This document shows positions 1 through 64,000 of a stretch of 64,000 bases of DNA, piece after piece. The notes beneath the pieces were generated by a model. It had not been told where the DNA came from. It saw nothing but the letters and a program-made list of their open reading frames with translations, and ran no database searches. Positions within the stretch are counted from its first letter, which is position 1; every line of letters begins with the position of its first letter. Made by a program: the position numbers and the translations under genes. Location: NCBI GenBank assembly GCA_036339465.1, contig JAYZAY010000026.1, positions 19,789 to 83,788 on the forward strand. Direction: 5' to 3'. This stretch comes from Myxococcota bacterium (GTDB lineage Bacteria; Myxococcota; XYA12-FULL-58-9; JABJBS01).

Positions 1-3000
1 AGATCTGCCTCTCTCCAAAACACACACCAAAATTTTTCGTCACCATGGGCGCCACTAAATTGTGGTCGGGAGCACCATCACAATCATTATCGAGGCCATC
101 GCAGGATTGTTCATTCAATTCATAAGTCGCAAAAAGAACCGCGTAGGGAGGTTCCATCCAAGTTATCTGACCAAACGAATTCTCTATACACACCTTCCTT
201 GCCCCCGAACAGACCCCCTCCTGAAGACTTGCCCGTGGTGCGAGCAGATGCTCGGATTCATCCACTCGACCATCACAATCGTTATCGAGGCCGTCACAAG
301 TCACTTCCTGAGGCTCATAGTTGGCAATATCTTCGAAATCTGGCGCTATCCAGATCTTCTGAATACTGTCACACTCCATTTTTTGAGTTTTACACACGCC
401 CACCGTATTGGCGTCGGGGCGTTTATCAAGGGCGATATTGTCGGTGGTGCCATCACAGTCATTGTCTAAACCGTCACAACTTATTTCTTCCTCTTCATAA
501 AGAAAGTTGCCATTGACATCCTTGATCAACTTATAATTCGGATTCACCCAAATGGGATTTCCCTCCTCATCCACACCACAGACTTTCCTATGGCCCGCAC
601 AAACCCCCACGTTTAAGTCATTCATGGGGCTGTGATTGACGAGGTCACTTGCCTCATCTGCACTACCATCGCAATCATTGTCCAAGCCATCACAGAGGGT
701 TTCAGAATCCTCATAATCGGGCAGCGTATAATAATTAGGTTCGATCCAATTCTTGACCCCATCCCCCGAATCACCGCATCGCTTCTTCGACATGACAGAG
801 CACACCCCCACAGTTTTTTCTGCCTTGGGTGCAGAAAGGTCGATACCTTCATCGGTGCTCCCATCACAATCATTGTCGAGACCGTCGCATATGGTCTCCA
901 CCGACTCGTAAATCATTTCGCCGTCTTCATCGCGAATAAAATTGTAGTCTGGGTCGATCCAACCCGTTCCTTGACCATTGCCAAGGGCCCCACAGAGTTT
1001 CTTTTGCCCCACACAAATACCATCCTGGAAGGACGCATTGGGACGAAAATCTTCCAAATCCTCATCCACTTGTCCGTCGCAGTCGTTGTCCAAACCGTCG
1101 CATAGGGTCTCCACGGGCTCGTAGAGCTCAATGCTCAAAAGATTGGGTTCTTGCCACCGATTGTCCCCTGCACAATATTTTCTCGAATTTTGGCACACAC
1201 CTTTTTGATTTTGGGCCAGAGGTTTGTCCAAATCTTCATCCACAACATCATCACAGTCGTTGTCGAGACCATCACAAGTTGTTTCATCGGCTTCATAAGC
1301 AACCACAGTCGCCAAATAGTCGGGATCCATCCAACCACTAACACCTCGGCAAACTTGGCGCTGCCCCAAACACTGCCCTGATTGTTTGGTCGCAAATGGA
1401 GTATCCACATAACCTGCCTCTCCGGAAATCGGGCAATCGATCGTGGATACGGAATCGCCGGGGGGCCGGTCGTGAAAAGTCCCACTTCCTGCTAAACATT
1501 CATCGACCAAACCATCGCAATCATTATCCACGCCATCGCAGAGGGTCTCGCGTATCTCATAGTTGTCAATTTCAAGGTAGTTGGGATCTTGCCACTGATT
1601 AATGCCCGCACAAATCTTGGTCGCCCTCGCCGCACATACACCCAAAGTCTTACTTCCAGCCGGAGCGTCTTCAGTGGATGCAAGGTTGTCGGCTGTGCCA
1701 TCACAATCGTTGTCGAGGCCATCACATCGGGTTTCTGTGATTTCGAATACATTATCAGAAACCGTAATGAAATAATCCGGTTCTACCCAAGTATAGTTTC
1801 CGACCTCATCCAATCCACAGTATTGACGCTGTCCTTCACAAACCCCGTCTTGCTTGGAAGACAATGGTCGATAGGGAGCAAGTTTAGGCGGATCATCCAC
1901 CGTTCCATTACAATCATTGTCCAAGCCATCACAAAGCGTCTCGGTTTCCTGGTAAACCAAATCGAACATATTGTAGACAGCTGGCGCATAGACAGGCTCA
2001 TTCCATTGCCAACCACTGCCCCCATCACTCCCACATTCTTTCCGAACTCCCTTACACACCCCCAACTGTTGGGTGGATAAAGGCAAGTCTGTGATATTGT
2101 CCACCACACCATCACAGTCATTGTCTAAACCATCGCAGGAAACTTCAGCGAATTCATAATCGGCGATGGTAGCCAGGGTGGGCTCTTGATAAACACCATT
2201 GCGACACACCTTTTTCGAATTCAAACAAGTACCTTTTTGGTTCGTGCCTAAAACCAGTAAATACTCATCGATGTTGTCAATCACCCCATCACAATCATTG
2301 TCGACACCATCACAAGAAATCTCCAACACCTCAAAGCTCACGGTGTGGTTCAAATAGGTGGGTTCGCGCCACATGGTGATACCGTCTCGGGTCTCACAAA
2401 CCTTCTTAGCACCATTACAGACCCCCTTCGAATTGTCTGCTTCAGGTCCAATCAGATCTTCATCCGTATCTCCATCACAATCATTGTCCAAGCCATCACA
2501 CAAAGACTCATTGGGCTCATAATTAGGAAAGGCCGTGTAGTCGGGCTCCAACCAATTTCCGTTTTCACAAACCTGCTTCGCAGTGATACACACACCAGCA
2601 GCTCTGTCTCCTGCCGCCGCAGTCACCGCCACACTGGATTCATCAATCTCGCCGTCGCAGTCATTATCCTCACCATCGCATGTACGTTCTGACACTTCAT
2701 AACCGGAAATATTATCCACCGGGAGATCTTCCCATGTTCCGGCATTACAACTCTGCAATTGATTCTTGCACACCCCACTTCTCAAACCAGGCTCGGGTTT
2801 TTGCTGTACCAACCCTTCGTCATACACCCCATCGCAATCATCATCTACCCCATCGCATTTGTCGCAGTCTGCGACCCCATCACATGACTTCGGTTCCAAT
2901 TCAGGCAGCGCGTTTTTATGACTGTCACACAAAAGAGTCCGCTGATCCTCCCCACAAATAACGCGGCCGCCCCCACACAACCCAACCCCACACGACATAC

Positions 3001-6000
3001 CCTTTGTTAGGCCACTGTCACCATTGGAGTCTGTAAAAGTCCCCACACAGTCTTCGGTCAGGCAAGTCTCGGTGCCAAATTCCGCCGCGGAGATATAGGG
3101 ATCATCGACCACCCCATTACAATCGTTATCGAGCTCATCACAAAGGGTTTCCGTTTCTTCATAATCGGGGAGCACTGTATAATCCGGCTCTTTCCAGGTA
3201 CCCGATACATTGTCACAATACTTCCTCTGGTCATGACAGACCCCATATTGCATCGCCGCCAACGGACGTTGCTCACTGTTTAAGGCCAGGTTATCCACAA
3301 TACCGTCACAATCATTGTCGAGGCCGTCACAGGAAATTTCTATTTCTTCATAACCTGCCACCAAAGCGACGTAATTTGGTGTAATCCAAGTCTTAGAAAC
3401 GGAATCACATACTCTCTTTTGCCCCGCACAAACCCCTACCCCCAAGGCATCGGGCCTAGAATCCAAAGCAATCTCGTCGATATCCCCATCACAATCGTTG
3501 TCCAAGCCATCACAGGAAACTTCCACCACTTCGTAGTTTGCCAAAGAAGCGAGATAATCAGGCTCAATCCAAGTCTTGGTGCCGTCGTCGTCTAGGCCAC
3601 ATACCCGCTTGGCACCTGCACAAACACCCACATTTTTAATGGCGTTGGGATAGAGCAGCTTGTCCTGACTCAAATTATCAATCAGCCCATCACAGTTGTT
3701 GTCCAAACCGTCACAGAGAGTCTCTTGGGGCTCATAGGTTTGAATGGCCAGGGTATAGTCTGGCTCATTCCATTTCTTAAGTGCCGAATCGCATTCCATT
3801 TTCTGCCCAGAACAGACCCCACTGGCCGCAGCATTGGGGCGATGCTCTACGAGAATATTGTCGATCATACCATCGCAGTCATTGTCCAAGCCATCACAGC
3901 TTGTCTCAGGCATTTCGTAGCCGTCGACGGTGACGTTATAGGTTGGGTCAATCCAAGTCTTAATACCATCGCTGTCGGTACCGCAGATCTTTTTGGCACT
4001 GGCGCATACCCCCGTGGCTTTGGTGGCCATAGGGTGCTGCTCTACGCCCTGTGACAAGTTATCAATCACCCCATCACAGTTATTGTCGAGACCGTCACAC
4101 AGGGTTTCAGACGCCTGATAACTCGCAATGGCCAAGGCGTAATCAGGCTCTTCCCAAGCCTTCTCTTCCGAATTACACACCATTTTCTGCCCCCCACACA
4201 CACCACTGGTCGCAGCATCGGGACGGCTCTCACTCAAGATATTATCCACCACCCCATCACAATCATTGTCCAAACCATCACAACTGGATTCAGACACTTC
4301 GTAATCCACCACCGTCACCCCGTAATCAGGCTCCACCCAGGTCTTGACACCATCCAAGTTGGTGCCACAAACCTTCTTAACGTCGGCGCAAACCCCAACC
4401 ACCATTTTCGCCGAAGGATAGAGCGTTGGAGCTTGCTGTAAATTGTCCACCACCCCATCACAATCGTTATCCAAACCATCGCAAAGGGTTTCGGATGCCT
4501 GATAGGTTGCGATGGCCAAAGCATAGTTAGGCTCTTCCCAACGGGTCTCTTGGGTGTTGCAGTCCATTTTCTGCCCCACACACACACCACTGGTGACCGC
4601 ATCCGGGCGGTTGACACTAACAATATTGTCCACCACGCCATCGCAATCATTGTCTAAGCCGTCACAACTCATTTCCGAAGCTTCGAAATTAACCACCGTC
4701 ACGCTGTAATCGGGTTCCGACCAAACCTTCTCGCCATTTTCGTTGGCAGCACAAACTTTCTTGGCATCCATGCAGACACCAATTTTTTTGGTGGCCGATG
4801 GATAGAGAGAAGCAACCTGCGACAAATTATCCACCACCCCATCACAATCATTGTCCAAACCGTCACAAAGGGTTTCTGCGGCTTCATAGGTAGAAACTGC
4901 CGCGGCGTAATCGGGTTCTTCCCAAGCCTTTAAGCCACTATTGCATGACATTTTGCGACCAGCACATACGCCGCTGGTAATGGTCTCAGGGCGATTCTCA
5001 TTGATAATATTATCCACCACCCCATCACAGTCGTTGTCCAAACCATCGCAACTGGTCTCAGTGGCTTCGTAGTTGATAACTGTAAGTGCATAGTCAGGCT
5101 CGATCCAGGTCTTCAAACCATCCTCGCCGAAGCCACATACCTTTTTCAAACCGCTACAAACCCCAGAAGCTCGTATGGCCTGGGGATGTTCATCCGTGGG
5201 CTGTGATAGGTTGTCAACCAATCCATCACAATTGTTATCGAGACCATCACATTTGGTTTCCGCTGACTGGTAGCTCGCAATCGTCAAGGAATAATCCGGC
5301 TCTACCCAAGCTTTTTGCTCACTGTCGCAAACCATCTTCTGGCCCACACACACACCAGTGCTCACTGCATCCGGACGATCGGCCTTTAGGATATTATCGA
5401 CTAAGCCATCACAATCATTGTCCAAACCATCACAGAGGGTTTCAGTCCCCTGGTAGGTGGTGATGGCCACCGCATAGTTGGGCTCTTCCCAGGTTTTTTG
5501 GTTCAGATTACAGACCATTTTTTGCCCCACACACACGCCACCCACAGCAACCACCGGGCGATTGGCCTTGATTATGTTATCGACTCCCCCATCACAGTCA
5601 TTATCCAAGCCATCACAAACAGTTTCTGAAGATTCGAAATCCAAAATGACATCAGCATAGTCGGGTTCAACCCAAGTCTTATTACCCTCACCGTCCTCGC
5701 CACAAACCTTTCTTACCTCAGAGCAGACCCCCGCATTCTTAATGGCCTGGGGATAAGAGTCGGCATCCTGAGACAAATTATCAACCAACCCATCACAGTT
5801 GTTATCGAGACCATCGCACAAGGTCTCATCCGTCTCGTAGCTGGGGATAGCCACGGCATAGTCTGGTTCTTCCCAAGTTTTTAGGGCACTGTTGCAGACC
5901 ATTTTCTGGCCCACACACACACCACCCACAGACACATCCGGGCGGTTGCCCCTAAGGATATTGTCTGCCGTTCCATCACAGTCATTGTCCAAACCATCGC

Positions 6001-9000
6001 AGATCGTCTCTATGGGTTCGTAATTTGGGACAGCATCTTCGTAGTTGGGATCGAGCCAGACCTTCAAACCAGTGTCGCCCGTGCCACATACTCTTTTAAC
6101 ACCAGCACAGACCCCAACTTTTTTTGTGGCCAGAGGATAGGTATCCACCGTCTGGGATAAATTATCCACCACGCCATCGCAGTTGTTGTCTAAACCGTCA
6201 CAAAGGGTTTCTGATGCCTCATAGGAACCAATACTCAAACTATAGTCGGGTTCTTCCCAAGATTTGCTATCACTATCGCAAACCATTCTCTGCCCCGCAC
6301 ACACGCCTCCAGCAGAAACCACCGGTCGATTGGCCTTAAGGATGGTATCAACTGCACCATCGCAGTCATTGTCCAAACCGTCACAGATGGTTTCGACCTC
6401 TTCGTAGCCAACAACCACATCACCATAAACAGGGTCAAGCCAAGCCTTCAAACCATTGTCGCCCGTGCCACAGATTTTCTTCACGTCGGCACAAACCCCG
6501 ACCCTTTTTGTGGCCTGGGGATACCCATCCACAGCCTGAGACAAATTGTCTACCACACCATCGCAGTTGTTGTCTAAACCGTCACAAAGGGTTTCTGATG
6601 CCTCATAGGAACCAATACTCAAACTATAGTCGGGTTCTTCCCAAGATTTGCTATCACTATCGCAAACCATTCTCTGCCCCACACACACGCCTCCGGCAGA
6701 CACCACCGGACGATTGTTATTCGCAATGTTGTCGACAATACCGTCGCAATCATTGTCCAAGCCATCACAGAGGGTTTCGACCTCTTCATAATTCAAGACA
6801 ACATCACCATAAACGGGGTCAAGCCAAGCCTTCAAACCATTGTCGTCGGTGCCACATAGCCTCTTAACACCCGCACAAACCCCTACCTTTTTCGTGGCCG
6901 CAGGATAAGCGTCCTGGTCCTGGGATAAATTATCCACCACCCCATCGCAGTTGTTATCGAGCCCGTCGCAAAGCGTTTCGGCCGCCTCATAGGTGCCAAT
7001 TGCCAAACTATAGTCGGGCTCCTCCCAAGCCTTGGTCACGCTATTGCAGGCCATCTTCTGACCGGTGCAAACACCACCGGCGGTCACATCGGGTCGATCG
7101 GCTTTAATAATATCATCCACGGTGCCGTCGCAATCATTGTCCAAACCATCACAGAGGGTTTCTTCCTCTTGGTAACCTACAACAACATCACCATAGACCG
7201 GATCAAGCCAGTCCTTCTCTCCACTCTCGTCGGTGCCACACACTCTCCTAACAGTGGCACAAACCCCAACCCTTTTTGTGGCCTGGGGATAAGCATCTCC
7301 AGCTTGGGACAAATTGTCCACCACCCCATCACAGTTGTTATCCAAACCATCACAGAGGGTTTCTGACTCTTCGTAAGTTGAAATCGACAAACTATAGTCA
7401 GGCTCTTCCCAGGCTTTACTAGCACTGTTGCAAACCATTCTCTGACCCACACAAACACCACCAGCGGTGACGAGGGGACGGTTTGCCTGAATCATGTTGT
7501 CGGCCACACCATCGCAGTCATTGTCTAAACCATCACAGATACTTTCGACCTCTTCGTAATTTGAGATGACATCCCCATAAACCGGATCAAGCCAGACCTT
7601 GGTTCCATTCTCGGCCTCCCCACAAATTCTCTTAACATCGGCACAAACTCCCACCTTTTTGGTGGCCGCAGGATAAGCCCCCGCTTCCTGGGATAAATTG
7701 TCCACCACCCCATCGCAGTTGTTGTCCAAGCCATCGCAGAGGGTTTCAGCCGCTTCATAGGAGGGAATGGCCAAGCTATAATCCGGCTCTTCCCAAGCTT
7801 TGTTCTCACTGTTGCAAACCATTTTCTGACCCACACACACCCCACCCCCAACAACATCCGGACGATTGGCCTTGATGATATTGTCAACGAGTCCATCGCA
7901 GTCATTGTCTAAACCATCACAAATGCTTTCGACCACTTCATAATTGACCACCGCATCACCATAGTCGGGATCAAGCCAGGCCTTCTTACCAGTCTCATCC
8001 GTCCCGCAAATTCTCTTAACGACCGAACAAACACCGACCTTTTTCGTGGCCGCGGGATAGGCATCAGCTGCCTGAGATAAGTTGTCCACGAGCCCATCAC
8101 AATTGTTGTCCAAGCCATCACAAAGGGTTTCTGATGCCTCATAGGTGAGAATCGCCAAACCATAGTCCGGTTCTTCCCATGCTTTTGCCACTGAATTGCA
8201 GACCATTTTCTGACCCACACAAACACCACCCGCGCTTACCTCCGGGCGATTCGCCTTGGCGATATTGTCAACCAGACCATCACAATTATTGTCTAAGCCG
8301 TCGCAGATTGTTTCTTCTATTTCGTAATTTAGGACAACATCGCCATAATCGGGGTCAACCCATGTTTTCGTACCGTTTTCATCCGTGCTGCACACTCTCT
8401 TAACATCAGCACAAACGCCCACCTTTTTCGTGCCTTGGGGATAATCATCGGTGGACTGGGATAAATTGTCCACCACTCCATCACAGTTGTTATCCAACCC
8501 GTCACAAAGAGTCTCAGAGGCCTCATAGGTGGCAATCGCCAAAGCGTAGTCAGGTTCTTCCCACGTTTTAAGGAGACTATTGCAAATCATTTTCTTGCCC
8601 ACACAAACACCACCACTGGCAACGGTGGGGCGGTTATCCTTCCCAATATCGTCCACAATACCATTGCAGTCATTATCCAAACCATCACAGATGGTTTCCG
8701 CTACTTCGTAATTAAAAACGGAATCACCATAGTCTGGGTCAATCCAGGTTTTTGAACCATGGACATCCGTGCCACAAACCTTCCTTACATCCGCACAAAC
8801 ACCCACCTTCTTTGTTGCCTGGGGATATGAGTCCGGAGTCTGAGACAAGTTGTCCACCACCCCGTCACAGTTGTTGTCCAAGCCGTCACAAAGAGTTTCC
8901 GAATCCTCATAGTCCCCAATCAAAACACTATAATCAGGTTCCACCCAGGCCGTTAGGCCGCTGTTGCAAACCATTTTCTGGCCCACACACACACCACTGC

Positions 9001-12000
9001 TCGATACCTGTGGGCGATTTTGTAAAGCGATATTGTCGACCACCCCATCGCAATCATTATCCAAACCATCACAGCTCAGATCCGATTCCTCATAGGTTGC
9101 CACTTCCAAAGCATAGTCCGGCTCAATCCAGGTTTTATCCCCATTCTCATTGGTTCCACATAACTTTCTTATATCGCCACAAACACCAGACGTCTTACTT
9201 GCCAGAGGATATTGATTCGGCAACTGCAATAGATTATCAACAACACCATCACAATCATTATCCATACCATCGCAATAGGTTTCCGACACTTCGTAATTAG
9301 CGACAGACTCAGAGTAATCCGGATCCACCCAGGTTTTAATACCATTCTCATCTGTAGCGCATATTTTTCTCACATTGGCACAGAGGCCAGAAATTTTTGT
9401 TGCGAGTGGGTAGAGTTCTTTGGACTGAGATAAATTATCGACCACACCATCACAATTATTGTCTAAGCCGTCACAGAGGGTTTCTGATGATTCATAAGAA
9501 GAAATAATCAAGCCATAGTTGGGTTCTTCCCAGGTTTTCAGAGCCGTATTACAAACCATTTTCTGGCCCACACACACTCCACTCGCCGCCACGTCGGGAC
9601 GATTCTGCGTCATAATATTGTCGATAACGCCGTCACAATCATTGTCCAAACCATCACAGCTTAATTCCGGTGACTCAAAATTAATCACTGTCACCCCGTA
9701 GTCCGGATTGACCCAAGTCTTTTTGCCATTCTCGTCGGTGCCGCAAACTTTCTTTGCATCCGCACAAACACCAACGTTTTTAGTAGCCGCTGGGTAGAGC
9801 TCCACCGCTTGAGAGAGATTGTCCACCACCCCATCACAGTCGTTATCCAAATCATCACAAAGGGTTTCTGAAACCTGGTAACTCGCAACAGATATGGAAT
9901 AGTCCGGTTCAATCCATTTGGTTTCCGCGCTATTACAAACCAATTTCTGCCCCGCACATACACCACTGTTGGCTGCAAGGGGACGATTGGCTGCAATAAT
10001 GTTATCGATCGCACCGTCGCAATCATTGTCCAAACCATCACAGCTCATCTCTGATTCCTCGAATTTTTCGACGAACGTCCCAAAGTCTGGATCAACCCAA
10101 GTTTTAACACCAGCATCGTTGGTACCACATACCTTCTTTGCCCCCACGCACACACCGACACTCTTGGTCGCCACAGGATAGAGGTCCACAACTTGGGATA
10201 AATTGTCGATCATTCCATCGCAATTGTTGTCCAAACCGTCACAAAGGGTTTCTGATGCTTCATAGGTAGCAATGGCCAAAGCATAGTTTGGTTCTTCCCA
10301 ACGGGTTTCGCCGCTATTACAAACCATTTTCTGGCCGGTACAAACCCCGCTATTTGCCGCATCGGGACGGTTCTGCGAAACGATATTGTCCACCACGCCA
10401 TCGCAATCATTGTCTAAACCATCACAACTCATCTCCGATGCTTCAAAGTTTGCGACATTCGTACCATAGTCCGGTTCAATCCAGGCCTTGTTACCACTGG
10501 CATTGGTCCCACAAGCTTTTTTCGTCCCCACACAAACACCGATATTTTTCGCTGCCGTTGGATATAGATCGGCGACTTGGGAAAGATTATCGATCATCCC
10601 ATCGCAATTGTTATCCAAACCATCACAAAGAGTTTCCGCCGCCTGATAGCTCACGACAGTCAATGCGTAGTTGGGTTCTTCCCAAACTTTGCCGGCCGTA
10701 TTACAAACCATTTTCTGGCCATTACAAACACCACTGGTGGCAGCGTCAGGCCGGTTGTCATGAACAATATTGTCCACCACCCCATCACAGTCGTTGTCCA
10801 AACCATCGCAACTTTTTTCCTCCAGCTCGAAATTTACAACCGTCACGCCATAGTCGGGGTCGATCCAAGCCTTGGTACCACTGTCTAAACCACAGATTTT
10901 TTTAACGCCCGCGCAAACACCACTGGACTTGGTTGCTGCTGGATAAAGGCCAACGTCTTGCGACAGATTATCGATAACCCCATCGCAGTTGTTATCTAGC
11001 CCATCGCACAGGGTCTCGGCGGCCTGATAGGAGGTGATTGCTAGGGCATAATTGGGTTCATCCCAACGGGATTCATCACTATTACACTCCATTTTCTGCC
11101 CCGCACATACCCCACTTGTAACCGCACTGGGACGATTCCCTGTGATGATATTGTCCACCACCCCATCACAATCATTGTCTAAATTATCACAGCTTTTTTC
11201 TGACGATTCGTAATTTGGGACGGTTACGCCATAATCAGGATCGATCCAATTTTTGTCGCCATGCTCGTCGGTGCCACAAATTTTTCGAACACCGGCACAA
11301 ACACCGATATTGCGCGTTGCCAAAGGATGTTGATCCACAGTTTGGGATAAATTGTCGACCACCCCATCGCAGTTGTTATCCAATCCATCACAGAGGGTCT
11401 CAGCGGCCTGATAGGTTGGTATCGCCAATGAATAATTGGGTTCGTCCCAACGAGAAGCGCCGCTATTGCATTCCATTTTTTGTCCCACACACACACCACT
11501 GGTGACAGCATCGGGACGGTTTCCAGTGATAATATTATCGACGACCCCATCACAATCGTTGTCCACATTGTCACAGCTCTTCTCCGACGCTTCATAAGTC
11601 TGAACCGTGACGCCATAGTCTGGGTCCACCCAATCCTTCTGACCCAATGCGTTGGTTCCACAAATTTTTCGAACATCAGCACAGACCCCAATATTTTTGG
11701 TGGCTAGGGGATGCTCGCTTGTGGGTTGGGATAAGTTATCCACCACCCCATCACAGTTATTGTCCAAACCATCACAGAGAGTTTCAGATGCCTGATAGGT
11801 GGCAATAGACAAAGGATAGTCCGGTTCCTCCCAAGCCTTAAGGGCTGTATTACAAATCATTTTCTGGCCCACACACACACCACTGGTCGCTGCGTCCGGG
11901 CGATTGACCTTGACAATATTATCTACGATACCATCACAATCATTATCCAACTCATCACAGCTAACCTCAGGCGATTCGTAATTTGGCACCGTAACCACAT

Positions 12001-15000
12001 AATCCGGTTCAACCCAAGCCTTGTCTCCATTTGGAAGGGACCCACAATCCTTCTTCACATTGAGACAAACCCCCACCTTTTTGTCGGCATCTGGAAAGGT
12101 TGTACTGTCTTGGGTTAGATTGTCGACGAGGCCATCACAATCATTATCCAAGCCATCACAGAGCGTTTCTTCGACCTCATAGGTTGGTATATCCGTGTAA
12201 TTTGGGTTGACCCACACTGCTCCACCCTCAGCATCAACACATGATTTACGCAAAACAGAACACACCCCTGCGCTCTTGTCTGCATGGGGTCTAAACCCTT
12301 CGGCAATCACATCCACACTGCCATCACAATCATTGTCTAGGTTGTCACAGGTCTCTTCTTGATGTTCGTAACCACCGGTGTGTTTCGCGGTTCCTATCCA
12401 AGCCGGATCACGCCACTGTCCATTGGCACATTCCTGTCGATAACTGTTGGTTAGACATACCCCGAAAGGCGTCGACACTAAGGGTCTGTCCGCTTCTGCA
12501 ATTTCATCGATTAACCCGTTACAGTCGTTATCCAAACCATCGCACGTCTTTTCAATCGCTTCATAACCCACCACCTCCGAATCGACCCAATCGAAGGTAA
12601 TATTCCCAAAGCCATCATCGCTTGACCGGCAAAGCTGCTTTTCATTGGCACAAACCCCACTGTTTCCCAAGGTCACTTGGGGCTTGGACACATTGGCAAT
12701 ATCGTCGACGGCACCGTTGCAGTCATTGTCTTTACCGTCACAAGTAATTTCTTCCAACTCGTAATTTTCCGTATTGGTAAAAGTTGGGTCCTGCCACCCG
12801 AGTGCACTCCGACACAATTTCTTTAGGCCAGTGCAAACGCCCACTGATTTGGAAGAGGACGGCCTCTCAAAATATTGAGCGGTACCTGGCGCTGGACACG
12901 CACTCCCATCTCCTTCGGTGGTAACATCCTCCACCAAACATTCATCGGTTTTACCGTCACAGTCGTTGTCTAAGCCATCGCAACCTTGCTCCTTATCCTC
13001 ATATTGCAACACCGAAGAAAAGGGCAGCTGCACCCAAGCACCACCGTCACATGTGTTTTGGACGGTTAAACAAACACCATTTCTCATTTCCGCCGGAATC
13101 GCCGCCTTTTCATCATCCGTAAGAGGTTCGTAGAGACCATCACTTACAGCACCATCACAATCATCATCCACAGAATCGCAAATATCACAATCGTCCACGC
13201 CATCGCAGCTCTTCGGGATTTTCTCACTCCGGATAAGGCCGTGAGAGTCACACTCCAAACTAATTTTATTGGCTGCACAAACGACCGACCCTCCAGCACA
13301 TAATCCGGACCCACAACCCATCTCTTTGTACAAATCCGTGGTGCCGTTAAGAGCATCGGTCATAGGAGCGCCGGAAGGAAACACGAAGGGGTCATCAACA
13401 ACACCATCGCAGTCATTGTCTAAACCATCACAAGAAACCTCGATCTCTTCATAATCGACGCCATAGTTGGTGGGGTCTTTCCATCCATTGCTTCCGTCAC
13501 AAGTTTGTCGCACGGTGGCACATACACCGTCCTGCATGGCTGCAAAAGGTGTGCTGGCTTCAGGGATCTGATTATCCACCAAACCATCGCAATTATCGTC
13601 GATGCCATTACAGGATTCATTCAATGAATAGGCAGGGATGGAGCTATATACATTTTCCCAATTGTAGACGCCTCCTCCTAGGTTTACACAAGATTTGCGT
13701 TGGCCTAAACACGCACCCGTATTATTGGTAACAAAGGGCCTATTGCTCGTGGCAATATTGTCCACATCACCATCACAATCATTATCGAGACCGTCACAAA
13801 GTGTTTCTTGTGCTTGATAGTTTTCTACCAGCGCCGTGCTAGGGTCAATCCAGCCAAACGCCCCTTGGCAAATTTGCTTTTGTTCCGAGCATACGCCCTG
13901 GGATTTCGTCGCCGGAAAAGGTTTACGTATTTCAGAGCAGGCAACCAAAGCACCTTCAACACTGTAGTCCTTTTCCTCTCCGGATTCATTTAAGCACTCA
14001 TCAACCAAACCATCACAGTCATTGTCTAGACCGTCACAAATCTCATCGATATTATATCCGGCAACCAATGTGTAATTCGGTTCAACCAAGGCACCGTTAT
14101 CGCAAACTTTTTTCTGATTGGCGCATACCCCATCCTGCTTATCGGCATCGACGATAACAATGTCTGGGTCATCGGTGTCGGTCAATCCATCACAATCGTC
14201 ATCGAGGCTGTTACAAATTTCAGCCGTAGCCGCAATATCGTTAATACATACTGGTTCACCACTCTGACAATCATAATTTCCACGAGCGCAACTGTCTAGG
14301 TCAGCGCCGGAATCACAGGCGGTCGAAAACTCAGGGGTCAGGGCCAAATCGTCCATCTCGTCGACATCGCCGTCGCAGTCTTCGTCAAGGGTGTCACAAA
14401 GGAGCTCTTTACCAGGCACAAATTTTGGATGATTCGGAGAGCCCCTTAGGAGCGATTCGTCGCATTGAAGGAGTTCTCCATTGACGCAATATTTATACAC
14501 GCCTTTACAAACTCCCGAATCTTCTCCGGTGACCTCCAACGAACAAAGCCCGTAGCTCTTGGCGTCTTTCGTAAACTCATACGCAAGTCCCAAGGTGGGA
14601 TTGTCATCGAGCGGGTCTTCATCAATAATGCCATTGCAATTGTCATCTAGGTTGTTACATTCCTCCGGGTTGGCGCCATACAAAGCAAGTTTTTCTTCCG
14701 CCACCGATAGGGCATTACAAACAGACTTTGTCTTATCACTGTGGCAAACCGTAATACCCGTCGCCACACACGGTGAATTAGGATACACCGAGCAAACCTG
14801 GTTCAAATCAAAAATAACCTCTTCTCGGGTCGATACGTTGCAATCATTATCTATCCCGTCACAGAGCTCTTCGAAATTTTCGTTCTCATCGCAGTATTTC
14901 CCCAGCTGCTCGGTACATGCCCAAATGCCATTCTCGCAGTGGTCGGAATCCTCGGAATCACATCTTGTTCCCAATTCAGGATAGTGCTCATCGGTTAAGC

Positions 15001-16672
15001 CATCACAATCATTATCTTTACCATCGCAGGGCATGTCGCCAATTTCATCGACTGCATAAGAGATCCCCCCCAGTAAGGTATAGTCGGGATTGGCCCATCC
15101 ATTAACCCCATCGCAAACCTTGTACACACCGTTGCACTCACCTTGTTGCTTATCCGCTAAGGGTCTGTTTTGTGCCACATTGAGTCCGTTATCCTTCGCA
15201 CCATCACAGTTGTCGTCCTTTCCATTGCAAACCTCAGGCGCACCTGGATAGATGGTAAGATCACTGTCGTCACAATCGGTTCGGCAATCAAAAGTATCAT
15301 TATCAAAATCGGTTGGATTCTGTGGGTCACACACCCCAGGCCCAGAAGCAGCAGCCGCGTTATTGGCGGGTTGTGCAGAAGCAGTTTCCTTGCTTTGTGG
15401 TTGGTGTGTCCCTGCGTGGGTTAACAAGACCCCCACAGGATCAACATGGGTTTGAATCGCCCCCAAACCCGAGGTGTATTCCGAAAACTTCTTTTTCCAC
15501 TCTATGCCAAAGCTTTGAACTCGAGTGGCTACCTCGTGGTCGTATGCATCCGAAAAGCGCCCATCTGAAATTAAGACAAATCCAATTTTAATGGTTCGGT
15601 TGGCAATAGAACCTGCCCTAGGCAATCGTTCACCCAACTGCGCCACAAAATCCCCGAGTTCTATTTCTTCAAACCTATCATCTGAAATGCTAATTTCAGT
15701 GGCCAAACTCATATGGCACTGATTCAATTCTCGCTGTTCATCGGCGCTCAACTCGGCGAAACCCGCATCTGAGAGATATTGAATCGGCCCAATCTCAAAG
15801 CTCTCCTTCAGCCCCATAGCGTAAAGGTCTAAGTCGCTATAATGCCATTCACCCCAGAGTTCCTCACTCGAGACCCTCTCTTGCTGCCCATAGGTTAGCA
15901 CCCAATTTCGTCCACCCATGAGCGAACCACCCGAGTGAAGTCGGCCACTCCAGCCCGCAGACGAACGACAAAGCAAACTCTGAGAATCGTTGGGATCGGT
16001 GGTGAAGCTTCCCAACCAGCGCTCTCCCAATAACCGGCCCATTAGGGGGTATATATCGGGATTTTCGTGGAGCTTGAGATCAAAGGTTTCCCATGCCTCC
16101 ACGTCAAACAGATTGATCACACCTTGTAGTCTTCCCTCGCTCCCGTAGAGGTCCTGAATATTGAATTGGCGTTTGCCTATTCCGAATGTGTCATTTTGTA
16201 CCCCGCAATAATAACCATTCCCTCCGCACTCACTGCGCTGAGGAAAGTTGGTGAACATCACTAAGAAATCAAAATTGTCGCCGTATTCGTCCAAAACCAA
16301 TTTCGAAGCCTCACGAACACCGGATTGCTCCAAGCAATCAGCTGATTCTCGTCCGCAGAGATTGGTCAATGGGAGCAACTCACCGCCACAAACCTCCGAC
16401 ATCAACACACCTTCGCACAAAACTCCTGAATCACGGAGCGCGTGTATCACGATGACATCAGTTTCAGGAGCGAGTGAAACTTGGGCTAAGGAATCCGAAA
16501 CTGAAGATTCCGATAATCGTATCTCTTCTACTTTCAATTGATTGGGAAAATCGGCATTAAACATAGAGATGCCTGCCGGCATGGGGAAATAACCACCCGA
16601 ACTCGCCCAAAGTGACGAAACTACCCCCACAAAGCTCACTAAAAATAGAGCGATAATAATTCGCCTGTACAT
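1..16672 (-). CDS. Giant secreted Cys/Asp-rich repeat protein (MopE-type putative metal-binding repeats, N-terminal zincin-like domain); 3' end lies beyond the window, at least 5557 aa
   Basis: Manual translation from ATG 16672 gives MYRRIIIALFLVSFVGVVSSLWA (signal peptide). A canonical DCDDSDLTIYPGAPEVCNGKDDNCDG motif follows near 15200-15280, then dozens of CDGLDN(D/N)CDG modules. The same frame was confirmed by spot checks near 15060, 14400, 6360-6790, 2640-3120, 420 and 2-100. Its absence from the ORF track fits there being no in-frame stop inside the window. Confidence 0.93.
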   Translation of the reverse strand, partial: MYRRIIIALFLVSFVGVVSSLWASSGGYFPMPAGISMFNADFPNQLKVEEIRLSESSVSDSLAQVSLAPETDVIVIHALRDSGVLCEGVLMSEVCGGELLPLTNLCGRESADCLEQSGVREASKLVLDEYGDNFDFLVMFTNFPQRSECGGNGYYCGVQNDTFGIGKRQFNIQDLYGSEGRLQGVINLFDVEAWETFDLKLHENPDIYPLMGRLLGERWLGSFTTDPNDSQSLLCRSSAGWSGRLHSGGSLMGGRNWVLTYGQQERVSSEELWGEWHYSDLDLYAMGLKESFEIGPIQYLSDAGFAELSADEQRELNQCHMSLATEISISDDRFEEIELGDFVAQLGERLPRAGSIANRTIKIGFVLISDGRFSDAYDHEVATRVQSFGIEWKKKFSEYTSGLGAIQTHVDPVGVLLTHAGTHQPQSKETASAQPANNAAAASGPGVCDPQNPTDFDNDTFDCRTDCDDSDLTIYPGAPEVCNGKDDNCDGAKDNGLNVAQNRPLADKQQGECNGVYKVCDGVNGWANPDYTLLGGISYAVDEIGDMPCDGKDNDCDGLTDEHYPELGTRCDSEDSDHCENGIWACTEQLGKYCDENENFEELCDGIDNDCNVSTREEVIFDLNQVCSVYPNSPCVATGITVCHSDKTKSVCNALSVAEEKLALYGANPEECNNLDDNCNGIIDEDPLDDNPTLGLAYEFTKDAKSYGLCSLEVTGEDSGVCKGVYKYCVNGELLQCDESLLRGSPNHPKFVPGKELLCDTLDEDCDGDVDEMDDLALTPEFSTACDSGADLDSCARGNYDCQSGEPVCINDIAATAEICNSLDDDCDGLTDTDDPDIVIVDADKQDGVCANQKKVCDNGALVEPNYTLVAGYNIDEICDGLDNDCDGLVDECLNESGEEKDYSVEGALVACSEIRKPFPATKSQGVCSEQKQICQGAFGWIDPSTALVENYQAQETLCDGLDNDCDGDVDNIATSNRPFVTNNTGACLGQRKSCVNLGGGVYNWENVYSSIPAYSLNESCNGIDDNCDGLVDNQIPEASTPFAAMQDGVCATVRQTCDGSNGWKDPTNYGVDYEEIEVSCDGLDNDCDGVVDDPFVFPSGAPMTDALNGTTDLYKEMGCGSGLCAGGSVVCAANKISLECDSHGLIRSEKIPKSCDGVDDCDICDSVDDDCDGAVSDGLYEPLTDDEKAAIPAEMRNGVCLTVQNTCDGGAWVQLPFSSVLQYEDKEQGCDGLDNDCDGKTDECLVEDVTTEGDGSACPAPGTAQYFERPSSSKSVGVCTGLKKLCRSALGWQDPTFTNTENYELEEITCDGKDNDCNGAVDDIANVSKPQVTLGNSGVCANEKQLCRSSDDGFGNITFDWVDSEVVGYEAIEKTCDGLDNDCNGLIDEIAEADRPLVSTPFGVCLTNSYRQECANGQWRDPAWIGTAKHTGGYEHQEETCDNLDNDCDGSVDVIAEGFRPHADKSAGVCSVLRKSCVDAEGGAVWVNPNYTDIPTYEVEETLCDGLDNDCDGLVDNLTQDSTTFPDADKKVGVCLNVKKDCGSLPNGDKAWVEPDYVVTVPNYESPEVSCDELDNDCDGIVDNIVKVNRPDAATSGVCVGQKMICNTALKAWEEPDYPLSIATYQASETLCDGLDNNCDGVVDNLSQPTSEHPLATKNIGVCADVRKICGTNALGQKDWVDPDYGVTVQTYEASEKSCDNVDNDCDGVVDNIITGNRPDAVTSGVCVGQKMECNSGASRWDEPNYSLAIPTYQAAETLCDGLDNNCDGVVDNLSQTVDQHPLATRNIGVCAGVRKICGTDEHGDKNWIDPDYGVTVPNYESSEKSCDNLDNDCDGVVDNIITGNRPSAVTSGVCAGQKMECNSDESRWDEPNYALAITSYQAAETLCDGLDNNCDGVIDNLSQDVGLYPAATKSSGVCAGVKKICGLDSGTKAWIDPDYGVTVVNFELEEKSCDGLDNDCDGVVDNIVHDNRPDAATSGVCNGQKMVCNTAGKVWEEPNYALTVVSYQAAETLCDGLDNNCDGMIDNLSQVADLYPTAAKNIGVCVGTKKACGTNASGNKAWIEPDYGTNVANFEASEMSCDGLDNDCDGVVDNIVSQNRPDAANSGVCTGQKMVCNSGETRWEEPNYALAIATYEASETLCDGLDNNCDGMIDNLSQVVDLYPVATKSVGVCVGAKKVCGTNDAGVKTWVDPDFGTFVEKFEESEMSCDGLDNDCDGAIDNIIAANRPLAANSGVCAGQKLVCNSAETKWIEPDYSISVASYQVSETLCDDLDNDCDGVVDNLSQAVELYPAATKNVGVCADAKKVCGTDENGKKTWVNPDYGVTVINFESPELSCDGLDNDCDGVIDNIMTQNRPDVAASGVCVGQKMVCNTALKTWEEPNYGLIISSYESSETLCDGLDNNCDGVVDNLSQSKELYPLATKISGLCANVRKICATDENGIKTWVDPDYSESVANYEVSETYCDGMDNDCDGVVDNLLQLPNQYPLASKTSGVCGDIRKLCGTNENGDKTWIEPDYALEVATYEESDLSCDGLDNDCDGVVDNIALQNRPQVSSSGVCVGQKMVCNSGLTAWVEPDYSVLIGDYEDSETLCDGLDNNCDGVVDNLSQTPDSYPQATKKVGVCADVRKVCGTDVHGSKTWIDPDYGDSVFNYEVAETICDGLDNDCNGIVDDIGKDNRPTVASGGVCVGKKMICNSLLKTWEEPDYALAIATYEASETLCDGLDNNCDGVVDNLSQSTDDYPQGTKKVGVCADVKRVCSTDENGTKTWVDPDYGDVVLNYEIEETICDGLDNNCDGLVDNIAKANRPEVSAGGVCVGQKMVCNSVAKAWEEPDYGLAILTYEASETLCDGLDNNCDGLVDNLSQAADAYPAATKKVGVCSVVKRICGTDETGKKAWLDPDYGDAVVNYEVVESICDGLDNDCDGLVDNIIKANRPDVVGGGVCVGQKMVCNSENKAWEEPDYSLAIPSYEAAETLCDGLDNNCDGVVDNLSQEAGAYPAATKKVGVCADVKRICGEAENGTKVWLDPVYGDVISNYEEVESICDGLDNDCDGVADNMIQANRPLVTAGGVCVGQRMVCNSASKAWEEPDYSLSISTYEESETLCDGLDNNCDGVVDNLSQAGDAYPQATKRVGVCATVRRVCGTDESGEKDWLDPVYGDVVVGYQEEETLCDGLDNDCDGTVDDIIKADRPDVTAGGVCTGQKMACNSVTKAWEEPDYSLAIGTYEAAETLCDGLDNNCDGVVDNLSQDQDAYPAATKKVGVCAGVKRLCGTDDNGLKAWLDPVYGDVVLNYEEVETLCDGLDNDCDGIVDNIANNNRPVVSAGGVCVGQRMVCDSDSKSWEEPDYSLSIGSYEASETLCDGLDNNCDGVVDNLSQAVDGYPQATKRVGVCADVKKICGTGDNGLKAWLDPVYGDVVVGYEEVETICDGLDNDCDGAVDTILKANRPVVSAGGVCAGQRMVCDSDSKSWEEPDYSLSIGSYEASETLCDGLDNNCDGVVDNLSQTVDTYPLATKKVGVCAGVKRVCGTGDTGLKVWLDPNYEDAVPNYEPIETICDGLDNDCDGTADNILRGNRPDVSVGGVCVGQKMVCNSALKTWEEPDYAVAIPSYETDETLCDGLDNNCDGLVDNLSQDADSYPQAIKNAGVCSEVRKVCGEDGEGNKTWVEPDYADVILDFESSETVCDGLDNDCDGGVDNIIKANRPVVAVGGVCVGQKMVCNLNQKTWEEPNYAVAITTYQGTETLCDGLDNDCDGLVDNILKADRPDAVSTGVCVGQKMVCDSEQKAWVEPDYSLTIASYQSAETKCDGLDNNCDGLVDNLSQPTDEHPQAIRASGVCSGLKKVCGFGEDGLKTWIEPDYALTVINYEATETSCDGLDNDCDGVVDNIINENRPETITSGVCAGRKMSCNSGLKAWEEPDYAAAVSTYEAAETLCDGLDNDCDGVVDNLSQVASLYPSATKKIGVCMDAKKVCAANENGEKVWSEPDYSVTVVNFEASEMSCDGLDNDCDGVVDNIVSVNRPDAVTSGVCVGQKMDCNTQETRWEEPNYALAIATYQASETLCDGLDNDCDGVVDNLQQAPTLYPSAKMVVGVCADVKKVCGTNLDGVKTWVEPDYGVTVVDYEVSESSCDGLDNDCDGVVDNILSESRPDAATSGVCGGQKMVCNSEEKAWEEPDYALAIASYQASETLCDGLDNNCDGVIDNLSQGVEQHPMATKATGVCASAKKICGTDSDGIKTWIDPTYNVTVDGYEMPETSCDGLDNDCDGMIDNILVEHRPNAAASGVCSGQKMECDSALKKWNEPDYTLAIQTYEPQETLCDGLDNNCDGLIDNLSQDKLLYPNAIKNVGVCAGAKRVCGLDDDGTKTWIEPDYLASLANYEVVEVSCDGLDNDCDGDIDEIALDSRPDALGVGVCAGQKRVCDSVSKTWITPNYVALVAGYEEIEISCDGLDNDCDGIVDNLALNSEQRPLAAMQYGVCHDQRKYCDNVSGTWKEPDYTVLPDYEETETLCDELDNDCNGVVDDPYISAAEFGTETCLTEDCVGTFTDSNGDSGLTKGMSCGVGLCGGGRVICGEDQRTLLCDSHKNALPELEPKSCDGVADCDKCDGVDDDCDGVYDEGLVQQKPEPGLRSGVCKNQLQSCNAGTWEDLPVDNISGYEVSERTCDGEDNDCDGEIDESSVAVTAAAGDRAAGVCITAKQVCENGNWLEPDYTAFPNYEPNESLCDGLDNDCDGDTDEDLIGPEADNSKGVCNGAKKVCETRDGITMWREPTYLNHTVSFEVLEISCDGVDNDCDGVIDNIDEYLLVLGTNQKGTCLNSKKVCRNGVYQEPTLATIADYEFAEVSCDGLDNDCDGVVDNITDLPLSTQQLGVCKGVRKECGSDGGSGWQWNEPVYAPAVYNMFDLVYQETETLCDGLDNDCNGTVDDPPKLAPYRPLSSKQDGVCEGQRQYCGLDEVGNYTWVEPDYFITVSDNVFEITETRCDGLDNDCDGTADNLASTEDAPAGSKTLGVCAARATKICAGINQWQDPNYLEIDNYEIRETLCDGVDNDCDGLVDECLAGSGTFHDRPPGDSVSTIDCPISGEAGYVDTPFATKQSGQCLGQRQVCRGVSGWMDPDYLATVVAYEADETTCDGLDNDCDDVVDEDLDKPLAQNQKGVCQNSRKYCAGDNRWQEPNLLSIELYEPVETLCDGLDNDCDGQVDEDLEDFRPNASFQDGICVGQKKLCGALGNGQGTGWIDPDYNFIRDEDGEMIYESVETICDGLDNDCDGSTDEGIDLSAPKAEKTVGVCSVMSKKRCGDSGDGVKNWIEPNYYTLPDYEDSETLCDGLDNDCDGSADEASDLVNHSPMNDLNVGVCAGHRKVCGVDEEGNPIWVNPNYKLIKDVNGNFLYEEEEISCDGLDNDCDGTTDNIALDKRPDANTVGVCKTQKMECDSIQKIWIAPDFEDIANYEPQEVTCDGLDNDCDGRVDESEHLLAPRASLQEGVCSGARKVCIENSFGQITWMEPPYAVLFATYELNEQSCDGLDNDCDGAPDHNLVAPMVTKNFGVCFGERQI
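3480..12150 (-). repeat. Intragenic tandem array of alternating 183-bp (61 aa) and 201-bp (67 aa) modules, 384-bp super-period, about 45 modules
   Basis: CDG motif positions recur at 5790, 5973, 6174, 6357, 6558, 6741 and so on. Shadow ORFs in the track repeat with 384-bp offsets (4315/4699, 6124/6508, 7525/7909). Confidence 0.9.
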
Positions 16673-16711
16673 GAACCCCCATCCCTTTTGGTTTATGTCA
16701 ACTATAAAATA

Positions 16712-18040
16712 TTATTGAAGATTTACTCCCCGCTCAATAAAATAGATGTTTGCTATTTCCACGACACCACTTTCTGGGTTGTCCAACTGACGCCCGTCAC
16801 AACTTGCACGACTTTTGAACAAATCGAATTGAACCGACATGGACCGCTTCCGCTGACTGGCATCCACCCATAAACCAAAATCTAAACCAACTTCATAACG
16901 CCGCCAATCGCCCGATATCTTGAAATCCTTGGCAAGAGACTCCTTGGGCTTCGGAGCCAGATGCGTCCAATAAGACATAGATAAAGCGACCCAAACTTCA
17001 TCGCGGCGTGGTGTTCGCGCCATAAAAGTTAGACGGTCATACTTTTTCATGTCGAGTTCCATGGGCACAGTTCGCTTCTTTCCTATTTTTCGCGCCTCAC
17101 CATTTTCCGGCATGGCTCCCCTCATGAGTTCCGTGTAACGACAACCCAAGAGATGGTCTTTTTCAAGCTCTTCCACCTCGCTGAAATCAAAACTGAGGAG
17201 CATCTTGCCGGTTCGCGGTGCATAACCCAGTAAGTCTGTGGAAGCCGGGCCTCCAAAATCCGCTTTACATTTGGGTTCTAATGATGATTGTGCCTCATCG
17301 TCGGTTGCTTCGCCATCTTTAGGTTTCTCCGAAATGGGTATCACCACAGGGCCAATAAGGTTGGACTGGCCGCCAGCGCAGTTGCCATAAATCGCATCCA
17401 CAAAAATCGAACCCCGTGTGGGCGGCGGAGCAGGCGGCGTGGCCCTACATCGTGGCCGCCAACGACCGCGCTTCAAAAGGCTTTCCTCTCCTAGGGATAA
17501 GGACTCAGTCAGTGTAAAATTGTTGACCAAGCGCCAACCTTTCCGGTTGGAATTAGGTTCCCCGTCCGGTGGGCTAAACCTATCAACCACCCCACGGACA
17601 CTCGCATTCTCCGTAATAGACACATTGAAAACCTGCTCATTCAATGGCTTATCCGAATAGACCGTGCTCACCCAAGCTTTCATGGGTACTTCGGTGGTGG
17701 GACAATCATCAGCGACTTGAAGCCCGATCCACGCCTCACCCTGGGCGCCCTTTCCACGGATCGGGAACATATCGCAGGGTAGTCTTTCCCCCTCTTGCTC
17801 AATGGCCGTTAAATGGAATTTTAGTTTCGGTTGAAAGAGGCGCCATTCCATGTTCCAGTGAAAACGGACTTTACCACCCGCTGTGATGTGAAGCGTTTTG
17901 CCCACCGGCACATTATCGGCCAAAAAGTAATGTTCAACTTCCTGAGGGCATCCCGCCAAAATGACCACCATGGCCGAAACGCCCCCCAACCTCTTAAACA
18001 AACCAAGGGGGGCCTTATCTTTTCTGGGGACTTTACTCAT
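16712..18040 (-). CDS. Putative lipoprotein with C-terminal carbohydrate-binding-like (CBM11/CIA30-type beta-sandwich) domain
   Basis: 442-aa ORF with lipobox-like VILAG-C and a Pro-rich linker. The C-terminus LDMKKYDRLTFMAR...ISGDWRRYEV...GVVEIANIYF resembles galactose-binding-like folds. Confidence 0.6.
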   Translation of the reverse strand: MSKVPRKDKAPLGLFKRLGGVSAMVVILAGCPQEVEHYFLADNVPVGKTLHITAGGKVRFHWNMEWRLFQPKLKFHLTAIEQEGERLPCDMFPIRGKGAQGEAWIGLQVADDCPTTEVPMKAWVSTVYSDKPLNEQVFNVSITENASVRGVVDRFSPPDGEPNSNRKGWRLVNNFTLTESLSLGEESLLKRGRWRPRCRATPPAPPPTRGSIFVDAIYGNCAGGQSNLIGPVVIPISEKPKDGEATDDEAQSSLEPKCKADFGGPASTDLLGYAPRTGKMLLSFDFSEVEELEKDHLLGCRYTELMRGAMPENGEARKIGKKRTVPMELDMKKYDRLTFMARTPRRDEVWVALSMSYWTHLAPKPKESLAKDFKISGDWRRYEVGLDFGLWVDASQRKRSMSVQFDLFKSRASCDGRQLDNPESGVVEIANIYFIERGVNLQ

Positions 18041-18653
18041 GGGCGATATCCGCCTCCGTCCCCGAACCCCACGTTACCATGGACACCCTCGACTTAAAGG
18101 CTCGATTCGTTCGATAAAGTCGGGCCAAAACATGCCATATCCCCACCGCGTAATCGTAGGTCAGGTTCCGAGGCAACCTCGCCACCACCAAGATCCCATC
18201 CCGTCCCGGATTCTTGAGTTCGGTCGGTTCAATCTCCTTGACCAACCCCAGTAGTTTCCGCGAAAATTTCGCCCCCTTCGCATCCTCCAGCGCGATCTCA
18301 ACCGTCGCCCCTTCACCACCTGCACTGTCGGCATGTGCCAAAATCACACTTCCCTCAACCACATCCACAAGCACTCGGTGTCGCTGTTGTGAATCTCCCA
18401 TGTCCAAAACACCGCCGGCTACCGGTAAATTTTCAACACCTTTACCACTGGAATTTTCTTTCGCTTCTTGAAAACTCGCAAAAAGAGACGTCACCATAAA
18501 AAAGAGCAAAAGACTCAAAGCAACATCATCAAAACTGGTTGCCGCCTCTTCCTCTTGCAAGACATCATCATCTTCGTAAAGACTAAGATCTTCCTCAAGG
18601 TCCTCTTCCCAGGGATTTGTCTCTTCCTCTGTAGCTTCACCTTCACCCATCAA
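18033..18653 (-). CDS. ExbD/TolR family motor subunit
   Basis: Acidic N-terminus and a single TM TSFDDVALSLLLFFMVTSLF with the ExbD-type Asp; directly downstream of ExbB/ExbD homologues. Confidence 0.75.
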   Translation of the reverse strand: MMGEGEATEEETNPWEEDLEEDLSLYEDDDVLQEEEAATSFDDVALSLLLFFMVTSLFASFQEAKENSSGKGVENLPVAGGVLDMGDSQQRHRVLVDVVEGSVILAHADSAGGEGATVEIALEDAKGAKFSRKLLGLVKEIEPTELKNPGRDGILVVARLPRNLTYDYAVGIWHVLARLYRTNRAFKSRVSMVTWGSGTEADIAHE

Positions 18654-18658
18654 AATAA

Positions 18659-19351
18659 CTACCCTTTGATTAGCTTGCTAAGATTACAGAATCGTTTCTT
18701 CAGTTTTGGTTTTTTCATTTCTATTTTACTCTCACAGGACTTAACTCTCCTGCGCCCTTCGATACATTGATTAAACTGCAACACCTTTTTCAAGGTATCT
18801 GGCTTGGTGAGAGGTGGGCACGGTACCAAGCGCATGCCCAACCACCGCGGAACATTCTTGTTGAGCATGTACACACCATAGCGAATCGCATAAACCACAC
18901 CAAAGGGTGCTGTAGGCGCCGCGCTTAGATACAGTTTGGCTGGTTTACCCACCTTCTCAAGACGGTCAGAAACATTCCCAAGGTACACCTCAAGCTTCTC
19001 TTTTAAATCGATCGACGAACTCGTTGTTTCCGTATAGAGGTAGCCAATTTCTTCTTCATCCACAGGCTCGCTGGCCAAAATACGAAAGTTTCCCTCGCTA
19101 CCCTCCTCGTATTTCTTTTTGCCCCCAATGGCTAAAACCTGGATATTCGCTTCGGCATCAACATGAATAGCCAAATCATAGTCACCATATATTTTCTTGG
19201 TTTTCTTAGAATTGGGTGGTGGCACTGCGGTACGTTGTTTCAACAGAAAAATAGACGCCGACGACGACACCACCGTCAGCACCAAGAAAAAGAGCAATAG
19301 ACTCATAGCAACGTCGTCAAAAGACGTTTCTTCATCTACCTCGATTGGCAC
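18659..19351 (-). CDS. ExbD/TolR family motor subunit
   Basis: N-terminal TM TSFDDVAMSLLLFFLVLTVV; periplasmic domain with LYLSAAPTAPFGVV resembling the ExbD ADxxxxYGxV region. Confidence 0.75.
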   Translation of the reverse strand: MPIEVDEETSFDDVAMSLLLFFLVLTVVSSSASIFLLKQRTAVPPPNSKKTKKIYGDYDLAIHVDAEANIQVLAIGGKKKYEEGSEGNFRILASEPVDEEEIGYLYTETTSSSIDLKEKLEVYLGNVSDRLEKVGKPAKLYLSAAPTAPFGVVYAIRYGVYMLNKNVPRWLGMRLVPCPPLTKPDTLKKVLQFNQCIEGRRRVKSCESKIEMKKPKLKKRFCNLSKLIKG

Positions 19352-19363
19352 CCCTTATCCCCC

Positions 19364-20449
19364 TCACGCCCCGCCTTGACGCATGTGTGCCGACACCTCA
19401 CTGGAAATCAGTTGAAGTTGGGTCGTGAAAAAATTGATCCGCTGGGAAATCCCCGATTTTAATGCCAATCCCACGGATTTGATAATCAAGGCCATAAAAG
19501 TGGTTACGAGGGCCACAAAAATACCCTGGGACATCATATTGATCATCTCCGGCGAGGCATTCTCCCCCAATAAACTAAAAGCCACAATCATCCCCTGAAC
19601 CGTTCCTGCAAAACCCACCGCCGGCGCAACATTCAAGGCCGTATTGATCAGATGCATCTTTTGAAACTCTTCTTCTCGAATATCCTTGGTCTGAGCAATG
19701 AAGTACCGATCAAGGGCCGTCTCCGAAGCAAGAACAGATCCACCAATTTGCTTTACCACTTCGGCCAAGTGGTTATCCAACCCCAAAAGAACACCCATGT
19801 CTTCATCACGAAATTTGGCATCCTCCCAAAGCGTCGCCCGTTCTTTCCCCTGGGCTTTAAAGGCTAAAAGAAGCTTGTTCTCAACATATTCGACATGGTC
19901 ATCATGCATGTAGAAATTCTCTTGTCGAACTGTCCAAAGGATGTAAATCCCCGACAACGCCATTGCGAAAAGGATATAGAGTCCCGACATCATAATATAT
20001 TCTAAGACGTCTCCAAGAATGGTTTGGCTAGACATGGGGTCGCCACTATCGCCGGCGGCCTCTTCCGGAACCGTTTCAGGCACCGCCGGCTCTTCTTTCG
20101 CCGTTTTTTCTCCGTCCTCCTCCGCAGCAAAAGCAACGCTACTAAAAATCCAATCCATTTGAAGAAATTGGTTCTGAGCAGTTTTCTTGGAAACATGTCC
20201 CCGGGCATCGGCTTCATCAATCTCCCCTTGCTTGGGATTGGCAATCATGGTTGCGAGCTGTTTGGCCTTCAGAGGATTCACAAAAGATCCCGTCACGAAT
20301 TTTCCCAAAACCGATGTCGCCATGAGTAGAGCCACGGTTAGAATGGCAACCCAATACCATTGAATCAGGCCTTGTTGCTTGAGAACATCACGTCGACGGG
20401 ATTCATAAACTCCCGCCTGCTTCTTTTTGCTATCATCTCCCATTATCAA
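19364..20449 (-). CDS. MotA/TolQ/ExbB proton channel family protein
   Basis: C-terminal motifs APAVGFAGTVQGMIVAF and GIFVALVTTFMALII match the ExbB/TolQ TM2-TM3 pattern; extended N-terminus. Confidence 0.85.
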   Translation of the reverse strand: MIMGDDSKKKQAGVYESRRRDVLKQQGLIQWYWVAILTVALLMATSVLGKFVTGSFVNPLKAKQLATMIANPKQGEIDEADARGHVSKKTAQNQFLQMDWIFSSVAFAAEEDGEKTAKEEPAVPETVPEEAAGDSGDPMSSQTILGDVLEYIMMSGLYILFAMALSGIYILWTVRQENFYMHDDHVEYVENKLLLAFKAQGKERATLWEDAKFRDEDMGVLLGLDNHLAEVVKQIGGSVLASETALDRYFIAQTKDIREEEFQKMHLINTALNVAPAVGFAGTVQGMIVAFSLLGENASPEMINMMSQGIFVALVTTFMALIIKSVGLALKSGISQRINFFTTQLQLISSEVSAHMRQGGA

Positions 20450-20476
20450 CTCCCCCTGACCGAGCTAGGAATAATC

Positions 20477-21625
20477 TTACTCACAGTCTTTTTCCCCACA
20501 CAAGCCCGCCCGATTGTACCAAGCGACATGGGGTTTCATCTTTCCTGACTTAAAATCGCCAACATAGTAATATTCAAAAAGGAAATCGTTCTTGTCTGCA
20601 TCCACCGTGAAGTATTGGTAATAGCCCTTCGTCCCTTTCATGAACATCACATACCGGCCATCTGGCAAATGAATTTTTCGCGGATCTGGACAGATAGGAG
20701 AGTCATCTCTTCCAAGCTTCTCCCAATCGTAGAGATACACCCGAGAGATAACTCGGCGGAGGTCCTCGGTGGCAATCTTCGCAAAATAGGAAGCAGTTGA
20801 ATCCTTAACCGTCACTGGCTCGATAACCAAATTATCCAAACCCAATATAGGGTGGACGTAGCTCGTCTTTCCCTGCGGCATCGCATATATATCGTCGTCT
20901 TGCGCCACGGCTCCTTTTTCCGCATCAACAGCCCTAAGTTTGAGTTCCGCTGGTAATAATTCCGGGGTTGGAACAATATCAAAATGCACCGACCGGATGC
21001 CTCGAGCCCATCTAGATTTTTCTTTTTCAACCACCAAATGAAATGGATACCGTTCTTCCAAAACCCCACTGATATTACTACCAAACGAATCTTCAAAATT
21101 CGGAGGCCGCGTCAAATAAATCGGCTCTTCCGATGCACTCGGAAAAACCTTTTCGGCACAACGACGATATGGCTCAATTTCAGCTGCAATACCTTGGGCC
21201 GCGCGCCCCAAACCAAAATAGAGATATGCCAGGGCCACTTCTCGAGGAAAACAACCCGAACTCCCAGAATTGTTGCGAGGCGAACAGGTAATCGGCGTTT
21301 GCTCCAACTCTGAACTCTGCTTCTGTAGAGGAATCACCCGGGATTCCAGAATATTGCGCATATTGTCTACCAATCGGGTCCGAGTTCCAAGATCTGCGGT
21401 AATTCTCAGCACTTCATAGTATCGCTGCATTTCCGCCACAGCCAATTGCACAGCAACGATGGAGCTGAAATCTTGCCCCAACTCTGGTTTTTCTTCTGCC
21501 CCTTTTTCTCCCTCCTCTCGCACATCCTTTTCCTGGGCAAGAGCCGCCGATGGTTTGAAAACGAGTGCCACCGAAAAACCTACCACAAGGGTCACCACCA
21601 AGTTTTTGCGTAGAATAGATCTCAT
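20477..21625 (-). CDS. Hypothetical exported protein
   Basis: 382-aa ORF with signal peptide ending SAALA-QE; overlaps the upstream gene by 4 bp. Confidence 0.8.
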   Translation of the reverse strand: MRSILRKNLVVTLVVGFSVALVFKPSAALAQEKDVREEGEKGAEEKPELGQDFSSIVAVQLAVAEMQRYYEVLRITADLGTRTRLVDNMRNILESRVIPLQKQSSELEQTPITCSPRNNSGSSGCFPREVALAYLYFGLGRAAQGIAAEIEPYRRCAEKVFPSASEEPIYLTRPPNFEDSFGSNISGVLEERYPFHLVVEKEKSRWARGIRSVHFDIVPTPELLPAELKLRAVDAEKGAVAQDDDIYAMPQGKTSYVHPILGLDNLVIEPVTVKDSTASYFAKIATEDLRRVISRVYLYDWEKLGRDDSPICPDPRKIHLPDGRYVMFMKGTKGYYQYFTVDADKNDFLFEYYYVGDFKSGKMKPHVAWYNRAGLCGEKDCE

Positions 21626-23238
21626 TTTACCTGTCCTGCATCAGCGTTATCGGTTGAAGCCAATTGGCCACCACATAATTGGGGTTTAACACGGCCATCG
21701 AGTGACCTAGCATGAGTGACACTCTCTGTGGTTCCCATCGTCATCAAGAAGTCGATGTATTCCTGAACCATCACGCAATCCGAAGCACTGAAGCGCTGTG
21801 CCGAACGAACTCTCTCCCGCAGGTACAAGCCACTCGCAGTTGCCCGCTCTGTAACCCGAAGTGACTGCCGATTTAGGTGAAAAAGCCCCGAAACATATTC
21901 CTCCGGCCAACCCTCAATTAAATCCACATACAACACTTTCATGCGTTTCATGATTAAACGGTATCCCTCCTCGAGTAATCTAAGCACCACACTGCGATGT
22001 TTTTTTGAGGCGCTGAGATGATGAACCATTTTCAATAATAATCGTTCTTTCCCATTCCAATCAAAGGGCGTTATTAGTTTTTTTACCAACAACATGGTAT
22101 CTGAGTCACCCCGTTGTCCCTCTCGACAAACGAGTCGCGTAATGGCCTGACCGTAAACCAACAAGGCCTCTTCGTAGATATCGATAAATTGCGATTTTCG
22201 GTTCAAAACATATTCAGCATCATTCAGTGACTCTTTTAAAAAATCGAGTTCTTCCGAACTACCAGGAGCCACCAATCCCCGAGTTCTCGCCCTTGACACC
22301 AAAAGCCTCTCCTTGAGATGGTCGGCCACCGACTCATTCTTACCCAAAAGTTCAAGTGCCGAAGAATAATACCTAACCGCTTTTTCCAACTCAAAATGAT
22401 ACTCGTCTGAATCTGCAGCACCGCTCTCAAGACCACAAATATCATACTTCGCTGTTTCAGAATCAGGTTTCCTACTTGAATCTTCCGTCACCTCATCATT
22501 GACCTTAGACACACCAAGGGTTTCTTTACCTTTCAGTCGAGACCGGTATCTAATCACCAACTCGTTGGCACGGTCCCAAAAAACACCCAACCGCAAGTTC
22601 CCCTCATCTGCGTAACTTATTTCGAGTCTCTCCTTGGCACGTCTCACAATACGACCCATTTCTAGAACATTCGCATCATCTCCATCTTCCTGCTTGAATT
22701 TGTCGCCGAGCTTTTTATAGAGCATTATCATCATCGGCGAAGTCATCCATAAAATCCGATCTAGATTGATTCGAATCAGGGACACGAGTTCCTCCACCGT
22801 CGGCGAAACTCCTTCTGGGTCTTCTATGGGGTCCATCACGAGGAGGTCTTCAGCCCCCGTAATCAGGGTATCTGCGCGAACCAGGGCCATTAAAAAAGCT
22901 GGTTTATCTGCTTGAAATCCGGCCTTCACCAATTCCGAGAGAACCACCTGATTACAACAACGTACATTCTCAATATCCTTCGGTAAAAGAGGGGGAGTCT
23001 CAAGACAAGAGCACCGTTTCAGCTCCTCTGGAGTTTCTTTGTTTGGCTCATCACTCAAAGAGGTTGTAGCAGGTTGCGGCGCTTCTAAGTCCGTAACCTC
23101 TTCTTCTTGGATTTTCGAATTTTCTAATTCAGAAACCTCAACGGGCTGTGAGGGTGGCAATACCAACACGATCGCGACCATTGATGTAAGCGCATAATTC
23201 ATCATTTCTCTAGATATTCCTCGTAGAGTTCGTCGCAA
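21622..23238 (-). CDS. Hypothetical exported alpha-helical (TPR-like) protein
   Basis: 538-aa ORF with N-terminal hydrophobic segment and helical stretches such as LEKAVRYYSSALELL. Confidence 0.7.
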   Translation of the reverse strand: MRRTLRGISREMMNYALTSMVAIVLVLPPSQPVEVSELENSKIQEEEVTDLEAPQPATTSLSDEPNKETPEELKRCSCLETPPLLPKDIENVRCCNQVVLSELVKAGFQADKPAFLMALVRADTLITGAEDLLVMDPIEDPEGVSPTVEELVSLIRINLDRILWMTSPMMIMLYKKLGDKFKQEDGDDANVLEMGRIVRRAKERLEISYADEGNLRLGVFWDRANELVIRYRSRLKGKETLGVSKVNDEVTEDSSRKPDSETAKYDICGLESGAADSDEYHFELEKAVRYYSSALELLGKNESVADHLKERLLVSRARTRGLVAPGSSEELDFLKESLNDAEYVLNRKSQFIDIYEEALLVYGQAITRLVCREGQRGDSDTMLLVKKLITPFDWNGKERLLLKMVHHLSASKKHRSVVLRLLEEGYRLIMKRMKVLYVDLIEGWPEEYVSGLFHLNRQSLRVTERATASGLYLRERVRSAQRFSASDCVMVQEYIDFLMTMGTTESVTHARSLDGRVKPQLCGGQLASTDNADAGQVK

Positions 23239-25613
23239 TGTTTGCGCTCCTCATTACACGAATATTCGTCTTGGTCTTTACATTGTAACTCCTCAGTCCA
23301 TGGTCTACTCGCCCATGGGATAGAGTTCACCCGAAGAATAGCACTGCGGCTCTGTTCAAAAAGAGAATTGCTCGAGTGTTTTTTCAGAGCTTTAAATACG
23401 TCCAACAACACCGCACAATGAGAACGCATCAATTCCCCAGTCCCACCCACCACCTCGGTAGAAGGCAGATGTTTACCAACATCATAAGCGACCACCCGGC
23501 AAGAGTCATCTCCATCCTCTTTCATCTCCTCGCGACGCGGTCTCCAAATAGGAATTGGTTTCTTCGCTTGTTCCAGAAAAGAGTTCACCGCTGCAGTCAG
23601 AAATTTATCGACTTGTTCCCCCGCGTATAGACCATCCATTCGTGCGGCCCGGGAAAAAGAGAGGTAGAGTTCCATCCTTTCCAGAAAGTCAAAGGGTATA
23701 CGAATCAAGTTTACCATAGACAAAATTCTCTCTTTATCGCCAGACTCTAGTCTCTTTCGGATCAAGTTGGCATAAAGCAATCCATAGCGAGCTTGCGATC
23801 TGGCAATTAGACGCTGGACCTCCAATCCCTGCACCCCCGTAGGGTCCTCCACACACTCCCCATCACTGCGGTCTTTCAAAAACTCAGGCTTGGTCTGATT
23901 TAGTTCCTTGATGATGGAACGCAATTGGCCAAACGCTGTTTCTGCAACCGACTCATATCGTTGCGGATCCCCCGGCGACTTCTCCACCTCAACTGAAACC
24001 TCACCATCCACGTCGGTCTCAAAAACAAATCCAAGCGAGTATTTCACCTCGAACTCAGCTAAATTCAACCGTATTTCGCTTTTTCGGATATTGTTCTTGT
24101 CCAGTAAATCTTGCAACTGCTCTCGTCTCAAACTAGAATCCTCAGGTTCATTACCTTGACTGGAGCGCGGAGACCTATAGTCGGTAACCCCCAACATTTG
24201 AATCGCCTTCTCTAAATGCTTCCGGACACCCTCGTAAGCAATTTCGGTGATTGGCTTGTTTTCGGCGGCCATGAGTTGATTCTCCCAGCGCTCCCGCATG
24301 GATAATCCCATTAAGCGATGCGCGCCTGAAGCAAGATTCGAATCATCATAGAAAGTGGCAACCAGTGCATTTCTGGCCTGCTCGCCTGCGAGGCGACACA
24401 ATCGAATGCGTTCGTCCATGGGGGCTTCAGAGTCACACCCCTTCGCCATCATTTGCCGCACTTCTTCCGACACTCCCTGACGCTCTTGGCCCCCAAAGGA
24501 CTCCCGGGGCTTTATACCCAGTAGTGCGAGATGATCCGCAACAATTCGAACTAAGGGAATCAACTCATCCAAAGGCTTCACAAATCTAGAATTTCTCTCC
24601 GTAGAATATCTCGCCGCAGTCACAATCATCATCTGCAAGAGCTTTCCGTGCCACACCAAATATCGAAGTGGTTCTTCATACCTCTGAAGGTCTTTCACCG
24701 TGGCTTTGACCCAATTCCGTGATTGAGTTAAGGCACCCCCTTTGCTGAATGCCGCCTCAACATCGCCGCATTTCCGGCGTAAGGCTGCCTGTTGGGTTTG
24801 AAACTTAATGACTTCACCCTGTAGTTTCCTAGACATCCCCCCCTGCGCTCGCATAACCGCATTCAATTGAGCGCCCCAGGCCATCAATGCTTTTTTTTCG
24901 TCCAAACAAACCTGAACCTTGGGACCCAATTTCTTGGATTCCCGTTCAAAGTCGCGGTAGTCGACCCGAACCCCTTTCCAAGTGTCGCGAACTTGCTTCT
25001 TCATTTGCCCTAAGTAGTGGGTCGGATAGGTTGTGCCCTCTATATTCAGAGGGTCCTTTAGCTTAGCTAAGACAGTTCGACGATTGTCACCAAACTTTCC
25101 GGACAGTGCTTCGAACATGTCCCTGCAGCCCTCTATTTCCAGAGCCCAAGCACGTGAACTGGGCGTTTTTTGCCAACCATAAGCTACTTTTGCTCGCCCC
25201 AAGAGATACCGCGCTTCGCCTCCACGACGGCTCCTAACTGCTCTTTTTAAAAGCGACAAAGACTTCATCAGATCAGCCTGTGCTCCAGTCTTCTCAAAAC
25301 GCCACAAATAGAGTTTACCTAAGATATATTCGATATTCCTCTGGGCATCGACCAATTGAAGCTTTCCACATCCCAGACGGTAGGGGTCATACCTCAAGAG
25401 TTCGTCGTAAAGCCGTTGAGCTGGCTCAAAGAATTCATCCAAAGGTGCTCCGGAATTCATATCCAGGTCAAAATCAAGATCCTCTGTGCGTTCAAACACA
25501 GCGCATTTTTCTCCGGCCCAAACTGGTGTATTATCAACAAAAAACACCGCAAGCATCAGTGTCATCACCCAGGCTCTGTGGGAGCTTCGGTCTCTTGGCA
25601 CTTGCGATCTCAT
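23202..25613 (-). CDS. Hypothetical exported alpha-helical (TPR-like) protein
   Basis: 803-aa ORF with signal-like N-terminus (PVWA-G) and TPR-like YILGKLY...ARYLLGRAK segments. Confidence 0.75.
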   Translation of the reverse strand: MRSQVPRDRSSHRAWVMTLMLAVFFVDNTPVWAGEKCAVFERTEDLDFDLDMNSGAPLDEFFEPAQRLYDELLRYDPYRLGCGKLQLVDAQRNIEYILGKLYLWRFEKTGAQADLMKSLSLLKRAVRSRRGGEARYLLGRAKVAYGWQKTPSSRAWALEIEGCRDMFEALSGKFGDNRRTVLAKLKDPLNIEGTTYPTHYLGQMKKQVRDTWKGVRVDYRDFERESKKLGPKVQVCLDEKKALMAWGAQLNAVMRAQGGMSRKLQGEVIKFQTQQAALRRKCGDVEAAFSKGGALTQSRNWVKATVKDLQRYEEPLRYLVWHGKLLQMMIVTAARYSTERNSRFVKPLDELIPLVRIVADHLALLGIKPRESFGGQERQGVSEEVRQMMAKGCDSEAPMDERIRLCRLAGEQARNALVATFYDDSNLASGAHRLMGLSMRERWENQLMAAENKPITEIAYEGVRKHLEKAIQMLGVTDYRSPRSSQGNEPEDSSLRREQLQDLLDKNNIRKSEIRLNLAEFEVKYSLGFVFETDVDGEVSVEVEKSPGDPQRYESVAETAFGQLRSIIKELNQTKPEFLKDRSDGECVEDPTGVQGLEVQRLIARSQARYGLLYANLIRKRLESGDKERILSMVNLIRIPFDFLERMELYLSFSRAARMDGLYAGEQVDKFLTAAVNSFLEQAKKPIPIWRPRREEMKEDGDDSCRVVAYDVGKHLPSTEVVGGTGELMRSHCAVLLDVFKALKKHSSNSLFEQSRSAILRVNSIPWASRPWTEELQCKDQDEYSCNEERKHCDELYEEYLEK

Positions 25614-25614
25614 A

Positions 25615-26202
25615 TTAGAACCCCGTTGCCCTAACCCGCGTCTTCACCACTGGCCCTGAGGGAGTCGGGGGAGGTGGCGCAAATTTGGCTTTCCCCTGAA
25701 CACCAATTGGCTTTGCCTGGGAGGTAAGTAATCGACTTAGGTCCAACATGGGTGGTTTCTTTTTCTTCTTAAATTCCTCTTCCCCCTCTCCTTGTTCTTC
25801 GGTGGTGTCCTCTGGTTCTTCATCGGGTTCATCGGGTTCATCGGTGTCTGTCATGTCATCTAAGCAAGTGTCGCAAACACAAATTAAAACATCTTCGGTT
25901 GAAACCGAGAGCTGGATACGATTCATTTGGGGTGGGCCGGGAATACCCATAAATAAAAGACAGGCCAAAATAGAAACAGCCATACTGGCGTAGGTCCCAT
26001 ACTTGGTCAAAAATGTTTTGATGGGACTTTGGCGTCTCCGGATCCAGCGATAATCAAAGGACTTTGCACGGCGGTCCTTGCCCGAACGACGGTCGGTACC
26101 GCTCCGCCGTTCAGTTTCTACTGCGACCTCTTCTTTGCGCCGCTCTTGTTCACTTCTTCGATCAGTCTCCTCTTTATTCCTCGTTAATTTCTTATCAGTC
26201 AT
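25615..26202 (-). CDS. Single-pass membrane protein with ERR/DRR repeats and acidic/Pro-rich periplasmic region (TonB-like architecture)
   Basis: N-terminal DRR..ERR..ERRSGTDRRSGKDRR, one TM, then CVCDTC, DEPDEPDEEPED and PPPPTP. Confidence 0.65.
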   Translation of the reverse strand: MTDKKLTRNKEETDRRSEQERRKEEVAVETERRSGTDRRSGKDRRAKSFDYRWIRRRQSPIKTFLTKYGTYASMAVSILACLLFMGIPGPPQMNRIQLSVSTEDVLICVCDTCLDDMTDTDEPDEPDEEPEDTTEEQGEGEEEFKKKKKPPMLDLSRLLTSQAKPIGVQGKAKFAPPPPTPSGPVVKTRVRATGF

Positions 26203-26204
26203 CG

Positions 26205-27500
26205 TTAGGACTCCTGAGAAATTTTATGAGTGCGGTAAAGGCAACTGCCACCGAATTTTTCTAGAATATCGGTAGGCAATCGATATTCGGCCATCGCAAA
26301 TCCAGAAACCAATCGATAGGCCCCCACGTATCCTTCAACCAAGGGAACCATCGTAATATCACAATCTGCACCACGTCTTATAAAAGGAACCGCGACCAAG
26401 CCGCGCCCCACATAGAGCCCAATGTAATCAGCGGTTGTCTTTTCCCTTAAATAGGGATTGTCTCGAATTAAATTGGGTTGCCCTCCAGAACGCATATTAC
26501 GTTCATCATAACGCATTCGAACCACCAAATCGCCAAAACGAAGATCCCGCGAAGAGACGATCCGTCTTAATGCGTTGTTTTCAAGCCAAGTCACCAACTC
26601 GTGCATTCGAATCGTTGCCTTGGGTCCGAAATCAGCTGCGGCACTGGGATAGAGCTTTCGAAAAAGGTTCGCGGAGTTGTCGTGTTCACTATACTGATAC
26701 GCCAACAACAACCGGGTAGCGCTTTTGTCCAACAACCCAGGCAAACCGTCTCTGTAAATCTTCGGTAAATCAGCCGGAGAAACGTCGTCTGACATTTTCC
26801 CGAAAGAACCCTCCGCCCCACCTTCCAGGGCAATGTCGGCCTTATTTTTTGGCGCTTTTTTCACTTCCACAGAAGCCAGAGGTTCAACGGGAGCAGGTGG
26901 AACCTCTTCTAATAGCGCAGCAGAGGAAATTGATTCGGAGAGTCGGACCTGAGGAAATTGCGTGACCAAGCTTGCCAGTTGAAGAGATTCAAAATCAACA
27001 CCACAAGCCTGAATTTTCCAGCAACTAACCAAGTCACCGCGAAAGGCCCGATTATTGGAATTTTTGCATATGGGCATGTGTAATGCGTTGGACGTCGATG
27101 TCTGCGTCACTTCGAGAATACACGGTTGCATCGATTGAGTAATTTCAACCAACACAGAATAACTTACCGCCTGACATTCGTGATCCGCTGGCAAAAAGAG
27201 ATGCTGGTGCTTGTTTGTTGCATCATTGGAAATCTGTAAATCCCCTGCGAGGCTGAGTACCCGACGAATCTCTACGGTTTGCCCTGCATCACCCTCATCC
27301 CCTGGTAATTGGGCATGGATCTTGGTCGTTTCAAGAGCATCGAGAAATCGACCAAACTCTTCTTTCTGCAAAGCAAAACAAAAAGAAGGTTCAAACCCCC
27401 TAAGATTCAACTCAGAACATCCAGAGGGGAGTGTCAAAAGGAAAAGCAAAGTCATAGACAGGGCCCACGACAGTCCTTGGCCTGTGAATAACGACATCAC
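26205..27500 (-). CDS. Lipoprotein with C-terminal degenerate NlpC/P60-like domain
   Basis: Lipobox LPSG-C. C-terminal HDNSANLFRKLY...SRDLRFGDLVV...DYIGLYVGRG...YVGAYRL follows the NlpC/P60 motif order. Confidence 0.6.
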   Translation of the reverse strand: MMSLFTGQGLSWALSMTLLFLLTLPSGCSELNLRGFEPSFCFALQKEEFGRFLDALETTKIHAQLPGDEGDAGQTVEIRRVLSLAGDLQISNDATNKHQHLFLPADHECQAVSYSVLVEITQSMQPCILEVTQTSTSNALHMPICKNSNNRAFRGDLVSCWKIQACGVDFESLQLASLVTQFPQVRLSESISSAALLEEVPPAPVEPLASVEVKKAPKNKADIALEGGAEGSFGKMSDDVSPADLPKIYRDGLPGLLDKSATRLLLAYQYSEHDNSANLFRKLYPSAAADFGPKATIRMHELVTWLENNALRRIVSSRDLRFGDLVVRMRYDERNMRSGGQPNLIRDNPYLREKTTADYIGLYVGRGLVAVPFIRRGADCDITMVPLVEGYVGAYRLVSGFAMAEYRLPTDILEKFGGSCLYRTHKISQES

Positions 27501-27512
27501 GTGCTCACTTCA

Positions 27513-28571
27513 TCAAAATAGATAGTCAAGAATCAAAACTGTTCCCAATCCAATCATACCGAGAATCAGAGACCACGCAAATAACCCCAGATCCAAGAGA
27601 CGATGCACCATTCCCAGGCGGTGGTTTTGAATGAACCGGTCGTAATCAAGTCGTATCACCTGAGCCAAAAAGCTATGAATCGTGTCCGATAATATAGGGG
27701 CTTGTTCCGAAAATTCTAAGCCGTATTTGTAGGCGCGCCCCCCGCTCAATCCCTCCCGTTGGGTAATCACGGATTCGATTCGAAAGGTCTGTGAAATTGA
27801 CTTCAAACCCATGACTAATTTTATCTTTTGCCCAAGTTCAAACACCTCATTGTGGTGAATAGAGATACCTTCTGCGGATAGATTGTACACATAAACGTCG
27901 TGAATGGAGCTGGAATCTTCGATATAACATTGTACGATCTCGTGAATGTTAAAGCCACTTAGACAGGTACCTCTCCGTAATTTCTCGTTTTTGACGCAGC
28001 TTTTTGTAACTGCGAGTTCCGAACGCATCAACGCACTGATGGCTTTGGCCTGCTCGATGGAAATACCCGCAAAGAAAAGCCCCAGTTCCTGGAGTTGCCC
28101 TCCTAAGATCGATGAAATGGGTCCACCACAGTGGGAGCATGTCGGTGCGTGGCGATCCACGGTTTGTCGTATGAGCTTTCGATACCCGGTATCGGCGAGA
28201 ACCAAGGTGGTACAATCCTCCCCCGTCCAATACCCCGTGGCTGCGCAATCGGAGCACGCCAAAAATTCAAGCTTCGCACCCTCAACCAACGTCCCATCCG
28301 TGGTATTTCGGCGAATTACAAAGGCCGAGAGTCGCAAGGTTTCACGTCCCTCCTGGCAAAGCTCCGCACAAACAACATCCCCCACAGCGTAGGGAATAGA
28401 GGAAAAAACTCGGCAGCCACCCATGGACAAATCGCCTAAAAACTCCTCAAAACCACCGTTCTTATGGCAAAGACGAATGGGCTGGTTCAGTTCTACGCGG
28501 TGATAGCGACGATGCTCCCCCCCATCGACCCAATCGGGCGCCATCAAAGTCGAACCGTGTCCCCCCATCAT
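27513..28571 (-). CDS. Membrane-anchored double-PilZ domain protein with inserted Zn-ribbon
   Basis: PilZ1 has RRYHR and DLSMGG; CSDC...CSHC is inserted; PilZ2 has NLSAEG; C-terminal TM helix. Confidence 0.8.
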   Translation of the reverse strand: MMGGHGSTLMAPDWVDGGEHRRYHRVELNQPIRLCHKNGGFEEFLGDLSMGGCRVFSSIPYAVGDVVCAELCQEGRETLRLSAFVIRRNTTDGTLVEGAKLEFLACSDCAATGYWTGEDCTTLVLADTGYRKLIRQTVDRHAPTCSHCGGPISSILGGQLQELGLFFAGISIEQAKAISALMRSELAVTKSCVKNEKLRRGTCLSGFNIHEIVQCYIEDSSSIHDVYVYNLSAEGISIHHNEVFELGQKIKLVMGLKSISQTFRIESVITQREGLSGGRAYKYGLEFSEQAPILSDTIHSFLAQVIRLDYDRFIQNHRLGMVHRLLDLGLFAWSLILGMIGLGTVLILDYLF

Positions 28572-29196
28572 TTAGAATGCCCCGGGAAATCAATCGTCAT
28601 GACATCGAACCCATGATGCAGTGCTCCCATCAAGATGACCAATCTTTTGAGGTCCACCAAAGGTGGCTCTAGGCTCCATAAAGATCCACAAGACAACCAG
28701 CGAATCGTCACGCCCAAACTCTAGCAGGGTTCCCATATGAAAAACAAAAATCCGAGTATCCAGACGCGTTCTATCCACAATCTATGGCAGTCTCGGCGGC
28801 TTAGGGCCCAATGCTCAACCATCAAAATCCAGATGACCGCCGACCGGTACAAAAGAAACGAAATAGGTTGGCTGGAGGGGGATTAAAATGAGTGGCCTCC
28901 AAAGAAGGAAATAGCGTCAAATTATCAGACCTCTCCTTTATTTCACCAAGCGGATTTCACTGGCCAGCCCTGCGATGTTGCTGTATCGGGAGATCAAGCC
29001 ACCAGGTCACCAACGTAGGAACCAAGAGCGTGTTTGATTTCAATAAAGTGAATACGAGCCTGATTAACAAGAAATCGGGTTCCATCAAGCGCCGTGGAAA
29101 TAACCTCGTGCTGGGCGGCGGCTTCCCACCCAGCCCCAAAAAGAGCAGGACTCCCCCCCCTTCCTCCTATCTCCGATCCTGCGGTACCCCTAGAGC

Positions 29197-29634
29197 ATGA
29201 CCCACTCTCAACCCATATTGTTCAAGCGAGACCCAACCACCAAATCCCGGTTAACCACCACCATGATCATACTCGCGTTGATAAGCCTCTTCTTTATCAA
29301 TCAGAGTCGCCACGATAGTCTGCTACCCCCGCTCTTTGTGGGGATATTACTTCTCTCAACCATGGTGTTCATACGCCTCTCCAAACGAAGTCAACAGCAC
29401 TATATCCAAATTCATTCTAATTCCATGCTTGTTTATCGGTCGATCCTTTGGAGTCCCGATATTTATGACATCTCTGATTTTAGAGAAGTTCGACGGCGAA
29501 ACTCTATCTTCCACCAAAAACGACCGCTGGTCATTTCCCTAAAAAACGGCCGAAAAATCCATTTGAGTCACTGGTGGCTCACAGAGGATGACCTGAATCG
29601 CCTTAAGAAGGTCTTAGAACGACGCATTTCTTAG
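29197..29634 (+). CDS. Hypothetical membrane protein (two TM helices plus small soluble domain)
   Basis: 145-aa ORF with two hydrophobic segments. Confidence 0.6.
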   Translation: MTHSQPILFKRDPTTKSRLTTTMIILALISLFFINQSRHDSLLPPLFVGILLLSTMVFIRLSKRSQQHYIQIHSNSMLVYRSILWSPDIYDISDFREVRRRNSIFHQKRPLVISLKNGRKIHLSHWWLTEDDLNRLKKVLERRIS

Positions 29635-29949
29635 GGCCATTCCAGATGACAGCCCCACGCAATTTTCATTAAACAGGCCCCGCTTATTACCCTGTCGAAA
29701 TATCCGTCACCGATTGGTAAAAATTGATAAGCACGACAATGCGTATCTATTTGACAACAATCTCAACATCCCTACTTCCCCACTTTGTTTTTGGGTGATT
29801 TCAGTTCACCCCAATGGTGCCCCCAACAGCGCCCACAAACATTCAGCATCCACCCTAGATTTTCTGGCATTCAAAAATCGATAAAAAAAGAATACGACTA
29901 AAAGTATCGTAGCAACGACAATCATCTTGGCAACAGCAACATCTCTCCA

Positions 29950-30531
29950 TCACCCACCCTTGCGACCAAATTGGCGGCCCGCCCATATACCCGCCAAAAG
30001 CCCAAAAAGGTGCCCTTGCCACGAAACCCCAATACGGGTTGGGAGCACCCCCCAAATAATACCGCCATAGAGAACAATAACCAGCCCAGTCACCAAGAGC
30101 CCCGTGAATGACTTCTCAACCAACCCAATGGTTAGGAGGTAGCCAAAATATCCGAATATGAGACCGCTGGCACCAATATGAACCGAATGGGTCGCCCCGG
30201 TAAGCCACACCCCCATCCCACCTAAAAACATGATGCTTGCCGTGGCTAAAACAAAATCACGACGACCACGTAAGGCCACCAAAATACCCAAAACAAAAAA
30301 GGGCCCGGTGTTGGCGGCAAGGTGGGCAAAGTTTCCATGCAGCCAAGGAGACCACAAAATACCCCATAGGCCATCCCAGCTTCGAGGCACAATTCCGTAG
30401 CGGTCGAGGTGTCCCATGACCACAAAATCGACCAATTCCAACCCCCACATCACGCCCAACAAAATCGTCACCATGACAATGGGACCTTTCACCGAATCCC
30501 GTACTTTCTCCACTGCTTGAGCCTCCATCAC
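29950..30531 (-). CDS. Rhomboid family intramembrane serine protease
   Basis: HGNFAHLAAN, HIGASGLIFG (catalytic Ser) and SWQGHLFG (catalytic His). Confidence 0.92.
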   Translation of the reverse strand: MMEAQAVEKVRDSVKGPIVMVTILLGVMWGLELVDFVVMGHLDRYGIVPRSWDGLWGILWSPWLHGNFAHLAANTGPFFVLGILVALRGRRDFVLATASIMFLGGMGVWLTGATHSVHIGASGLIFGYFGYLLTIGLVEKSFTGLLVTGLVIVLYGGIIWGVLPTRIGVSWQGHLFGLLAGIWAGRQFGRKGG

Positions 30532-30918
30532 CGATAACCGACTTCACCTACCTTCATGGGGAAACCAATGACCATCACATCTAGAACCACTGGCACTGCT
30601 CTCAATGAAGGAGCTTATCTGAGAGAGTTTTCATACCAGTTTCATATCCAAGTTTATAGGGTTGTCCTACCGCAACATAAAGACAGTAAATGGGGACCAA
30701 GCCCTATTAGGGTTTACAAAAATCCTCAATAAGGCCACCTTTGGAAACACAGGTCCCATACCCCACAAGTCCATGAACGTATTCATAAGAAACCACGCTC
30801 AAAAACTGGAAATCGCATATTTATTACGTCATTAATCCTTTGTAGACTGGCATGTCCCCCGGTACAGATCCAGAGATTCATCGTCAGGGAGCACACACTA
30901 CTGAAACTTGGGAATATT

Positions 30919-32784
30919 GTGGACAATCATTCTAATAACGCCGAACCTAAAAAGCGCTACCGCGAAAAAATACGCGTCCTCCAAGAAAAAATCGACACCA
31001 CTGAGAAAACGTCGCGTAGGGTCATCCACGCAAGACTCGGCTGTTTTTTACTCACCTGTCTGGCCGGCTATTTCACTTACACCGAAACACTCACAAGCGC
31101 ACGATGGGCAGGCTTGACCACAGTTGGAACCGCGCTTTTTTTCGCACTGGTGCTGTGGCATCAACGCATACGCCACTCCCTCAAAAAACTTCTCTCCCTA
31201 CGCAAAATCAATCAGGAAGCACTCGACCGCATGGCCCGACGATGGGAAAAACTCCCCAAAATCCCCATCTCCGATCAATTACAAGAAGATCCCACCGCCG
31301 AAGATCTGGACCTCTTTGGAAGAGCATCCCTCTTTTCCCTACTGGGAACGGTGAGAACGCCCCATGGCCGACAGGCACTGGGACGATGGTTCCTCGATTT
31401 CGCATGCCCCAAGGAAATTTCGCGCCGTCAGAAAGCCGTGAAAGAACTCACCCCTCAATTGGAAATGCGTCAGGAATTCATTCACCGAGCAGACTCTCTA
31501 CTCTCGGTAACCACCGATCCACAACGATTTCTCAATTGGGTCGAGGAAGACGACACCTTCTCACCTCAAATCTTATGGTTTTGCTACGGACTCTCTTGGC
31601 TCTTATGGTTGGGCGTCATTCTCTATTTTTTGGGCCTCCTCAATCCCATGTGGATTCTTCTGAGTGTCGCCCTCAATACTCTCGTAAGCTTTGCTTATGT
31701 CGAACGCATTCACGCCTCCTATGGTAGAGTCTCGTGTACCAAGGGCGAGTTTTCAAACTACAGCGAGCTTTTCCAACACCTGCAAGAGCAGGATTTTGCG
31801 TCAGACCTTAATCTAGAATTGCAACAAGCGCTGGGCACCGACGAAAACTCAGCGGGCCATAGCCTCCGAAAACTCCAACTCATCATGGACTTCTCAGAGC
31901 TGCGATACGGAAGCTTTTGGTATTTGATGCTTCAAGGCCTAACCATGTGGGCCTTTTATATCTTCGGAAGTCTCATCCGATGGAGACGCCAATTTAAGTC
32001 CAAAATCCGGCGCTGGTTTGGTGCGGCGGGAGATTTCGAAGCACTGTGCTCCATAGCTGGTCTCAGCCATGACCACCCACAGTGGTGCTTCCCAAAGATT
32101 GACAAGACCCCTGAAATCTACGGAGAAGCAGTTGGACATCCATTGCTTCCGCACGAAGAGCGCGTTGCCAACGACCTACCCCGTCTCATAAAAGGACAAT
32201 TCTTGATTGTCACCGGTTCAAATATGTCGGGTAAAAGCACACTCCTCCGCTCGATCGGATTAAACCTCATTTTAGGAAGAATTGGTTCACCTGTTTGTGC
32301 CCGGGGATTCACCATGCCCGCCCCTATTTTGGCCACCAGTATTCGCGTCAAAGACTCCCTAGCTGACGGAGTGTCACTTTTTATGGCCGAGCTCTTGCGG
32401 CTTAAGGAAGTCATTGAAATAGCAAAAAGAGAACACCAAAGCGATGCAATAGTGGTTTGTCTCTTAGATGAAATACTGAGGGGAACAAATGCCACTGAGC
32501 GTCACATCGCGGTAGTCCATGTTATTCAAGAACTTTTATCTTCTGAAGCCACTGGCTCCATCTCCACCCACGACCTAGCGCTCCCGAGCGTTCCGGAATT
32601 AAATCCCGTGACACATACCGTGCATTTCCGAGAAATCATTCACGAGGACACAAGCAATCCCAAAATGGAATTCGACTATATCATCAGAGAAGGCGTCTCA
32701 ACCACCGTTAATGCCTTAAAATTATTGCGAATCGTGGGCATCACAAACACTCCCCCCCCTCAACAACCGGCATCCGAAAATTAA
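30919..32784 (+). CDS. Membrane-associated MutS-related ATPase (MutS domain V)
   Basis: TM segments at the N-terminus; TGSNMSGKSTLLR, SLFMAEL, LLDEILRGTN and STHD motifs. Confidence 0.9.
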   Translation: MDNHSNNAEPKKRYREKIRVLQEKIDTTEKTSRRVIHARLGCFLLTCLAGYFTYTETLTSARWAGLTTVGTALFFALVLWHQRIRHSLKKLLSLRKINQEALDRMARRWEKLPKIPISDQLQEDPTAEDLDLFGRASLFSLLGTVRTPHGRQALGRWFLDFACPKEISRRQKAVKELTPQLEMRQEFIHRADSLLSVTTDPQRFLNWVEEDDTFSPQILWFCYGLSWLLWLGVILYFLGLLNPMWILLSVALNTLVSFAYVERIHASYGRVSCTKGEFSNYSELFQHLQEQDFASDLNLELQQALGTDENSAGHSLRKLQLIMDFSELRYGSFWYLMLQGLTMWAFYIFGSLIRWRRQFKSKIRRWFGAAGDFEALCSIAGLSHDHPQWCFPKIDKTPEIYGEAVGHPLLPHEERVANDLPRLIKGQFLIVTGSNMSGKSTLLRSIGLNLILGRIGSPVCARGFTMPAPILATSIRVKDSLADGVSLFMAELLRLKEVIEIAKREHQSDAIVVCLLDEILRGTNATERHIAVVHVIQELLSSEATGSISTHDLALPSVPELNPVTHTVHFREIIHEDTSNPKMEFDYIIREGVSTTVNALKLLRIVGITNTPPPQQPASEN

Positions 32785-33218
32785 CCAAGCGCCCGACTGG
32801 ATTTGATTCATCCCGTAGGCCTCTTCCCCGTGAGCTTCATCGATTCCAACACTTGGCCCGCGCCCTCTAAACCGCAAATTTCTTATCCCCTTAAGCTATC
32901 AGTCGCCTTGTGCATCCAACCACTCTTGTCAAAGAGCACTACACTCTGCCTGCATATCCATAAAACATAGCCCCATCAGAAAACGACTGTGAATATTAAC
33001 AAAGCCCGGTGCCAAATCACCAAAGTGAGAAAATCTACTCATTATAAGAATTTCACCAAACCCCCTACGGAGATCAAACAACTCTTAAAACCGGGGATAG
33101 AATCTTTTCCATAAGAAACGAAGATGACGATAATTGTGACCACGAAGACTTCAGCATTAGCCCCCAAAGAAAAATATTTGAGGGTTTTGATGCGATAATA
33201 TTTCCTCTCTTAAAAGGA

Positions 33219-33779
33219 TCAGCCCACGCTTGCTCGCCAAAAAGAAACTTCTTCGGGTTTGCCACGGTACAATGCTCCAAATAAATCCAGGTGAATCATG
33301 TAAAGACGGGTATCAAACTCCAGCTGATGGTAGTCGGGTTCCATATGCACACAAAGTTTGTAGAAGGCTTTGTTGTGGTCTTTCTCACGTAAATGCGCCA
33401 GTTCATGCACCACAATCATCCTCAAAAAATCCTCTGGGGCCAACTTGAAGAGGGATGCCACTTTAATTTCATTTTTCGTTTTGAGTTTCGCGCCCTGGAC
33501 CCTTGAGACAAAGGTATGTAAACCCAAAGCCTGATTGACCGTGTGGATCCGGTCATCGTAACAGATCTTACTAACAGGTGAGGCCTTCCGGAGATAATGT
33601 CGTTTCAACTCCGTCGCGTAGCTATGGAGAGCTTTGTTGGTTCGTATGTCATGGGTCGTCGGATATTTTTCAAACAGATGGTCTCCCAAGCGGTTGGTGT
33701 CGATCAAACGCCGTACCGACTCGATGGTTTTCTCGGAATAACCTGCAACATACTTAAGTTGGTCCATAAACGCTTCCAA
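33219..33779 (-). CDS. YgjP/DUF45-like metal-dependent hydrolase
   Basis: IVVHELAHLREKDHNKAFY (HExxH) motif. Confidence 0.88.
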   Translation of the reverse strand: MEAFMDQLKYVAGYSEKTIESVRRLIDTNRLGDHLFEKYPTTHDIRTNKALHSYATELKRHYLRKASPVSKICYDDRIHTVNQALGLHTFVSRVQGAKLKTKNEIKVASLFKLAPEDFLRMIVVHELAHLREKDHNKAFYKLCVHMEPDYHQLEFDTRLYMIHLDLFGALYRGKPEEVSFWRASVG

Positions 33780-33991
33780 TCACAAAGATTCGTACTTGTC
33801 AGGGCCAATTGAAGTGATCTTTTGAAGAATGCCGGGCTGTTTAAGGCGAATTCCCGGAGCAACCATGGCCCGAGGAGCGGATCGTCTCTAAAAAGGTACC
33901 TGCAGAGGCAAAGAACCACCAGCCCCTAAAATTCGGTGAGCTTAAGACAATGGTGGAAGGAAGAAAAGACGTGTAGAAGTGGAAGGGAAAA

Positions 33992-35380
33992 TTAAGAAGC
34001 TTCGCTCAAAGCTAAACGGTGCTCTTCAACAGCCGCTTCCATATCTTTTTGAATTTCCTTCAGGCGTATTTCAGTTTCAGCCTCAAATCGTAAAACAAGA
34101 ATTGGCTGAGTATTGCTGCAACGAACCAGACCCCACCCATCTTCCCATTCCACACGAGCACCATCGAGATCGATCACCTTAAAAGCTTCGATCTTGGCCC
34201 GTTCTTTATAGCCATCGGTCAAACGCGCCACCAGATCAAACTTAAGGGATTCTGGGCAATCCATTCGCAGCTCTGGCGTCGAAACGGTTTCCGGTAAATC
34301 ACTTAAAAGCGCATCGATCCCCTGGTCTGTTTCCCCTAATATCTCGACCAGACGAGCCGCGGTATACGTAGCATCATCGAATCCATAGTATCGATGTTTG
34401 TAGAAAATATGCCCCGACATCTCTCCGGCAAGGGCGGCGGATTCCTCTTTGATTTTCGCCTTAATAAAGGAATGGCCCGTCTTCCACATAATGGGCCGGC
34501 CACCGTTTTTCTTGATGTCGTCGTACATGAGCTTGGAGCATTTCACCTCACCGATAATCACAGCACCGGGCTCTTCCTTAAGTAAAGCACGGCTCAATAG
34601 AATCATAAGCTTATCACCCCAAATCACCGCCCCCGAAGCTGACACCACACCTATCCGGTCCGCATCACCATCAAAAGCCAATCCAATATCCGCACCATAT
34701 TCTAAGACTGCTTTTTTGAGGTCCTCAAGATTCTCCTCAACGGTTGGATCCGCGTGATGATTCGGGAACGAACCATCTGGCTCACAAAAAATCCCCGTAA
34801 CTTTGCAACCTAGATTTTCGAGAACCGGCACCGCTGTTAACCCACCCACACCATTGCCCGCATCTACAACCACCTTCAGATTTCGGCTTGGCTTATGGAT
34901 ATTGTCTGTGACCTCTAAAATATAAGCAGGTAAAATATCCCTGGGTTCGGAGCTTCCCTCACCATGGATATAATCTTCCGTTTCAATCATCCGGTGGAGT
35001 CCTTGAATCGCTTCTCCGTGGAGAGAATCCCCAAGCATGGTCAATTTGAAACCGTTGTATTCGGGTGGATTATGACTACCGGTAATAGCAACGCCACCAT
35101 CGGCTTTTAAATGGTGAATGGCCCAATAGACCGATGGGCTAGGCACCATCCCAATATCAAAGACAAAACAACCAGAATCGGTTAGGCCATCGCGCATCCT
35201 CAAAGCCAATTGGATGCCAGAAGGTCGACAATCCCGGCCAACCACAATGGTCTTACCACCATCCCTAATTAAACGAGAACCAACAGCTCTCCCCAAGTGG
35301 TAAGCGAAATCGGAGGTGAGTTCCGTTTCTACAATCCCGCGAATATCGTACGCCCGAAAAATTTCCTTTGTCACATCCAC
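33992..35380 (-). CDS. Phosphomannomutase/phosphoglucomutase
   Basis: IFRAYDIRG, TGSHNP, FDGDADR and GEMSGH motifs. Confidence 0.95.
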   Translation of the reverse strand: MDVTKEIFRAYDIRGIVETELTSDFAYHLGRAVGSRLIRDGGKTIVVGRDCRPSGIQLALRMRDGLTDSGCFVFDIGMVPSPSVYWAIHHLKADGGVAITGSHNPPEYNGFKLTMLGDSLHGEAIQGLHRMIETEDYIHGEGSSEPRDILPAYILEVTDNIHKPSRNLKVVVDAGNGVGGLTAVPVLENLGCKVTGIFCEPDGSFPNHHADPTVEENLEDLKKAVLEYGADIGLAFDGDADRIGVVSASGAVIWGDKLMILLSRALLKEEPGAVIIGEVKCSKLMYDDIKKNGGRPIMWKTGHSFIKAKIKEESAALAGEMSGHIFYKHRYYGFDDATYTAARLVEILGETDQGIDALLSDLPETVSTPELRMDCPESLKFDLVARLTDGYKERAKIEAFKVIDLDGARVEWEDGWGLVRCSNTQPILVLRFEAETEIRLKEIQKDMEAAVEEHRLALSEAS

Positions 35381-35382
35381 AA

Positions 35383-35994
35383 CTAAACTCCCAATTCCCT
35401 CATAATCTCTTTTTCCAGCAGCTCAAGGAGGTTTTGAGCATTATTAATAGAAATACGACCAAGGGCGCGCTTGTAGGCCTCATCGTAAACATCCCCTAAT
35501 TCATCCGCCGCTCCGATCCGCACCAAATCACTCAAAGCCCGGGTATTCGAATAAGCATCACCCATTGAAGCCGGCGGTTCACCTATCCGAGAAGGATACC
35601 CATAAACCCGAGCCACGTTCCCAAGTCGCGACAACTCAGACAATTTCCGGTAATGCCGTTTTTTCTCCAAGCGACGAATATGATCAACCCGGATTATGCG
35701 ATCAGACATCTTTTGGCTGCTTACATATTTGGCAAGCGCATCCAGGCGTCCCCGCCGCGAATAGTGCTTGATGATTTCGCTATCACGCGCCCGTTCTGGC
35801 CCGCTCCGCAAATCGGGAGCTTCATTGATTCCCAAATTACGGGCCAAATACGAACCCCGCCGAATCTTCGGTTTTCGAGTCAACAATTCCTTCACAGACG
35901 GCTCATTCTTTCCCTCCCCCTGCTGCCCAGAAGACAACCCGGGAACGAAACAAATCACCATAAATCCCAAAGTAATCACAATAAATCTTGCCAT
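35383..35994 (-). CDS. Hypothetical exported protein
   Basis: 203-aa ORF with signal peptide, lying between manC and PMM. Confidence 0.65.
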   Translation of the reverse strand: MARFIVITLGFMVICFVPGLSSGQQGEGKNEPSVKELLTRKPKIRRGSYLARNLGINEAPDLRSGPERARDSEIIKHYSRRGRLDALAKYVSSQKMSDRIIRVDHIRRLEKKRHYRKLSELSRLGNVARVYGYPSRIGEPPASMGDAYSNTRALSDLVRIGAADELGDVYDEAYKRALGRISINNAQNLLELLEKEIMRELGV

Positions 35995-37058
35995 TTATTT
36001 TCCTCTATCACCTTAACAACATCGCGAACGCGTTGTCCCATTTCACGGGGTAAAACCAAGGTTGCCTTCTGAGTATGCACAACGATTAAATTCTCACAAC
36101 CAAGGGCTGAGACCACCCCACCATCGGTGGCAATGAGCGTGCAGTTCTTATTGTCCATGGAAATGGTTCTTCCTCGCCGCACATTCCCCTCTAGATCAGC
36201 CTCAAAAACATCGGGAAGGGCATCAAAACTTCCAACGTCAGACCAGCCACAATCCACGGGAATCACCGCAACTTTTTCCGCTCCTTCCATGACCCCATAA
36301 TCGATGGAGACCGACGGTAAAGAGGCGTAGATTTCTCGAAGTAATTCATCAGAAATCCGGCCTGCTTCCCGTAGGGCTTCCTCCAAAACACCTAAACCAG
36401 AAGACAGGTCCGGCAATTGCCGTTGAATTTCATCCAAAATAATCTTCGGGCGACAAACAAACATACCCGCATTCCAAGAGTGCTTTCCAGAGGCAACAAA
36501 CTCCTTCGCCAATTCCAGGTTCGGTTTTTCTAAAAACTCCGCCACCTCAAACGCACACGCTCCCAAAGCATCACCCCTACGGATGTAGCCATATCCCGTT
36601 TCCGGTTTATTCGCTTCGATTCCTAAAGTGACAATATAATTGTCCCGAGCGATACGTGCTGCCTCAGCCAACGCATCACATAAGGCCTGTGGCGCACCTA
36701 CATGGTGATCCGCAGGCAAGACAATCATCACCGAATCTGGATCTTTGACTTGTAGATGGAGGGCAGCCAATCCGATGGCGGCAGCGGTATTCCTCTGAAT
36801 TGGCTCAGCAAGAAATTGTGCTGCGGGAATACTGGGTAAAACCGCCCGAGAACCTTCTACCTGAGACTCATGCACAACCAACCAACTGTTGGAATCTTTA
36901 ACAAAGCCAGAGAGGCGTTGAACCGTGGCCTGAAGAAAAGTTGGGCTCCCGGCTTCCCAAGTAACCAATTGCTTCGGGCGCTCACAAAGAGACATAGGCC
37001 AGAAGCGCGTGCCTGAACCGCCAGCCATAATGACCGCATAGAGTGAGTTGTCTTCCAT
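35976..37058 (-). CDS. manC: Mannose-1-phosphate guanylyltransferase
   Basis: IMAGGSGTRFWP, PETGYGYI, WNAGMF and WSDVGS motifs; ATG 37058 preceded by a CAGGAG RBS. Confidence 0.92.
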   Translation of the reverse strand: MEDNSLYAVIMAGGSGTRFWPMSLCERPKQLVTWEAGSPTFLQATVQRLSGFVKDSNSWLVVHESQVEGSRAVLPSIPAAQFLAEPIQRNTAAAIGLAALHLQVKDPDSVMIVLPADHHVGAPQALCDALAEAARIARDNYIVTLGIEANKPETGYGYIRRGDALGACAFEVAEFLEKPNLELAKEFVASGKHSWNAGMFVCRPKIILDEIQRQLPDLSSGLGVLEEALREAGRISDELLREIYASLPSVSIDYGVMEGAEKVAVIPVDCGWSDVGSFDALPDVFEADLEGNVRRGRTISMDNKNCTLIATDGGVVSALGCENLIVVHTQKATLVLPREMGQRVRDVVKVIEENKWQDLL

Positions 37059-37122
37059 CAACTCCTGATAGCACGGGCCAATCACGGATAAAAGCTGAAG
37101 CGGTCACAATTGCCGTAGAGTG

Positions 37123-37689
37123 TCAATCGGCTAGAAATTCTAGGAGTTCTCTCAAGATGAAAGCGGTGGCTCCCCATATGAATTCATCATCATAGGTAAG
37201 ACTCCAAAGTTGAATCATAGCGCCACGGTGTTGGTAGGTTTGGCGCTCCCACCGACTAAAATCGGAAACAACAGCGTAGGGAACCAGGAATGCTCGTTCC
37301 ACTTCCATGGGATTAGGTTCGAGATTCTCTACACTTCTAATCCGGCCAACATAGGGGGTTATGTGAAATCCGGTGATGGTATGCATTTCATGGAATTTAC
37401 CAATAAGGTCTAGGTTGTCGGGTGATGTACCAAGTTCTTCACAGGTCTCACGGAGGGCAGCCGACGCAAGACTCTTATCTTCCTCATGCATCCCACCTCC
37501 AGGAAATGAAACCTCACCTGCATGCTTGGCTAGGGCGGTGGAACGACGGGTCAGAAGAACCGAGACTCCGTCCGGAGAAATATGAAAAGGTATAAACACC
37601 GCTGCCCGCCGCAGGTCATGGGTCGACATTTCTCTGACTTTAAGCGCGTTTAAACGGGCAGACAGGTCCTCAAAACTCAAGATAGCCAT
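37123..37689 (-). CDS. CoA pyrophosphatase-type Nudix hydrolase
   Basis: LLTRRS...HAGEVSFPGG...AALRETCEELG and IWGATA. Start moved to ATG 37689 to reduce overlap with uppP. Confidence 0.88.
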   Translation of the reverse strand: MAILSFEDLSARLNALKVREMSTHDLRRAAVFIPFHISPDGVSVLLTRRSTALAKHAGEVSFPGGGMHEEDKSLASAALRETCEELGTSPDNLDLIGKFHEMHTITGFHITPYVGRIRSVENLEPNPMEVERAFLVPYAVVSDFSRWERQTYQHRGAMIQLWSLTYDDEFIWGATAFILRELLEFLAD

Positions 37690-38501
37690 AGAAGTCCCAT
37701 TAGGCCCACTGGGATTACATACCAACAAAAATGCGTAAAATAGCCCTTTCGAATCATGGGAATGAGCAGACGAATGGCGATTCCACCGGATAGTGCGGCC
37801 GCCAGGCCTCCCACCAGAAGATGTGACCAATCAACACCGTGCCCAACCTCTAAGACATCGAGGATTTGGAGTAGCGCCGCCCCCAGAATAGCTGGAATGG
37901 ATAAAAGAAATGAAAATTTCGCCGCTTCGGCCCTTTCAATGCCCAACCAGAGAGCCAATGTAATGGTCGCCCCACTTCGACTGATACCGGGCAGAACCGC
38001 ACAGCCCTGAATACAACCAATCAAAAAGGCATTCCTATAACTAAGAGTCTCAAGACCCCCTTCACCCACATAGCGAAGACTAAAGAGCAACCCGCCGGTT
38101 ACCAGTAGCATCGCAGAAGCGAAACCCGGCGTACTCACATCATCCCAACCTAATTTCTTGATCCCCAATCCCAACACTGCCGTGGGCAGCGAACCGATAA
38201 CCATGGCCACAAAAAGATGAGACCCTTTCTGAATTTGAGCCGGCTCGACCACCAAACTGGGTGGCCCAATTCGAGTCAGAATTCGAGCCACGCAGCTCCG
38301 AACAATGAGGATGATGTCAGATCGGTAATAAACCAACACCACCAAAAGGGTGGCCACGTGAACCGCAATATCGAAAACGAGGTGAGATTCAGAGAGGCCT
38401 AGTACCGCCCCTCCCAAGGTAAGGTGCCCGGAACTGGAAACGGGAAGGAACTCTGTCAGACCTTGAATCAGGCCCAGAATAATCGCCTCCCACCAATGCA
38501 G
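37677..38501 (-). CDS. uppP: Undecaprenyl-diphosphate phosphatase (apparent CTG start, 274 aa)
   Basis: In-frame extension of the track ORF gives WWEAIILGLIQGLTEFLPVSSSGHL; PGISRSGAT motif present; GGGAGG SD lies 6 nt upstream of CTG 38501. Confidence 0.9.
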   Translation of the reverse strand: MHWWEAIILGLIQGLTEFLPVSSSGHLTLGGAVLGLSESHLVFDIAVHVATLLVVLVYYRSDIILIVRSCVARILTRIGPPSLVVEPAQIQKGSHLFVAMVIGSLPTAVLGLGIKKLGWDDVSTPGFASAMLLVTGGLLFSLRYVGEGGLETLSYRNAFLIGCIQGCAVLPGISRSGATITLALWLGIERAEAAKFSFLLSIPAILGAALLQILDVLEVGHGVDWSHLLVGGLAAALSGGIAIRLLIPMIRKGYFTHFCWYVIPVGLMGLLWLS

Positions 38502-38525
38502 GGCAAACCTCCCAAGTTGAGAATT

Positions 38526-39683
38526 CTAGCCGTGAACAAACGCAGCCAAAGATTCAGCCCGATCCGTCTTTTCCCAAAGAAAATCCTTTTCTTCACGGCC
38601 AAAATGACCATAGGCCGCAGTTCCTCGGTAAATTGGCCGAAGAAGCTCAAGTTGTGCAATAACCTGAGCAGGTTTCGCGGGGAAAAGTTCCCGAACCGCA
38701 GCTTCAATTTTGGTTTCTTCTGCCGTTCCGGTTCCAAAGGTATCGACCAAAATCGATACTGGCTCAGCCACACCAATGGCATAAGCCAACTGCACCTCAC
38801 ATCGACTGGCCAATTTCGCCGCGACGATGTTCTTGGCCACATAACGTGCGTAGTAAGCGGCGCTGCGGTCGACCTTACTTGGATCCTTTCCGCTGAACGC
38901 TCCACCCCCATGCCGTCCCATACCACCGTAGGTATCAACGATGATTTTTCGGCCCGTCAAGCCCGCATCGCCCATGGGACCACCCACAATAAATTGGCCC
39001 GTTGGATTGATAAAAAACTCAATTTTATCGGAACGAAGATTTTCGGGAATAATAGGATAGACCACCTCAGCAAGGACAGCGTCACGGAGATCCTCTTGTT
39101 TCACGTCGGGAGAATGCTGCGTTGAAATAACAACGTTGGTCACTTCTACGGGCTTGCCATTCGCATAACGGAAAGTCACTTGGCTTTTTCCATCGGGCCG
39201 GAGGAAATCCAACGTATTATTATGGCGGACCTTGGCCAACTGCTTGGTTAACTTATGCGCATACATGATGGGCGCGGGCATTAATTCCGCCGTATCATCA
39301 CAAGCATAACCAAACATCATACCTTGATCGCCAGCACCTTGCTCATGTTGGTCATCATCAACCCCCATGGCAATATCCGCCGATTGCTTGTCGATAGAAG
39401 TCAGGACCGCACAGGTTTCCCAATCAAAGCCCATATCGCTGGAATTGTAACCAATTTCACGAATAGTATCCCGAACGACCTTGGGCATATCCACGTAACA
39501 TGAGGTGGTAATTTCACCGGCAATCACGGCCATCCCTGTTTTCACCAACGTTTCACAAGCCACTCGACCCTTCGGGTCTTGTCGCAAAATTTCATCCAAA
39601 ATAGCGTCGGATATTTGATCAGACACCTTGTCGGGATGTCCTTCGGTCACGGACTCAGAAGTAAACAAAAATTCTCGGCTCAT
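38526..39683 (-). CDS. metK: S-adenosylmethionine synthetase
   Basis: [19 protein letters not shown] and GGGAFSGKD motifs. Confidence 0.98.
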
Positions 39684-39761
39684 AATTAATTATCTCCACG
39701 TCTTAAAGGCCTAGCTACAAGAATCATTGATCTACCGTCATGCCGACCTTAATTCAATCCC

Positions 39762-41222
39762 TTATTTCTTCGTTATCTGCTTCATCATTTCTTGCTTTCG
39801 TTTTTCCGCATGAATATGCTGTCTGAGTTGTTCTTGTAACTGGGGCGGTAGGCTCTTGAGGACCGATGGGTCAAGATTGCCTAAACCTAAGGGAGGCGCC
39901 ATTTTCTTAAACGTCTCGATGCCTCCGAGAAGCCGGTCAACCGATCCTTTATCCACCCAATATCCGAGGCCATCCACATTGCCTCGGACCAAGGCCTCCT
40001 TTTTGTCACCGAATTTTCGGACAGCTCCGACCCTTAGGCGCAATTTGCTACCATCGGCTTGAATCAAGTCAATAAACCTACGGTGTTTGGAAAGAACGCG
40101 GAAATCTCGTTTGCTTCCCCCTAGCCTTCCAGCCCTCAAAGCCTTCATGAATCCCAATCGGCGATCAACCATGGATGGGTCGAAAACAAAATCAGCTTTG
40201 GCTTTAGGGCGAGAACTTTCCAGCTGCCATTGCCCCTCAGCGGACCTCTTAAACCGAACGAATTTCTTGCCATCCTGCAACGTCAGCTGCTTGATTTCTC
40301 CTTCAATGAAATCCATAGGATGTAGATTTCTGAAATCTTCGAGGGATTTGCGTAGACTCTTGGCAATGCTTAAAGGCAACAAGGCTTGGATACTCCGCTC
40401 CGAAACCCCCATGAAAACATCACCCTCGGAATTCGTATTCAATCGTATACTAAGCTTCTCCGAGTGTCCTTTCAGCTGAACTTCAAGAAGAAAGCTCTCG
40501 TCGCGTTTCCCTTGCACCGCTGGCTCCTCAATGAACTCCTTGACCCGCAAACCTGCAATTGCATCCACCAATCCCACCTGGACCTTTTGGTCCACCCGAA
40601 AATCCGCCGGCAACTTCATCGCTTCGGCAAAAGCGAGAATCCCGGCTTGGTCCCGAACCAAGGTCCACAAAGCTTGCCCTTTGAGTGTCGCCGACACTTT
40701 TTCGATATCGGCCCCACTGAATTTAAAGAGCTTTCGCTCCACCCAAGATGAGAGAGGTTTACTAAATTGATGGGGAAACACGCCCTTCACATGAAACACG
40801 CGGCCTTCAGATCTCAAGTAGCTACCACCCTTGGCCGCTTTCCCCAGCCAAAAATCCGCCACCACCGTACCATCCTGGGATATATTAACCCGTAAAGCCT
40901 GTGCGTCATCCAATTCGAAATCTGGAAACTTTGAGCTTCGTTCTGTGACCAAATTACTGGACTTCAGATTCCCAAGCGCTGCCAAAAGTCCCTGCACCGC
41001 AGCATCATTGGCTTCCCGTTTGCCCACAATCCAAAGCCCCTCGCGTTTTTCGAGCGCAATGGGATTCTTACCCGCTATCTCAATGCCCGTAACTTTCTCC
41101 GACGCCAGACCAGAGAAAGACAAACGCGCAATACCGCGCTCCGCTGGAGCATTACCTTTGATAACCCAAACCGCAATGAGCCCGATAAAAAGCACTCCAA
41201 CTATCAACTTCCGATTCATCAT
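39762..41222 (-). CDS. DUF4340-type membrane-anchored protein of a Gld-like ABC system
   Basis: N-terminal TM and repeated beta-rich domains; directly after a GldG-like gene. Confidence 0.7.
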   Translation of the reverse strand: MMNRKLIVGVLFIGLIAVWVIKGNAPAERGIARLSFSGLASEKVTGIEIAGKNPIALEKREGLWIVGKREANDAAVQGLLAALGNLKSSNLVTERSSKFPDFELDDAQALRVNISQDGTVVADFWLGKAAKGGSYLRSEGRVFHVKGVFPHQFSKPLSSWVERKLFKFSGADIEKVSATLKGQALWTLVRDQAGILAFAEAMKLPADFRVDQKVQVGLVDAIAGLRVKEFIEEPAVQGKRDESFLLEVQLKGHSEKLSIRLNTNSEGDVFMGVSERSIQALLPLSIAKSLRKSLEDFRNLHPMDFIEGEIKQLTLQDGKKFVRFKRSAEGQWQLESSRPKAKADFVFDPSMVDRRLGFMKALRAGRLGGSKRDFRVLSKHRRFIDLIQADGSKLRLRVGAVRKFGDKKEALVRGNVDGLGYWVDKGSVDRLLGGIETFKKMAPPLGLGNLDPSVLKSLPPQLQEQLRQHIHAEKRKQEMMKQITKK

Positions 41223-41257
41223 TGATTCTCCCTCCCTAAAACCATCTCAATCATACC

Positions 41258-42850
41258 TTAGAAACTCGCATTCTTTCGGCGATTCTCACGACGACGCCAA
41301 CGTAGCAAACCCAACAAGATGAAAAGCGCCGGCAGACCCGCAATATTCCCGTACTTGATCGAAGCCCGCGTGGCACCTGTCAACTCATCCAAAGGAGCAG
41401 CCCCTAAACCACGAGACCTCACCGCCAACAATTGTTCATCGAGGAGCAACCAATCCATTAAGTTAAGTGCAAGTGCCTCATTGGCTTTCCCCATAAATTG
41501 GTCTCGAATGAAACCACTTGAACCAACCACCACAAGCCTACTGCTTTCTGTGCCAACTGACCCTTCTGCCTGCCCGAGTGCACTTTGCAAAGGGCCGGTG
41601 ACCGTCGCTAAAATCCCATGTTGCGACTGTTGACCCACGCCATCATAAGTCCACTCCTGAAATGGGTCCAGATTGGGTGGAAGTCCTTGGAGCCACCCCT
41701 TATTAGAAGACTGGATCACCACTTCACTTCCCTTTGAATCCGCCACAGAAACCACCGTCGAGAATGGAAAAGCCACCGCTGGGAGCCCTCGAGTTAAGGG
41801 GTGCCCCGCCTTGTAGTTCTCCGTGGTGGGCAAAAAAGGATAGGGGACGGGTTGCGCGATGCGCATAAAACCACGTTGTTGACTCACATTAATCGTGGCG
41901 CAATTTTCATCCAAAACAAGATCTTGGCCGAGAGCCACTCCATACCCTTGAAGTAAATCAGAAAGTCCATGAACGAGGGGTGTGGCTTGAAGAGTCTGAA
42001 AATCAACACCCACTGAATCCAAGAGAAAGGCCACCGCTTTCCCACGCATCACAAAGTCATCGATCTTCGCAATTTCTGGAGCAGTAAGCGCGGTTTTTGG
42101 CCCCGCCACCACCAGCGCATCTACTTCATCGCCCAAGTCTTGAGTCGTGATATCTCGCGTCTCCAAATCATAATTCTGTCCTAAAAGGCCCCACAAACGA
42201 GCCATCTCTTCCTGAGGCTTGGGCGTATCGTGTCCTTCTAAAAAGACAATTTTCGGAATTCTCGAGCGGGTCATTTTCTTAATGAGCGTGGTGAGGTCAT
42301 ACTCCAAAGACTCGGTCTGCTGCACCACGGGAATCACTTCTGTTTGATCCCCATGACGAATCGCCAACCCCATATAGACCCGCTTCACCTCCAATTTATC
42401 GTCCTGGTTCACACGAAGTTGCACCGGAGGAATCCCCAAGGTCTGCAATTGCTTCTCTACCTCAGTGGCCTCCCGAACCGCCCGACCAAAAATATCCTGT
42501 TGTACATTCTTTTTCTTGTCTTTATCCTCCTGGCTTTCGGCTTCCAAGGGGTCAATGAATTCGTAGCGTAAATTGCCGAAGCCCCGATTGTAGTATTCAT
42601 CCAGAAGGTCTTTCACGTATCGGGCGTTGTTTGAGTAGGGAGGGGGAACATCCTTCGTAAAATACGCCTGAATCGTGACCGGATCTTCTAAAACCGCCAA
42701 GGTTGAAAGTGTTGCTTCACTGAGGGTAAATTGCCCATCCTTGGTCATGTCAAGGCGCCCAAAAACCTCAAGCCCCAAGATATTTACCAGGATGAGAATA
42801 CCTAAGACCGCAATCACATATGCATTTGTGCCCAAGTTTCGTTTTGCCAT
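41258..42850 (-). CDS. GldG-like ABC transporter auxiliary protein
   Basis: RLDMTKDGQFTLS, LEYDLT, FLEGH and NLMDWL motifs with a C-terminal TM. Confidence 0.85.
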   Translation of the reverse strand: MAKRNLGTNAYVIAVLGILILVNILGLEVFGRLDMTKDGQFTLSEATLSTLAVLEDPVTIQAYFTKDVPPPYSNNARYVKDLLDEYYNRGFGNLRYEFIDPLEAESQEDKDKKKNVQQDIFGRAVREATEVEKQLQTLGIPPVQLRVNQDDKLEVKRVYMGLAIRHGDQTEVIPVVQQTESLEYDLTTLIKKMTRSRIPKIVFLEGHDTPKPQEEMARLWGLLGQNYDLETRDITTQDLGDEVDALVVAGPKTALTAPEIAKIDDFVMRGKAVAFLLDSVGVDFQTLQATPLVHGLSDLLQGYGVALGQDLVLDENCATINVSQQRGFMRIAQPVPYPFLPTTENYKAGHPLTRGLPAVAFPFSTVVSVADSKGSEVVIQSSNKGWLQGLPPNLDPFQEWTYDGVGQQSQHGILATVTGPLQSALGQAEGSVGTESSRLVVVGSSGFIRDQFMGKANEALALNLMDWLLLDEQLLAVRSRGLGAAPLDELTGATRASIKYGNIAGLPALFILLGLLRWRRRENRRKNASF

Positions 42851-42863
42851 AATTCAGTTCTCC

Positions 42864-43583
42864 CTATGCCTGTTCACTGCCTAAAGATCGGATCGTCAAA
42901 AAGAGCCCCCCGATAATTAACGAAAGATAATAAAGAACGTCCCGAGTATCGATCACACCTCGCGAAAGATTATCCAAATGAAAGCTGGTGGACAGATATT
43001 CCACAATCCCAGCCATTCCCTGGGGCATGAAAAACTGAAGCCAGTAGACAAAATACAAGCCGCTACAAATCATAAAGCTCAAAATAAACGCGACAATTTG
43101 ATTGTCTGTTAGGGATGAACACCACAAGCCAATGGAGACCATGGCGGCCACAAAGAGAAAGAGCCCGAAATAACCACTTAGGATCGGTCCCCAATCCAAG
43201 GGCCCTATAGCCGAAATACAAAGCGCATAAACCAACGTAGAAAATAATCCCACAGACAAAAGCCCCATGGCGGCCAAGAATTTTCCCAATACAACCTCTG
43301 TATCCGTCAGAGGCATGGTGGTCAGTAGCTCAAGGGTGCCACTCTTTTTCTCTTCAGAAATTAATCGCATGGTCACCGCAGGGACAATCACCACCAACAA
43401 CATGGACGGCGAAAACGGTGACGGCGCAAAAAACGTCCGCATGTCTGCGCGTTCCATGAGGAAGAAAGAACTAAAAAACATCCAGCCTGCCACCAGGAGG
43501 AAAGAACCAATCACAATATAAGCGACCGGTGAATCAAAATAGCTCGCCAACTCTTTCTTGGCGATTGCACGCACATTCCGCAT
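42864..43583 (-). CDS. GldF-like ABC-2 permease
   Basis: KELASYFDSPVAY, EEKKSGTLELLTT and VVLGKF motifs. Confidence 0.9.
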   Translation of the reverse strand: MRNVRAIAKKELASYFDSPVAYIVIGSFLLVAGWMFFSSFFLMERADMRTFFAPSPFSPSMLLVVIVPAVTMRLISEEKKSGTLELLTTMPLTDTEVVLGKFLAAMGLLSVGLFSTLVYALCISAIGPLDWGPILSGYFGLFLFVAAMVSIGLWCSSLTDNQIVAFILSFMICSGLYFVYWLQFFMPQGMAGIVEYLSTSFHLDNLSRGVIDTRDVLYYLSLIIGGLFLTIRSLGSEQA

Positions 43584-43584
43584 C

Positions 43585-44577
43585 TTATACCTCCTCGGCT
43601 CGAGTCAGTTGTCTAAAGGTATCCTCAAGGGAGATCCGCTCCCGATACATATCCAAAATAATCGCATTTTCATCCACCACAGTGTTGAATATATCGGCTC
43701 GAGGGTCTTCTCTCCCCTCGACCGACACTGTGTAGCCGCGTTCATGCTCGGCCAAATCGTTCGATTCGACTTCCAAAACCTTCAAGACCCCAGGCAACTG
43801 AACCAGGAGGCCCTGCATTCGTTCACCATCCAAGGGCGTGCCATTTTTGGGGCACATAGTCACCCTCAATATTGTACCCGACTGCCTGGCCATCAAAGCC
43901 TCAGTGGCTTCATCCGCCACCAGTTTGCCTTCATTAATGATAATAATTCGACCACAAGTAGCTTCCACTTCGGGAAGAATGTGGGTCGATAGCAAGATGG
44001 TCTTTTCCCGCCCCAATTCTTTGATCAACTCGCGGATCTCAATAATCTGGTTGGGGTCAAGTCCGGAGGTCGGTTCATCCAAAATTAAGAGGTCCGGATC
44101 ATGAATCATGGCCTGAGCCAGACCGACTCTCTGACGATATCCCTTGGACAATTGCCCTAGGTCTTTCCCCAAAACATCCATAACACCACAACGTTCACCT
44201 ATCTCCCGCATTCTCTTCTTGCGAATATCCTCAGAAACACCTCGGACATCTGCGATGAAATGGAGAAAATCCACGACCATCATATCCTCATACATGGGCG
44301 CATTTTCAGGTAAGTAACCCAAATTGGCTTGGGCCACCTTTGGAGATTTGGCCACCGCCACGCCTCCGATGGTGGCTCTACCGCCATCGGGGTTCAAAAA
44401 ACCGGTCAACATCTTCATGGTGGTCGATTTCCCCGCCCCATTGGGCCCAAGAAATCCAACCACTTCGCCACGAGATATATTAAAATCGATTCCTTTGACC
44501 GCCTCGAATTCCCCAAAAGACTTACGGAGCTTCTCTGCGGAAATCATAACTTCGTTTGGAATGGTCGCCTCTGACAT
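43585..44577 (-). CDS. GldA-like ABC transporter ATP-binding protein
   Basis: GPNGAGKST, LSKGYRQR and LILDEPTSGLD motifs. Confidence 0.93.
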   Translation of the reverse strand: MSEATIPNEVMISAEKLRKSFGEFEAVKGIDFNISRGEVVGFLGPNGAGKSTTMKMLTGFLNPDGGRATIGGVAVAKSPKVAQANLGYLPENAPMYEDMMVVDFLHFIADVRGVSEDIRKKRMREIGERCGVMDVLGKDLGQLSKGYRQRVGLAQAMIHDPDLLILDEPTSGLDPNQIIEIRELIKELGREKTILLSTHILPEVEATCGRIIIINEGKLVADEATEALMARQSGTILRVTMCPKNGTPLDGERMQGLLVQLPGVLKVLEVESNDLAEHERGYTVSVEGREDPRADIFNTVVDENAIILDMYRERISLEDTFRQLTRAEEV

Positions 44578-44884
44578 AATTACTTCCTCCTTAAAACCAA
44601 ATCAGTAATTTAAATTCCCCTCTTGGAAAACCACTCATTGGCCACAATCACTAACCTAGAATCACGAGCATTGAAACCTGGACCGGCACAAAACGGAATC
44701 TCTCCATCGCCGACCCATTCTGAGTGCCCCCTGCAAGGGCGCCGAGCAATCTCAACACGGAACGCCCCTTCACAATGCGCATGGCCTGAAAATTATTCCC
44801 ATATACACAAAAAAATATTCGATGCCACCGGTTTGCCGCCCATCATTAATCAAAAACCTGGCAAAAAAATTACGGTGAGAAAAT

Positions 44885-45700
44885 CTAAGAAGGTTGAGAG
44901 CCAAATGAGAAGACAAAAGACATGTTCAAAGTCGTATCTAATTTTTCACGGCCCTCAAAAGGCCTGAAGTCATAGGCCATAACCAAACTGTTCTTAATGG
45001 AAAACCAACGAGTAAATGCGATGCTAAAGCCGTTCTCATTGAGAATTCTTGTATCCGAAAAATCACGTATTCGAGGTTGCACATAAATCGCGCCATTCAC
45101 AGTCACGTTCTCAGCCAACACAAACCTCAGTTTTAAATAACTCGACAAACGGTGATTCAAATTTCCCGAGCGGTCCGGATTTGCCACAGCATCCTCAGCA
45201 ACAATCGCAAAATCATCCCCTTCTTTGATTTCTAGCTCCGTGAAATAATCGATGCCCCAAGATCCAGAAACATTATCTCCACTCCAACGCCAGAAACATC
45301 CACCTCCTACAAGACCTCGAAATTTCAGTTCTTTGGCTTTCGTATACTCATGCTGAATGAATCCCTCATACCCAAACCCGGAATCGTAGAACCAACGGTA
45401 TCTCAAATGCTCAAAATAGCGGTGAAGATAAACATCTCCGAAGGTGGTCGCATAGGCCCCTTTCGCCGAAAAAATCCACATATGCTTACCTGAGCTCAGG
45501 TAGCCATCAAATTGAGAGGTAACCTGAAAAAATGGGACATTACCATCTAGATGCGTTAAAGATGAGGTCCAATCAATACCCCAACTATCCTTTTGCTGCT
45601 CAAGCTTGGGCAACACATTTACAATGGCAAAAGCAGGAGGCGTTGAAACCAAAAAGAAACCAAAAAGACTTACCCAGAAAATCCATCGCCGACAATTCAC
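44885..45700 (-). CDS. DUF481-like outer-membrane beta-barrel protein
   Basis: Signal peptide (PAFA-IVN) and alternating aromatic beta strands (HLRYRW, YVQPRI, YDFRP). Confidence 0.7.
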   Translation of the reverse strand: MNCRRWIFWVSLFGFFLVSTPPAFAIVNVLPKLEQQKDSWGIDWTSSLTHLDGNVPFFQVTSQFDGYLSSGKHMWIFSAKGAYATTFGDVYLHRYFEHLRYRWFYDSGFGYEGFIQHEYTKAKELKFRGLVGGGCFWRWSGDNVSGSWGIDYFTELEIKEGDDFAIVAEDAVANPDRSGNLNHRLSSYLKLRFVLAENVTVNGAIYVQPRIRDFSDTRILNENGFSIAFTRWFSIKNSLVMAYDFRPFEGREKLDTTLNMSFVFSFGSQPS

Positions 45701-46497
45701 TGGACCGCCTCCTTCTCCTCCACGTGTCCTTCATTTCCGCTCACCGAAGACCTAGCACCAATATAGCGCAGCATCACCCCTGCCGTCGCGGCGACTTCCT
45801 CATCGGAATCTTCGGTGAGCTTCTTAAAGACTTCTTCCAATTCTAAGCGGGTGCCTATATTTGCTGCCGTTGAAATGGCTGTGGCCCGAAGCTTACTTGG
45901 TCCCTCGCTTTCGGCCAATTTCAGAACCACCGGCACCATGGCCTTGGCATGCTTGCCAATTCTTGAAGCCACTCTCAAGCCTTCTAATCGCAATTCGATC
46001 GATGGATCACCCACAGCCTTTTCAACCAAGAAAAGCAGCTTTTCTTTTTCGATAACCCGACCCGCTTCTTTTGCAAGTTCAATATTTCCAAGACCGCTAA
46101 AACAATCATAGAGAACCTTCGTCCCCTTCCCATTGGTTGGATCTATTTTCGCCAATGCGGTGGCCGCATTGAGCCTCACCTTTGGCTCCCCTTGATTCAG
46201 GATGCCTTCCAAGTCAGGCACAGAGGCATCACCAATTCCCACCAAAGCTATGACTGCATAGGCTTGGACCCCTTCATTCACATCGTCCAAAAGAGGCAAA
46301 ATATGAGGAATCGTCGAAGCCGCTTTCGGTCCAATTTCCGCGATCACTTCAAGCGCTTGCCGACGGGAATAATCTTTGTCTGAACTCAGATCAGCGGCCC
46401 ACGATGAGAGGGTTCGTCCCTGAAAACGTTCACCCGTGCAAGCCCCAAACAAACTAACCAAGGATATCAATAAAGCCAGATCGCACATTCTTTTCAT
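45697..46497 (-). CDS. HEAT-repeat lipoprotein
   Basis: Lipobox LFGA-C; HEAT/PBS-lyase-like repeats (VRLNAATALAKI). Confidence 0.8.
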   Translation of the reverse strand: MKRMCDLALLISLVSLFGACTGERFQGRTLSSWAADLSSDKDYSRRQALEVIAEIGPKAASTIPHILPLLDDVNEGVQAYAVIALVGIGDASVPDLEGILNQGEPKVRLNAATALAKIDPTNGKGTKVLYDCFSGLGNIELAKEAGRVIEKEKLLFLVEKAVGDPSIELRLEGLRVASRIGKHAKAMVPVVLKLAESEGPSKLRATAISTAANIGTRLELEEVFKKLTEDSDEEVAATAGVMLRYIGARSSVSGNEGHVEEKEAVQ

Positions 46498-46871
46498 CAG
46501 CTAAAACTCCCGCCCCATCTCTAAATGACCACTTCAACGAATCCTTCAGGATAACACCCAAAAAACCGAAGGGAACAACGCCCAAACCTGTACGCTGGAA
46601 TATACCACTCCCCCCACGATGCCAAGAAACTTCCTAGCCCGAAACATGCCTCTGGGGGACAACGCCCATGTTTTACTTTATCGACAACGAACCTAATATT
46701 AGTAAAAACAAGGAACCAAGGACCACCTCGCCCACCTTAGCTCGATCCTCTGGATTCGGTAGGCCTAAAATCTCTAAGCCCCTAGGGAGATCCCAAAGCT
46801 CTCCCCCTTTCTTCATCTCCAAATTGCCAGTATAGGCTGCCCTGTAACCTTGAAAAGCAATACGTTGGAGG

Positions 46872-48533
46872 GTGACGATGACTGAGCGCACCATTCGTGC
46901 CCCTAGGGGGCTGGAATTAACTTGTAAGGGCTGGGTTCAGGAAGCCGCTTATCGAATGATTCAAAATAACCTAGACCCCGAGGTTGCGGAACGTCCCAGT
47001 GATCTGGTCGTCTACGGGGGCACGGGTAAAGCCGCCCGAAACTGGGAAGCTTTTGACCAAATCACCGAATCCCTGAAAACCTTAGATAACGACCAAACCC
47101 TATTGGTTCAATCTGGCAAACCTGTAGGCGTCATGAAGACCCACAAGGATGCTCCTCGAGTCATTATCGCCAATAGTAATCTAGTCCCCAACTGGGCATC
47201 TTGGGAACATTTCCGAGACCTGGAACAAAAGGGCCTTATCATGTACGGCCAAATGACCGCCGGGAGCTGGATATACATCGGCACCCAAGGCATTCTTCAA
47301 GGCACCTACGAAACCTTTTGTGCCGCTGGGCGCACCCATTTCGGAAACACGGATTTGGGAGGACGCCTCATCCTAACCGGAGGCCTCGGCGGAATGGGAG
47401 GCGCACAGCCCTTAGCTGCAACCATGGCCGGCGGCGCAATGCTCGCCATAGAAATTGACCCCCACCGAATTCAGAGACGCTTGGAAACAAAATATTTGGA
47501 TGAAGTCGCCACCGACCTTGACACTGCCTTGACTCGACTCGAAAAAGCACGCGCAAATAAGGAGGCCGTTTCCGTTGGGCTTTGCGGTAACGCCGCCGCT
47601 CTTTTCGCTGAAATAGCAGAGCGTGGATTTCATTTTGACCTCGTCACCGACCAAACATCGGCGCACGACCCACTCGCGGGTTATATCCCACTAAACTTAA
47701 CCCTCAGCGAAGCAGATGAGTTGCGAAAACAAAATCCTGGAGAATATATAAAACGCGCTCAAAGCTCCATGGCCAAGCACTGTCAAGCCATGCTGGATCT
47801 GAAAGCAGCTGGTTCGCATGTGTTCGATTATGGTAACAACCTTCGTGCTCAAGCCCAAATCGGCGGTTGCGAAAATGCATTTGATTTCGAGGGCTTTGTG
47901 CCAGCATATATCAGACCACTCTTCTGCGAAGGTTCGGGACCCTTTCGTTGGGTCGCCCTTTCAGGAGATCCGGAGGATATTAAAGTCACCGATGAGTGCG
48001 TCAAAAGCTTGATCCCAAGACCTGAATTACACCGGTGGATCGATATGGCTAGCGAGCGAATTCAATTTCAAGGACTCCCATCGAGGATCTGCTGGCTAAG
48101 CTACGGTGAGCGAGAAAAGGTCGGCGTTGCTTTCAATCAACTCGTGAAAACCGGAAAAGTAAAGGCCCCCATTGTCATCGGCCGAGACCACCTCGACTGT
48201 GGTTCCGTGGCGAGTCCCAACCGAGAAACCGAAGGTATGCTCGATGGTTCCGACGCCATCGCAGACTGGCCCATTCTAAACGCTCTGCTCAATGCAGTGA
48301 ACGGGGCGAGTTGGGTCAGTTTCCATCACGGCGGCGGTGTTGGAATAGGTTATTCACTCCATGCGGGTATGGTTATTGTCGCAGACGGAACAGATGAAGC
48401 TGAACAACGACTCAAGCGAGTCTTAGAAGGAGACCCTGGAATGGGGGTCATTCGGCACGTTGACGCCGGCTATGAAAAAGCGAAAGAAGTCGCTAAAGAA
48501 CGGGGCGTTAAAGTCCCCGGCCTAACGATTTGA
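46872..48533 (+). CDS. hutU: Urocanate hydratase
   Basis: [27 protein letters not shown] and HHGGGVG motifs. Confidence 0.97.
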
Positions 48534-48540
48534 GGTTCAC

Positions 48541-49785
48541 ATGTCTGAATCAACGACTCTCCTTACCAATATCGGACAGTTGGCTTACCCAAACCGGAGC
48601 CAAGGAGCCACTCGCGATCCCATATCCGTGCTAAAACATGGAGAAATACTCTTCCAGGAAGGTAAAATACTGTGGTTTGGTCAACACAAAGACCGCCCCT
48701 CAGGCATCACCATCGACAAAACCCATAACCTAGGGGGACGCTGTGTCATTCCCGGACTCATCGATTCACACACCCACCTGGTTTTTGCTGAAAATAGAAT
48801 CAACGACATGGCTCTCCGAGCTCAAGGCGAAACCTACGAAACCATCGCCAAATCGGGTGGTGGTATTCGAACCACCGTGCGATCTGTAGAAAAGAGTTCG
48901 GAACAAGACCTGGTCGAGGCGACCATCGGCCGCCTCAACCAACTCTCTTCACGCGGTGTCACCACCGTGGAAATAAAAAGCGGTTATGGATTATCACCTG
49001 AGCTTGAACTCAAAATGTTAAGGGTCATCAACAGCCTAAAGCACAAGGTTCCCCAAAGGATTTTCGCAACCGCCCTAGCCCATGTCATCCCCAAAGATAA
49101 GCTTGAGGACCGGCCAAGCTATATCAAGGCGTTTATCGAAGACGTCCTTGTAGCCGCGCAAAAGCAGAACCTCATTTCCTTTTGTGATGTCTTTGTCGAA
49201 CAAACAGCGTTCTCACAAAAAGAGACTCAAGAAATATGCCAGAAGGCATCTGCATTGGGATTGGGTATTAAACTCCATGTCGATCAACTCAGTGATGGTG
49301 GCGGAGCGAACCTAGCGGCCTCACTCAATGCGCTATCTGCAGATCATCTCGAACACACCTCACTCCCTGGCCGCAAAGCCTTAGCCAATGCAGGAACAAT
49401 TGCCACCATCCTACCGGGCTGTCGACTTTTCCTTGGGCATGGTCCCTGGCCAGATGGACGCGCTTTTAGAGATGCTGGCTGTGAGGTTGCCATTGCCACT
49501 GACGCAAATCCCGGCTCATCCATGATTTTGGACCTAACACTTTGTGCGCACATGGCAATCACGCAGTGTGGCCTTTCCTTTGAAGAAGCTCTCTGGGGAA
49601 TCACCATGGGTGGTGCAAAAGCACTGCGACTATCGGATCGGGGTACCATCGCCTCTGGTCTATTGGCTGATTTTGTCGTCATTGATCACCATGATTGGAG
49701 GTCTGTGTTCTACCAACCAGGGACCCCCCCAATTTCATCCGTGTGGATTGGCGGGAAGAAATTAGAAAGGGAATCCAATATCTGA
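48541..49785 (+). CDS. hutI: Imidazolonepropionase
   Basis: PGLIDSHTH, EIKSGYGL, SADHLE and ATDANPG motifs; directly after hutU. Confidence 0.95.
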   Translation: MSESTTLLTNIGQLAYPNRSQGATRDPISVLKHGEILFQEGKILWFGQHKDRPSGITIDKTHNLGGRCVIPGLIDSHTHLVFAENRINDMALRAQGETYETIAKSGGGIRTTVRSVEKSSEQDLVEATIGRLNQLSSRGVTTVEIKSGYGLSPELELKMLRVINSLKHKVPQRIFATALAHVIPKDKLEDRPSYIKAFIEDVLVAAQKQNLISFCDVFVEQTAFSQKETQEICQKASALGLGIKLHVDQLSDGGGANLAASLNALSADHLEHTSLPGRKALANAGTIATILPGCRLFLGHGPWPDGRAFRDAGCEVAIATDANPGSSMILDLTLCAHMAITQCGLSFEEALWGITMGGAKALRLSDRGTIASGLLADFVVIDHHDWRSVFYQPGTPPISSVWIGGKKLERESNI

Positions 49786-49824
49786 AACGTTGAAAACGTT
49801 GAGAACATTGGCAAAGTCTAAACC

Positions 49825-50232
49825 CTAAACCGAAACTTTAGGAATGTTGGTAAACCCAGCCGCAACCAAAAGACGCTCAACCTCGGTCACCAATTCTCGC
49901 ATCTTAACTGGCTTTACGAAATAGGCATCGGCGCCTAAATCCAAACATCCCTTACGATCTTTTCGGGCGCTCTCGGTGCTAATGATAACAATGGGAATAT
50001 TTTTGTGCTTGGGATCTTTCCGCACCATCCCCACCAATTTCAAACCATCCATCACCGGCATATTAATATCGGTTAGGAGGATATCAATACTCGAATTTCT
50101 CATCATTTTGAGGGCAAAAGCCCCATCCTCTGCTTCATGCACAACAAACTCTGGAAAGACCTCTTTAACTCCGGAAACCAGAATATGTCTCATACTTGGA
50201 GAGTCTTCCACCACCAAAACACGAACACTCAT
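49825..50232 (-). CDS. cheY: Single-domain response regulator (CheY-like)
   Basis: VVEDS, LTDINMP and YFVKP motifs. Confidence 0.88.
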   Translation of the reverse strand: MSVRVLVVEDSPSMRHILVSGVKEVFPEFVVHEAEDGAFALKMMRNSSIDILLTDINMPVMDGLKLVGMVRKDPKHKNIPIVIISTESARKDRKGCLDLGADAYFVKPVKMRELVTEVERLLVAAGFTNIPKVSV

Positions 50233-50358
50233 GACAACTCCTTAGTCGCTGAACATTGGCTCGTTTTGTCCAACGAATATAGCCTTCAAACACGCTGATA
50301 CCATACGCCAATTCGACACTGACACAAAGTTTAGCTCTAGATTTAATGAAGCAGAAAG

Positions 50359-51030
50359 TCAAAAGCTTAGGCAGGCATGTCGCCCGAATGTAAAACCTCC
50401 GTAACTTTCCAGGCTACCGATGACCCCACTCGGCATCCCAAAAACAATCGCACTTTCCACAGATTCGGCAACAACAGTACCACCACAATCATAGCTGGCT
50501 CCCGCCCCAAATTGTCCGCCCATCCGATTCCTATTCCCCCCCCCAAGCGCATTGAATGGTGGTGTTGCTACCGATACGAAAAGACGATCTACCGAGAGAC
50601 AGTGAGCCTCACTCTCAACTGGAGTTTCAAGCACAATCTTCGGTTGTCCTGTTTTGCCAACCACCTCTACAACCATATCCAAACCTCCACGCGCAACATC
50701 GATGTGCCCAGGCCTAACTGTGTTACACCCTTTACCCTCCAAAACACGAAAATCGAGATATCGATACAATCTGTCGGCAAAAGCTAGCGTAAAACCAGCA
50801 GGCATCTGCTGAACAACGAGTAGAGCAGTATCCGCGGGGTAAGGGAGGTTCGCCAAAACAGAACGAATTGCTTGGGGGCCAAGCTCTAAAACCCGCTTAA
50901 TCCCTTCACCACCATCTACGGTAACACCCACAACTGCGAGGCTTTCACTGGATTGTAGGATCTCGCCAATGGCCCGTCGGTTGTAGGTCCAATCATAAAT
51001 AATTAGAGCCCTTCATTTCTCCGACGACAT
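50359..51030 (-). pseudogene. cheB: Decayed cheB (methylesterase with REC domain)
   Basis: ATG 51030, premature TGA at 51013-51015, REC N-half fused directly to GPQAIRSVL, QHMP changed to QQMP, LTGMG lost, and an apparent C-terminal frameshift. Confidence 0.85.
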
Positions 51031-51031
51031 C

Positions 51032-51886
51032 CTATTTTTCCGGTTTTCTATAGGCAATGCAGTTATCTAGGGGAACAAACTCAAAATTTGTTGTCATATT
51101 TATAAGCGTCTCGGAATGCCCGAGAAAAAGGAGACCTCCTGGCCTCATTTTAGCCATGAATAAATTCAGAATCTTCTCCCGGCTTTCCTTCGAAAAATAA
51201 ATCATCACATTTCGGCAAAAAACAATGTCCACATCCTCAAACCACGTGAAATCTTCGGAATTCACCAAATTACCGCGGAAAAACTTCACTTGCTCTTGAA
51301 TTCGGGAAGATATCTTGTAGCGATTACCTTCTTCTCTAAAATAGCGCCTAATCACATCTTCATCTGCCTCTCTAAAAGAAGAACGCCGGTAGAGTCCGCG
51401 ATTTGCCTTATCGAGAACCGTACGCGAGATGTCATTCGCTATGATATCAAAATTCTTAGAATTAACGAATCCAGCATCTGTGAGCATGATCGAGATGGTG
51501 TAAGGCTCTTCCCCCGAAGAACACCCCGCCGACCATATTTTTATGGAATCCTGAGTCTTTCCACTTTGTAAAATGAGTCTAGGAATAACATCATTGAGCA
51601 AATCTCGGAGTTGATACTCTTCTCTGAAAAAATATGTCTCATTTGTGGTAACTCGTTCAAGAATCTCAAAAAGTTCCGCCGTCCCTTCTCGACCATATTT
51701 TGTATAACGATAATAGTCAGTAAAGCTCTCCAAACCAAGAACGTTCAATCGAGGCCGTAGTCGACGCTCTAAAATATAAGAAACCGAATCAGGTAAATAC
51801 ACCCCCGAATAATCAAAGATCAGATCTCGTAGTAATCGGAAATCTAGGGCAGAAAGCCGAGGGCCTGTCGGTTCAAAATCAACCAT
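51032..51886 (-). CDS. cheR: Chemotaxis protein methyltransferase
   Basis: TTNETYFFRE, WSAGCSSGEEPY, CRNVMIYF and LGHSE motifs all intact. Confidence 0.95.
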   Translation of the reverse strand: MVDFEPTGPRLSALDFRLLRDLIFDYSGVYLPDSVSYILERRLRPRLNVLGLESFTDYYRYTKYGREGTAELFEILERVTTNETYFFREEYQLRDLLNDVIPRLILQSGKTQDSIKIWSAGCSSGEEPYTISIMLTDAGFVNSKNFDIIANDISRTVLDKANRGLYRRSSFREADEDVIRRYFREEGNRYKISSRIQEQVKFFRGNLVNSEDFTWFEDVDIVFCRNVMIYFSKESREKILNLFMAKMRPGGLLFLGHSETLINMTTNFEFVPLDNCIAYRKPEK

Positions 51887-53903
51887 GTAAACAGGTAACC
51901 CCTTCAATAAGACGGTCCAAAATTATCTGAATAGGCAGTTCACTCTCCCGCCCCCGAACATTCCTGTACGTCTCTAAGGAAAGTTGAAGGTCCATACTTT
52001 CACAAAGCTCTATGGCACAAAGCCGAACTTGCCAAAACCGAGAATCAAGCGCTTTTTCAATATATACCTTAGAAGTATCGGGGCCGTACCGAAATACCGC
52101 ATTCAGTGCCTCACAAATAACATCAGGTTCAACATGCTCAAGGCATCCATTCAGCTCATTCAGGAGTCGAGCACTGCCCATTTTATCCAAACTTCTAATG
52201 GCCGCGATACTAATCAAAGCCTCTGAGTGGTTTACCAAAGCGAGAAATTTACTTTCGCAAGAAACACTTCCCATAGTAGTTAATGATTTAATTGCCTCAG
52301 AAGCCACCCATGGGTCATTGTCATCCAAACACTTTTCAACTTGCCTTAAAGCCGATTCCGACGAAAAGGCCCCAAGTGCTCGGACCGCCGATGCTCGAAC
52401 TGATCCAACTGAGTCCTCGCAGGCATCGGTCAAAGACAATTCATCGAAACTCGCACCAAAGCTCCCCGCTGCATTTATCGCAGCTTTCCGAAGCTCGGGA
52501 TCGGAAGACTCTATTCCCTCAATGAGAATTGGAACATCCTCAATCCGACGGGCCTCTGCGAAAACCTGGAACCAAAGAACGTGCGGCCCCCCTACACCAA
52601 TGAGACCTCTCGTTATTTCGGCTGCAATCCGTGGATCCCTTCGCCCTAAGATACAAAGAGCCCGCGAAATAGCCGGAAAAAGCCTCGTTTCAGATTGCTC
52701 AACAAGTTTAGTAAGATTCACAAAGTCGGATTTTTCTCCCACCCGTGCCAACGCGCCAATAGCACTTTCCGCAAGTCTCTCTTCTCCATCTAGAGCGAGG
52801 CGCACAAAAACCGCTGCACAACGAGGATCGCGTAAGTGCTCCATCACTTCAACAATAACCCGTTTTACTTCATCATTAATATCCTCTACCAGCGGCAGGA
52901 TATGTGGAACGACGTCCCGCCCAATTTTAACCGCAGAACTGACTGCTTCCGATTCCCAAGTGCTGCCACTCGACGCCCTAAGTATTTCTGGCATAATATC
53001 TGCCCGACCCATGGTCATGAGTATTCGCGCCGAACGTTCAGAGATTCTCGCATCTCGATCAACCATCGCCGCAATAAGACTCTGCACAGATTCTTCCCGA
53101 GTTCCTATACGATCAAACGCGTATGTCTTCGTTTTTTCATCGCCACGACTTACTGCACTAAATAACCCGTCAATAGCCCCAATCCGCACACTTCTGGAAT
53201 GGTCTTCCAAAAAATCGATCAATTTATCAAGAGATCGTTGTTCAGCATTCAAGCCCAAGAGTGGGCCAACAAGTCTTAAAACGGGACGAACACTAAACCA
53301 TTGTTCCAATATCTCGTATTCTAGCTTAGCTCCGGCAGTCGCCAACGCTTGCAATAGATAACTCACAAGTTGCAAGTCCCCACTGCTAGCATTGATCCGC
53401 TGAGTAAGTTCCCGAATAACACTATCGCCACCAATGCGCCCCAAGCTCTCAATCACTGCCGAACGTACATTAAGGTCACAGTCATTGATAGAGGCGAACA
53501 AACATGCTCGCGCCTCTTCAGTCCCAATTCGCCCCAAAATCTCAACAATAAATTTTCGACGACTGCTGTCAGAGGAAGCCAAGCCAATAGTCAATCCTTC
53601 CACACAGTCGCTACCCAAGAAAAAAAGAGCTTCTGCTGCGGCATTTCGAAGAGACACTGGCATATCGGAGCGGAGAGATTCCACCAACCCCGGAATTAAC
53701 TTAGGAACATTCCGAAAACGAGCCAACTGCTCAAGGGCTAATTGCCGAATACGCCAACTTTCATCTCCCAAAAAAACAATATATCGCTCCATGGCATCAG
53801 CTTGTTCTGGTTTCAAAGAGCGTAGTTTAGCATACTTCTGAGATTCAGATTCCTTTTTTGGCTTTGTCTGTCCGTTTGTGTCTTCGCTATCAGGACCCTC
53901 CAT
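51879..53903 (-). CDS. HEAT-repeat protein in chemosensory cluster
   Basis: Many HEAT repeats (VRSAVIESLGRIG, VRASAVRALG). Confidence 0.88.
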   Translation of the reverse strand: MEGPDSEDTNGQTKPKKESESQKYAKLRSLKPEQADAMERYIVFLGDESWRIRQLALEQLARFRNVPKLIPGLVESLRSDMPVSLRNAAAEALFFLGSDCVEGLTIGLASSDSSRRKFIVEILGRIGTEEARACLFASINDCDLNVRSAVIESLGRIGGDSVIRELTQRINASSGDLQLVSYLLQALATAGAKLEYEILEQWFSVRPVLRLVGPLLGLNAEQRSLDKLIDFLEDHSRSVRIGAIDGLFSAVSRGDEKTKTYAFDRIGTREESVQSLIAAMVDRDARISERSARILMTMGRADIMPEILRASSGSTWESEAVSSAVKIGRDVVPHILPLVEDINDEVKRVIVEVMEHLRDPRCAAVFVRLALDGEERLAESAIGALARVGEKSDFVNLTKLVEQSETRLFPAISRALCILGRRDPRIAAEITRGLIGVGGPHVLWFQVFAEARRIEDVPILIEGIESSDPELRKAAINAAGSFGASFDELSLTDACEDSVGSVRASAVRALGAFSSESALRQVEKCLDDNDPWVASEAIKSLTTMGSVSCESKFLALVNHSEALISIAAIRSLDKMGSARLLNELNGCLEHVEPDVICEALNAVFRYGPDTSKVYIEKALDSRFWQVRLCAIELCESMDLQLSLETYRNVRGRESELPIQIILDRLIEGVTCLHG

Positions 53904-54486
53904 TTCTCTCTGCCTCCCGCCAAAGCCTCCGAAAAGCCCTCTCCAATAGCTTAGAGCTCATGTTAGCAAGCTCTAAGATCTTCAGGACTTGCCTAAGTTT
54001 CTCCCTGCCACCCGTCAATATTCCAAAGGCGCATTCATCCCAGGTCGGTAAACTTCGCAAGATCTCCTCAGTCGCGAAAGCTTCAACTACGGGTGAGTGA
54101 TGAGATGCCTCTAGCCAAACCTGTCTCAGCTCGTTGATGATGGAAGCCACCAGGTTGGCGAAATCTTTCAAAGTAACAAGAGGATTTGCCCCAAATAAAT
54201 CAGGCGGATTTCTAGGCTTTTCATCTTGTAGAAGACAAATGGGAAAAACTTCTGGTTCATCGTCTCGCCCCAAGCGCCCCACAATCGTAAAACTCGGTGG
54301 ATCACAGTGAGCATCAGCCATCACCAGTGGGTCCCAGTTGGAAACAATTTTCAGGAAATCGGATAGCACGCTCTCTACAATATAAGAAAAGCTCGATTGG
54401 AACTGAAAACCCGCGTCCCTCACACTTGCGGCTTGACTGTTATTCGAATGAACCCTCACGATTCTTGGGAGGACAACACAAACCAT
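53890..54486 (-). CDS. Hypothetical protein in chemosensory cluster
   Basis: 198-aa ORF filling the gap between cheW and the HEAT gene on the same strand. Confidence 0.6.
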   Translation of the reverse strand: MVCVVLPRIVRVHSNNSQAASVRDAGFQFQSSFSYIVESVLSDFLKIVSNWDPLVMADAHCDPPSFTIVGRLGRDDEPEVFPICLLQDEKPRNPPDLFGANPLVTLKDFANLVASIINELRQVWLEASHHSPVVEAFATEEILRSLPTWDECAFGILTGGREKLRQVLKILELANMSSKLLERAFRRLWREAERNGGS

Positions 54487-54532
54487 CTAAATTCCTCAAC
54501 CCGAATTGAAATAATTATTGTTCCGCTTGCTC

Positions 54533-55027
54533 CTAAACAGCGGCAAATTCCTCGACAGTGAGAGGTTCAATGTCCTCTTCTGATTGTACAATAGTCTTGA
54601 CATTCAAGAGAATGAGTATTCTCCCTCTATAATGACACACACCCATAAAATAGGGCGCTCTACCGGAAGTCAACAAGCCGGGGGCAGGTCGAATGGAGCC
54701 TCTTGGAAGCCGGACAACATCAGTCACCGAATCAACAACAAGACCCAAAACCCTTCCTTCGATCACGAGAATAATCACCCGCTGCTGGGTCGGTGTCTCC
54801 GATTCCCCAACAAGACCAAAGCGCCTACGCATGTCCACCACAGGAATCACCGAACCTCGTAGACTAATGACCCCTTCTACGTATACCGGACCGCGTCTAA
54901 CGGGCGTGATCTTCAAAGGTCGGATTATTTCGCGAACACGAAGGATATCAACAACATATTCCTCGCTCCCAACCTTAAAAGCAGTTAGCTGTACAATATC
55001 ATCATCTTGAATGTCAACATTCCTCAT
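54533..55027 (-). CDS. cheW: CheW coupling protein
   Basis: EEYVVDILRVREII, GVISLRGSVIPV and GLVVDSV motifs. Confidence 0.93.
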   Translation of the reverse strand: MRNVDIQDDDIVQLTAFKVGSEEYVVDILRVREIIRPLKITPVRRGPVYVEGVISLRGSVIPVVDMRRRFGLVGESETPTQQRVIILVIEGRVLGLVVDSVTDVVRLPRGSIRPAPGLLTSGRAPYFMGVCHYRGRILILLNVKTIVQSEEDIEPLTVEEFAAV

Positions 55028-55030
55028 TTG

Positions 55031-55633
55031 CTACTTCTCCAAAACACCAACAACTGCTTTCGTATCCAAAATAATCAGAACCCGATCATCGATCCTCCCG
55101 ACCCCATCGATTACCTCAGCAGCTCCCAACCTCATGGCTTTTGGTCGATTTGAGATTGCTCCTTGTTCCAAACGCACCACACTCGTTACACGGTCAACCA
55201 AAATTCCAACAGGTTCCCCTCCTGCCCTTAGAACCAAGACACGACTGGAACGACTCACATCGGTAACAGAAAGTCCTAGAATCAATCTTAAATCAAGAAT
55301 AGGAACGACGGTTCCTCGAAGAGAAATGAGCCCAATTAAAAACGCCGGCGCCCTCGGAACTTCAGTGAGCTCGGGAACTTTCATAATTTCGTGAATTTCC
55401 CGGATATCGACAGCGTACTCCTCGTTTGACACCCAAAATGCCAACAACTCCACGGTGCCTTCGCCAACCACTGTCGAGGACGTGAGTGCTACAGAAGAAA
55501 AAGCAGGGTCAGCAAGATAGCTAGCACGACTTGTCTGCCTCTCATCTGCCGTAACAAAAAAATCAGTGAGGCCATCATCTAACGTTAAGTTTTCATGATC
55601 TTGTTCGGCGCTCATTTCTCGGTATTCCCCCAA
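55031..55633 (-). CDS. cheW: CheW coupling protein
   Basis: EEYAVDIREIHEI, GLISLRGTVVPI and GILVDRV motifs. Confidence 0.93.
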   Translation of the reverse strand: MGEYREMSAEQDHENLTLDDGLTDFFVTADERQTSRASYLADPAFSSVALTSSTVVGEGTVELLAFWVSNEEYAVDIREIHEIMKVPELTEVPRAPAFLIGLISLRGTVVPILDLRLILGLSVTDVSRSSRVLVLRAGGEPVGILVDRVTSVVRLEQGAISNRPKAMRLGAAEVIDGVGRIDDRVLIILDTKAVVGVLEK

Positions 55634-55645
55634 AAAAAACGTGTT

Positions 55646-57814
55646 CTAAACCGCCACCTTCGTCCTATCGCCACCATCGTCGAGTTTTGTTAATTCCGTC
55701 AACAAGCCAACCATATCAATAACCAAGATTGTCTTTTGATCGCCGAGCTCCGTCGCCCCAGCAATGCCTGGAATGTTTCTTAGCCTACGACCAAGTGATT
55801 TAATCACAATATCTTGCTGACCGATTAATTCATCAACCACCAAAGCCATTCGGTTTTCCCCAACACCCGCAACGACACAAAAAGCCCCTTCTGGCCGCGT
55901 ACCCTCCAAATAAAAAATCTCCCGCAAATCCACCAATGGTACTGTCGTACCCCGAACCGAAATAACCTCTCGTCCTTCAATGGTTTTAATCACGATATCC
56001 ACCAATGAGATTGTTTCGAGTACATTGTTCAATGGAAGAGCGTAAACCTGACCCGAAATACTCACAACCAAGGCCGGAATAATCGCCAAAGTGATAGGCA
56101 ACGTGACAGTAAAAGTCGTTCCTTTACCAATCGCTGAATCTACATCGATAATGCCGGATAACTCTGCGATGTTCGTTTTAACTACATCCATGCCCACGCC
56201 CCGGCCACTGTACTCCGTCACTTGCTCAACAGTCGAAAAACCTGGCGTAAAAAGTAAGTTATAGATGTCGCGCTTGGACATCTCCTCAGCACGTTCCTCT
56301 GAAACCAAATTCCGATTAATCGCCCGCTCCAAAACACGCTCTGTATTGATCCCATTTCCATCATCGGCGATCGCTACGATAACGTGGTTTCCTTGGGCCA
56401 TAGCGCTGAGCTTAATGGTTCCTTCCTCTGGCTTTCCCTCAGCAAGCCTTTGTTCAGGCATCTCTAAACCATGATCAACTGCATTCCGAATTAAGTGCAT
56501 TAATGGATCCGCCAAATCTTCGACGATGAGTTTATCTAACTCAGTATGCGCTCCGCTTACTTCAATACGTACTACTTTTCCCAAATCGCGACCAATATGA
56601 CGACCAATTCGAACCATCCGCTCAAAGAGGTTATCCAACGGCACCATCCGCACTTCCATAATCCCTGCTTGCAATTCCGCCAGGCGACGCTCAAAAATCC
56701 GGCTTTCCTTGTGCAAATCCACTGCCAATCCGGTGAAACCAAAGTCTTGTTTCAAGCGTTCACTAATTCCCTGAACACTCATTTTCGTGAGCGTCAACTC
56801 ACCAACGAGATTCATGAGACGGTCTAAGCGTCGAATATCGACGCGCACGGTCTGCACCGCCCTAGGTCGTTCACCGCCACCGCCACCACCGCCACCGCCA
56901 GACTTCGGAGGCTCCTGTTTGCCACCATCCTTTCCATCGGTCGCTGCTGGGCTCTCTCCCGTATCCTGCCCACTCTGTGGAGCAACCGATTCCGTATTGG
57001 CTGTATTGGCTGTATTGGCTGTATTGGCTGTAGGTACGTCTGGGGGCGGAGGAATAACCTCGTGGGTACATCCAATCGGGACCACCAAAAGAACATGACC
57101 TTTTGTAAGCTTCTCCATTTCGTCTTCGTTTAGGGGCGAGCCCACAATAATGTCAAAACCAAGGTTACCTGGCTCGACTTCATCAGCACTGGGTAACTTA
57201 CTAATAACCTCCGCCTTGCCCTGAAGTATTTCATCGAGAGCGGCCAAGGCTTCGTCGAAAGTCGCCAGGTCGAGACTCGCCCGTAGGGTAAACAGGTTTT
57301 TATTTCGTTTGATATTTTCCCGTAAACGATGTTCCTCGTATTCCGTAAAAACGCTGAGAATGTCCTTATCCAAATCAATCGTATCGAGTAGGTCAACCTT
57401 TTCTTCATCGGAAGTTCCGGTAGCAGCTTCCTCTAATTGCTTGTGGAGTGTTTCAGAGCCACTGGGATCGCTCACAATCCCATGGGCCGCTTCGTCAATT
57501 AAGACACCAAATCGATCGACGCATGAAAATAGGACATCCAAAACCTTGGCATCCATGGAAACCTTACCGAGACGCATTCCGTCTAGGAGGTTCTCCATGT
57601 CGTGGGAAAGGCTCGAAACCGCTTCCAGGCCAAACATTCCCGAGATCCCCTTAAGAGAATGCGCGCTTCTAAAAAGATTATTGATCCGATCTGGGTCAAC
57701 ATCCTGGTTTCCATCGCGGGTCTCTTGATCGACCGCAATGAGATCTCGATTCAAGGCATCAACAATTTCTTGCGCTTCGGCAATAAATTCTGGACTCACC
57801 GACACTTTTGACAT
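55646..57814 (-). CDS. cheA: Chemotaxis histidine kinase
   Basis: FRSAHSLKG (Hpt), HLIRNAVDHG, GRGVGMDVV and a C-terminal CheW-like domain. Confidence 0.96.
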   Translation of the reverse strand: MSKVSVSPEFIAEAQEIVDALNRDLIAVDQETRDGNQDVDPDRINNLFRSAHSLKGISGMFGLEAVSSLSHDMENLLDGMRLGKVSMDAKVLDVLFSCVDRFGVLIDEAAHGIVSDPSGSETLHKQLEEAATGTSDEEKVDLLDTIDLDKDILSVFTEYEEHRLRENIKRNKNLFTLRASLDLATFDEALAALDEILQGKAEVISKLPSADEVEPGNLGFDIIVGSPLNEDEMEKLTKGHVLLVVPIGCTHEVIPPPPDVPTANTANTANTANTESVAPQSGQDTGESPAATDGKDGGKQEPPKSGGGGGGGGGERPRAVQTVRVDIRRLDRLMNLVGELTLTKMSVQGISERLKQDFGFTGLAVDLHKESRIFERRLAELQAGIMEVRMVPLDNLFERMVRIGRHIGRDLGKVVRIEVSGAHTELDKLIVEDLADPLMHLIRNAVDHGLEMPEQRLAEGKPEEGTIKLSAMAQGNHVIVAIADDGNGINTERVLERAINRNLVSEERAEEMSKRDIYNLLFTPGFSTVEQVTEYSGRGVGMDVVKTNIAELSGIIDVDSAIGKGTTFTVTLPITLAIIPALVVSISGQVYALPLNNVLETISLVDIVIKTIEGREVISVRGTTVPLVDLREIFYLEGTRPEGAFCVVAGVGENRMALVVDELIGQQDIVIKSLGRRLRNIPGIAGATELGDQKTILVIDMVGLLTELTKLDDGGDRTKVAV
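56994..57032 (+). repeat. 9-bp tandem repeat (GTATTGGCT) x4.3 in cheA linker
   Basis: Read directly from the sequence; encodes TANTANTANTANT. Confidence 0.9.
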
Positions 57815-57819
57815 CGTCG

Positions 57820-58185
57820 CTATCCGAGTAATCTCTTCACTTTTTCAATAAGCTCAGAATGTTCAAACGGTTTAATCAAATAGGCAGTGGCTCCCAAAGC
57901 CGATGCTTTGTCTCTATCCGCCACGGCTGCTTCGGTGGTCACCACCAGGATAGGGGTTTCAGAATGGTTTTGGTTCTTTCGAATGAAGGCAATTAGCTCC
58001 AAACCATTAAGATTAGGCATATTGATATCGGTAAGGATCAGATCAAAATTTTCGTTGGGAAGAAGATGGAGCGCATCCAATCCATTTTCAGCCTCCGTTA
58101 CTTGAATATCCCCCAGCTCGTCAACCAACGAACCTATCAACTCCCTCATCGCTGGTGAATCTTCAACAACCAATACTTTACGCAT
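57820..58185 (-). CDS. cheY: Single-domain response regulator (CheY-like)
   Basis: VVEDS, LTDINMP and YLIKP motifs. Confidence 0.9.
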   Translation of the reverse strand: MRKVLVVEDSPAMRELIGSLVDELGDIQVTEAENGLDALHLLPNENFDLILTDINMPNLNGLELIAFIRKNQNHSETPILVVTTEAAVADRDKASALGATAYLIKPFEHSELIEKVKRLLG

Positions 58186-58417
58186 CTAACTTTCCCCAAT
58201 CATTTAACGCCCCATCAAATTCAGTTTACGACTCATCACCCAAGCTCACAATTTTATGCGTCCTTATCCGTTCGCCTACTTAATCCAATAAGGCTCCGGT
58301 TCACTCTCGAATAAGAATTGTCATTCTCATCTACCCAGTATGCTGGAAAACGGTAGGTAACGTCCATACCCTGATGAAAACTTGTTTCTAGATGGATAAA
58401 ACCAAAGCGACGATGGG

Positions 58418-58897
58418 TTAGTCGGTCAACAAATGCCCATGGGTGCTCGGATCAATCAACAAGCGGGGAGACGAGCAATGACTCGCTGAGCCAATGGATT
58501 CAATAAACATATCCGTCAATTTTGGCGCATCAAATATACTCGGAGCGGCCCAATAACACTGCTGAGCGGAAGCCTGCTCTAAAACCCTCAGTGCTTTTTC
58601 TACCACATGAACAACTCTCGACTTCCGGAGGCCCCGGCTAGCACCGACCCCAAACACAAAAACACGAAAGAGACTCGATAGAGTCGTACATGGTAACAAT
58701 ACCTGTTCTCCCTGATTACCATAAAAAGAATTTTTTAGCCGGAGGTCGGCCAAACGACCACAGAGGCGCCAATCAACATAGCCCGCCACACCCTCAAATG
58801 GACGACTATCATTGGCGCCAAAAACAACCAGGTCTGCCTTTGAAAGGCCATCCAATCCGGTAAGATCACCCGACAAGAATTTTATCCGCGACATCAA
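58418..58897 (-). CDS. Stand-alone M17 aminopeptidase N-terminal-like domain protein
   Basis: RPFEGVAGYVDWRLCGRL...GEQVLL...VFGVG pattern; no catalytic domain. Confidence 0.6.
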   Translation of the reverse strand: MMSRIKFLSGDLTGLDGLSKADLVVFGANDSRPFEGVAGYVDWRLCGRLADLRLKNSFYGNQGEQVLLPCTTLSSLFRVFVFGVGASRGLRKSRVVHVVEKALRVLEQASAQQCYWAAPSIFDAPKLTDMFIESIGSASHCSSPRLLIDPSTHGHLLTD

Positions 58898-58913
58898 ATA
58901 TAGCCTCGAGAAT

Positions 58914-59351
58914 CTATTCTTCTTCCCTATCTAAACCAATCTTATCAAGAATTCCATTAACAAAACGCGCTGAATTCTCGTTTCCAAATCTCTTACCTAT
59001 TTCGATGGCTTCATTAATACTGGCCGCCCGTGGAACATCCACACAATGAAGAATTTCGTAGGTGGCTAACCGCAACAGATTGCGGTCAATGTGACTCATG
59101 CGGTCAACACACCAATTGTCAGCAACGTTGTTTAGGAGAGTATCAAGCTCATTGATATGTTCGTGGACCCCGACCACCAGGCGCTCGGCAAAACGTTGAA
59201 CGTCGAGTGAAACCGATTCGAAACTCCCCCAAAATGCCTGCATAGATCCTTGCAAATCATTCTCAGCGGAATCTTCTGCGCCAAGTCCACCTTGAATATC
59301 CAACTGGTAAAGTGCCTGCAATGCACACTCTCGACCCTTGCGTCGCATCAC
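58914..59351 (-). CDS. nusB: Transcription antitermination factor NusB
   Basis: [30 protein letters not shown] and FVNGILD motifs. Confidence 0.95.
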
Positions 59352-59851
59352 TGACCTCGCCCATCGGCCAAAACTTTAAGTAAATTCGCGGTTTCAATGG
59401 CCGCCAGTACCGCTTCAGCTCCCTTATTACCCATTTTAGTACCTGAACGCTCAATACATTGCTCGATGGTATCCGTGGTCAAAACACCAAAGATAACAGG
59501 CACTTCCGTATCTAGGGCCGCCCGTGTCAAACCATTGGCCGCCTGTCCAGCCACAAAATCGAAGTGCGCAGTCCCTCCTCGAATAACAGCCCCAAGACAA
59601 ATGACCGCATCAAAGCGCCCTGTGGCAGCGAGTTTCTTGGCCACCAAGGGAGCTTCGAACATACCAGGCACCCAAGCAATCTCGCACTCACCCATGTCCA
59701 TACCGTGGCGTCGACACGTATCTAAACCACCTTGGAGAAGTCTTTCGCTGATAAAATCATTGAAGCGTCCGACCACAAAGGCAAAACGAAGCCCAGTTGC
59801 CACCATATCACCTTCGTGAACCATAGGTTGTTTCCAATTCTTATCTCTCAT
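59348..59851 (-). CDS. ribH: 6,7-dimethyl-8-ribityllumazine synthase
   Basis: [21 protein letters not shown] and GNKGAEA motifs. Confidence 0.96.
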
Positions 59852-59877
59852 AATGCTCCTCCAGTCTGATACAAAAA

Positions 59878-61026
59878 TCAGGCACTCTCTAGCCGGGGCT
59901 GCGGCTGGAAACGACGGTCGATTTCCAAGGGAACCATTTCATCCACCGTCAGTCCAAAACCATCGAGTGCAGCCAAGCGCCGTGGGTTGTTGGTCAAGAG
60001 ACGGATATGACGTAGTCCTAAATGCCGTAAGATTTGAGCGCCAATTCCATATTCCCTAAGAACACCACTGCTCTCTCCGTGTGTTTCTTGAGGAGGCCCA
60101 CCCAAACCCTGAATCCGGTCTGACAACGATGTGGCAGGTGCACCCCGATCAATACAAACCAAAACACCTCGATCTTCCCGTCCCATCAAAGTGAGCGCTG
60201 CATTCAGAACAGCACGATCACTGGAAAAAAGATCACCAAAAACATTACTCAAGGGATAACCGGAATGAACCCGCGCCAATGGAGGAGCACCCAATATATC
60301 TCCTTTGACAACAGCCAAATGCTGGCGATCATCAAGACTCGTACCAAAAGCCCACAGAGTAACGTCCCCCCAAACCTCATGATGTACTTCACGGTGTAGG
60401 ACCGGTTGCACCAAAGTCTCTTGGGTTAAACGGTATTGAACCATATCTGCAATGGTAATGATCGGTAAATTATGCTCGAGGGAGAACTTCTCTAAATCTG
60501 GCATGCGCGCCATAGAACCATCGGGATTCATAATCTCACAAATAACCCCACAAGACTTAAGCCCAGCTAGACGAGCTAAATCAACACTGCCCTCGGTCTG
60601 GCCTGTCCTCACCAAAACACCCCCATTACGAGCCCGCAGTGGAAAAATGTGTCCGGGGCTGACGAGATCAGAAGGCGTTGCACCGTCGGCAACTGCTGCT
60701 TGGATCGTTGTGGCCCGGTCCGAAGCGCTGATTCCGGTGGTAACGCCTTCCCTAGCTTCGATGGACACCGTGAACGCAGTCTCGTAAGGACTGTTATTTT
60801 GAGTGACCATCATCGGGATCCCGAGTCTTTCGAGATAGTCCTCCGTCATGGTTAAACAAATCAAGCCTCGACCGTAGGTGGCCATAAAATTAATTAATTC
60901 GGGGGTCACTTTTTCTGCGGCAAAGCAGAGATCGCCCTCGTTTTCCCTATCTTCATCGTCAACCAAGATGACCATGCCACCTTCACGAATCCGAGAAATT
61001 GCGTTCTGAACTGACTCCAAACTCAT
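59878..61026 (-). CDS. ribB: DHBP synthase fused to degenerate GTP cyclohydrolase II domain (RibBX-type)
   Basis: [10 protein letters not shown] and PGHIFPL (RibB) intact. The C-domain ARVHSGYP lacks the Zn-binding Cys residues but keeps YGIGAQIL and LLTNNP. Confidence 0.9.
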
Positions 61027-61159
61027 GACGCCCCCTTACCCGGCAGCCTCTCGGTCGTCAAGCTAACCATTTAACAATACAGCGTTTTTTAAAATAAGGC
61101 CAATGCTTGGTAAAGACGACGTAAAAGTGATGGCAACACCATCGAAGCCGGTCGGCCCC

Positions 61160-61455
61160 TTACCTGGGCAGGACCTCACCATTGGAATGCCCAAAGGTAC
61201 CAGAATTACTCAATGATAAAGCTTCAATACGCTGAATGAGCCCTGCACCCGCTGCATCTGGATCGATCAGTCCCAGGTGGCGGCCATACCGGTTCTCACA
61301 TATTCTGGATGTAAAATTGCCACAGAGATCCCACGGTCAACAAGATCGTGCGACAGACAAACACCTGCCATCTTCAATGCCGCCTTGGACATCCGATAGT
61401 AATAACCACTTCCAGAGGTATTGTCCGAGATGGAACCCATCCGACTCGTGGTCAT
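61160..61455 (-). pseudogene. C-terminal remnant of a CsgA-like short-chain dehydrogenase
   Basis: TSRMGSISDN...YRMSKAAL...ILHPEYVRTGM, then a frameshift into GLIDPDAAGAGLIQRIEALSLSNSGTFGHSNGEVLPR*. The Rossmann N-half is absent. Confidence 0.8.
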
Positions 61456-61461
61456 CTCATT

Positions 61462-62709
61462 TTACGCGAGGTTATCCATCAACCAGAGTCTCAATAAATC
61501 TAAAGCAGCATGGGCACTTAGAGTTTGGTTACGCTCCCTACCGAAAGAAATGCTTAATTTTCGGGTAGTGGCACCGGTGCAGGTAGCCAAACCAAGCCAA
61601 ATTGTACCAACGGGCTTCTCCGCTGTTCCACCGCTCGGCCCTGTAATCCCACTTATTGCAAGCCCATAATCGCTTCCAAATTCCCTTCTAATTCCCGCAG
61701 CCATTTCAGACACACACATCTCACTCACCACGCCGTAATTTTCGATGGTTGTAGGCTGCACCCCAAGCTTAGAAAGCTTGAGGTCATTTGCATAGGCAAT
61801 CATGCCCCCCAGAAAAACCGAACTCGCGCCATCAACCTCCGTAATCAACGCCGCCATTCTACCACCCGAGCATGACTCAGCCAGAGCCAAGGTTTGCCCC
61901 CTCTTTCTCAGCGTCTCCACCAGGCCCGCTCCAAACGGTTCCCTTTTTCTAGAAAAGACGTGTTTCCCTAAAGCCTCATTGGCAAAAACCATGGCCTCAT
62001 CTAATTGTCTTCGAAAGTTCTTTGGCGCTCGAAGAGAAATTTCTATCTCTGGAAAGTGAGCTCGGTATCCCACAACGACTTCCGACCATCGGTCAATACC
62101 CTCCAACAGGTTCTCAGCCTGGGCCTCATATAAACCAAAAGTCCGTAGGATTTCCTTGTCTATTTCTCCGCAGTTTTCACTGAGGGGCTGAAGAACATCC
62201 CGCCTTAAGAGTGCCCGATACTCTCCCGGCACACCTGGTAAGGCAATGAACCGACATCCATCAACTTCAATTTCAAATGCGGGTGCGGTACCAATCGGGT
62301 TATCGAGCATTTTCGATCCCAATGGTCTATCTGCTTGTTTTAGTTGGTTCTCAGAGATTGGTCGATGCCCCTTAGCAAGACGTTGTCGAATTTTTGCTGC
62401 TGCCTTCTCCTCACGAATCAATTCAACCCCTACCAAATCGGCAAAAGCTGCGGCCGTGCGGTCATCGGAAGTGGGTCCCAGTCCCCCGCTAACCACACAA
62501 ACCTTAGTACCACGTTCAATAATACGGCGACAAGTCGCTACAATCAGCCGCAAATCATCAGGAATCGTGGTTCGATGGGCCAATTCGAGCCCTAATTCAT
62601 TCAAGCCTTTCCCAAAATAGACGCTATTACTGTCGGTAACCCGCCCATCCAAAAGTTCGTTACCAATGACCAAAATCTCAATTCGCATCATTGTATCCAC
62701 GGCAACCAT
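61462..62709 (-). CDS. cinA: Competence/damage-inducible protein CinA (NMN deamidase fusion)
   Basis: IGNELLDG, GGLGPTSDD, AESCSGG and GPSGGTAEKPVG motifs. Confidence 0.93.
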   Translation of the reverse strand: MVAVDTMMRIEILVIGNELLDGRVTDSNSVYFGKGLNELGLELAHRTTIPDDLRLIVATCRRIIERGTKVCVVSGGLGPTSDDRTAAAFADLVGVELIREEKAAAKIRQRLAKGHRPISENQLKQADRPLGSKMLDNPIGTAPAFEIEVDGCRFIALPGVPGEYRALLRRDVLQPLSENCGEIDKEILRTFGLYEAQAENLLEGIDRWSEVVVGYRAHFPEIEISLRAPKNFRRQLDEAMVFANEALGKHVFSRKREPFGAGLVETLRKRGQTLALAESCSGGRMAALITEVDGASSVFLGGMIAYANDLKLSKLGVQPTTIENYGVVSEMCVSEMAAGIRREFGSDYGLAISGITGPSGGTAEKPVGTIWLGLATCTGATTRKLSISFGRERNQTLSAHAALDLLRLWLMDNLA

Positions 62710-63164
62710 AGTGTTTGAGTGTGATAGGCGAGATTTAAGATTCCGCTCGCAATGACCCCCGCCACAATATCGTCGAGCACAACCCCTAACCCACCATCGA
62801 GATTACGGTCAAACCACCGAATAGGTGGAGGCTTTAGAATATCCAAAACACGAAAAAGAATAAAAGTCGCCAAAACCCAACGCCACTCCCAAGGAATGCC
62901 CACGGCTGCAACCATGCAGCCCACAACTTCGTCAATGACAATCTTACCGCAATCATGTGAACCATAAATCTCATCAGCACGATGAGAAATCCAAACAGCA
63001 AAAAGGGTCGAAACAACGCAAATAGAGGCATAAATAGGGAGCGAGAGGTCAGCACAAAGCCACCAAATTGGTAGAGCCGCTAAAGTGCCAAACGTTCCAG
63101 GCGCCTTAGGCACATAACCTAAGCCACCGGCGCTCGAAAAAAATAGAATTAATTTCCTGTGCAT
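62688..63164 (-). CDS. pgpA: Phosphatidylglycerophosphatase A
   Basis: APGTFGT, IVIDEVVG, FRVLDILKPPPI and GVVLDDIVAG motifs. Confidence 0.93.
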   Translation of the reverse strand: MHRKLILFFSSAGGLGYVPKAPGTFGTLAALPIWWLCADLSLPIYASICVVSTLFAVWISHRADEIYGSHDCGKIVIDEVVGCMVAAVGIPWEWRWVLATFILFRVLDILKPPPIRWFDRNLDGGLGVVLDDIVAGVIASGILNLAYHTQTLWLPWIQ

Positions 63165-63443
63165 TTTGACCACCCATAGCCGCCGGAGCACAAAAAATCG
63201 AGGATAGAATCCAAGTATCTACTCAATCTACGCAATAAGAAGCGAAAAACGATAAATCTAACATGCCCAAAAAATCCCGTTCTCCCCCATCACATCCGAC
63301 TCTAAGTCCTAGAAATAACACTACAATTCCCAAAACCACGGCTCCCCCACCACAAGTCCCGGACCTGAACGTAGGAAACCAATCCGAAACTCTTGAACCC
63401 CCGCGCCGACAATAAGCGTACAACACCAAGGAGAGACGCAACC

Positions 63444-64000
63444 ATGAATCATTTATTAAAACCAAACCCTAGCCGCCGCATCTACGTTGAGCCGAGGCAT
63501 GAGTCAGAGCTTTCACCCTCGCCGGCTGTAGCAAACGGCCTGATCTGCCCCTTATCTTGGAAGCCTTTCACCGATCCGGTCATCGCCCCAAACGGCGTCA
63601 CCTACAACGCCGACGCAATCCACCCCTACATCATCAACCACGGTCACCTCCCACAGACAACCAACCCATAACCCCAAGTAAAATCTGGCCCGACCAAAAC
63701 ATGCGCGACCGCCTCTCTACGGGCCCCCTAGGCGACAACCGCGAACACCTAAACGACCCCATCACCGACGACACCATGACCCACCCCGTGGTGGCCTCGG
63801 ACGGTCGCACCTACAACCAAAGCACCCTGGAAAGACTCTTTCGGCAAAACAATGGGATCTCCCCCTTCTCAAGGGCCCACTTGGCGACCACAGGTTACCG
63901 AAATCAAACCCTGATGACAGAGCTAAACCCACAGATTGGGCAAGCTCGAAGCGCCTCCCTCGCCGCCGAACCCACGCGCAACCTGGTAAACTTTGAGCTT
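63444..64000 (+). pseudogene. Tandem U-box (E3 ligase-like) domain protein, interrupted by a 1-nt frameshift; continues past the window
   Basis: AAGGAG RBS and ATG 63444. U-box 1 is LICPLSWKPFTDPVIAPNGVTYNADAI. After a shift near 63658, U-box 2 is LNDPITDDTMTHPVVASDGRTYNQSTL...SPFSR. Confidence 0.75.

Follow-up and report, generated by a model that had tools for sequence, protein, structure and literature searches.

The window analysed here is a stretch of 64,000 nt from contig JAYZAY010000026.1 (C26:19789-83788) of the Myxococcota bacterium assembly GCA_036339465.1 (G000), and it holds most of an operon of 12 co-oriented genes, g1 to g12, which spans 31.7 kb and extends beyond the window. 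Eleven minus-strand genes with overlaps or gaps under 40 nt had been described here, and all 11 ORFs were recovered at the same coordinates; reckoned with the first possible start codon of each gene, the spacing between successive genes is 12, 2, 1, -37, -4, 27, 12, 5, -8 and 39 nt. A terminator or promoter between position 16672 and the upstream genes had been named as a possible break. No minus-strand terminator-like site occurs in the part of the intergenic gaps that was scanned. A promoter-like site is present: the 39-nt, AT-rich gap before the giant gene g11 has a sigma70-like match (8/12) directly upstream of the gene, which may be a weak internal promoter, but such a match occurs in 34 of 245 comparable pairs of genes. 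These observations support the operon as one tightly coupled unit. In line with the first description, family searches matched no TonB-dependent receptor, TolB or Pal within it, and the TonB_C domain is absent as well (PF03544 search). The host is a rare uncultured marine species, and the operon is known from one genome and a few short contigs.

The first gene, g1 (27513..28571, minus strand), encodes a 352-aa protein with the double-PilZ architecture proposed earlier (PF07238 in two stretches, E 4e-19), the two domains flanking two CxxC motifs (106 and 145) and being followed by a C-terminal TM helix (330-348). The first domain carries RxxxR at 21 and DxSxxG at 47, the second NxSxxG at 230 with no RxxxR nearby. 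We take RxxxR and D/NxSxxG to be the c-di-GMP-binding motifs of PilZ domains, and the suggested c-di-GMP control thus finds its complete motif pair in the first domain but not in the second. We found no g1 orthologue in the 21 other genomes of the class; the protein is likely a membrane-bound regulator. The 195-aa product of g3 (25615..26202, minus strand) has a single TM helix (69-87), five cytoplasmic [DE]RR repeats, a periplasmic acidic/Lys/Pro stretch and a short tail, its last 75 aa being of low complexity. It had been called TonB-like; no TonB_C, GltG or GltJ match was obtained with Pfam, NCBIfam or phmmer, and we regard it as a candidate energy transducer that lacks TonB_C. The description of g4 to g6 as exported proteins of no known family still holds. 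On the minus strand, g4 (23202..25613, 803 aa) encodes an exported helical protein and g5 (21622..23238, 538 aa) a probably exported one, neither with a match in Pfam, NCBIfam or PHROGs, and g6 (20477..21625, 382 aa) encodes an exported orphan whose sole non-self relative is 88% identical and for which the Atlas gave no usable match. For g4 there is a TPR-like lead, with Atlas feature scores of 0.86-0.88 to TPR clusters (under the 0.9 bar), and one marginal 78-aa match among 200 genomes. The predicted lipoprotein g10 (16712..18040, minus strand, 442 aa) has a lipobox-like N-terminus and is also an orphan: it matched nothing in Pfam or PDB and no genome credibly, and its supposed likeness to carbohydrate-binding modules comes down to one BLAST segment against a CBM11 domain that is out of register.

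ExbB and ExbD subunits form a proton channel, and the presence of one ExbB and two ExbD genes was borne out. The long ExbB/TolQ-family subunit g7 (19364..20449, minus strand; PF01618 E 1e-13) has four predicted TM helices, including an extra N-terminal one with a periplasmic segment, and its channel Thr is invariant; three non-self clusters share 65, 59 and 37% identity with it. Both ExbD/TolR-like subunits, the paralogues g8 (18659..19351, minus strand; PF02472 E 0.004) and g9 (18033..18653, minus strand; PF02472 E 0.01), fall below the family cut-off and keep the TM Asp; g8 has a Cys-rich C-terminal extension, and its orthologue, 46% identical, lies immediately behind an ExbB orthologue on the same contig (L017). 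As judged from alignments and quick trees (68 and 32 rows), ExbB and both ExbDs keep their channel residues, and the ExbB falls in a rare, separate long-branch clade; g7-g9 probably encode an active ExbB/ExbD/ExbD-type motor. By count and motif it has one AglR-like and two AglQ/S-like subunits with the channel Asp, an arrangement that is not Agl-specific. One TolQ with two TolR does not single out Agl, the same set being found in Ton-Oar (PMC6434023) and in other ExbB loci surveyed (L003/L004/L006/L008), and the genome having its own Agl-Glt cluster.

Two lipoproteins bracket the operon on both sides of g11. The NlpC/P60-like fold described for g2 (26205..27500, minus strand; domain at about aa 244-400, preceded by an N-terminal beta domain) was confirmed, with the catalytic Cys and His lost, and a second dead NlpC/P60 lipoprotein, g12, lies outside the window (C26:16675-17964, minus strand, 1.8-3.1 kb before base 1). 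The junction sequence places the probable GTG start of g12 1 nt past the g11 stop. Both proteins have the fold and g12 is a paralogue of g2 (phmmer E 4e-8); this pairing at the two ends ties the motor half of the operon to the adhesin half. They belong to a separate family of 12 lipoproteins with the extra beta domain, in which the catalytic Cys is kept in 0/11 and the His in 1/12 members, the position of the Cys helix being taken from alignment rather than superposition; a profile of the family matched none of 400 genomes. RipD (Rv1566c; PDB 4jxb, by title) likewise combines an NlpC/P60 fold with a catalytic site that is not intact. Unlike RipD, g2 and g12 are two paralogues with an added N-terminal beta domain, and their wall binding is putative.

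The gene for the secreted Cys-repeat giant, first seen as more than 5,550 aa, is complete at 6,164 aa (g11; C26:17966-36460, minus strand, 1..16672 in the window) and ends 1.8 kb beyond the window's first base. Its product has, from N- to C-terminus, a signal peptide, a dead zincin head, 79-80 PF11617 Cys repeats whose core alternates between 61 and 67 aa, a MYXO-CTERM-like segment and a TraB-type barrel, an order that supports a surface adhesin-type protein. The head (15413..16387, minus strand, aa about 96-420) has weak PDB and Pfam links to zinc metallopeptidases; [HQ]ExxH and a later His are kept in all 29 head homologues (strict HExxH in 16), and all four of those residues are lost in g11. 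MYXO-CTERM segments are lipidated and cut by myxosortase. The segment in g11 (C26:18983-19066, minus strand, outside the window) shows the invariant Cys, TM helix and Arg cluster, scores 16.7 bits with TIGR03901 against a cut-off of 20, and has a junction bridged by none of the contig pieces listed. TraB-type barrels lie in the outer membrane and hold an adhesin. That of g11 (C26:17966-18889, minus strand, outside the window, with one TSP3-like motif) matches positions 33-262 of NF033763 (E 4e-6, far below the full-length TraB cut-off) and aligns over its full length with class relatives. The ORF runs on for 21 aa from the start of the first TSP3-like motif and then ends, with no OmpA domain at its C-terminus; among 29 barrel relatives scanned, all of which extend 98-418 aa beyond the barrel, OmpA was found in 23 and a match (1e-8) was missing in six, one of them truncated by a contig end. 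The MYXO-CTERM-like segment, the barrel and g12 lay beyond the view of the earlier note and are the strongest clue to function.

The same adhesin-MYXO-CTERM-barrel order occurs in four class relatives and, according to the accessible part of the source, in MXAN_5598 and TraA+TraB (PMC11980579). These systems share with g11 a signal peptide, a Cys-rich stalk, an internal MYXO-CTERM-like segment, a TraB-type barrel and a TSP3-like motif (PMC11980579, PMC12045341). Unlike them, g11 has about 80 PF11617 repeats in 6,164 aa, a dead zincin head in place of the TraA variable domain and no OmpA domain, and it sits inside a motor operon. TraB without OmpA remains adhesive, as far as the available text of PMC12045341 goes.

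Uptake, Tol-Pal and gliding are served by other loci in this genome: an Agl-Glt cluster on contig C25, a Tol-Pal locus on C85 with TolQ over the cut-off and TolA- and TolB-like neighbours, and Ton loci on C62 and C59. Because g3 lacks TonB_C and these three systems have separate loci, the operon is none of them, and the earlier concern that it might belong to Ton uptake or Tol-Pal was not borne out, TonB_C, a TonB-dependent transporter, TolA, TolB and Pal all being absent from it. The expected joint occurrence of motor and giant elsewhere could not be demonstrated: a g7 profile (E 1e-12) run against 400 genomes from the phylum detected no orthologous ExbB, GTDB contigs yielded no such operon in two pattern scans, and no ExbB lay in the 35 stretches, 574 kb in all, that surround related heads, repeats and barrels. 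The motor-adhesin link has so far been seen in one genome only.

The reading that we favour, although we would put it at somewhat less than an even chance, is that a motor belonging to the Tol/Exb/Agl class anchors the adhesin and pulls on it, the dead lipoproteins serving as a clamp on the peptidoglycan. In this model g11 would be exported via Sec and cut at its internal MYXO-CTERM segment, yielding a separate barrel and a lipid-anchored stalk that consists of about 80 disulfide-bonded repeats and carries a non-catalytic head for target binding. As the barrel lacks an OmpA domain, the two dead NlpC/P60 lipoproteins would supply a wall anchor in trans, g12 being encoded exactly at OmpA's place. 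Acting via g3 and the exported helical g4-g6, the motor would pull or reposition the barrel-adhesin unit, and the membrane-bound PilZ protein g1 could switch the machine with c-di-GMP; attachment to particles or cells would thereby be both energised and releasable. Points against this reading are the single genome, the missing TonB_C (the usual force-transmitting part) and the lack of an assigned fold for g4-g6 and g10; further ones are OmpA-less barrels elsewhere, the MYXO-CTERM score below cut-off and related adhesins without a motor. To our knowledge, Tol, Ton and Agl motors all pass force via a TonB_C protein, and a motor that keeps its channel residues without one would reveal another coupling of proton flow to the outer membrane. 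The locus would also join two myxobacterial systems otherwise studied apart, an Agl-type motor and a TraAB-type adhesin-barrel unit, and its new family of non-catalytic NlpC/P60 lipoproteins is a putative detachable OmpA substitute.

An alternative that we consider unlikely, yet worth serious attention, is a dedicated export line that takes the place of type II secretion: the FapF-related barrel, together with the motor and the helical proteins of the periplasm, would bring the stalk of 6,000 residues through the outer membrane. FapF is an amyloid secretion pore, and the barrel profile matches it (E 0.0018), but no plug domain appears in the barrel alignment. The only secretin in G000 is PilQ, GspD exceeds the cut-off in 18 of the 21 remaining genomes of the class, blastp with T2SS-specific ORFs of six relatives gave no match in G000, and no type II secretion operon was found in this 92.8% complete assembly. 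In the portions of the sources available, MYXO-CTERM proteins normally exit through the T2SS (PMC11980579) and M. xanthus secretes PopC with the support of an ExbB/ExbD1/ExbD2/TonB set (PMC6434023). However, the T2SS is a single 13-kb operon, so at this completeness an assembly gap is plausible, and in three further genomes of the class, too, no GspD passes the cut-off. The genome still has about five more MYXO-CTERM-like proteins, together with a myxosortase-like gene whose NF040593 match (E 4e-28) is below cut-off, and a folded, disulfide-rich stalk would be unlikely to fit through a small barrel. If the type II operon is truly lost, the locus becomes a candidate for an unknown route by which MYXO-CTERM proteins are exported. 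The boldest combination, a new class of proton-driven envelope machine without TonB_C or type II secretion, in which a divergent ExbB/ExbD/ExbD motor with three orphan proteins of the periplasm and the dead NlpC/P60 clamps would, under c-di-GMP control, first export the very long adhesin and then actively tension it via the TraB/FapF-type barrel that is translated together with it, strikes us as rather improbable.

It is doubtful that the two halves merely share a location, the motor half being a Ton-like energiser that is specific to the lineage and serves other clients, such as the five PF00593 TonB-dependent receptors encoded elsewhere in the genome, and the adhesin gene being appended downstream with its own promoter. 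Ton systems commonly have an ExbB and two ExbDs, and the promoter-like site and AT-rich gap ahead of g11 fit this account, but such sites are not rare, other Ton loci exist, the operon has no TonB_C protein and one rare lipoprotein family stands on both sides of the giant. The Ton-Oar system of M. xanthus (ExbB1, ExbD1, ExbD2, TonB1, Oar; PMC6434023) shares the ExbB, the two ExbDs and a possible protein export role; unlike it, the operon has no TonB_C protein or TonB-dependent transporter, and its barrel is of TraB/FapF type. Related adhesins do occur without motors. Giant proteins of other Myxococcota (4,400-6,100 aa) have a homologous zincin N-terminal domain and no ExbB neighbour in the stretches fetched; unlike g11, they keep their metal ligands, are mostly Cys-poor and often precede YD-repeat genes.

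We find it considerably less credible that the operon is a duplicate of the Agl-Glt core (AglRQS with GltG-like and GltC/D/E-like TPR proteins) that has diverged far and serves surface motility or spore-coat-like transport, its surface adhesin being the giant. The gross parts list equals the core complex as given in the accessible part of PMC3169522, and the operon shares with Agl-Glt/Agl-Nfs (PMC3169522, PMC5349195) one TolQ-like and two TolR-like subunits with the channel Asp, accompanied in one cluster by a single-TM protein rich in Pro and acidic residues and by exported helical proteins, to which the TPR-like leads of g4 may be added. Grouping g7 with AglR was not rejected (AU p 0.415), but the AglR clade has support of 99-100 without the query, which falls in a separate clade in the quick trees, and the TM motifs of g8 and g9 are unlike the AglQ/S type. 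No GltG/GltJ-type transducer was matched on C26 (PF03544, NF033760/61/68), HMM and phmmer searches of the operon matched no GltC/D/E TPR protein, GltA-K went undetected, and phmmer linked no gene to the genome's own Glt proteins or AglQ/S; the C25 locus, by contrast, scores 3e-51 for GltG. A TraAB-like system for kin recognition and outer-membrane exchange, pulled by its own motor rather than by cell movement, is very improbable: g11 resembles a TraA+TraB fusion and, in the part of PMC12045341 available, the exchange model requires force on wall-anchored TraAB, but the first 1,000 aa of g11 match no TraA family or variable domain in NCBIfam, the OmpA domain required for exchange according to the same text is absent, and so long a stalk would keep membranes apart.

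Variants of g11 were also seen in four marine runs. Nine of them are not synonymous, one being a stop codon on a single contig at depth 3.8; the other 16 of 25 are synonymous, where 21.5% would be expected (p 6e-6), indels are absent, and g11 is under purifying selection.

The eleven co-oriented, tightly spaced genes that the earlier note read as one operon are real on our check of ORFs and gaps, and the unit extends further. The window corresponds to C26:19789-83788, and on this contig the gene for the giant adhesin-type protein (g11) is complete and encodes 6,164 aa; next comes g12, a paralogue of the lipoprotein gene g2 (window 26205-27500), with its probable start 1 nt past the stop of the giant in the junction sequence. 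The whole unit covers C26:16675-48359 (31.7 kb) and its composition is native to the genome. Consistent with the single unit proposed earlier, a scan of window 16000-30000 found no minus-strand terminator-like site between genes, and promoter-like sites there are as frequent as chance predicts (13 against 13.0 expected); the 8/12 promoter match before the giant recurs in 34 of 245 comparable gene pairs. The strongest terminator-like hairpin of the region (window 19254-19283, minus strand) lies within the TM-coding part of ExbD1. The upstream neighbours (window 29950-33779) are ordinary: a rhomboid, a MutS-domain protein and a YgjP-like peptidase. At the other end, an orphan of 1,496 aa whose C-terminal part has four TM helices, and which has no family match above cut-off (L001:3145-7635, i.e. 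C26:12144-16634, plus strand), converges on the operon, 40 nt from g12.

The giant is under selection. Marine runs contain DNA near-identical to the locus, and in the four used, one each from four studies, 16 of 25 variants are synonymous against 21.5% expected (p 6e-6); the others are eight residue changes and one stop, the latter in a single low-depth contig, and the variants listed include no indels. Its head domain (residues about 96-420) has matches in 78 of 400 other phylum genomes and in none of the 20 from its own family and order within that sample. From the best matches, one head homologue per genome was retrieved; all 29 of these keep [HQ]ExxH and a later His, and all four residues are lost in the giant. 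The head can be linked only weakly to known zinc peptidases, so "dead zincin-like" describes it fairly but not firmly. Among 10 giants fetched, at least 4 (L081, L083, L087 and L089, from G156, G296, G207 and G230; probably also L096, from G191) are proteins of 5,400-6,100 aa with an intact zincin-like head, each encoded immediately upstream of a YD-repeat (Rhs-like) gene for 3,400-4,000 aa; the pair may be a conserved unit for contact or toxin delivery. After its head the giant carries 79-80 PF11617 repeats, a motif found in 21 of 22 class genomes and called unspecific in the available part of PMC6189053.

Near the C-terminus, a Gly-Cys, TM, Arg segment from residue 5798 scores 16.7 bits with TIGR03901 (cut-off 20) and precedes a barrel that matches TraB positions 33-262 (E 4e-6), is alignable over its full length with class relatives and has a profile matching FapF (E 0.0018). 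Among 32 of 858 contig pieces listed, none bridges the MYXO-CTERM junction. The layout published for MXAN_5598, namely adhesin, internal MYXO-CTERM, barrel and OmpA (PMC11980579, in excerpt), is present in four class genomes, and 23 of 29 barrel relatives scanned (from 44 non-self matches, threshold E 1e-8) carry OmpA; one of the six without a match is cut by a contig end. The giant's end differs from this type, stopping after one TSP3-like motif. The reading we tentatively prefer, at somewhat less than even confidence, is that of a device that anchors the adhesin and pulls on it with energy from the motor, the dead NlpC/P60 lipoproteins standing in for OmpA; TraB without OmpA retains adhesion (PMC12045341, in part). 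The order of the genes, their domains, the lost residues and the selection are shown by the analysis; we infer cleavage, binding to the wall, transfer of force and control by c-di-GMP. A PF07238 search places two PilZ domains in g1, which also has a C-terminal TM; the first holds canonical c-di-GMP motifs. The cytoplasmic N-terminus of g3 (window 25615-26202), in the same operon as this PilZ protein, has five [DE]RR repeats. Of the exported proteins, g4 gives TPR-like leads only, and g5 and g6, like the predicted lipoprotein g10, are orphans.

An export line is a rather unlikely alternative. Type II secretion is the exit route of MYXO-CTERM proteins according to the accessible part of PMC11980579. 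No type II secretion operon was found in the source assembly (4.17 Mb, 102 contigs, 92.8% complete), whose one secretin is PilQ, unusually long at 1,720 aa (L209:6449-11611, on C67); GspD exceeds the cut-off in 18 of 21 other class genomes. T2SS-specific ORFs of six relatives, identified from gene order and sequence, have no match in this genome, the cross-matches being only to PilB, PilC and PilQ. True loss of the operon is no likelier than a gap in the assembly. TIGR03901 matches number 3, against 4-15 in the family, and motif searching gives about five C-terminal MYXO-CTERM tags, with a myxosortase-like gene also present. Together with the GltG cluster, such proteins and this gene point to Myxococcota as the phylum of the genome.

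Mere co-location of motor and adhesin is likewise improbable. Short contigs are the only source of motor orthologues. From the adhesin side, synteny with a motor did not appear: neither an ExbB nor a member of the lipoprotein family turned up in 35 stretches, 574 kb in all, that surround 11 proteins with the head domain, 7 with PF11617 and 6 with the barrel. Several of these stretches end at contig ends; all four positive controls were found. The case for a link is thus the structure of the operon and the presence of one rare lipoprotein family at both sides of the giant.

We consider a far-diverged duplicate of Agl-Glt quite improbable. The genome has 13 PF01618 matches, and an Agl-Glt-type cluster (L146:1-11722, on C25) unites TPR proteins, a GltF-sized ORF, AglR/Q/S-like proteins and a GltG-like protein in one operon. 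C85 carries Tol-Pal, and C62 and C59 carry Ton sets; the operon is therefore an extra system, neither the cell's Ton uptake nor its Tol-Pal. Ton-Oar likewise combines one ExbB with two ExbDs (PMC6434023, in part). The channel threonines are retained in ExbB and the TM Asp in both ExbDs. Only three non-self clusters were found for this ExbB (65, 59 and 37%); searches for orthologues returned none in 40 relatives (best match generic, E 1.5e-9) or, at E 1e-12, in 400 genomes from the phylum. Quick trees, one of 68 rows and one of a 32-row subset of our choosing, place these four sequences in their own clade (branch 3.0-3.4) outside the well-supported AglR clade, but the AU test does not reject a grouping with AglR (p 0.415). 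A marine contig of 1,086 nt (L017) encodes ExbB, then an ExbD1 46% identical to g8; the extra C-terminal segment of ExbD1 (window 18659-18850, minus strand) has four Cys, all kept in that orthologue. Three high-GC metagenome contigs (L018, L019, L036) carry ExbB and one or two ExbDs in a different cluster type, two of them with very large proteins alongside.

The label "TonB-like" for g3 did not hold up: contig C26 has no TonB_C domain, and g3 has one TM, a low-complexity periplasmic part and no His of the TonB/TolA TM motif. Force in Tol, Exb and Agl systems is carried by a TonB_C protein, according to portions of PMC5349195 and PMC3169522. A categorically new export and traction machine lacking TonB_C is doubtful. 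Each module belongs to a known kind; we found no description of their combination in literature listings and the papers cited here, and supplementary core-complex loci of PMC3169522 may hold a similar locus. The accessible main text of a giant-gene preprint (10.1101/2023.11.21.568195) mentions no ExbB, ExbD, TonB or MopE.

Motorised TraAB-like exchange is very improbable. Elsewhere, PF11617-repeat proteins that span 2,400-2,800 aa and end in MYXO-CTERM-like tags (L136:4837-13907, G021:C148; L137:7310-17568, G013:C110) adjoin a separate barrel-TSP3-OmpA gene, the two genes overlapping in G021 like traA-traB and being divergent in G013.

Follow-up and report, generated by a model that had tools for sequence, protein, structure and literature searches.

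At its left end, the 64,000-nucleotide window analysed here (the whole stretch of contig C26 under study) enters a giant gene (G000) that lies on the minus strand, together with closely packed neighbours (Table 1). The initial annotation had proposed that the many short open reading frames listed in this region hide one continuous minus-strand frame. Translation of the reverse complement of positions 2-16672 gave 0 stops in 5557 codons, and the region is thus not split into several genes by in-frame stops; the remaining two minus-strand frames contain 556 and 167 stops. Extension to the left placed the stop codon 1823 bases beyond the window edge. The open reading frame list holds the giant only as a frame leaving the window edge, which explains its loss from the closed-frame track, as had been remarked initially, while a public gene caller did predict the 6164-aa protein (P0155). 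The product computed from the 18.5-kb gene, which comes from a marine bacterium of the Myxococcota type, has a mass of 662 kDa, a pI of ~4 and 370 Cys. A G-rich, ribosome-binding-like site lies directly upstream of the start codon, a promoter scan of the sequence yielded nothing above chance, and the signal peptide claimed earlier is readable at the N terminus, with hydrophobic windows beginning at residues 1-8. It is followed by a head of ~310 aa, 82 MopE-type modules, an internal MYXO-CTERM-like tag, a second signal-like segment, a TraB-like beta-barrel and one TSP3-like motif.

Table 1. Features of the giant gene and of the gene run around it. Positions are those of the window (contig C26 coordinate minus 19788) unless marked C26; C26 positions of single features lie outside the window.
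Feature	Position	Strand	Residues	Basis or remark
Giant gene G000	1..16672 (C26:17966-36460)	minus	1-5557 of 6164	
N-terminal signal peptide	16604..16672	minus	1-23	read from sequence and hydropathy windows
Head domain	15443..16375	minus	~100-410	unnamed HExxH-x22-H metzincin-like family
Sole full-length PF11617 motif	15191..15277	minus	466-494	profile match
Stalk, 82 modules (78 in window)	1..15229, continuing ~700 bases left of window	minus		motif count
Regular stalk core, modules 16-61	3332..12160	minus		alternating 67- and 61-aa units, a 128-aa higher-order repeat
Internal MYXO-CTERM-like tag	C26 ~18977-19072	minus	5797-5828	Gly-rich, Cys5803, transmembrane helix, Arg residues
Second signal-peptide-like segment	C26 ~18890-18976	minus	5829-5857	ends VQA, predicted signal peptidase I site
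TraB-like outer-membrane beta-barrel	C26 ~18041-18889	minus	5858-6140	NF033763, PF13557
Single D-x-D-x-D-G motif (taken as TSP3-like), then stop	C26 ~17966-18031	minus	6144-6164	sequence
Downstream lipoprotein, NlpC/P60-like C-terminal domain	C26 16675-17952	minus		starts 13 bases past the end of the giant; ribosome-binding-like site ahead of its start
Upstream lipoprotein	16712..18040	minus	442 aa	Ig-like and carbohydrate-binding-like leads only (Atlas ≤0.89); no Pfam match
Two ExbD/TolR-like genes	18033..19351	minus	206 and 230 aa	PF02472 E 0.01 and 0.004, below cut-off
ExbB/TolQ/MotA-type proton-channel protein, N-terminal extension	19364..20449	minus		PF01618 E 1e-13
Four tightly packed envelope genes, no known family	20477..26202	minus	382, 538, 803 aa (signal-peptide-like starts); 195-aa membrane protein	
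Upstream NlpC/P60-like lipoprotein	26205..27500	minus		paralog of the downstream lipoprotein, 30% identity over 135 aa, E 2e-13

Both the codon pattern of the repeats and natural variation indicate that the giant frame is under coding selection. Between eight 128-codon repeats, codon positions 1, 2 and 3 show identities of 0.84, 0.83 and 0.54, and 16 of the 25 in-gene single-site differences seen in four seawater runs are synonymous, compared to 21.5% expected from random changes without correction for transition bias. Since DNA identity between the repeats is only 59-83%, and no more than ~120 bp is exactly duplicated (64 repeated 60-mers), it is unlikely that an assembly artefact lies behind the number of modules. 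A split gene or artefact was rejected on account of the open frame, the repeat divergence and the coding-selection signal. Composition gives no support for a recent foreign island, since GC (0.489) and GC3 (0.49) match the genome. Over the giant gene, the comparison with the seawater runs listed no indels, and no contig of these runs spans the whole gene. The 25 differences include one nonsense change, at codon 4293, found in one contig of run X1 at a depth of 3.8; run X6 carries the reference base, and the variant method flags single low-depth differences of this kind as possible errors.

The stalk modules consist of CDGLDN(D/N)CDG, mostly a GVC-x6-7-C hairpin, and W-x2-P-D-Y. The motif count agrees with the approximately 80 MopE-related modules initially estimated, as does the claim of four Cys per module for most of them: 4 Cys occur in 70 of the 81 inter-motif units, 6 in nine, and 8 and 10 in one each. 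The array is acidic (19.5% Asp+Glu) and rich in Cys (6.7%), with 0.5% His and 1.0% Met, and its regular core shows two breaks in the 67/61 alternation and one 66-aa unit. PF11617 passes its gathering cut-off on the giant (117.9 bits on aa 1-1000), and a count, as had been suggested, gave 65 matches in the giant frame out of 73 genome-wide. Only one of the 65 covers model positions 1-29, and it contains the 'DCDD..PGAPEVC' motif quoted in the initial annotation; the others begin at model position 7-15, so that mainly the second half of the model is matched. A structure model of four modules had low confidence (pLDDT 48) and matched no solved fold; the disulfide- and Ca2+-stabilised rod proposed earlier may nevertheless describe the array. 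The array had also been called very long for its family. It does rank second of 91 by length and by module count, but 15 of the 90 other giant MopE proteins that we found (3393-6338 aa) have at least 5000 aa and one has 85 modules; giant size alone is not new. The giant shares with these 'MopE-related' proteins, from Myxococcota and others, the CDGxDNxCDG repeats, and differs from them in its regular alternation, in its head, which occurs in 0 of the 90, and in its W-x2-P-(D/N)-(Y/F) module subtype, which is present in 52 copies here, while no protein among 210 others that were examined has more than four. A repeat query against genome contigs returned 40 loci; at identities of 24-37%, all are too distant for an orthologue.

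The head belongs to a family for which we found 1013 relatives and no Pfam model. The family resembles metzincins (leishmanolysin, ADAM, archaemetzincin) in its HExxH motif, third His and Met-turn-like motif, but the giant has R213, L214, E217 and G240 where the family has H, E, H and H. Of 150 relatives examined, 110 keep all four residues and 38 keep three, whereas the giant keeps none; its scaffold is conserved, including M286, the Met of the LDLYxMG motif. By alignment, the head is a protease-like domain that lacks all four catalytic or zinc-binding residues. Its structure model (pLDDT 82.5) showed weak fold likeness to metzincins, several scoring Z 3.2-4.5 and none reaching 5, and the best fold score (Z 4.7) went to an unrelated aminopeptidase. 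Foldseek with this model returned nothing at E≤0.001, and a sequence search of solved structures returned no match. In the literature searched, mostly papers outside subscription, we found no description of the giant protein or the head family and nothing on an inactive HExxH bacterial adhesin.

At the C terminus, a MYXO-CTERM signal or a beta-barrel had been guessed, and both are there, in tandem, although the tag scores 12.2 and 16.7 bits against TIGR03901, below the 20-bit cut-off. The tripartite MYXO-CTERM layout is present in the giant (Cys5803, a helix at 5812-5825 and the short basic cluster R5826/R5828), as is the N-terminal signal peptide. The second signal-like segment falls below the 1.6 hydropathy threshold and is placed like the AxA-ending segments of fused relatives. 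The barrel matches positions 35-277 of NF033763 (E 1.1e-5; 23.6 bits, against a cut-off of 700) and PF13557 at E 0.028; barrel relatives occur in 46 of 61 genomes searched, its own included. We found no OmpA domain: the giant stops 24 aa past the barrel, with a D-x-D-x-D-G motif that we take to be TSP3-like, PF00691 has no match on contig C26, and an independent, 96%-identical fragment (P0249) has the identical OmpA-less end. A frameshift hiding OmpA was rejected, as the other frames past the stop hold a different gene and P0249 ends in the same way. Nine of ten long barrel-bearing frames fetched from relatives have the whole junction (Gly/Cys motif, helix, basic residues, second hydrophobic stretch, AxA, barrel). 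Among these frames are three MopE-repeat proteins, of 19-29 modules; five of the 90 giant MopE proteins also have the barrel. In a barrel tree of 24 rows, whose fused or stand-alone state was read from the junctions by eye, the giant's barrel forms a long, unplaced branch. The genome also encodes a stand-alone barrel+OmpA gene (contig C56) and a myxosortase-core protein (NF040914, 115 bits against a cut-off of 100) that does not reach the equivalog cut-offs for MrtP, MrtC and MrtX.

We consider it probable, with some reserve, that the giant is the precursor of a two-product surface adhesin of the design of MXAN_5598, a TraA+TraB fusion of Myxococcus xanthus; the gene represents an extreme form of a design that is known but has barely been studied. 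The layout of MXAN_5598, a large N-terminal adhesin region, an internal MYXO-CTERM-like tag and an outer-membrane barrel in one frame, has been described and processing at the internal tag proposed (PMC11980579), and the protein appears in a vesicle/membrane proteomics table (PMC4158809). Unlike MXAN_5598, in which the barrel is joined to OmpA, the giant has no OmpA and carries a MopE-type stalk and a dead protease-like head; it also adjoins ExbB/ExbD genes and does not lie between ftsA and ftsZ. In the steps proposed here, the N-terminal part would be exported by Sec until the internal MYXO-CTERM helix halted transfer, and Cys5803 would be lipidated, with the myxosortase of the genome cleaving behind it to free a lipid-anchored fibre of ~5800 aa. 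The hydrophobic segment past the tag would act as a second signal peptide and make the barrel a separate outer-membrane protein, 1:1 with the fibre, whose base it probably holds. The 82 disulfide-braced acidic modules would form a stalk, probably stiffened by Ca2+ and perhaps 200-300 nm long, that displays the dead protease fold at its tip, there to bind and hold a protein or peptide ligand but not cleave it. Since OmpA is absent, the barrel would not itself be tied to the cell wall, and the job of the giant would then be long-range adhesion rather than outer-membrane exchange. TraB without OmpA is said to remain an adhesin with TraA while not functional in exchange (PMC12045341, citing Balagam 2021), and the giant may be a natural OmpA-less version, with adhesion separated from membrane exchange as in that engineered deletion. 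We count against the adhesin-precursor reading the sub-cut-off tag, the uninformative stalk model, the weak support for the head fold, the low-depth nonsense contig and the type II secretion system that was not found (see below). The ftsA-ftsZ arrangement is, as we presume from gene names recognised in the sequence, that of relatives L014 and L017.

The gene run suggests an addition to this reading that does not exclude it, and that we regard as a minor possibility: the ExbB-like protein and the two ExbD-like proteins would form a proton-driven motor like AglR/Q/S that pulls, moves or exports the fibre, while a TonB-like protein and two NlpC/P60-like lipoproteins would be cell-wall grips replacing the lost OmpA. 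The giant is one of eleven envelope genes on one strand that overlap or lie a few bases apart (the spacing is 39 nt ahead of the giant and 13 nt behind it), with paralogous NlpC/P60-like genes at both ends of the run. With one TolQ-type and two TolR-type genes set among genes for exported envelope proteins, the run follows the pattern of the Agl-Glt core complex, AglR/Q/S with GltC/D/E/G (PMC3169522), although the TolR/ExbD matches here are below cut-off. The channel residues are kept: the ExbB-type protein aligns to TolQ and retains the GTV Thr and the TM3 Thr, and both ExbD/TolR-like proteins align with the membrane Asp motif SFDDVA. The 195-aa membrane protein has an acidic, proline-rich tail, and TonB-like is our own reading of it. 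Set against Agl-Glt, the run yielded neither a TPR nor a TonB C-terminal domain in family searches, and it lies next to a giant adhesin and includes the pair of NlpC/P60-like lipoproteins; the 382-, 538-, 803- and 195-aa proteins have no passing Pfam or NCBIfam match, and no solved relative was found for the 803- and 538-aa proteins. The downstream lipoprotein has no Pfam match, and its assignment comes from Atlas, in which features (0.92) and structure rows lead to NlpC/P60 clusters; in both paralogs the catalytic Cys and His appear by eye to be absent, judged against the family motif. Also against a motor, the run is linked to a giant adhesin in its own genome only, the ExbD and NlpC-like profiles matching 0 of 300 other genomes (these are two-sequence profiles of low sensitivity) and the ExbB query giving only weak generic matches in three of 21 genomes of the order. 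ExbB-ExbD order is kept in one related 1.1-kb contig (82% identity) from the metagenome scan, a sign that sister genomes exist, but such genes are common, with 13 ExbB/MotA-type matches genome-wide. Our literature search found no AglR/Q/S paralog tied to an adhesin.

MYXO-CTERM proteins of M. xanthus are reported to require the type II secretion system (PMC11980579), and we did not find a type II secretion operon in this assembly, raising the question of how a MYXO-CTERM protein reaches the surface here. Searched by tblastn, gspC and gspG-N-like genes taken from four relatives had no match in the assembly, nor did GspK above its cut-off. The single secretin of the genome lies in a pilMNOPQ-like operon, compared to at least two secretin matches in 21 of 21 other genomes of the order, and only two ordinary MYXO-CTERM genes pass the TIGR03901 cut-off, other order members having 0-16 matches. 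These observations would fit a true loss of type II secretion, with the barrel moving its own passenger in autotransporter or two-partner manner, or with use of the type IV pilus secretin. We think this improbable: one operon can be missing from an assembly that is 92.8% complete in 102 contigs, TraA and TraB are described as reaching the outer membrane independently of each other (PMC12045341), and the junction helices imply that cleavage precedes export. Just as improbable is the union of both proposals, in which type II secretion is truly lost, ExbB and two ExbD energise export or pulling of the 660-kDa fibre through or via its own co-translated barrel, two non-catalytic NlpC/P60 lipoproteins replace OmpA as grips on the cell wall and the dead metalloprotease is the tip; if true, this would amount to a means of export or traction for MYXO-CTERM proteins that has not been described before.

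The three degenerate features (dead head, weak tag, lost OmpA), the nonsense allele in one contig and the secretion operon that was not found might also mark a relic whose function is fading after loss of the export system. We regard such decay as very unlikely, because the 18.5-kb frame is open, synonymous differences are in excess and repeats diverge at third positions, the head scaffold is conserved though all four catalytic positions have changed, and the C terminus is the same in another strain (P0249).

Kin recognition with outer-membrane exchange of the TraAB type is suggested by a head, Cys-rich stalk and tag in TraA-like order, behind which comes a TraB-like barrel with its TSP3-like motif (PMC3325183, PMC6626042, PMC12045341), and by the stand-alone gene on C56, but has scarcely any likelihood: the giant is one gene with ~82 modules of another repeat family, its head is not PA14-like, OmpA is missing, the barrel is far below the TraB family cut-off, and the stalk would far exceed the 28-nm TraA dimer described (PMC12045341). 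A surface protein scavenging copper or trace metals, to which the name of PF11617 (Cu-binding_MopE), the ~19% acidic residues and the marine habitat might point, is equally implausible given the scarcity of His and Met in the array, paired Cys that suit disulfides, the word 'putative' in Pfam's own description, and a distal binding head and anchor that fit an adhesin.

The internal-tag fusion, described as rare in the literature with MXAN_5598 as the one worked example in the accounts consulted, recurs in several families of the phylum. The analysis also draws attention to the unnamed HExxH family of more than 1000 clusters, which often heads surface proteins of 4000-7000 aa and of which the giant is a clear pseudo-enzyme member.

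We found that the minus-strand frame opening at window position 16672 runs for 5557 codons without a stop, compared to 556 and 167 stops in the remaining two minus frames of the same stretch. In the source genome, which is 4.17 Mb and 92.8% complete, the window corresponds to positions 19789-83788 of contig C26. Beyond the left edge of the window, where the initial annotation had advised looking for its end, the frame terminates after 6164 aa, and no other open frame in the genome is as long. Thus, the single long frame that had been proposed is borne out, and none of the in-frame stops that might have split it into several genes is present. The window's ORF list has only an open-ended entry for this giant, and a public gene caller predicts it whole, as protein P0155. 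At the DNA level, the repeats share 59-83% identity, and most of their divergence falls on third codon positions. In seawater metagenomes, the stretch or part of it occurs in 20 rows from 11 studies, with half or more of its words in three of the rows; in the 4 of 22 listed runs that we compared, depth was seen in 29-30 of 30 bins and no indels were listed. The 25 in-gene differences in the runs comprise 16 synonymous, 8 missense and 1 nonsense change, the last in one contig at depth 3.8, with the reference base present in another run. We conclude that this is a genuine gene, intact in the source genome.

The roughly 80 four-Cys modules expected from the initial annotation correspond to 82 motif matches, 78 of them inside the window, with four Cys in 70 of the 81 inter-motif units; modules 16-61 alternate between 67- and 61-aa units. 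The count with PF11617 that it had suggested gave 65 matches in the ORF, only one covering the whole model. The W-x2-P-(D/N)-(Y/F) motif occurs in 52 copies, compared to at most 4 in 210 other proteins. Unusual units of 6 to 10 Cys (modules 10-12 and 63-64, 71) flank the regular core on both sides, which hints at an older block duplication; an exact repeat of about 120 bp lies within the gene, probably between modules 44 and 46. A search restricted to 3390-10787 aa yielded 90 other MopE proteins, 15 of at least 5000 aa and 22 with at least 50 modules (one with 85), and the giant's head type is absent from all 90. Thus, the giant, described as very long for its repeat family, lies at the top of the known range but not outside it. 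Several further Cys-rich frames of 1500-3500 aa lie on contigs C68, C70, C4 and C82 of the same genome. What is surprising in the giant is not its length but its dead head, its loss of OmpA and its unexplained export route.

The head (aa ~100-410) matched no Pfam or NCBIfam model and has 1013 relatives among cluster representatives. In the best 150 of these, the four catalytic columns hold H (112) or Q (35), E (146), H (148) and H (148), Q thus replacing the first His in about a quarter; the giant has R, L, E and G. All four residues are retained in 110 of the best 150 and three in 38, the remaining two being a fragment short of the site and P0058, in which all four are lost through different changes, which suggests independent inactivation. 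We take the HExxH-x22-H motif of the family to be a protease signature. Since the head model, although confident (pLDDT 82.5), has weak likeness to solved metzincins (Z at most 4.5) and returned no Foldseek match, the label "protease-like" rests mainly on this motif. Proteins of at least 4000 aa make up 47 of the best 150, none with MopE motifs, and CARDB and Ig-like domains are present in the three that were scanned. More generally, this unnamed family (1013 clusters; e.g., P0022, P0025, P0033) heads many secreted proteins of 4000-7000 aa, and prenyltransferase-like (thioester-domain-like) parts also occur in scanned members. With at most seven candidates scored per genome, the head profile matched 60 of 201 phylum genomes and 0 of 21 other genomes of the order.

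The final module gives way to a Gly-rich Cys motif and a hydrophobic helix with Arg residues behind it; next are a second hydrophobic stretch ending VQA, a barrel and one D-x-D-x-D-G motif. Of the two C-terminal signals that had been guessed, both the barrel and a MYXO-CTERM-like tag (below the TIGR03901 cut-off) are therefore present. The barrel aligns with the N-terminal portion of the TraB model at E 1.1e-5 and has relatives in 46 of 61 genomes searched. Nine of 10 longer barrel-bearing frames from these relatives have the giant's junction layout, and all nine, including three MopE-repeat proteins, close with an OmpA-type motif. Another two fused MopE giants have a 160-aa tail instead. The giant stops 24 aa past the barrel. 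Since the next gene begins 13 bases after this stop, behind a ribosome-binding-like site, and a fragment that differs by six substitutions over 163 aa terminates at the same position, the OmpA-less end is genuine. MopE proteins of 3700-4770 aa that have the internal tag and the barrel form a clade comprising L015, L016, L018, P0180 and P0184; in two of them, another C-terminal domain stands where OmpA would be. Loci L014 and L017 (genomes G052 and G029) hold giant internal-tag barrel-OmpA genes (5034 and about 2990 aa) with differing adhesin regions, between genes that we take from their sequence to be ftsA and ftsZ. The same placement is described for MXAN_5598 of Myxococcus xanthus. Given that genomes of the phylum carry such genes, and that MYXO-CTERM and myxosortase-family genes occur in the source genome, we read the source organism as Myxococcota.

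The portions of PMC11980579 concerned with MXAN_5598 describe it as an atypical fusion of adhesin, tag, barrel and OmpA that resembles TraA joined to TraB, and propose processing at the internal tag. The giant would work like this fusion, but strictly it belongs neither to the OmpA-bearing form nor to TraB. We think it fairly probable that cleavage of the precursor yields two products, a lipid-anchored fibre and a barrel in the outer membrane, the head being a non-catalytic binding tip at the end of a long, disulfide-braced, probably calcium-stiffened stalk. Because the stalk structure model failed, its length is only estimated, at 200-300 nm, assuming about 3 nm per module.

Eleven envelope genes lie close together on the minus strand, with the giant as number ten. 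The run opens with a lipoprotein and a 195-aa membrane protein, continues with three exported proteins of no assigned family, ExbB and two ExbD-like genes, and closes with another lipoprotein, the giant itself and a final lipoprotein. Genes 1 and 11 are paralogs, gene 11 with NlpC/P60-like features, and the run may also include a same-strand PilZ gene that lies 12 bases upstream of it. Its one TolQ-type and two TolR-type proteins share the pattern of AglR/Q/S, as expected if these neighbours acted on the giant as a motor-coupled adhesin; we consider this unlikely, as we detected neither a TPR nor a TonB C-terminal domain in the run, and did not find the run in the other genomes searched. Their adjacency, seen in a single genome, is what suggests that the run and the giant are functionally linked.

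Less likely still is self-export of the giant, which the secretion genes would favour. Tagged proteins depend on type II secretion, as stated in part of PMC11980579. Besides MYXO-CTERM genes, the source genome carries a gene of the myxosortase family, but one secretin only, in a pilus-type operon, as compared to at least two secretin matches in each of 21 other order genomes. When type II secretion operon genes of four relatives, named from order and sequence, were compared with this 92.8% complete genome, only D/E/F matched, to pilus paralogs, and nothing exceeded the cut-off for GspK; the missing operon is either a real loss or an assembly gap. That the giant is a relic is very improbable, given its intact gene. 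Membrane exchange is slightly more remote, since, in the sections of PMC12045341 on TraB without OmpA, adhesion was supported and exchange was not, and the giant lacks OmpA; metal scavenging is equally remote. The same sections report that TraA and TraB localise independently of each other.

Positions of the giant and of other features observed (C, contigs of the source genome)
Feature	Location	Strand	Description
Giant gene (P0155)	C26:17966-36460	-	stop at C26:17966
Second MopE-repeat gene	C78:1-5777		truncated by contig end
Stand-alone barrel + OmpA gene	C56:61310-63286		658 aa; paralogous to the giant's barrel but very divergent
Single secretin region	C67:17576-25611		PilQ-like secretin, 1720 aa
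ORF convergent with end of gene run	locus L001:4145-8632	+	1496 aa; no known family
ABC transporter cluster	window 41258-44577		auxiliary ABC_transp_aux subunit adjoining DUF4340 gene
Chemosensory cluster	window 51032-57814		CheA, CheR, HEAT-repeat protein
P0058 catalytic site	aa ~187-220 of 6133		Q, Q, Q, Y at the four catalytic columns
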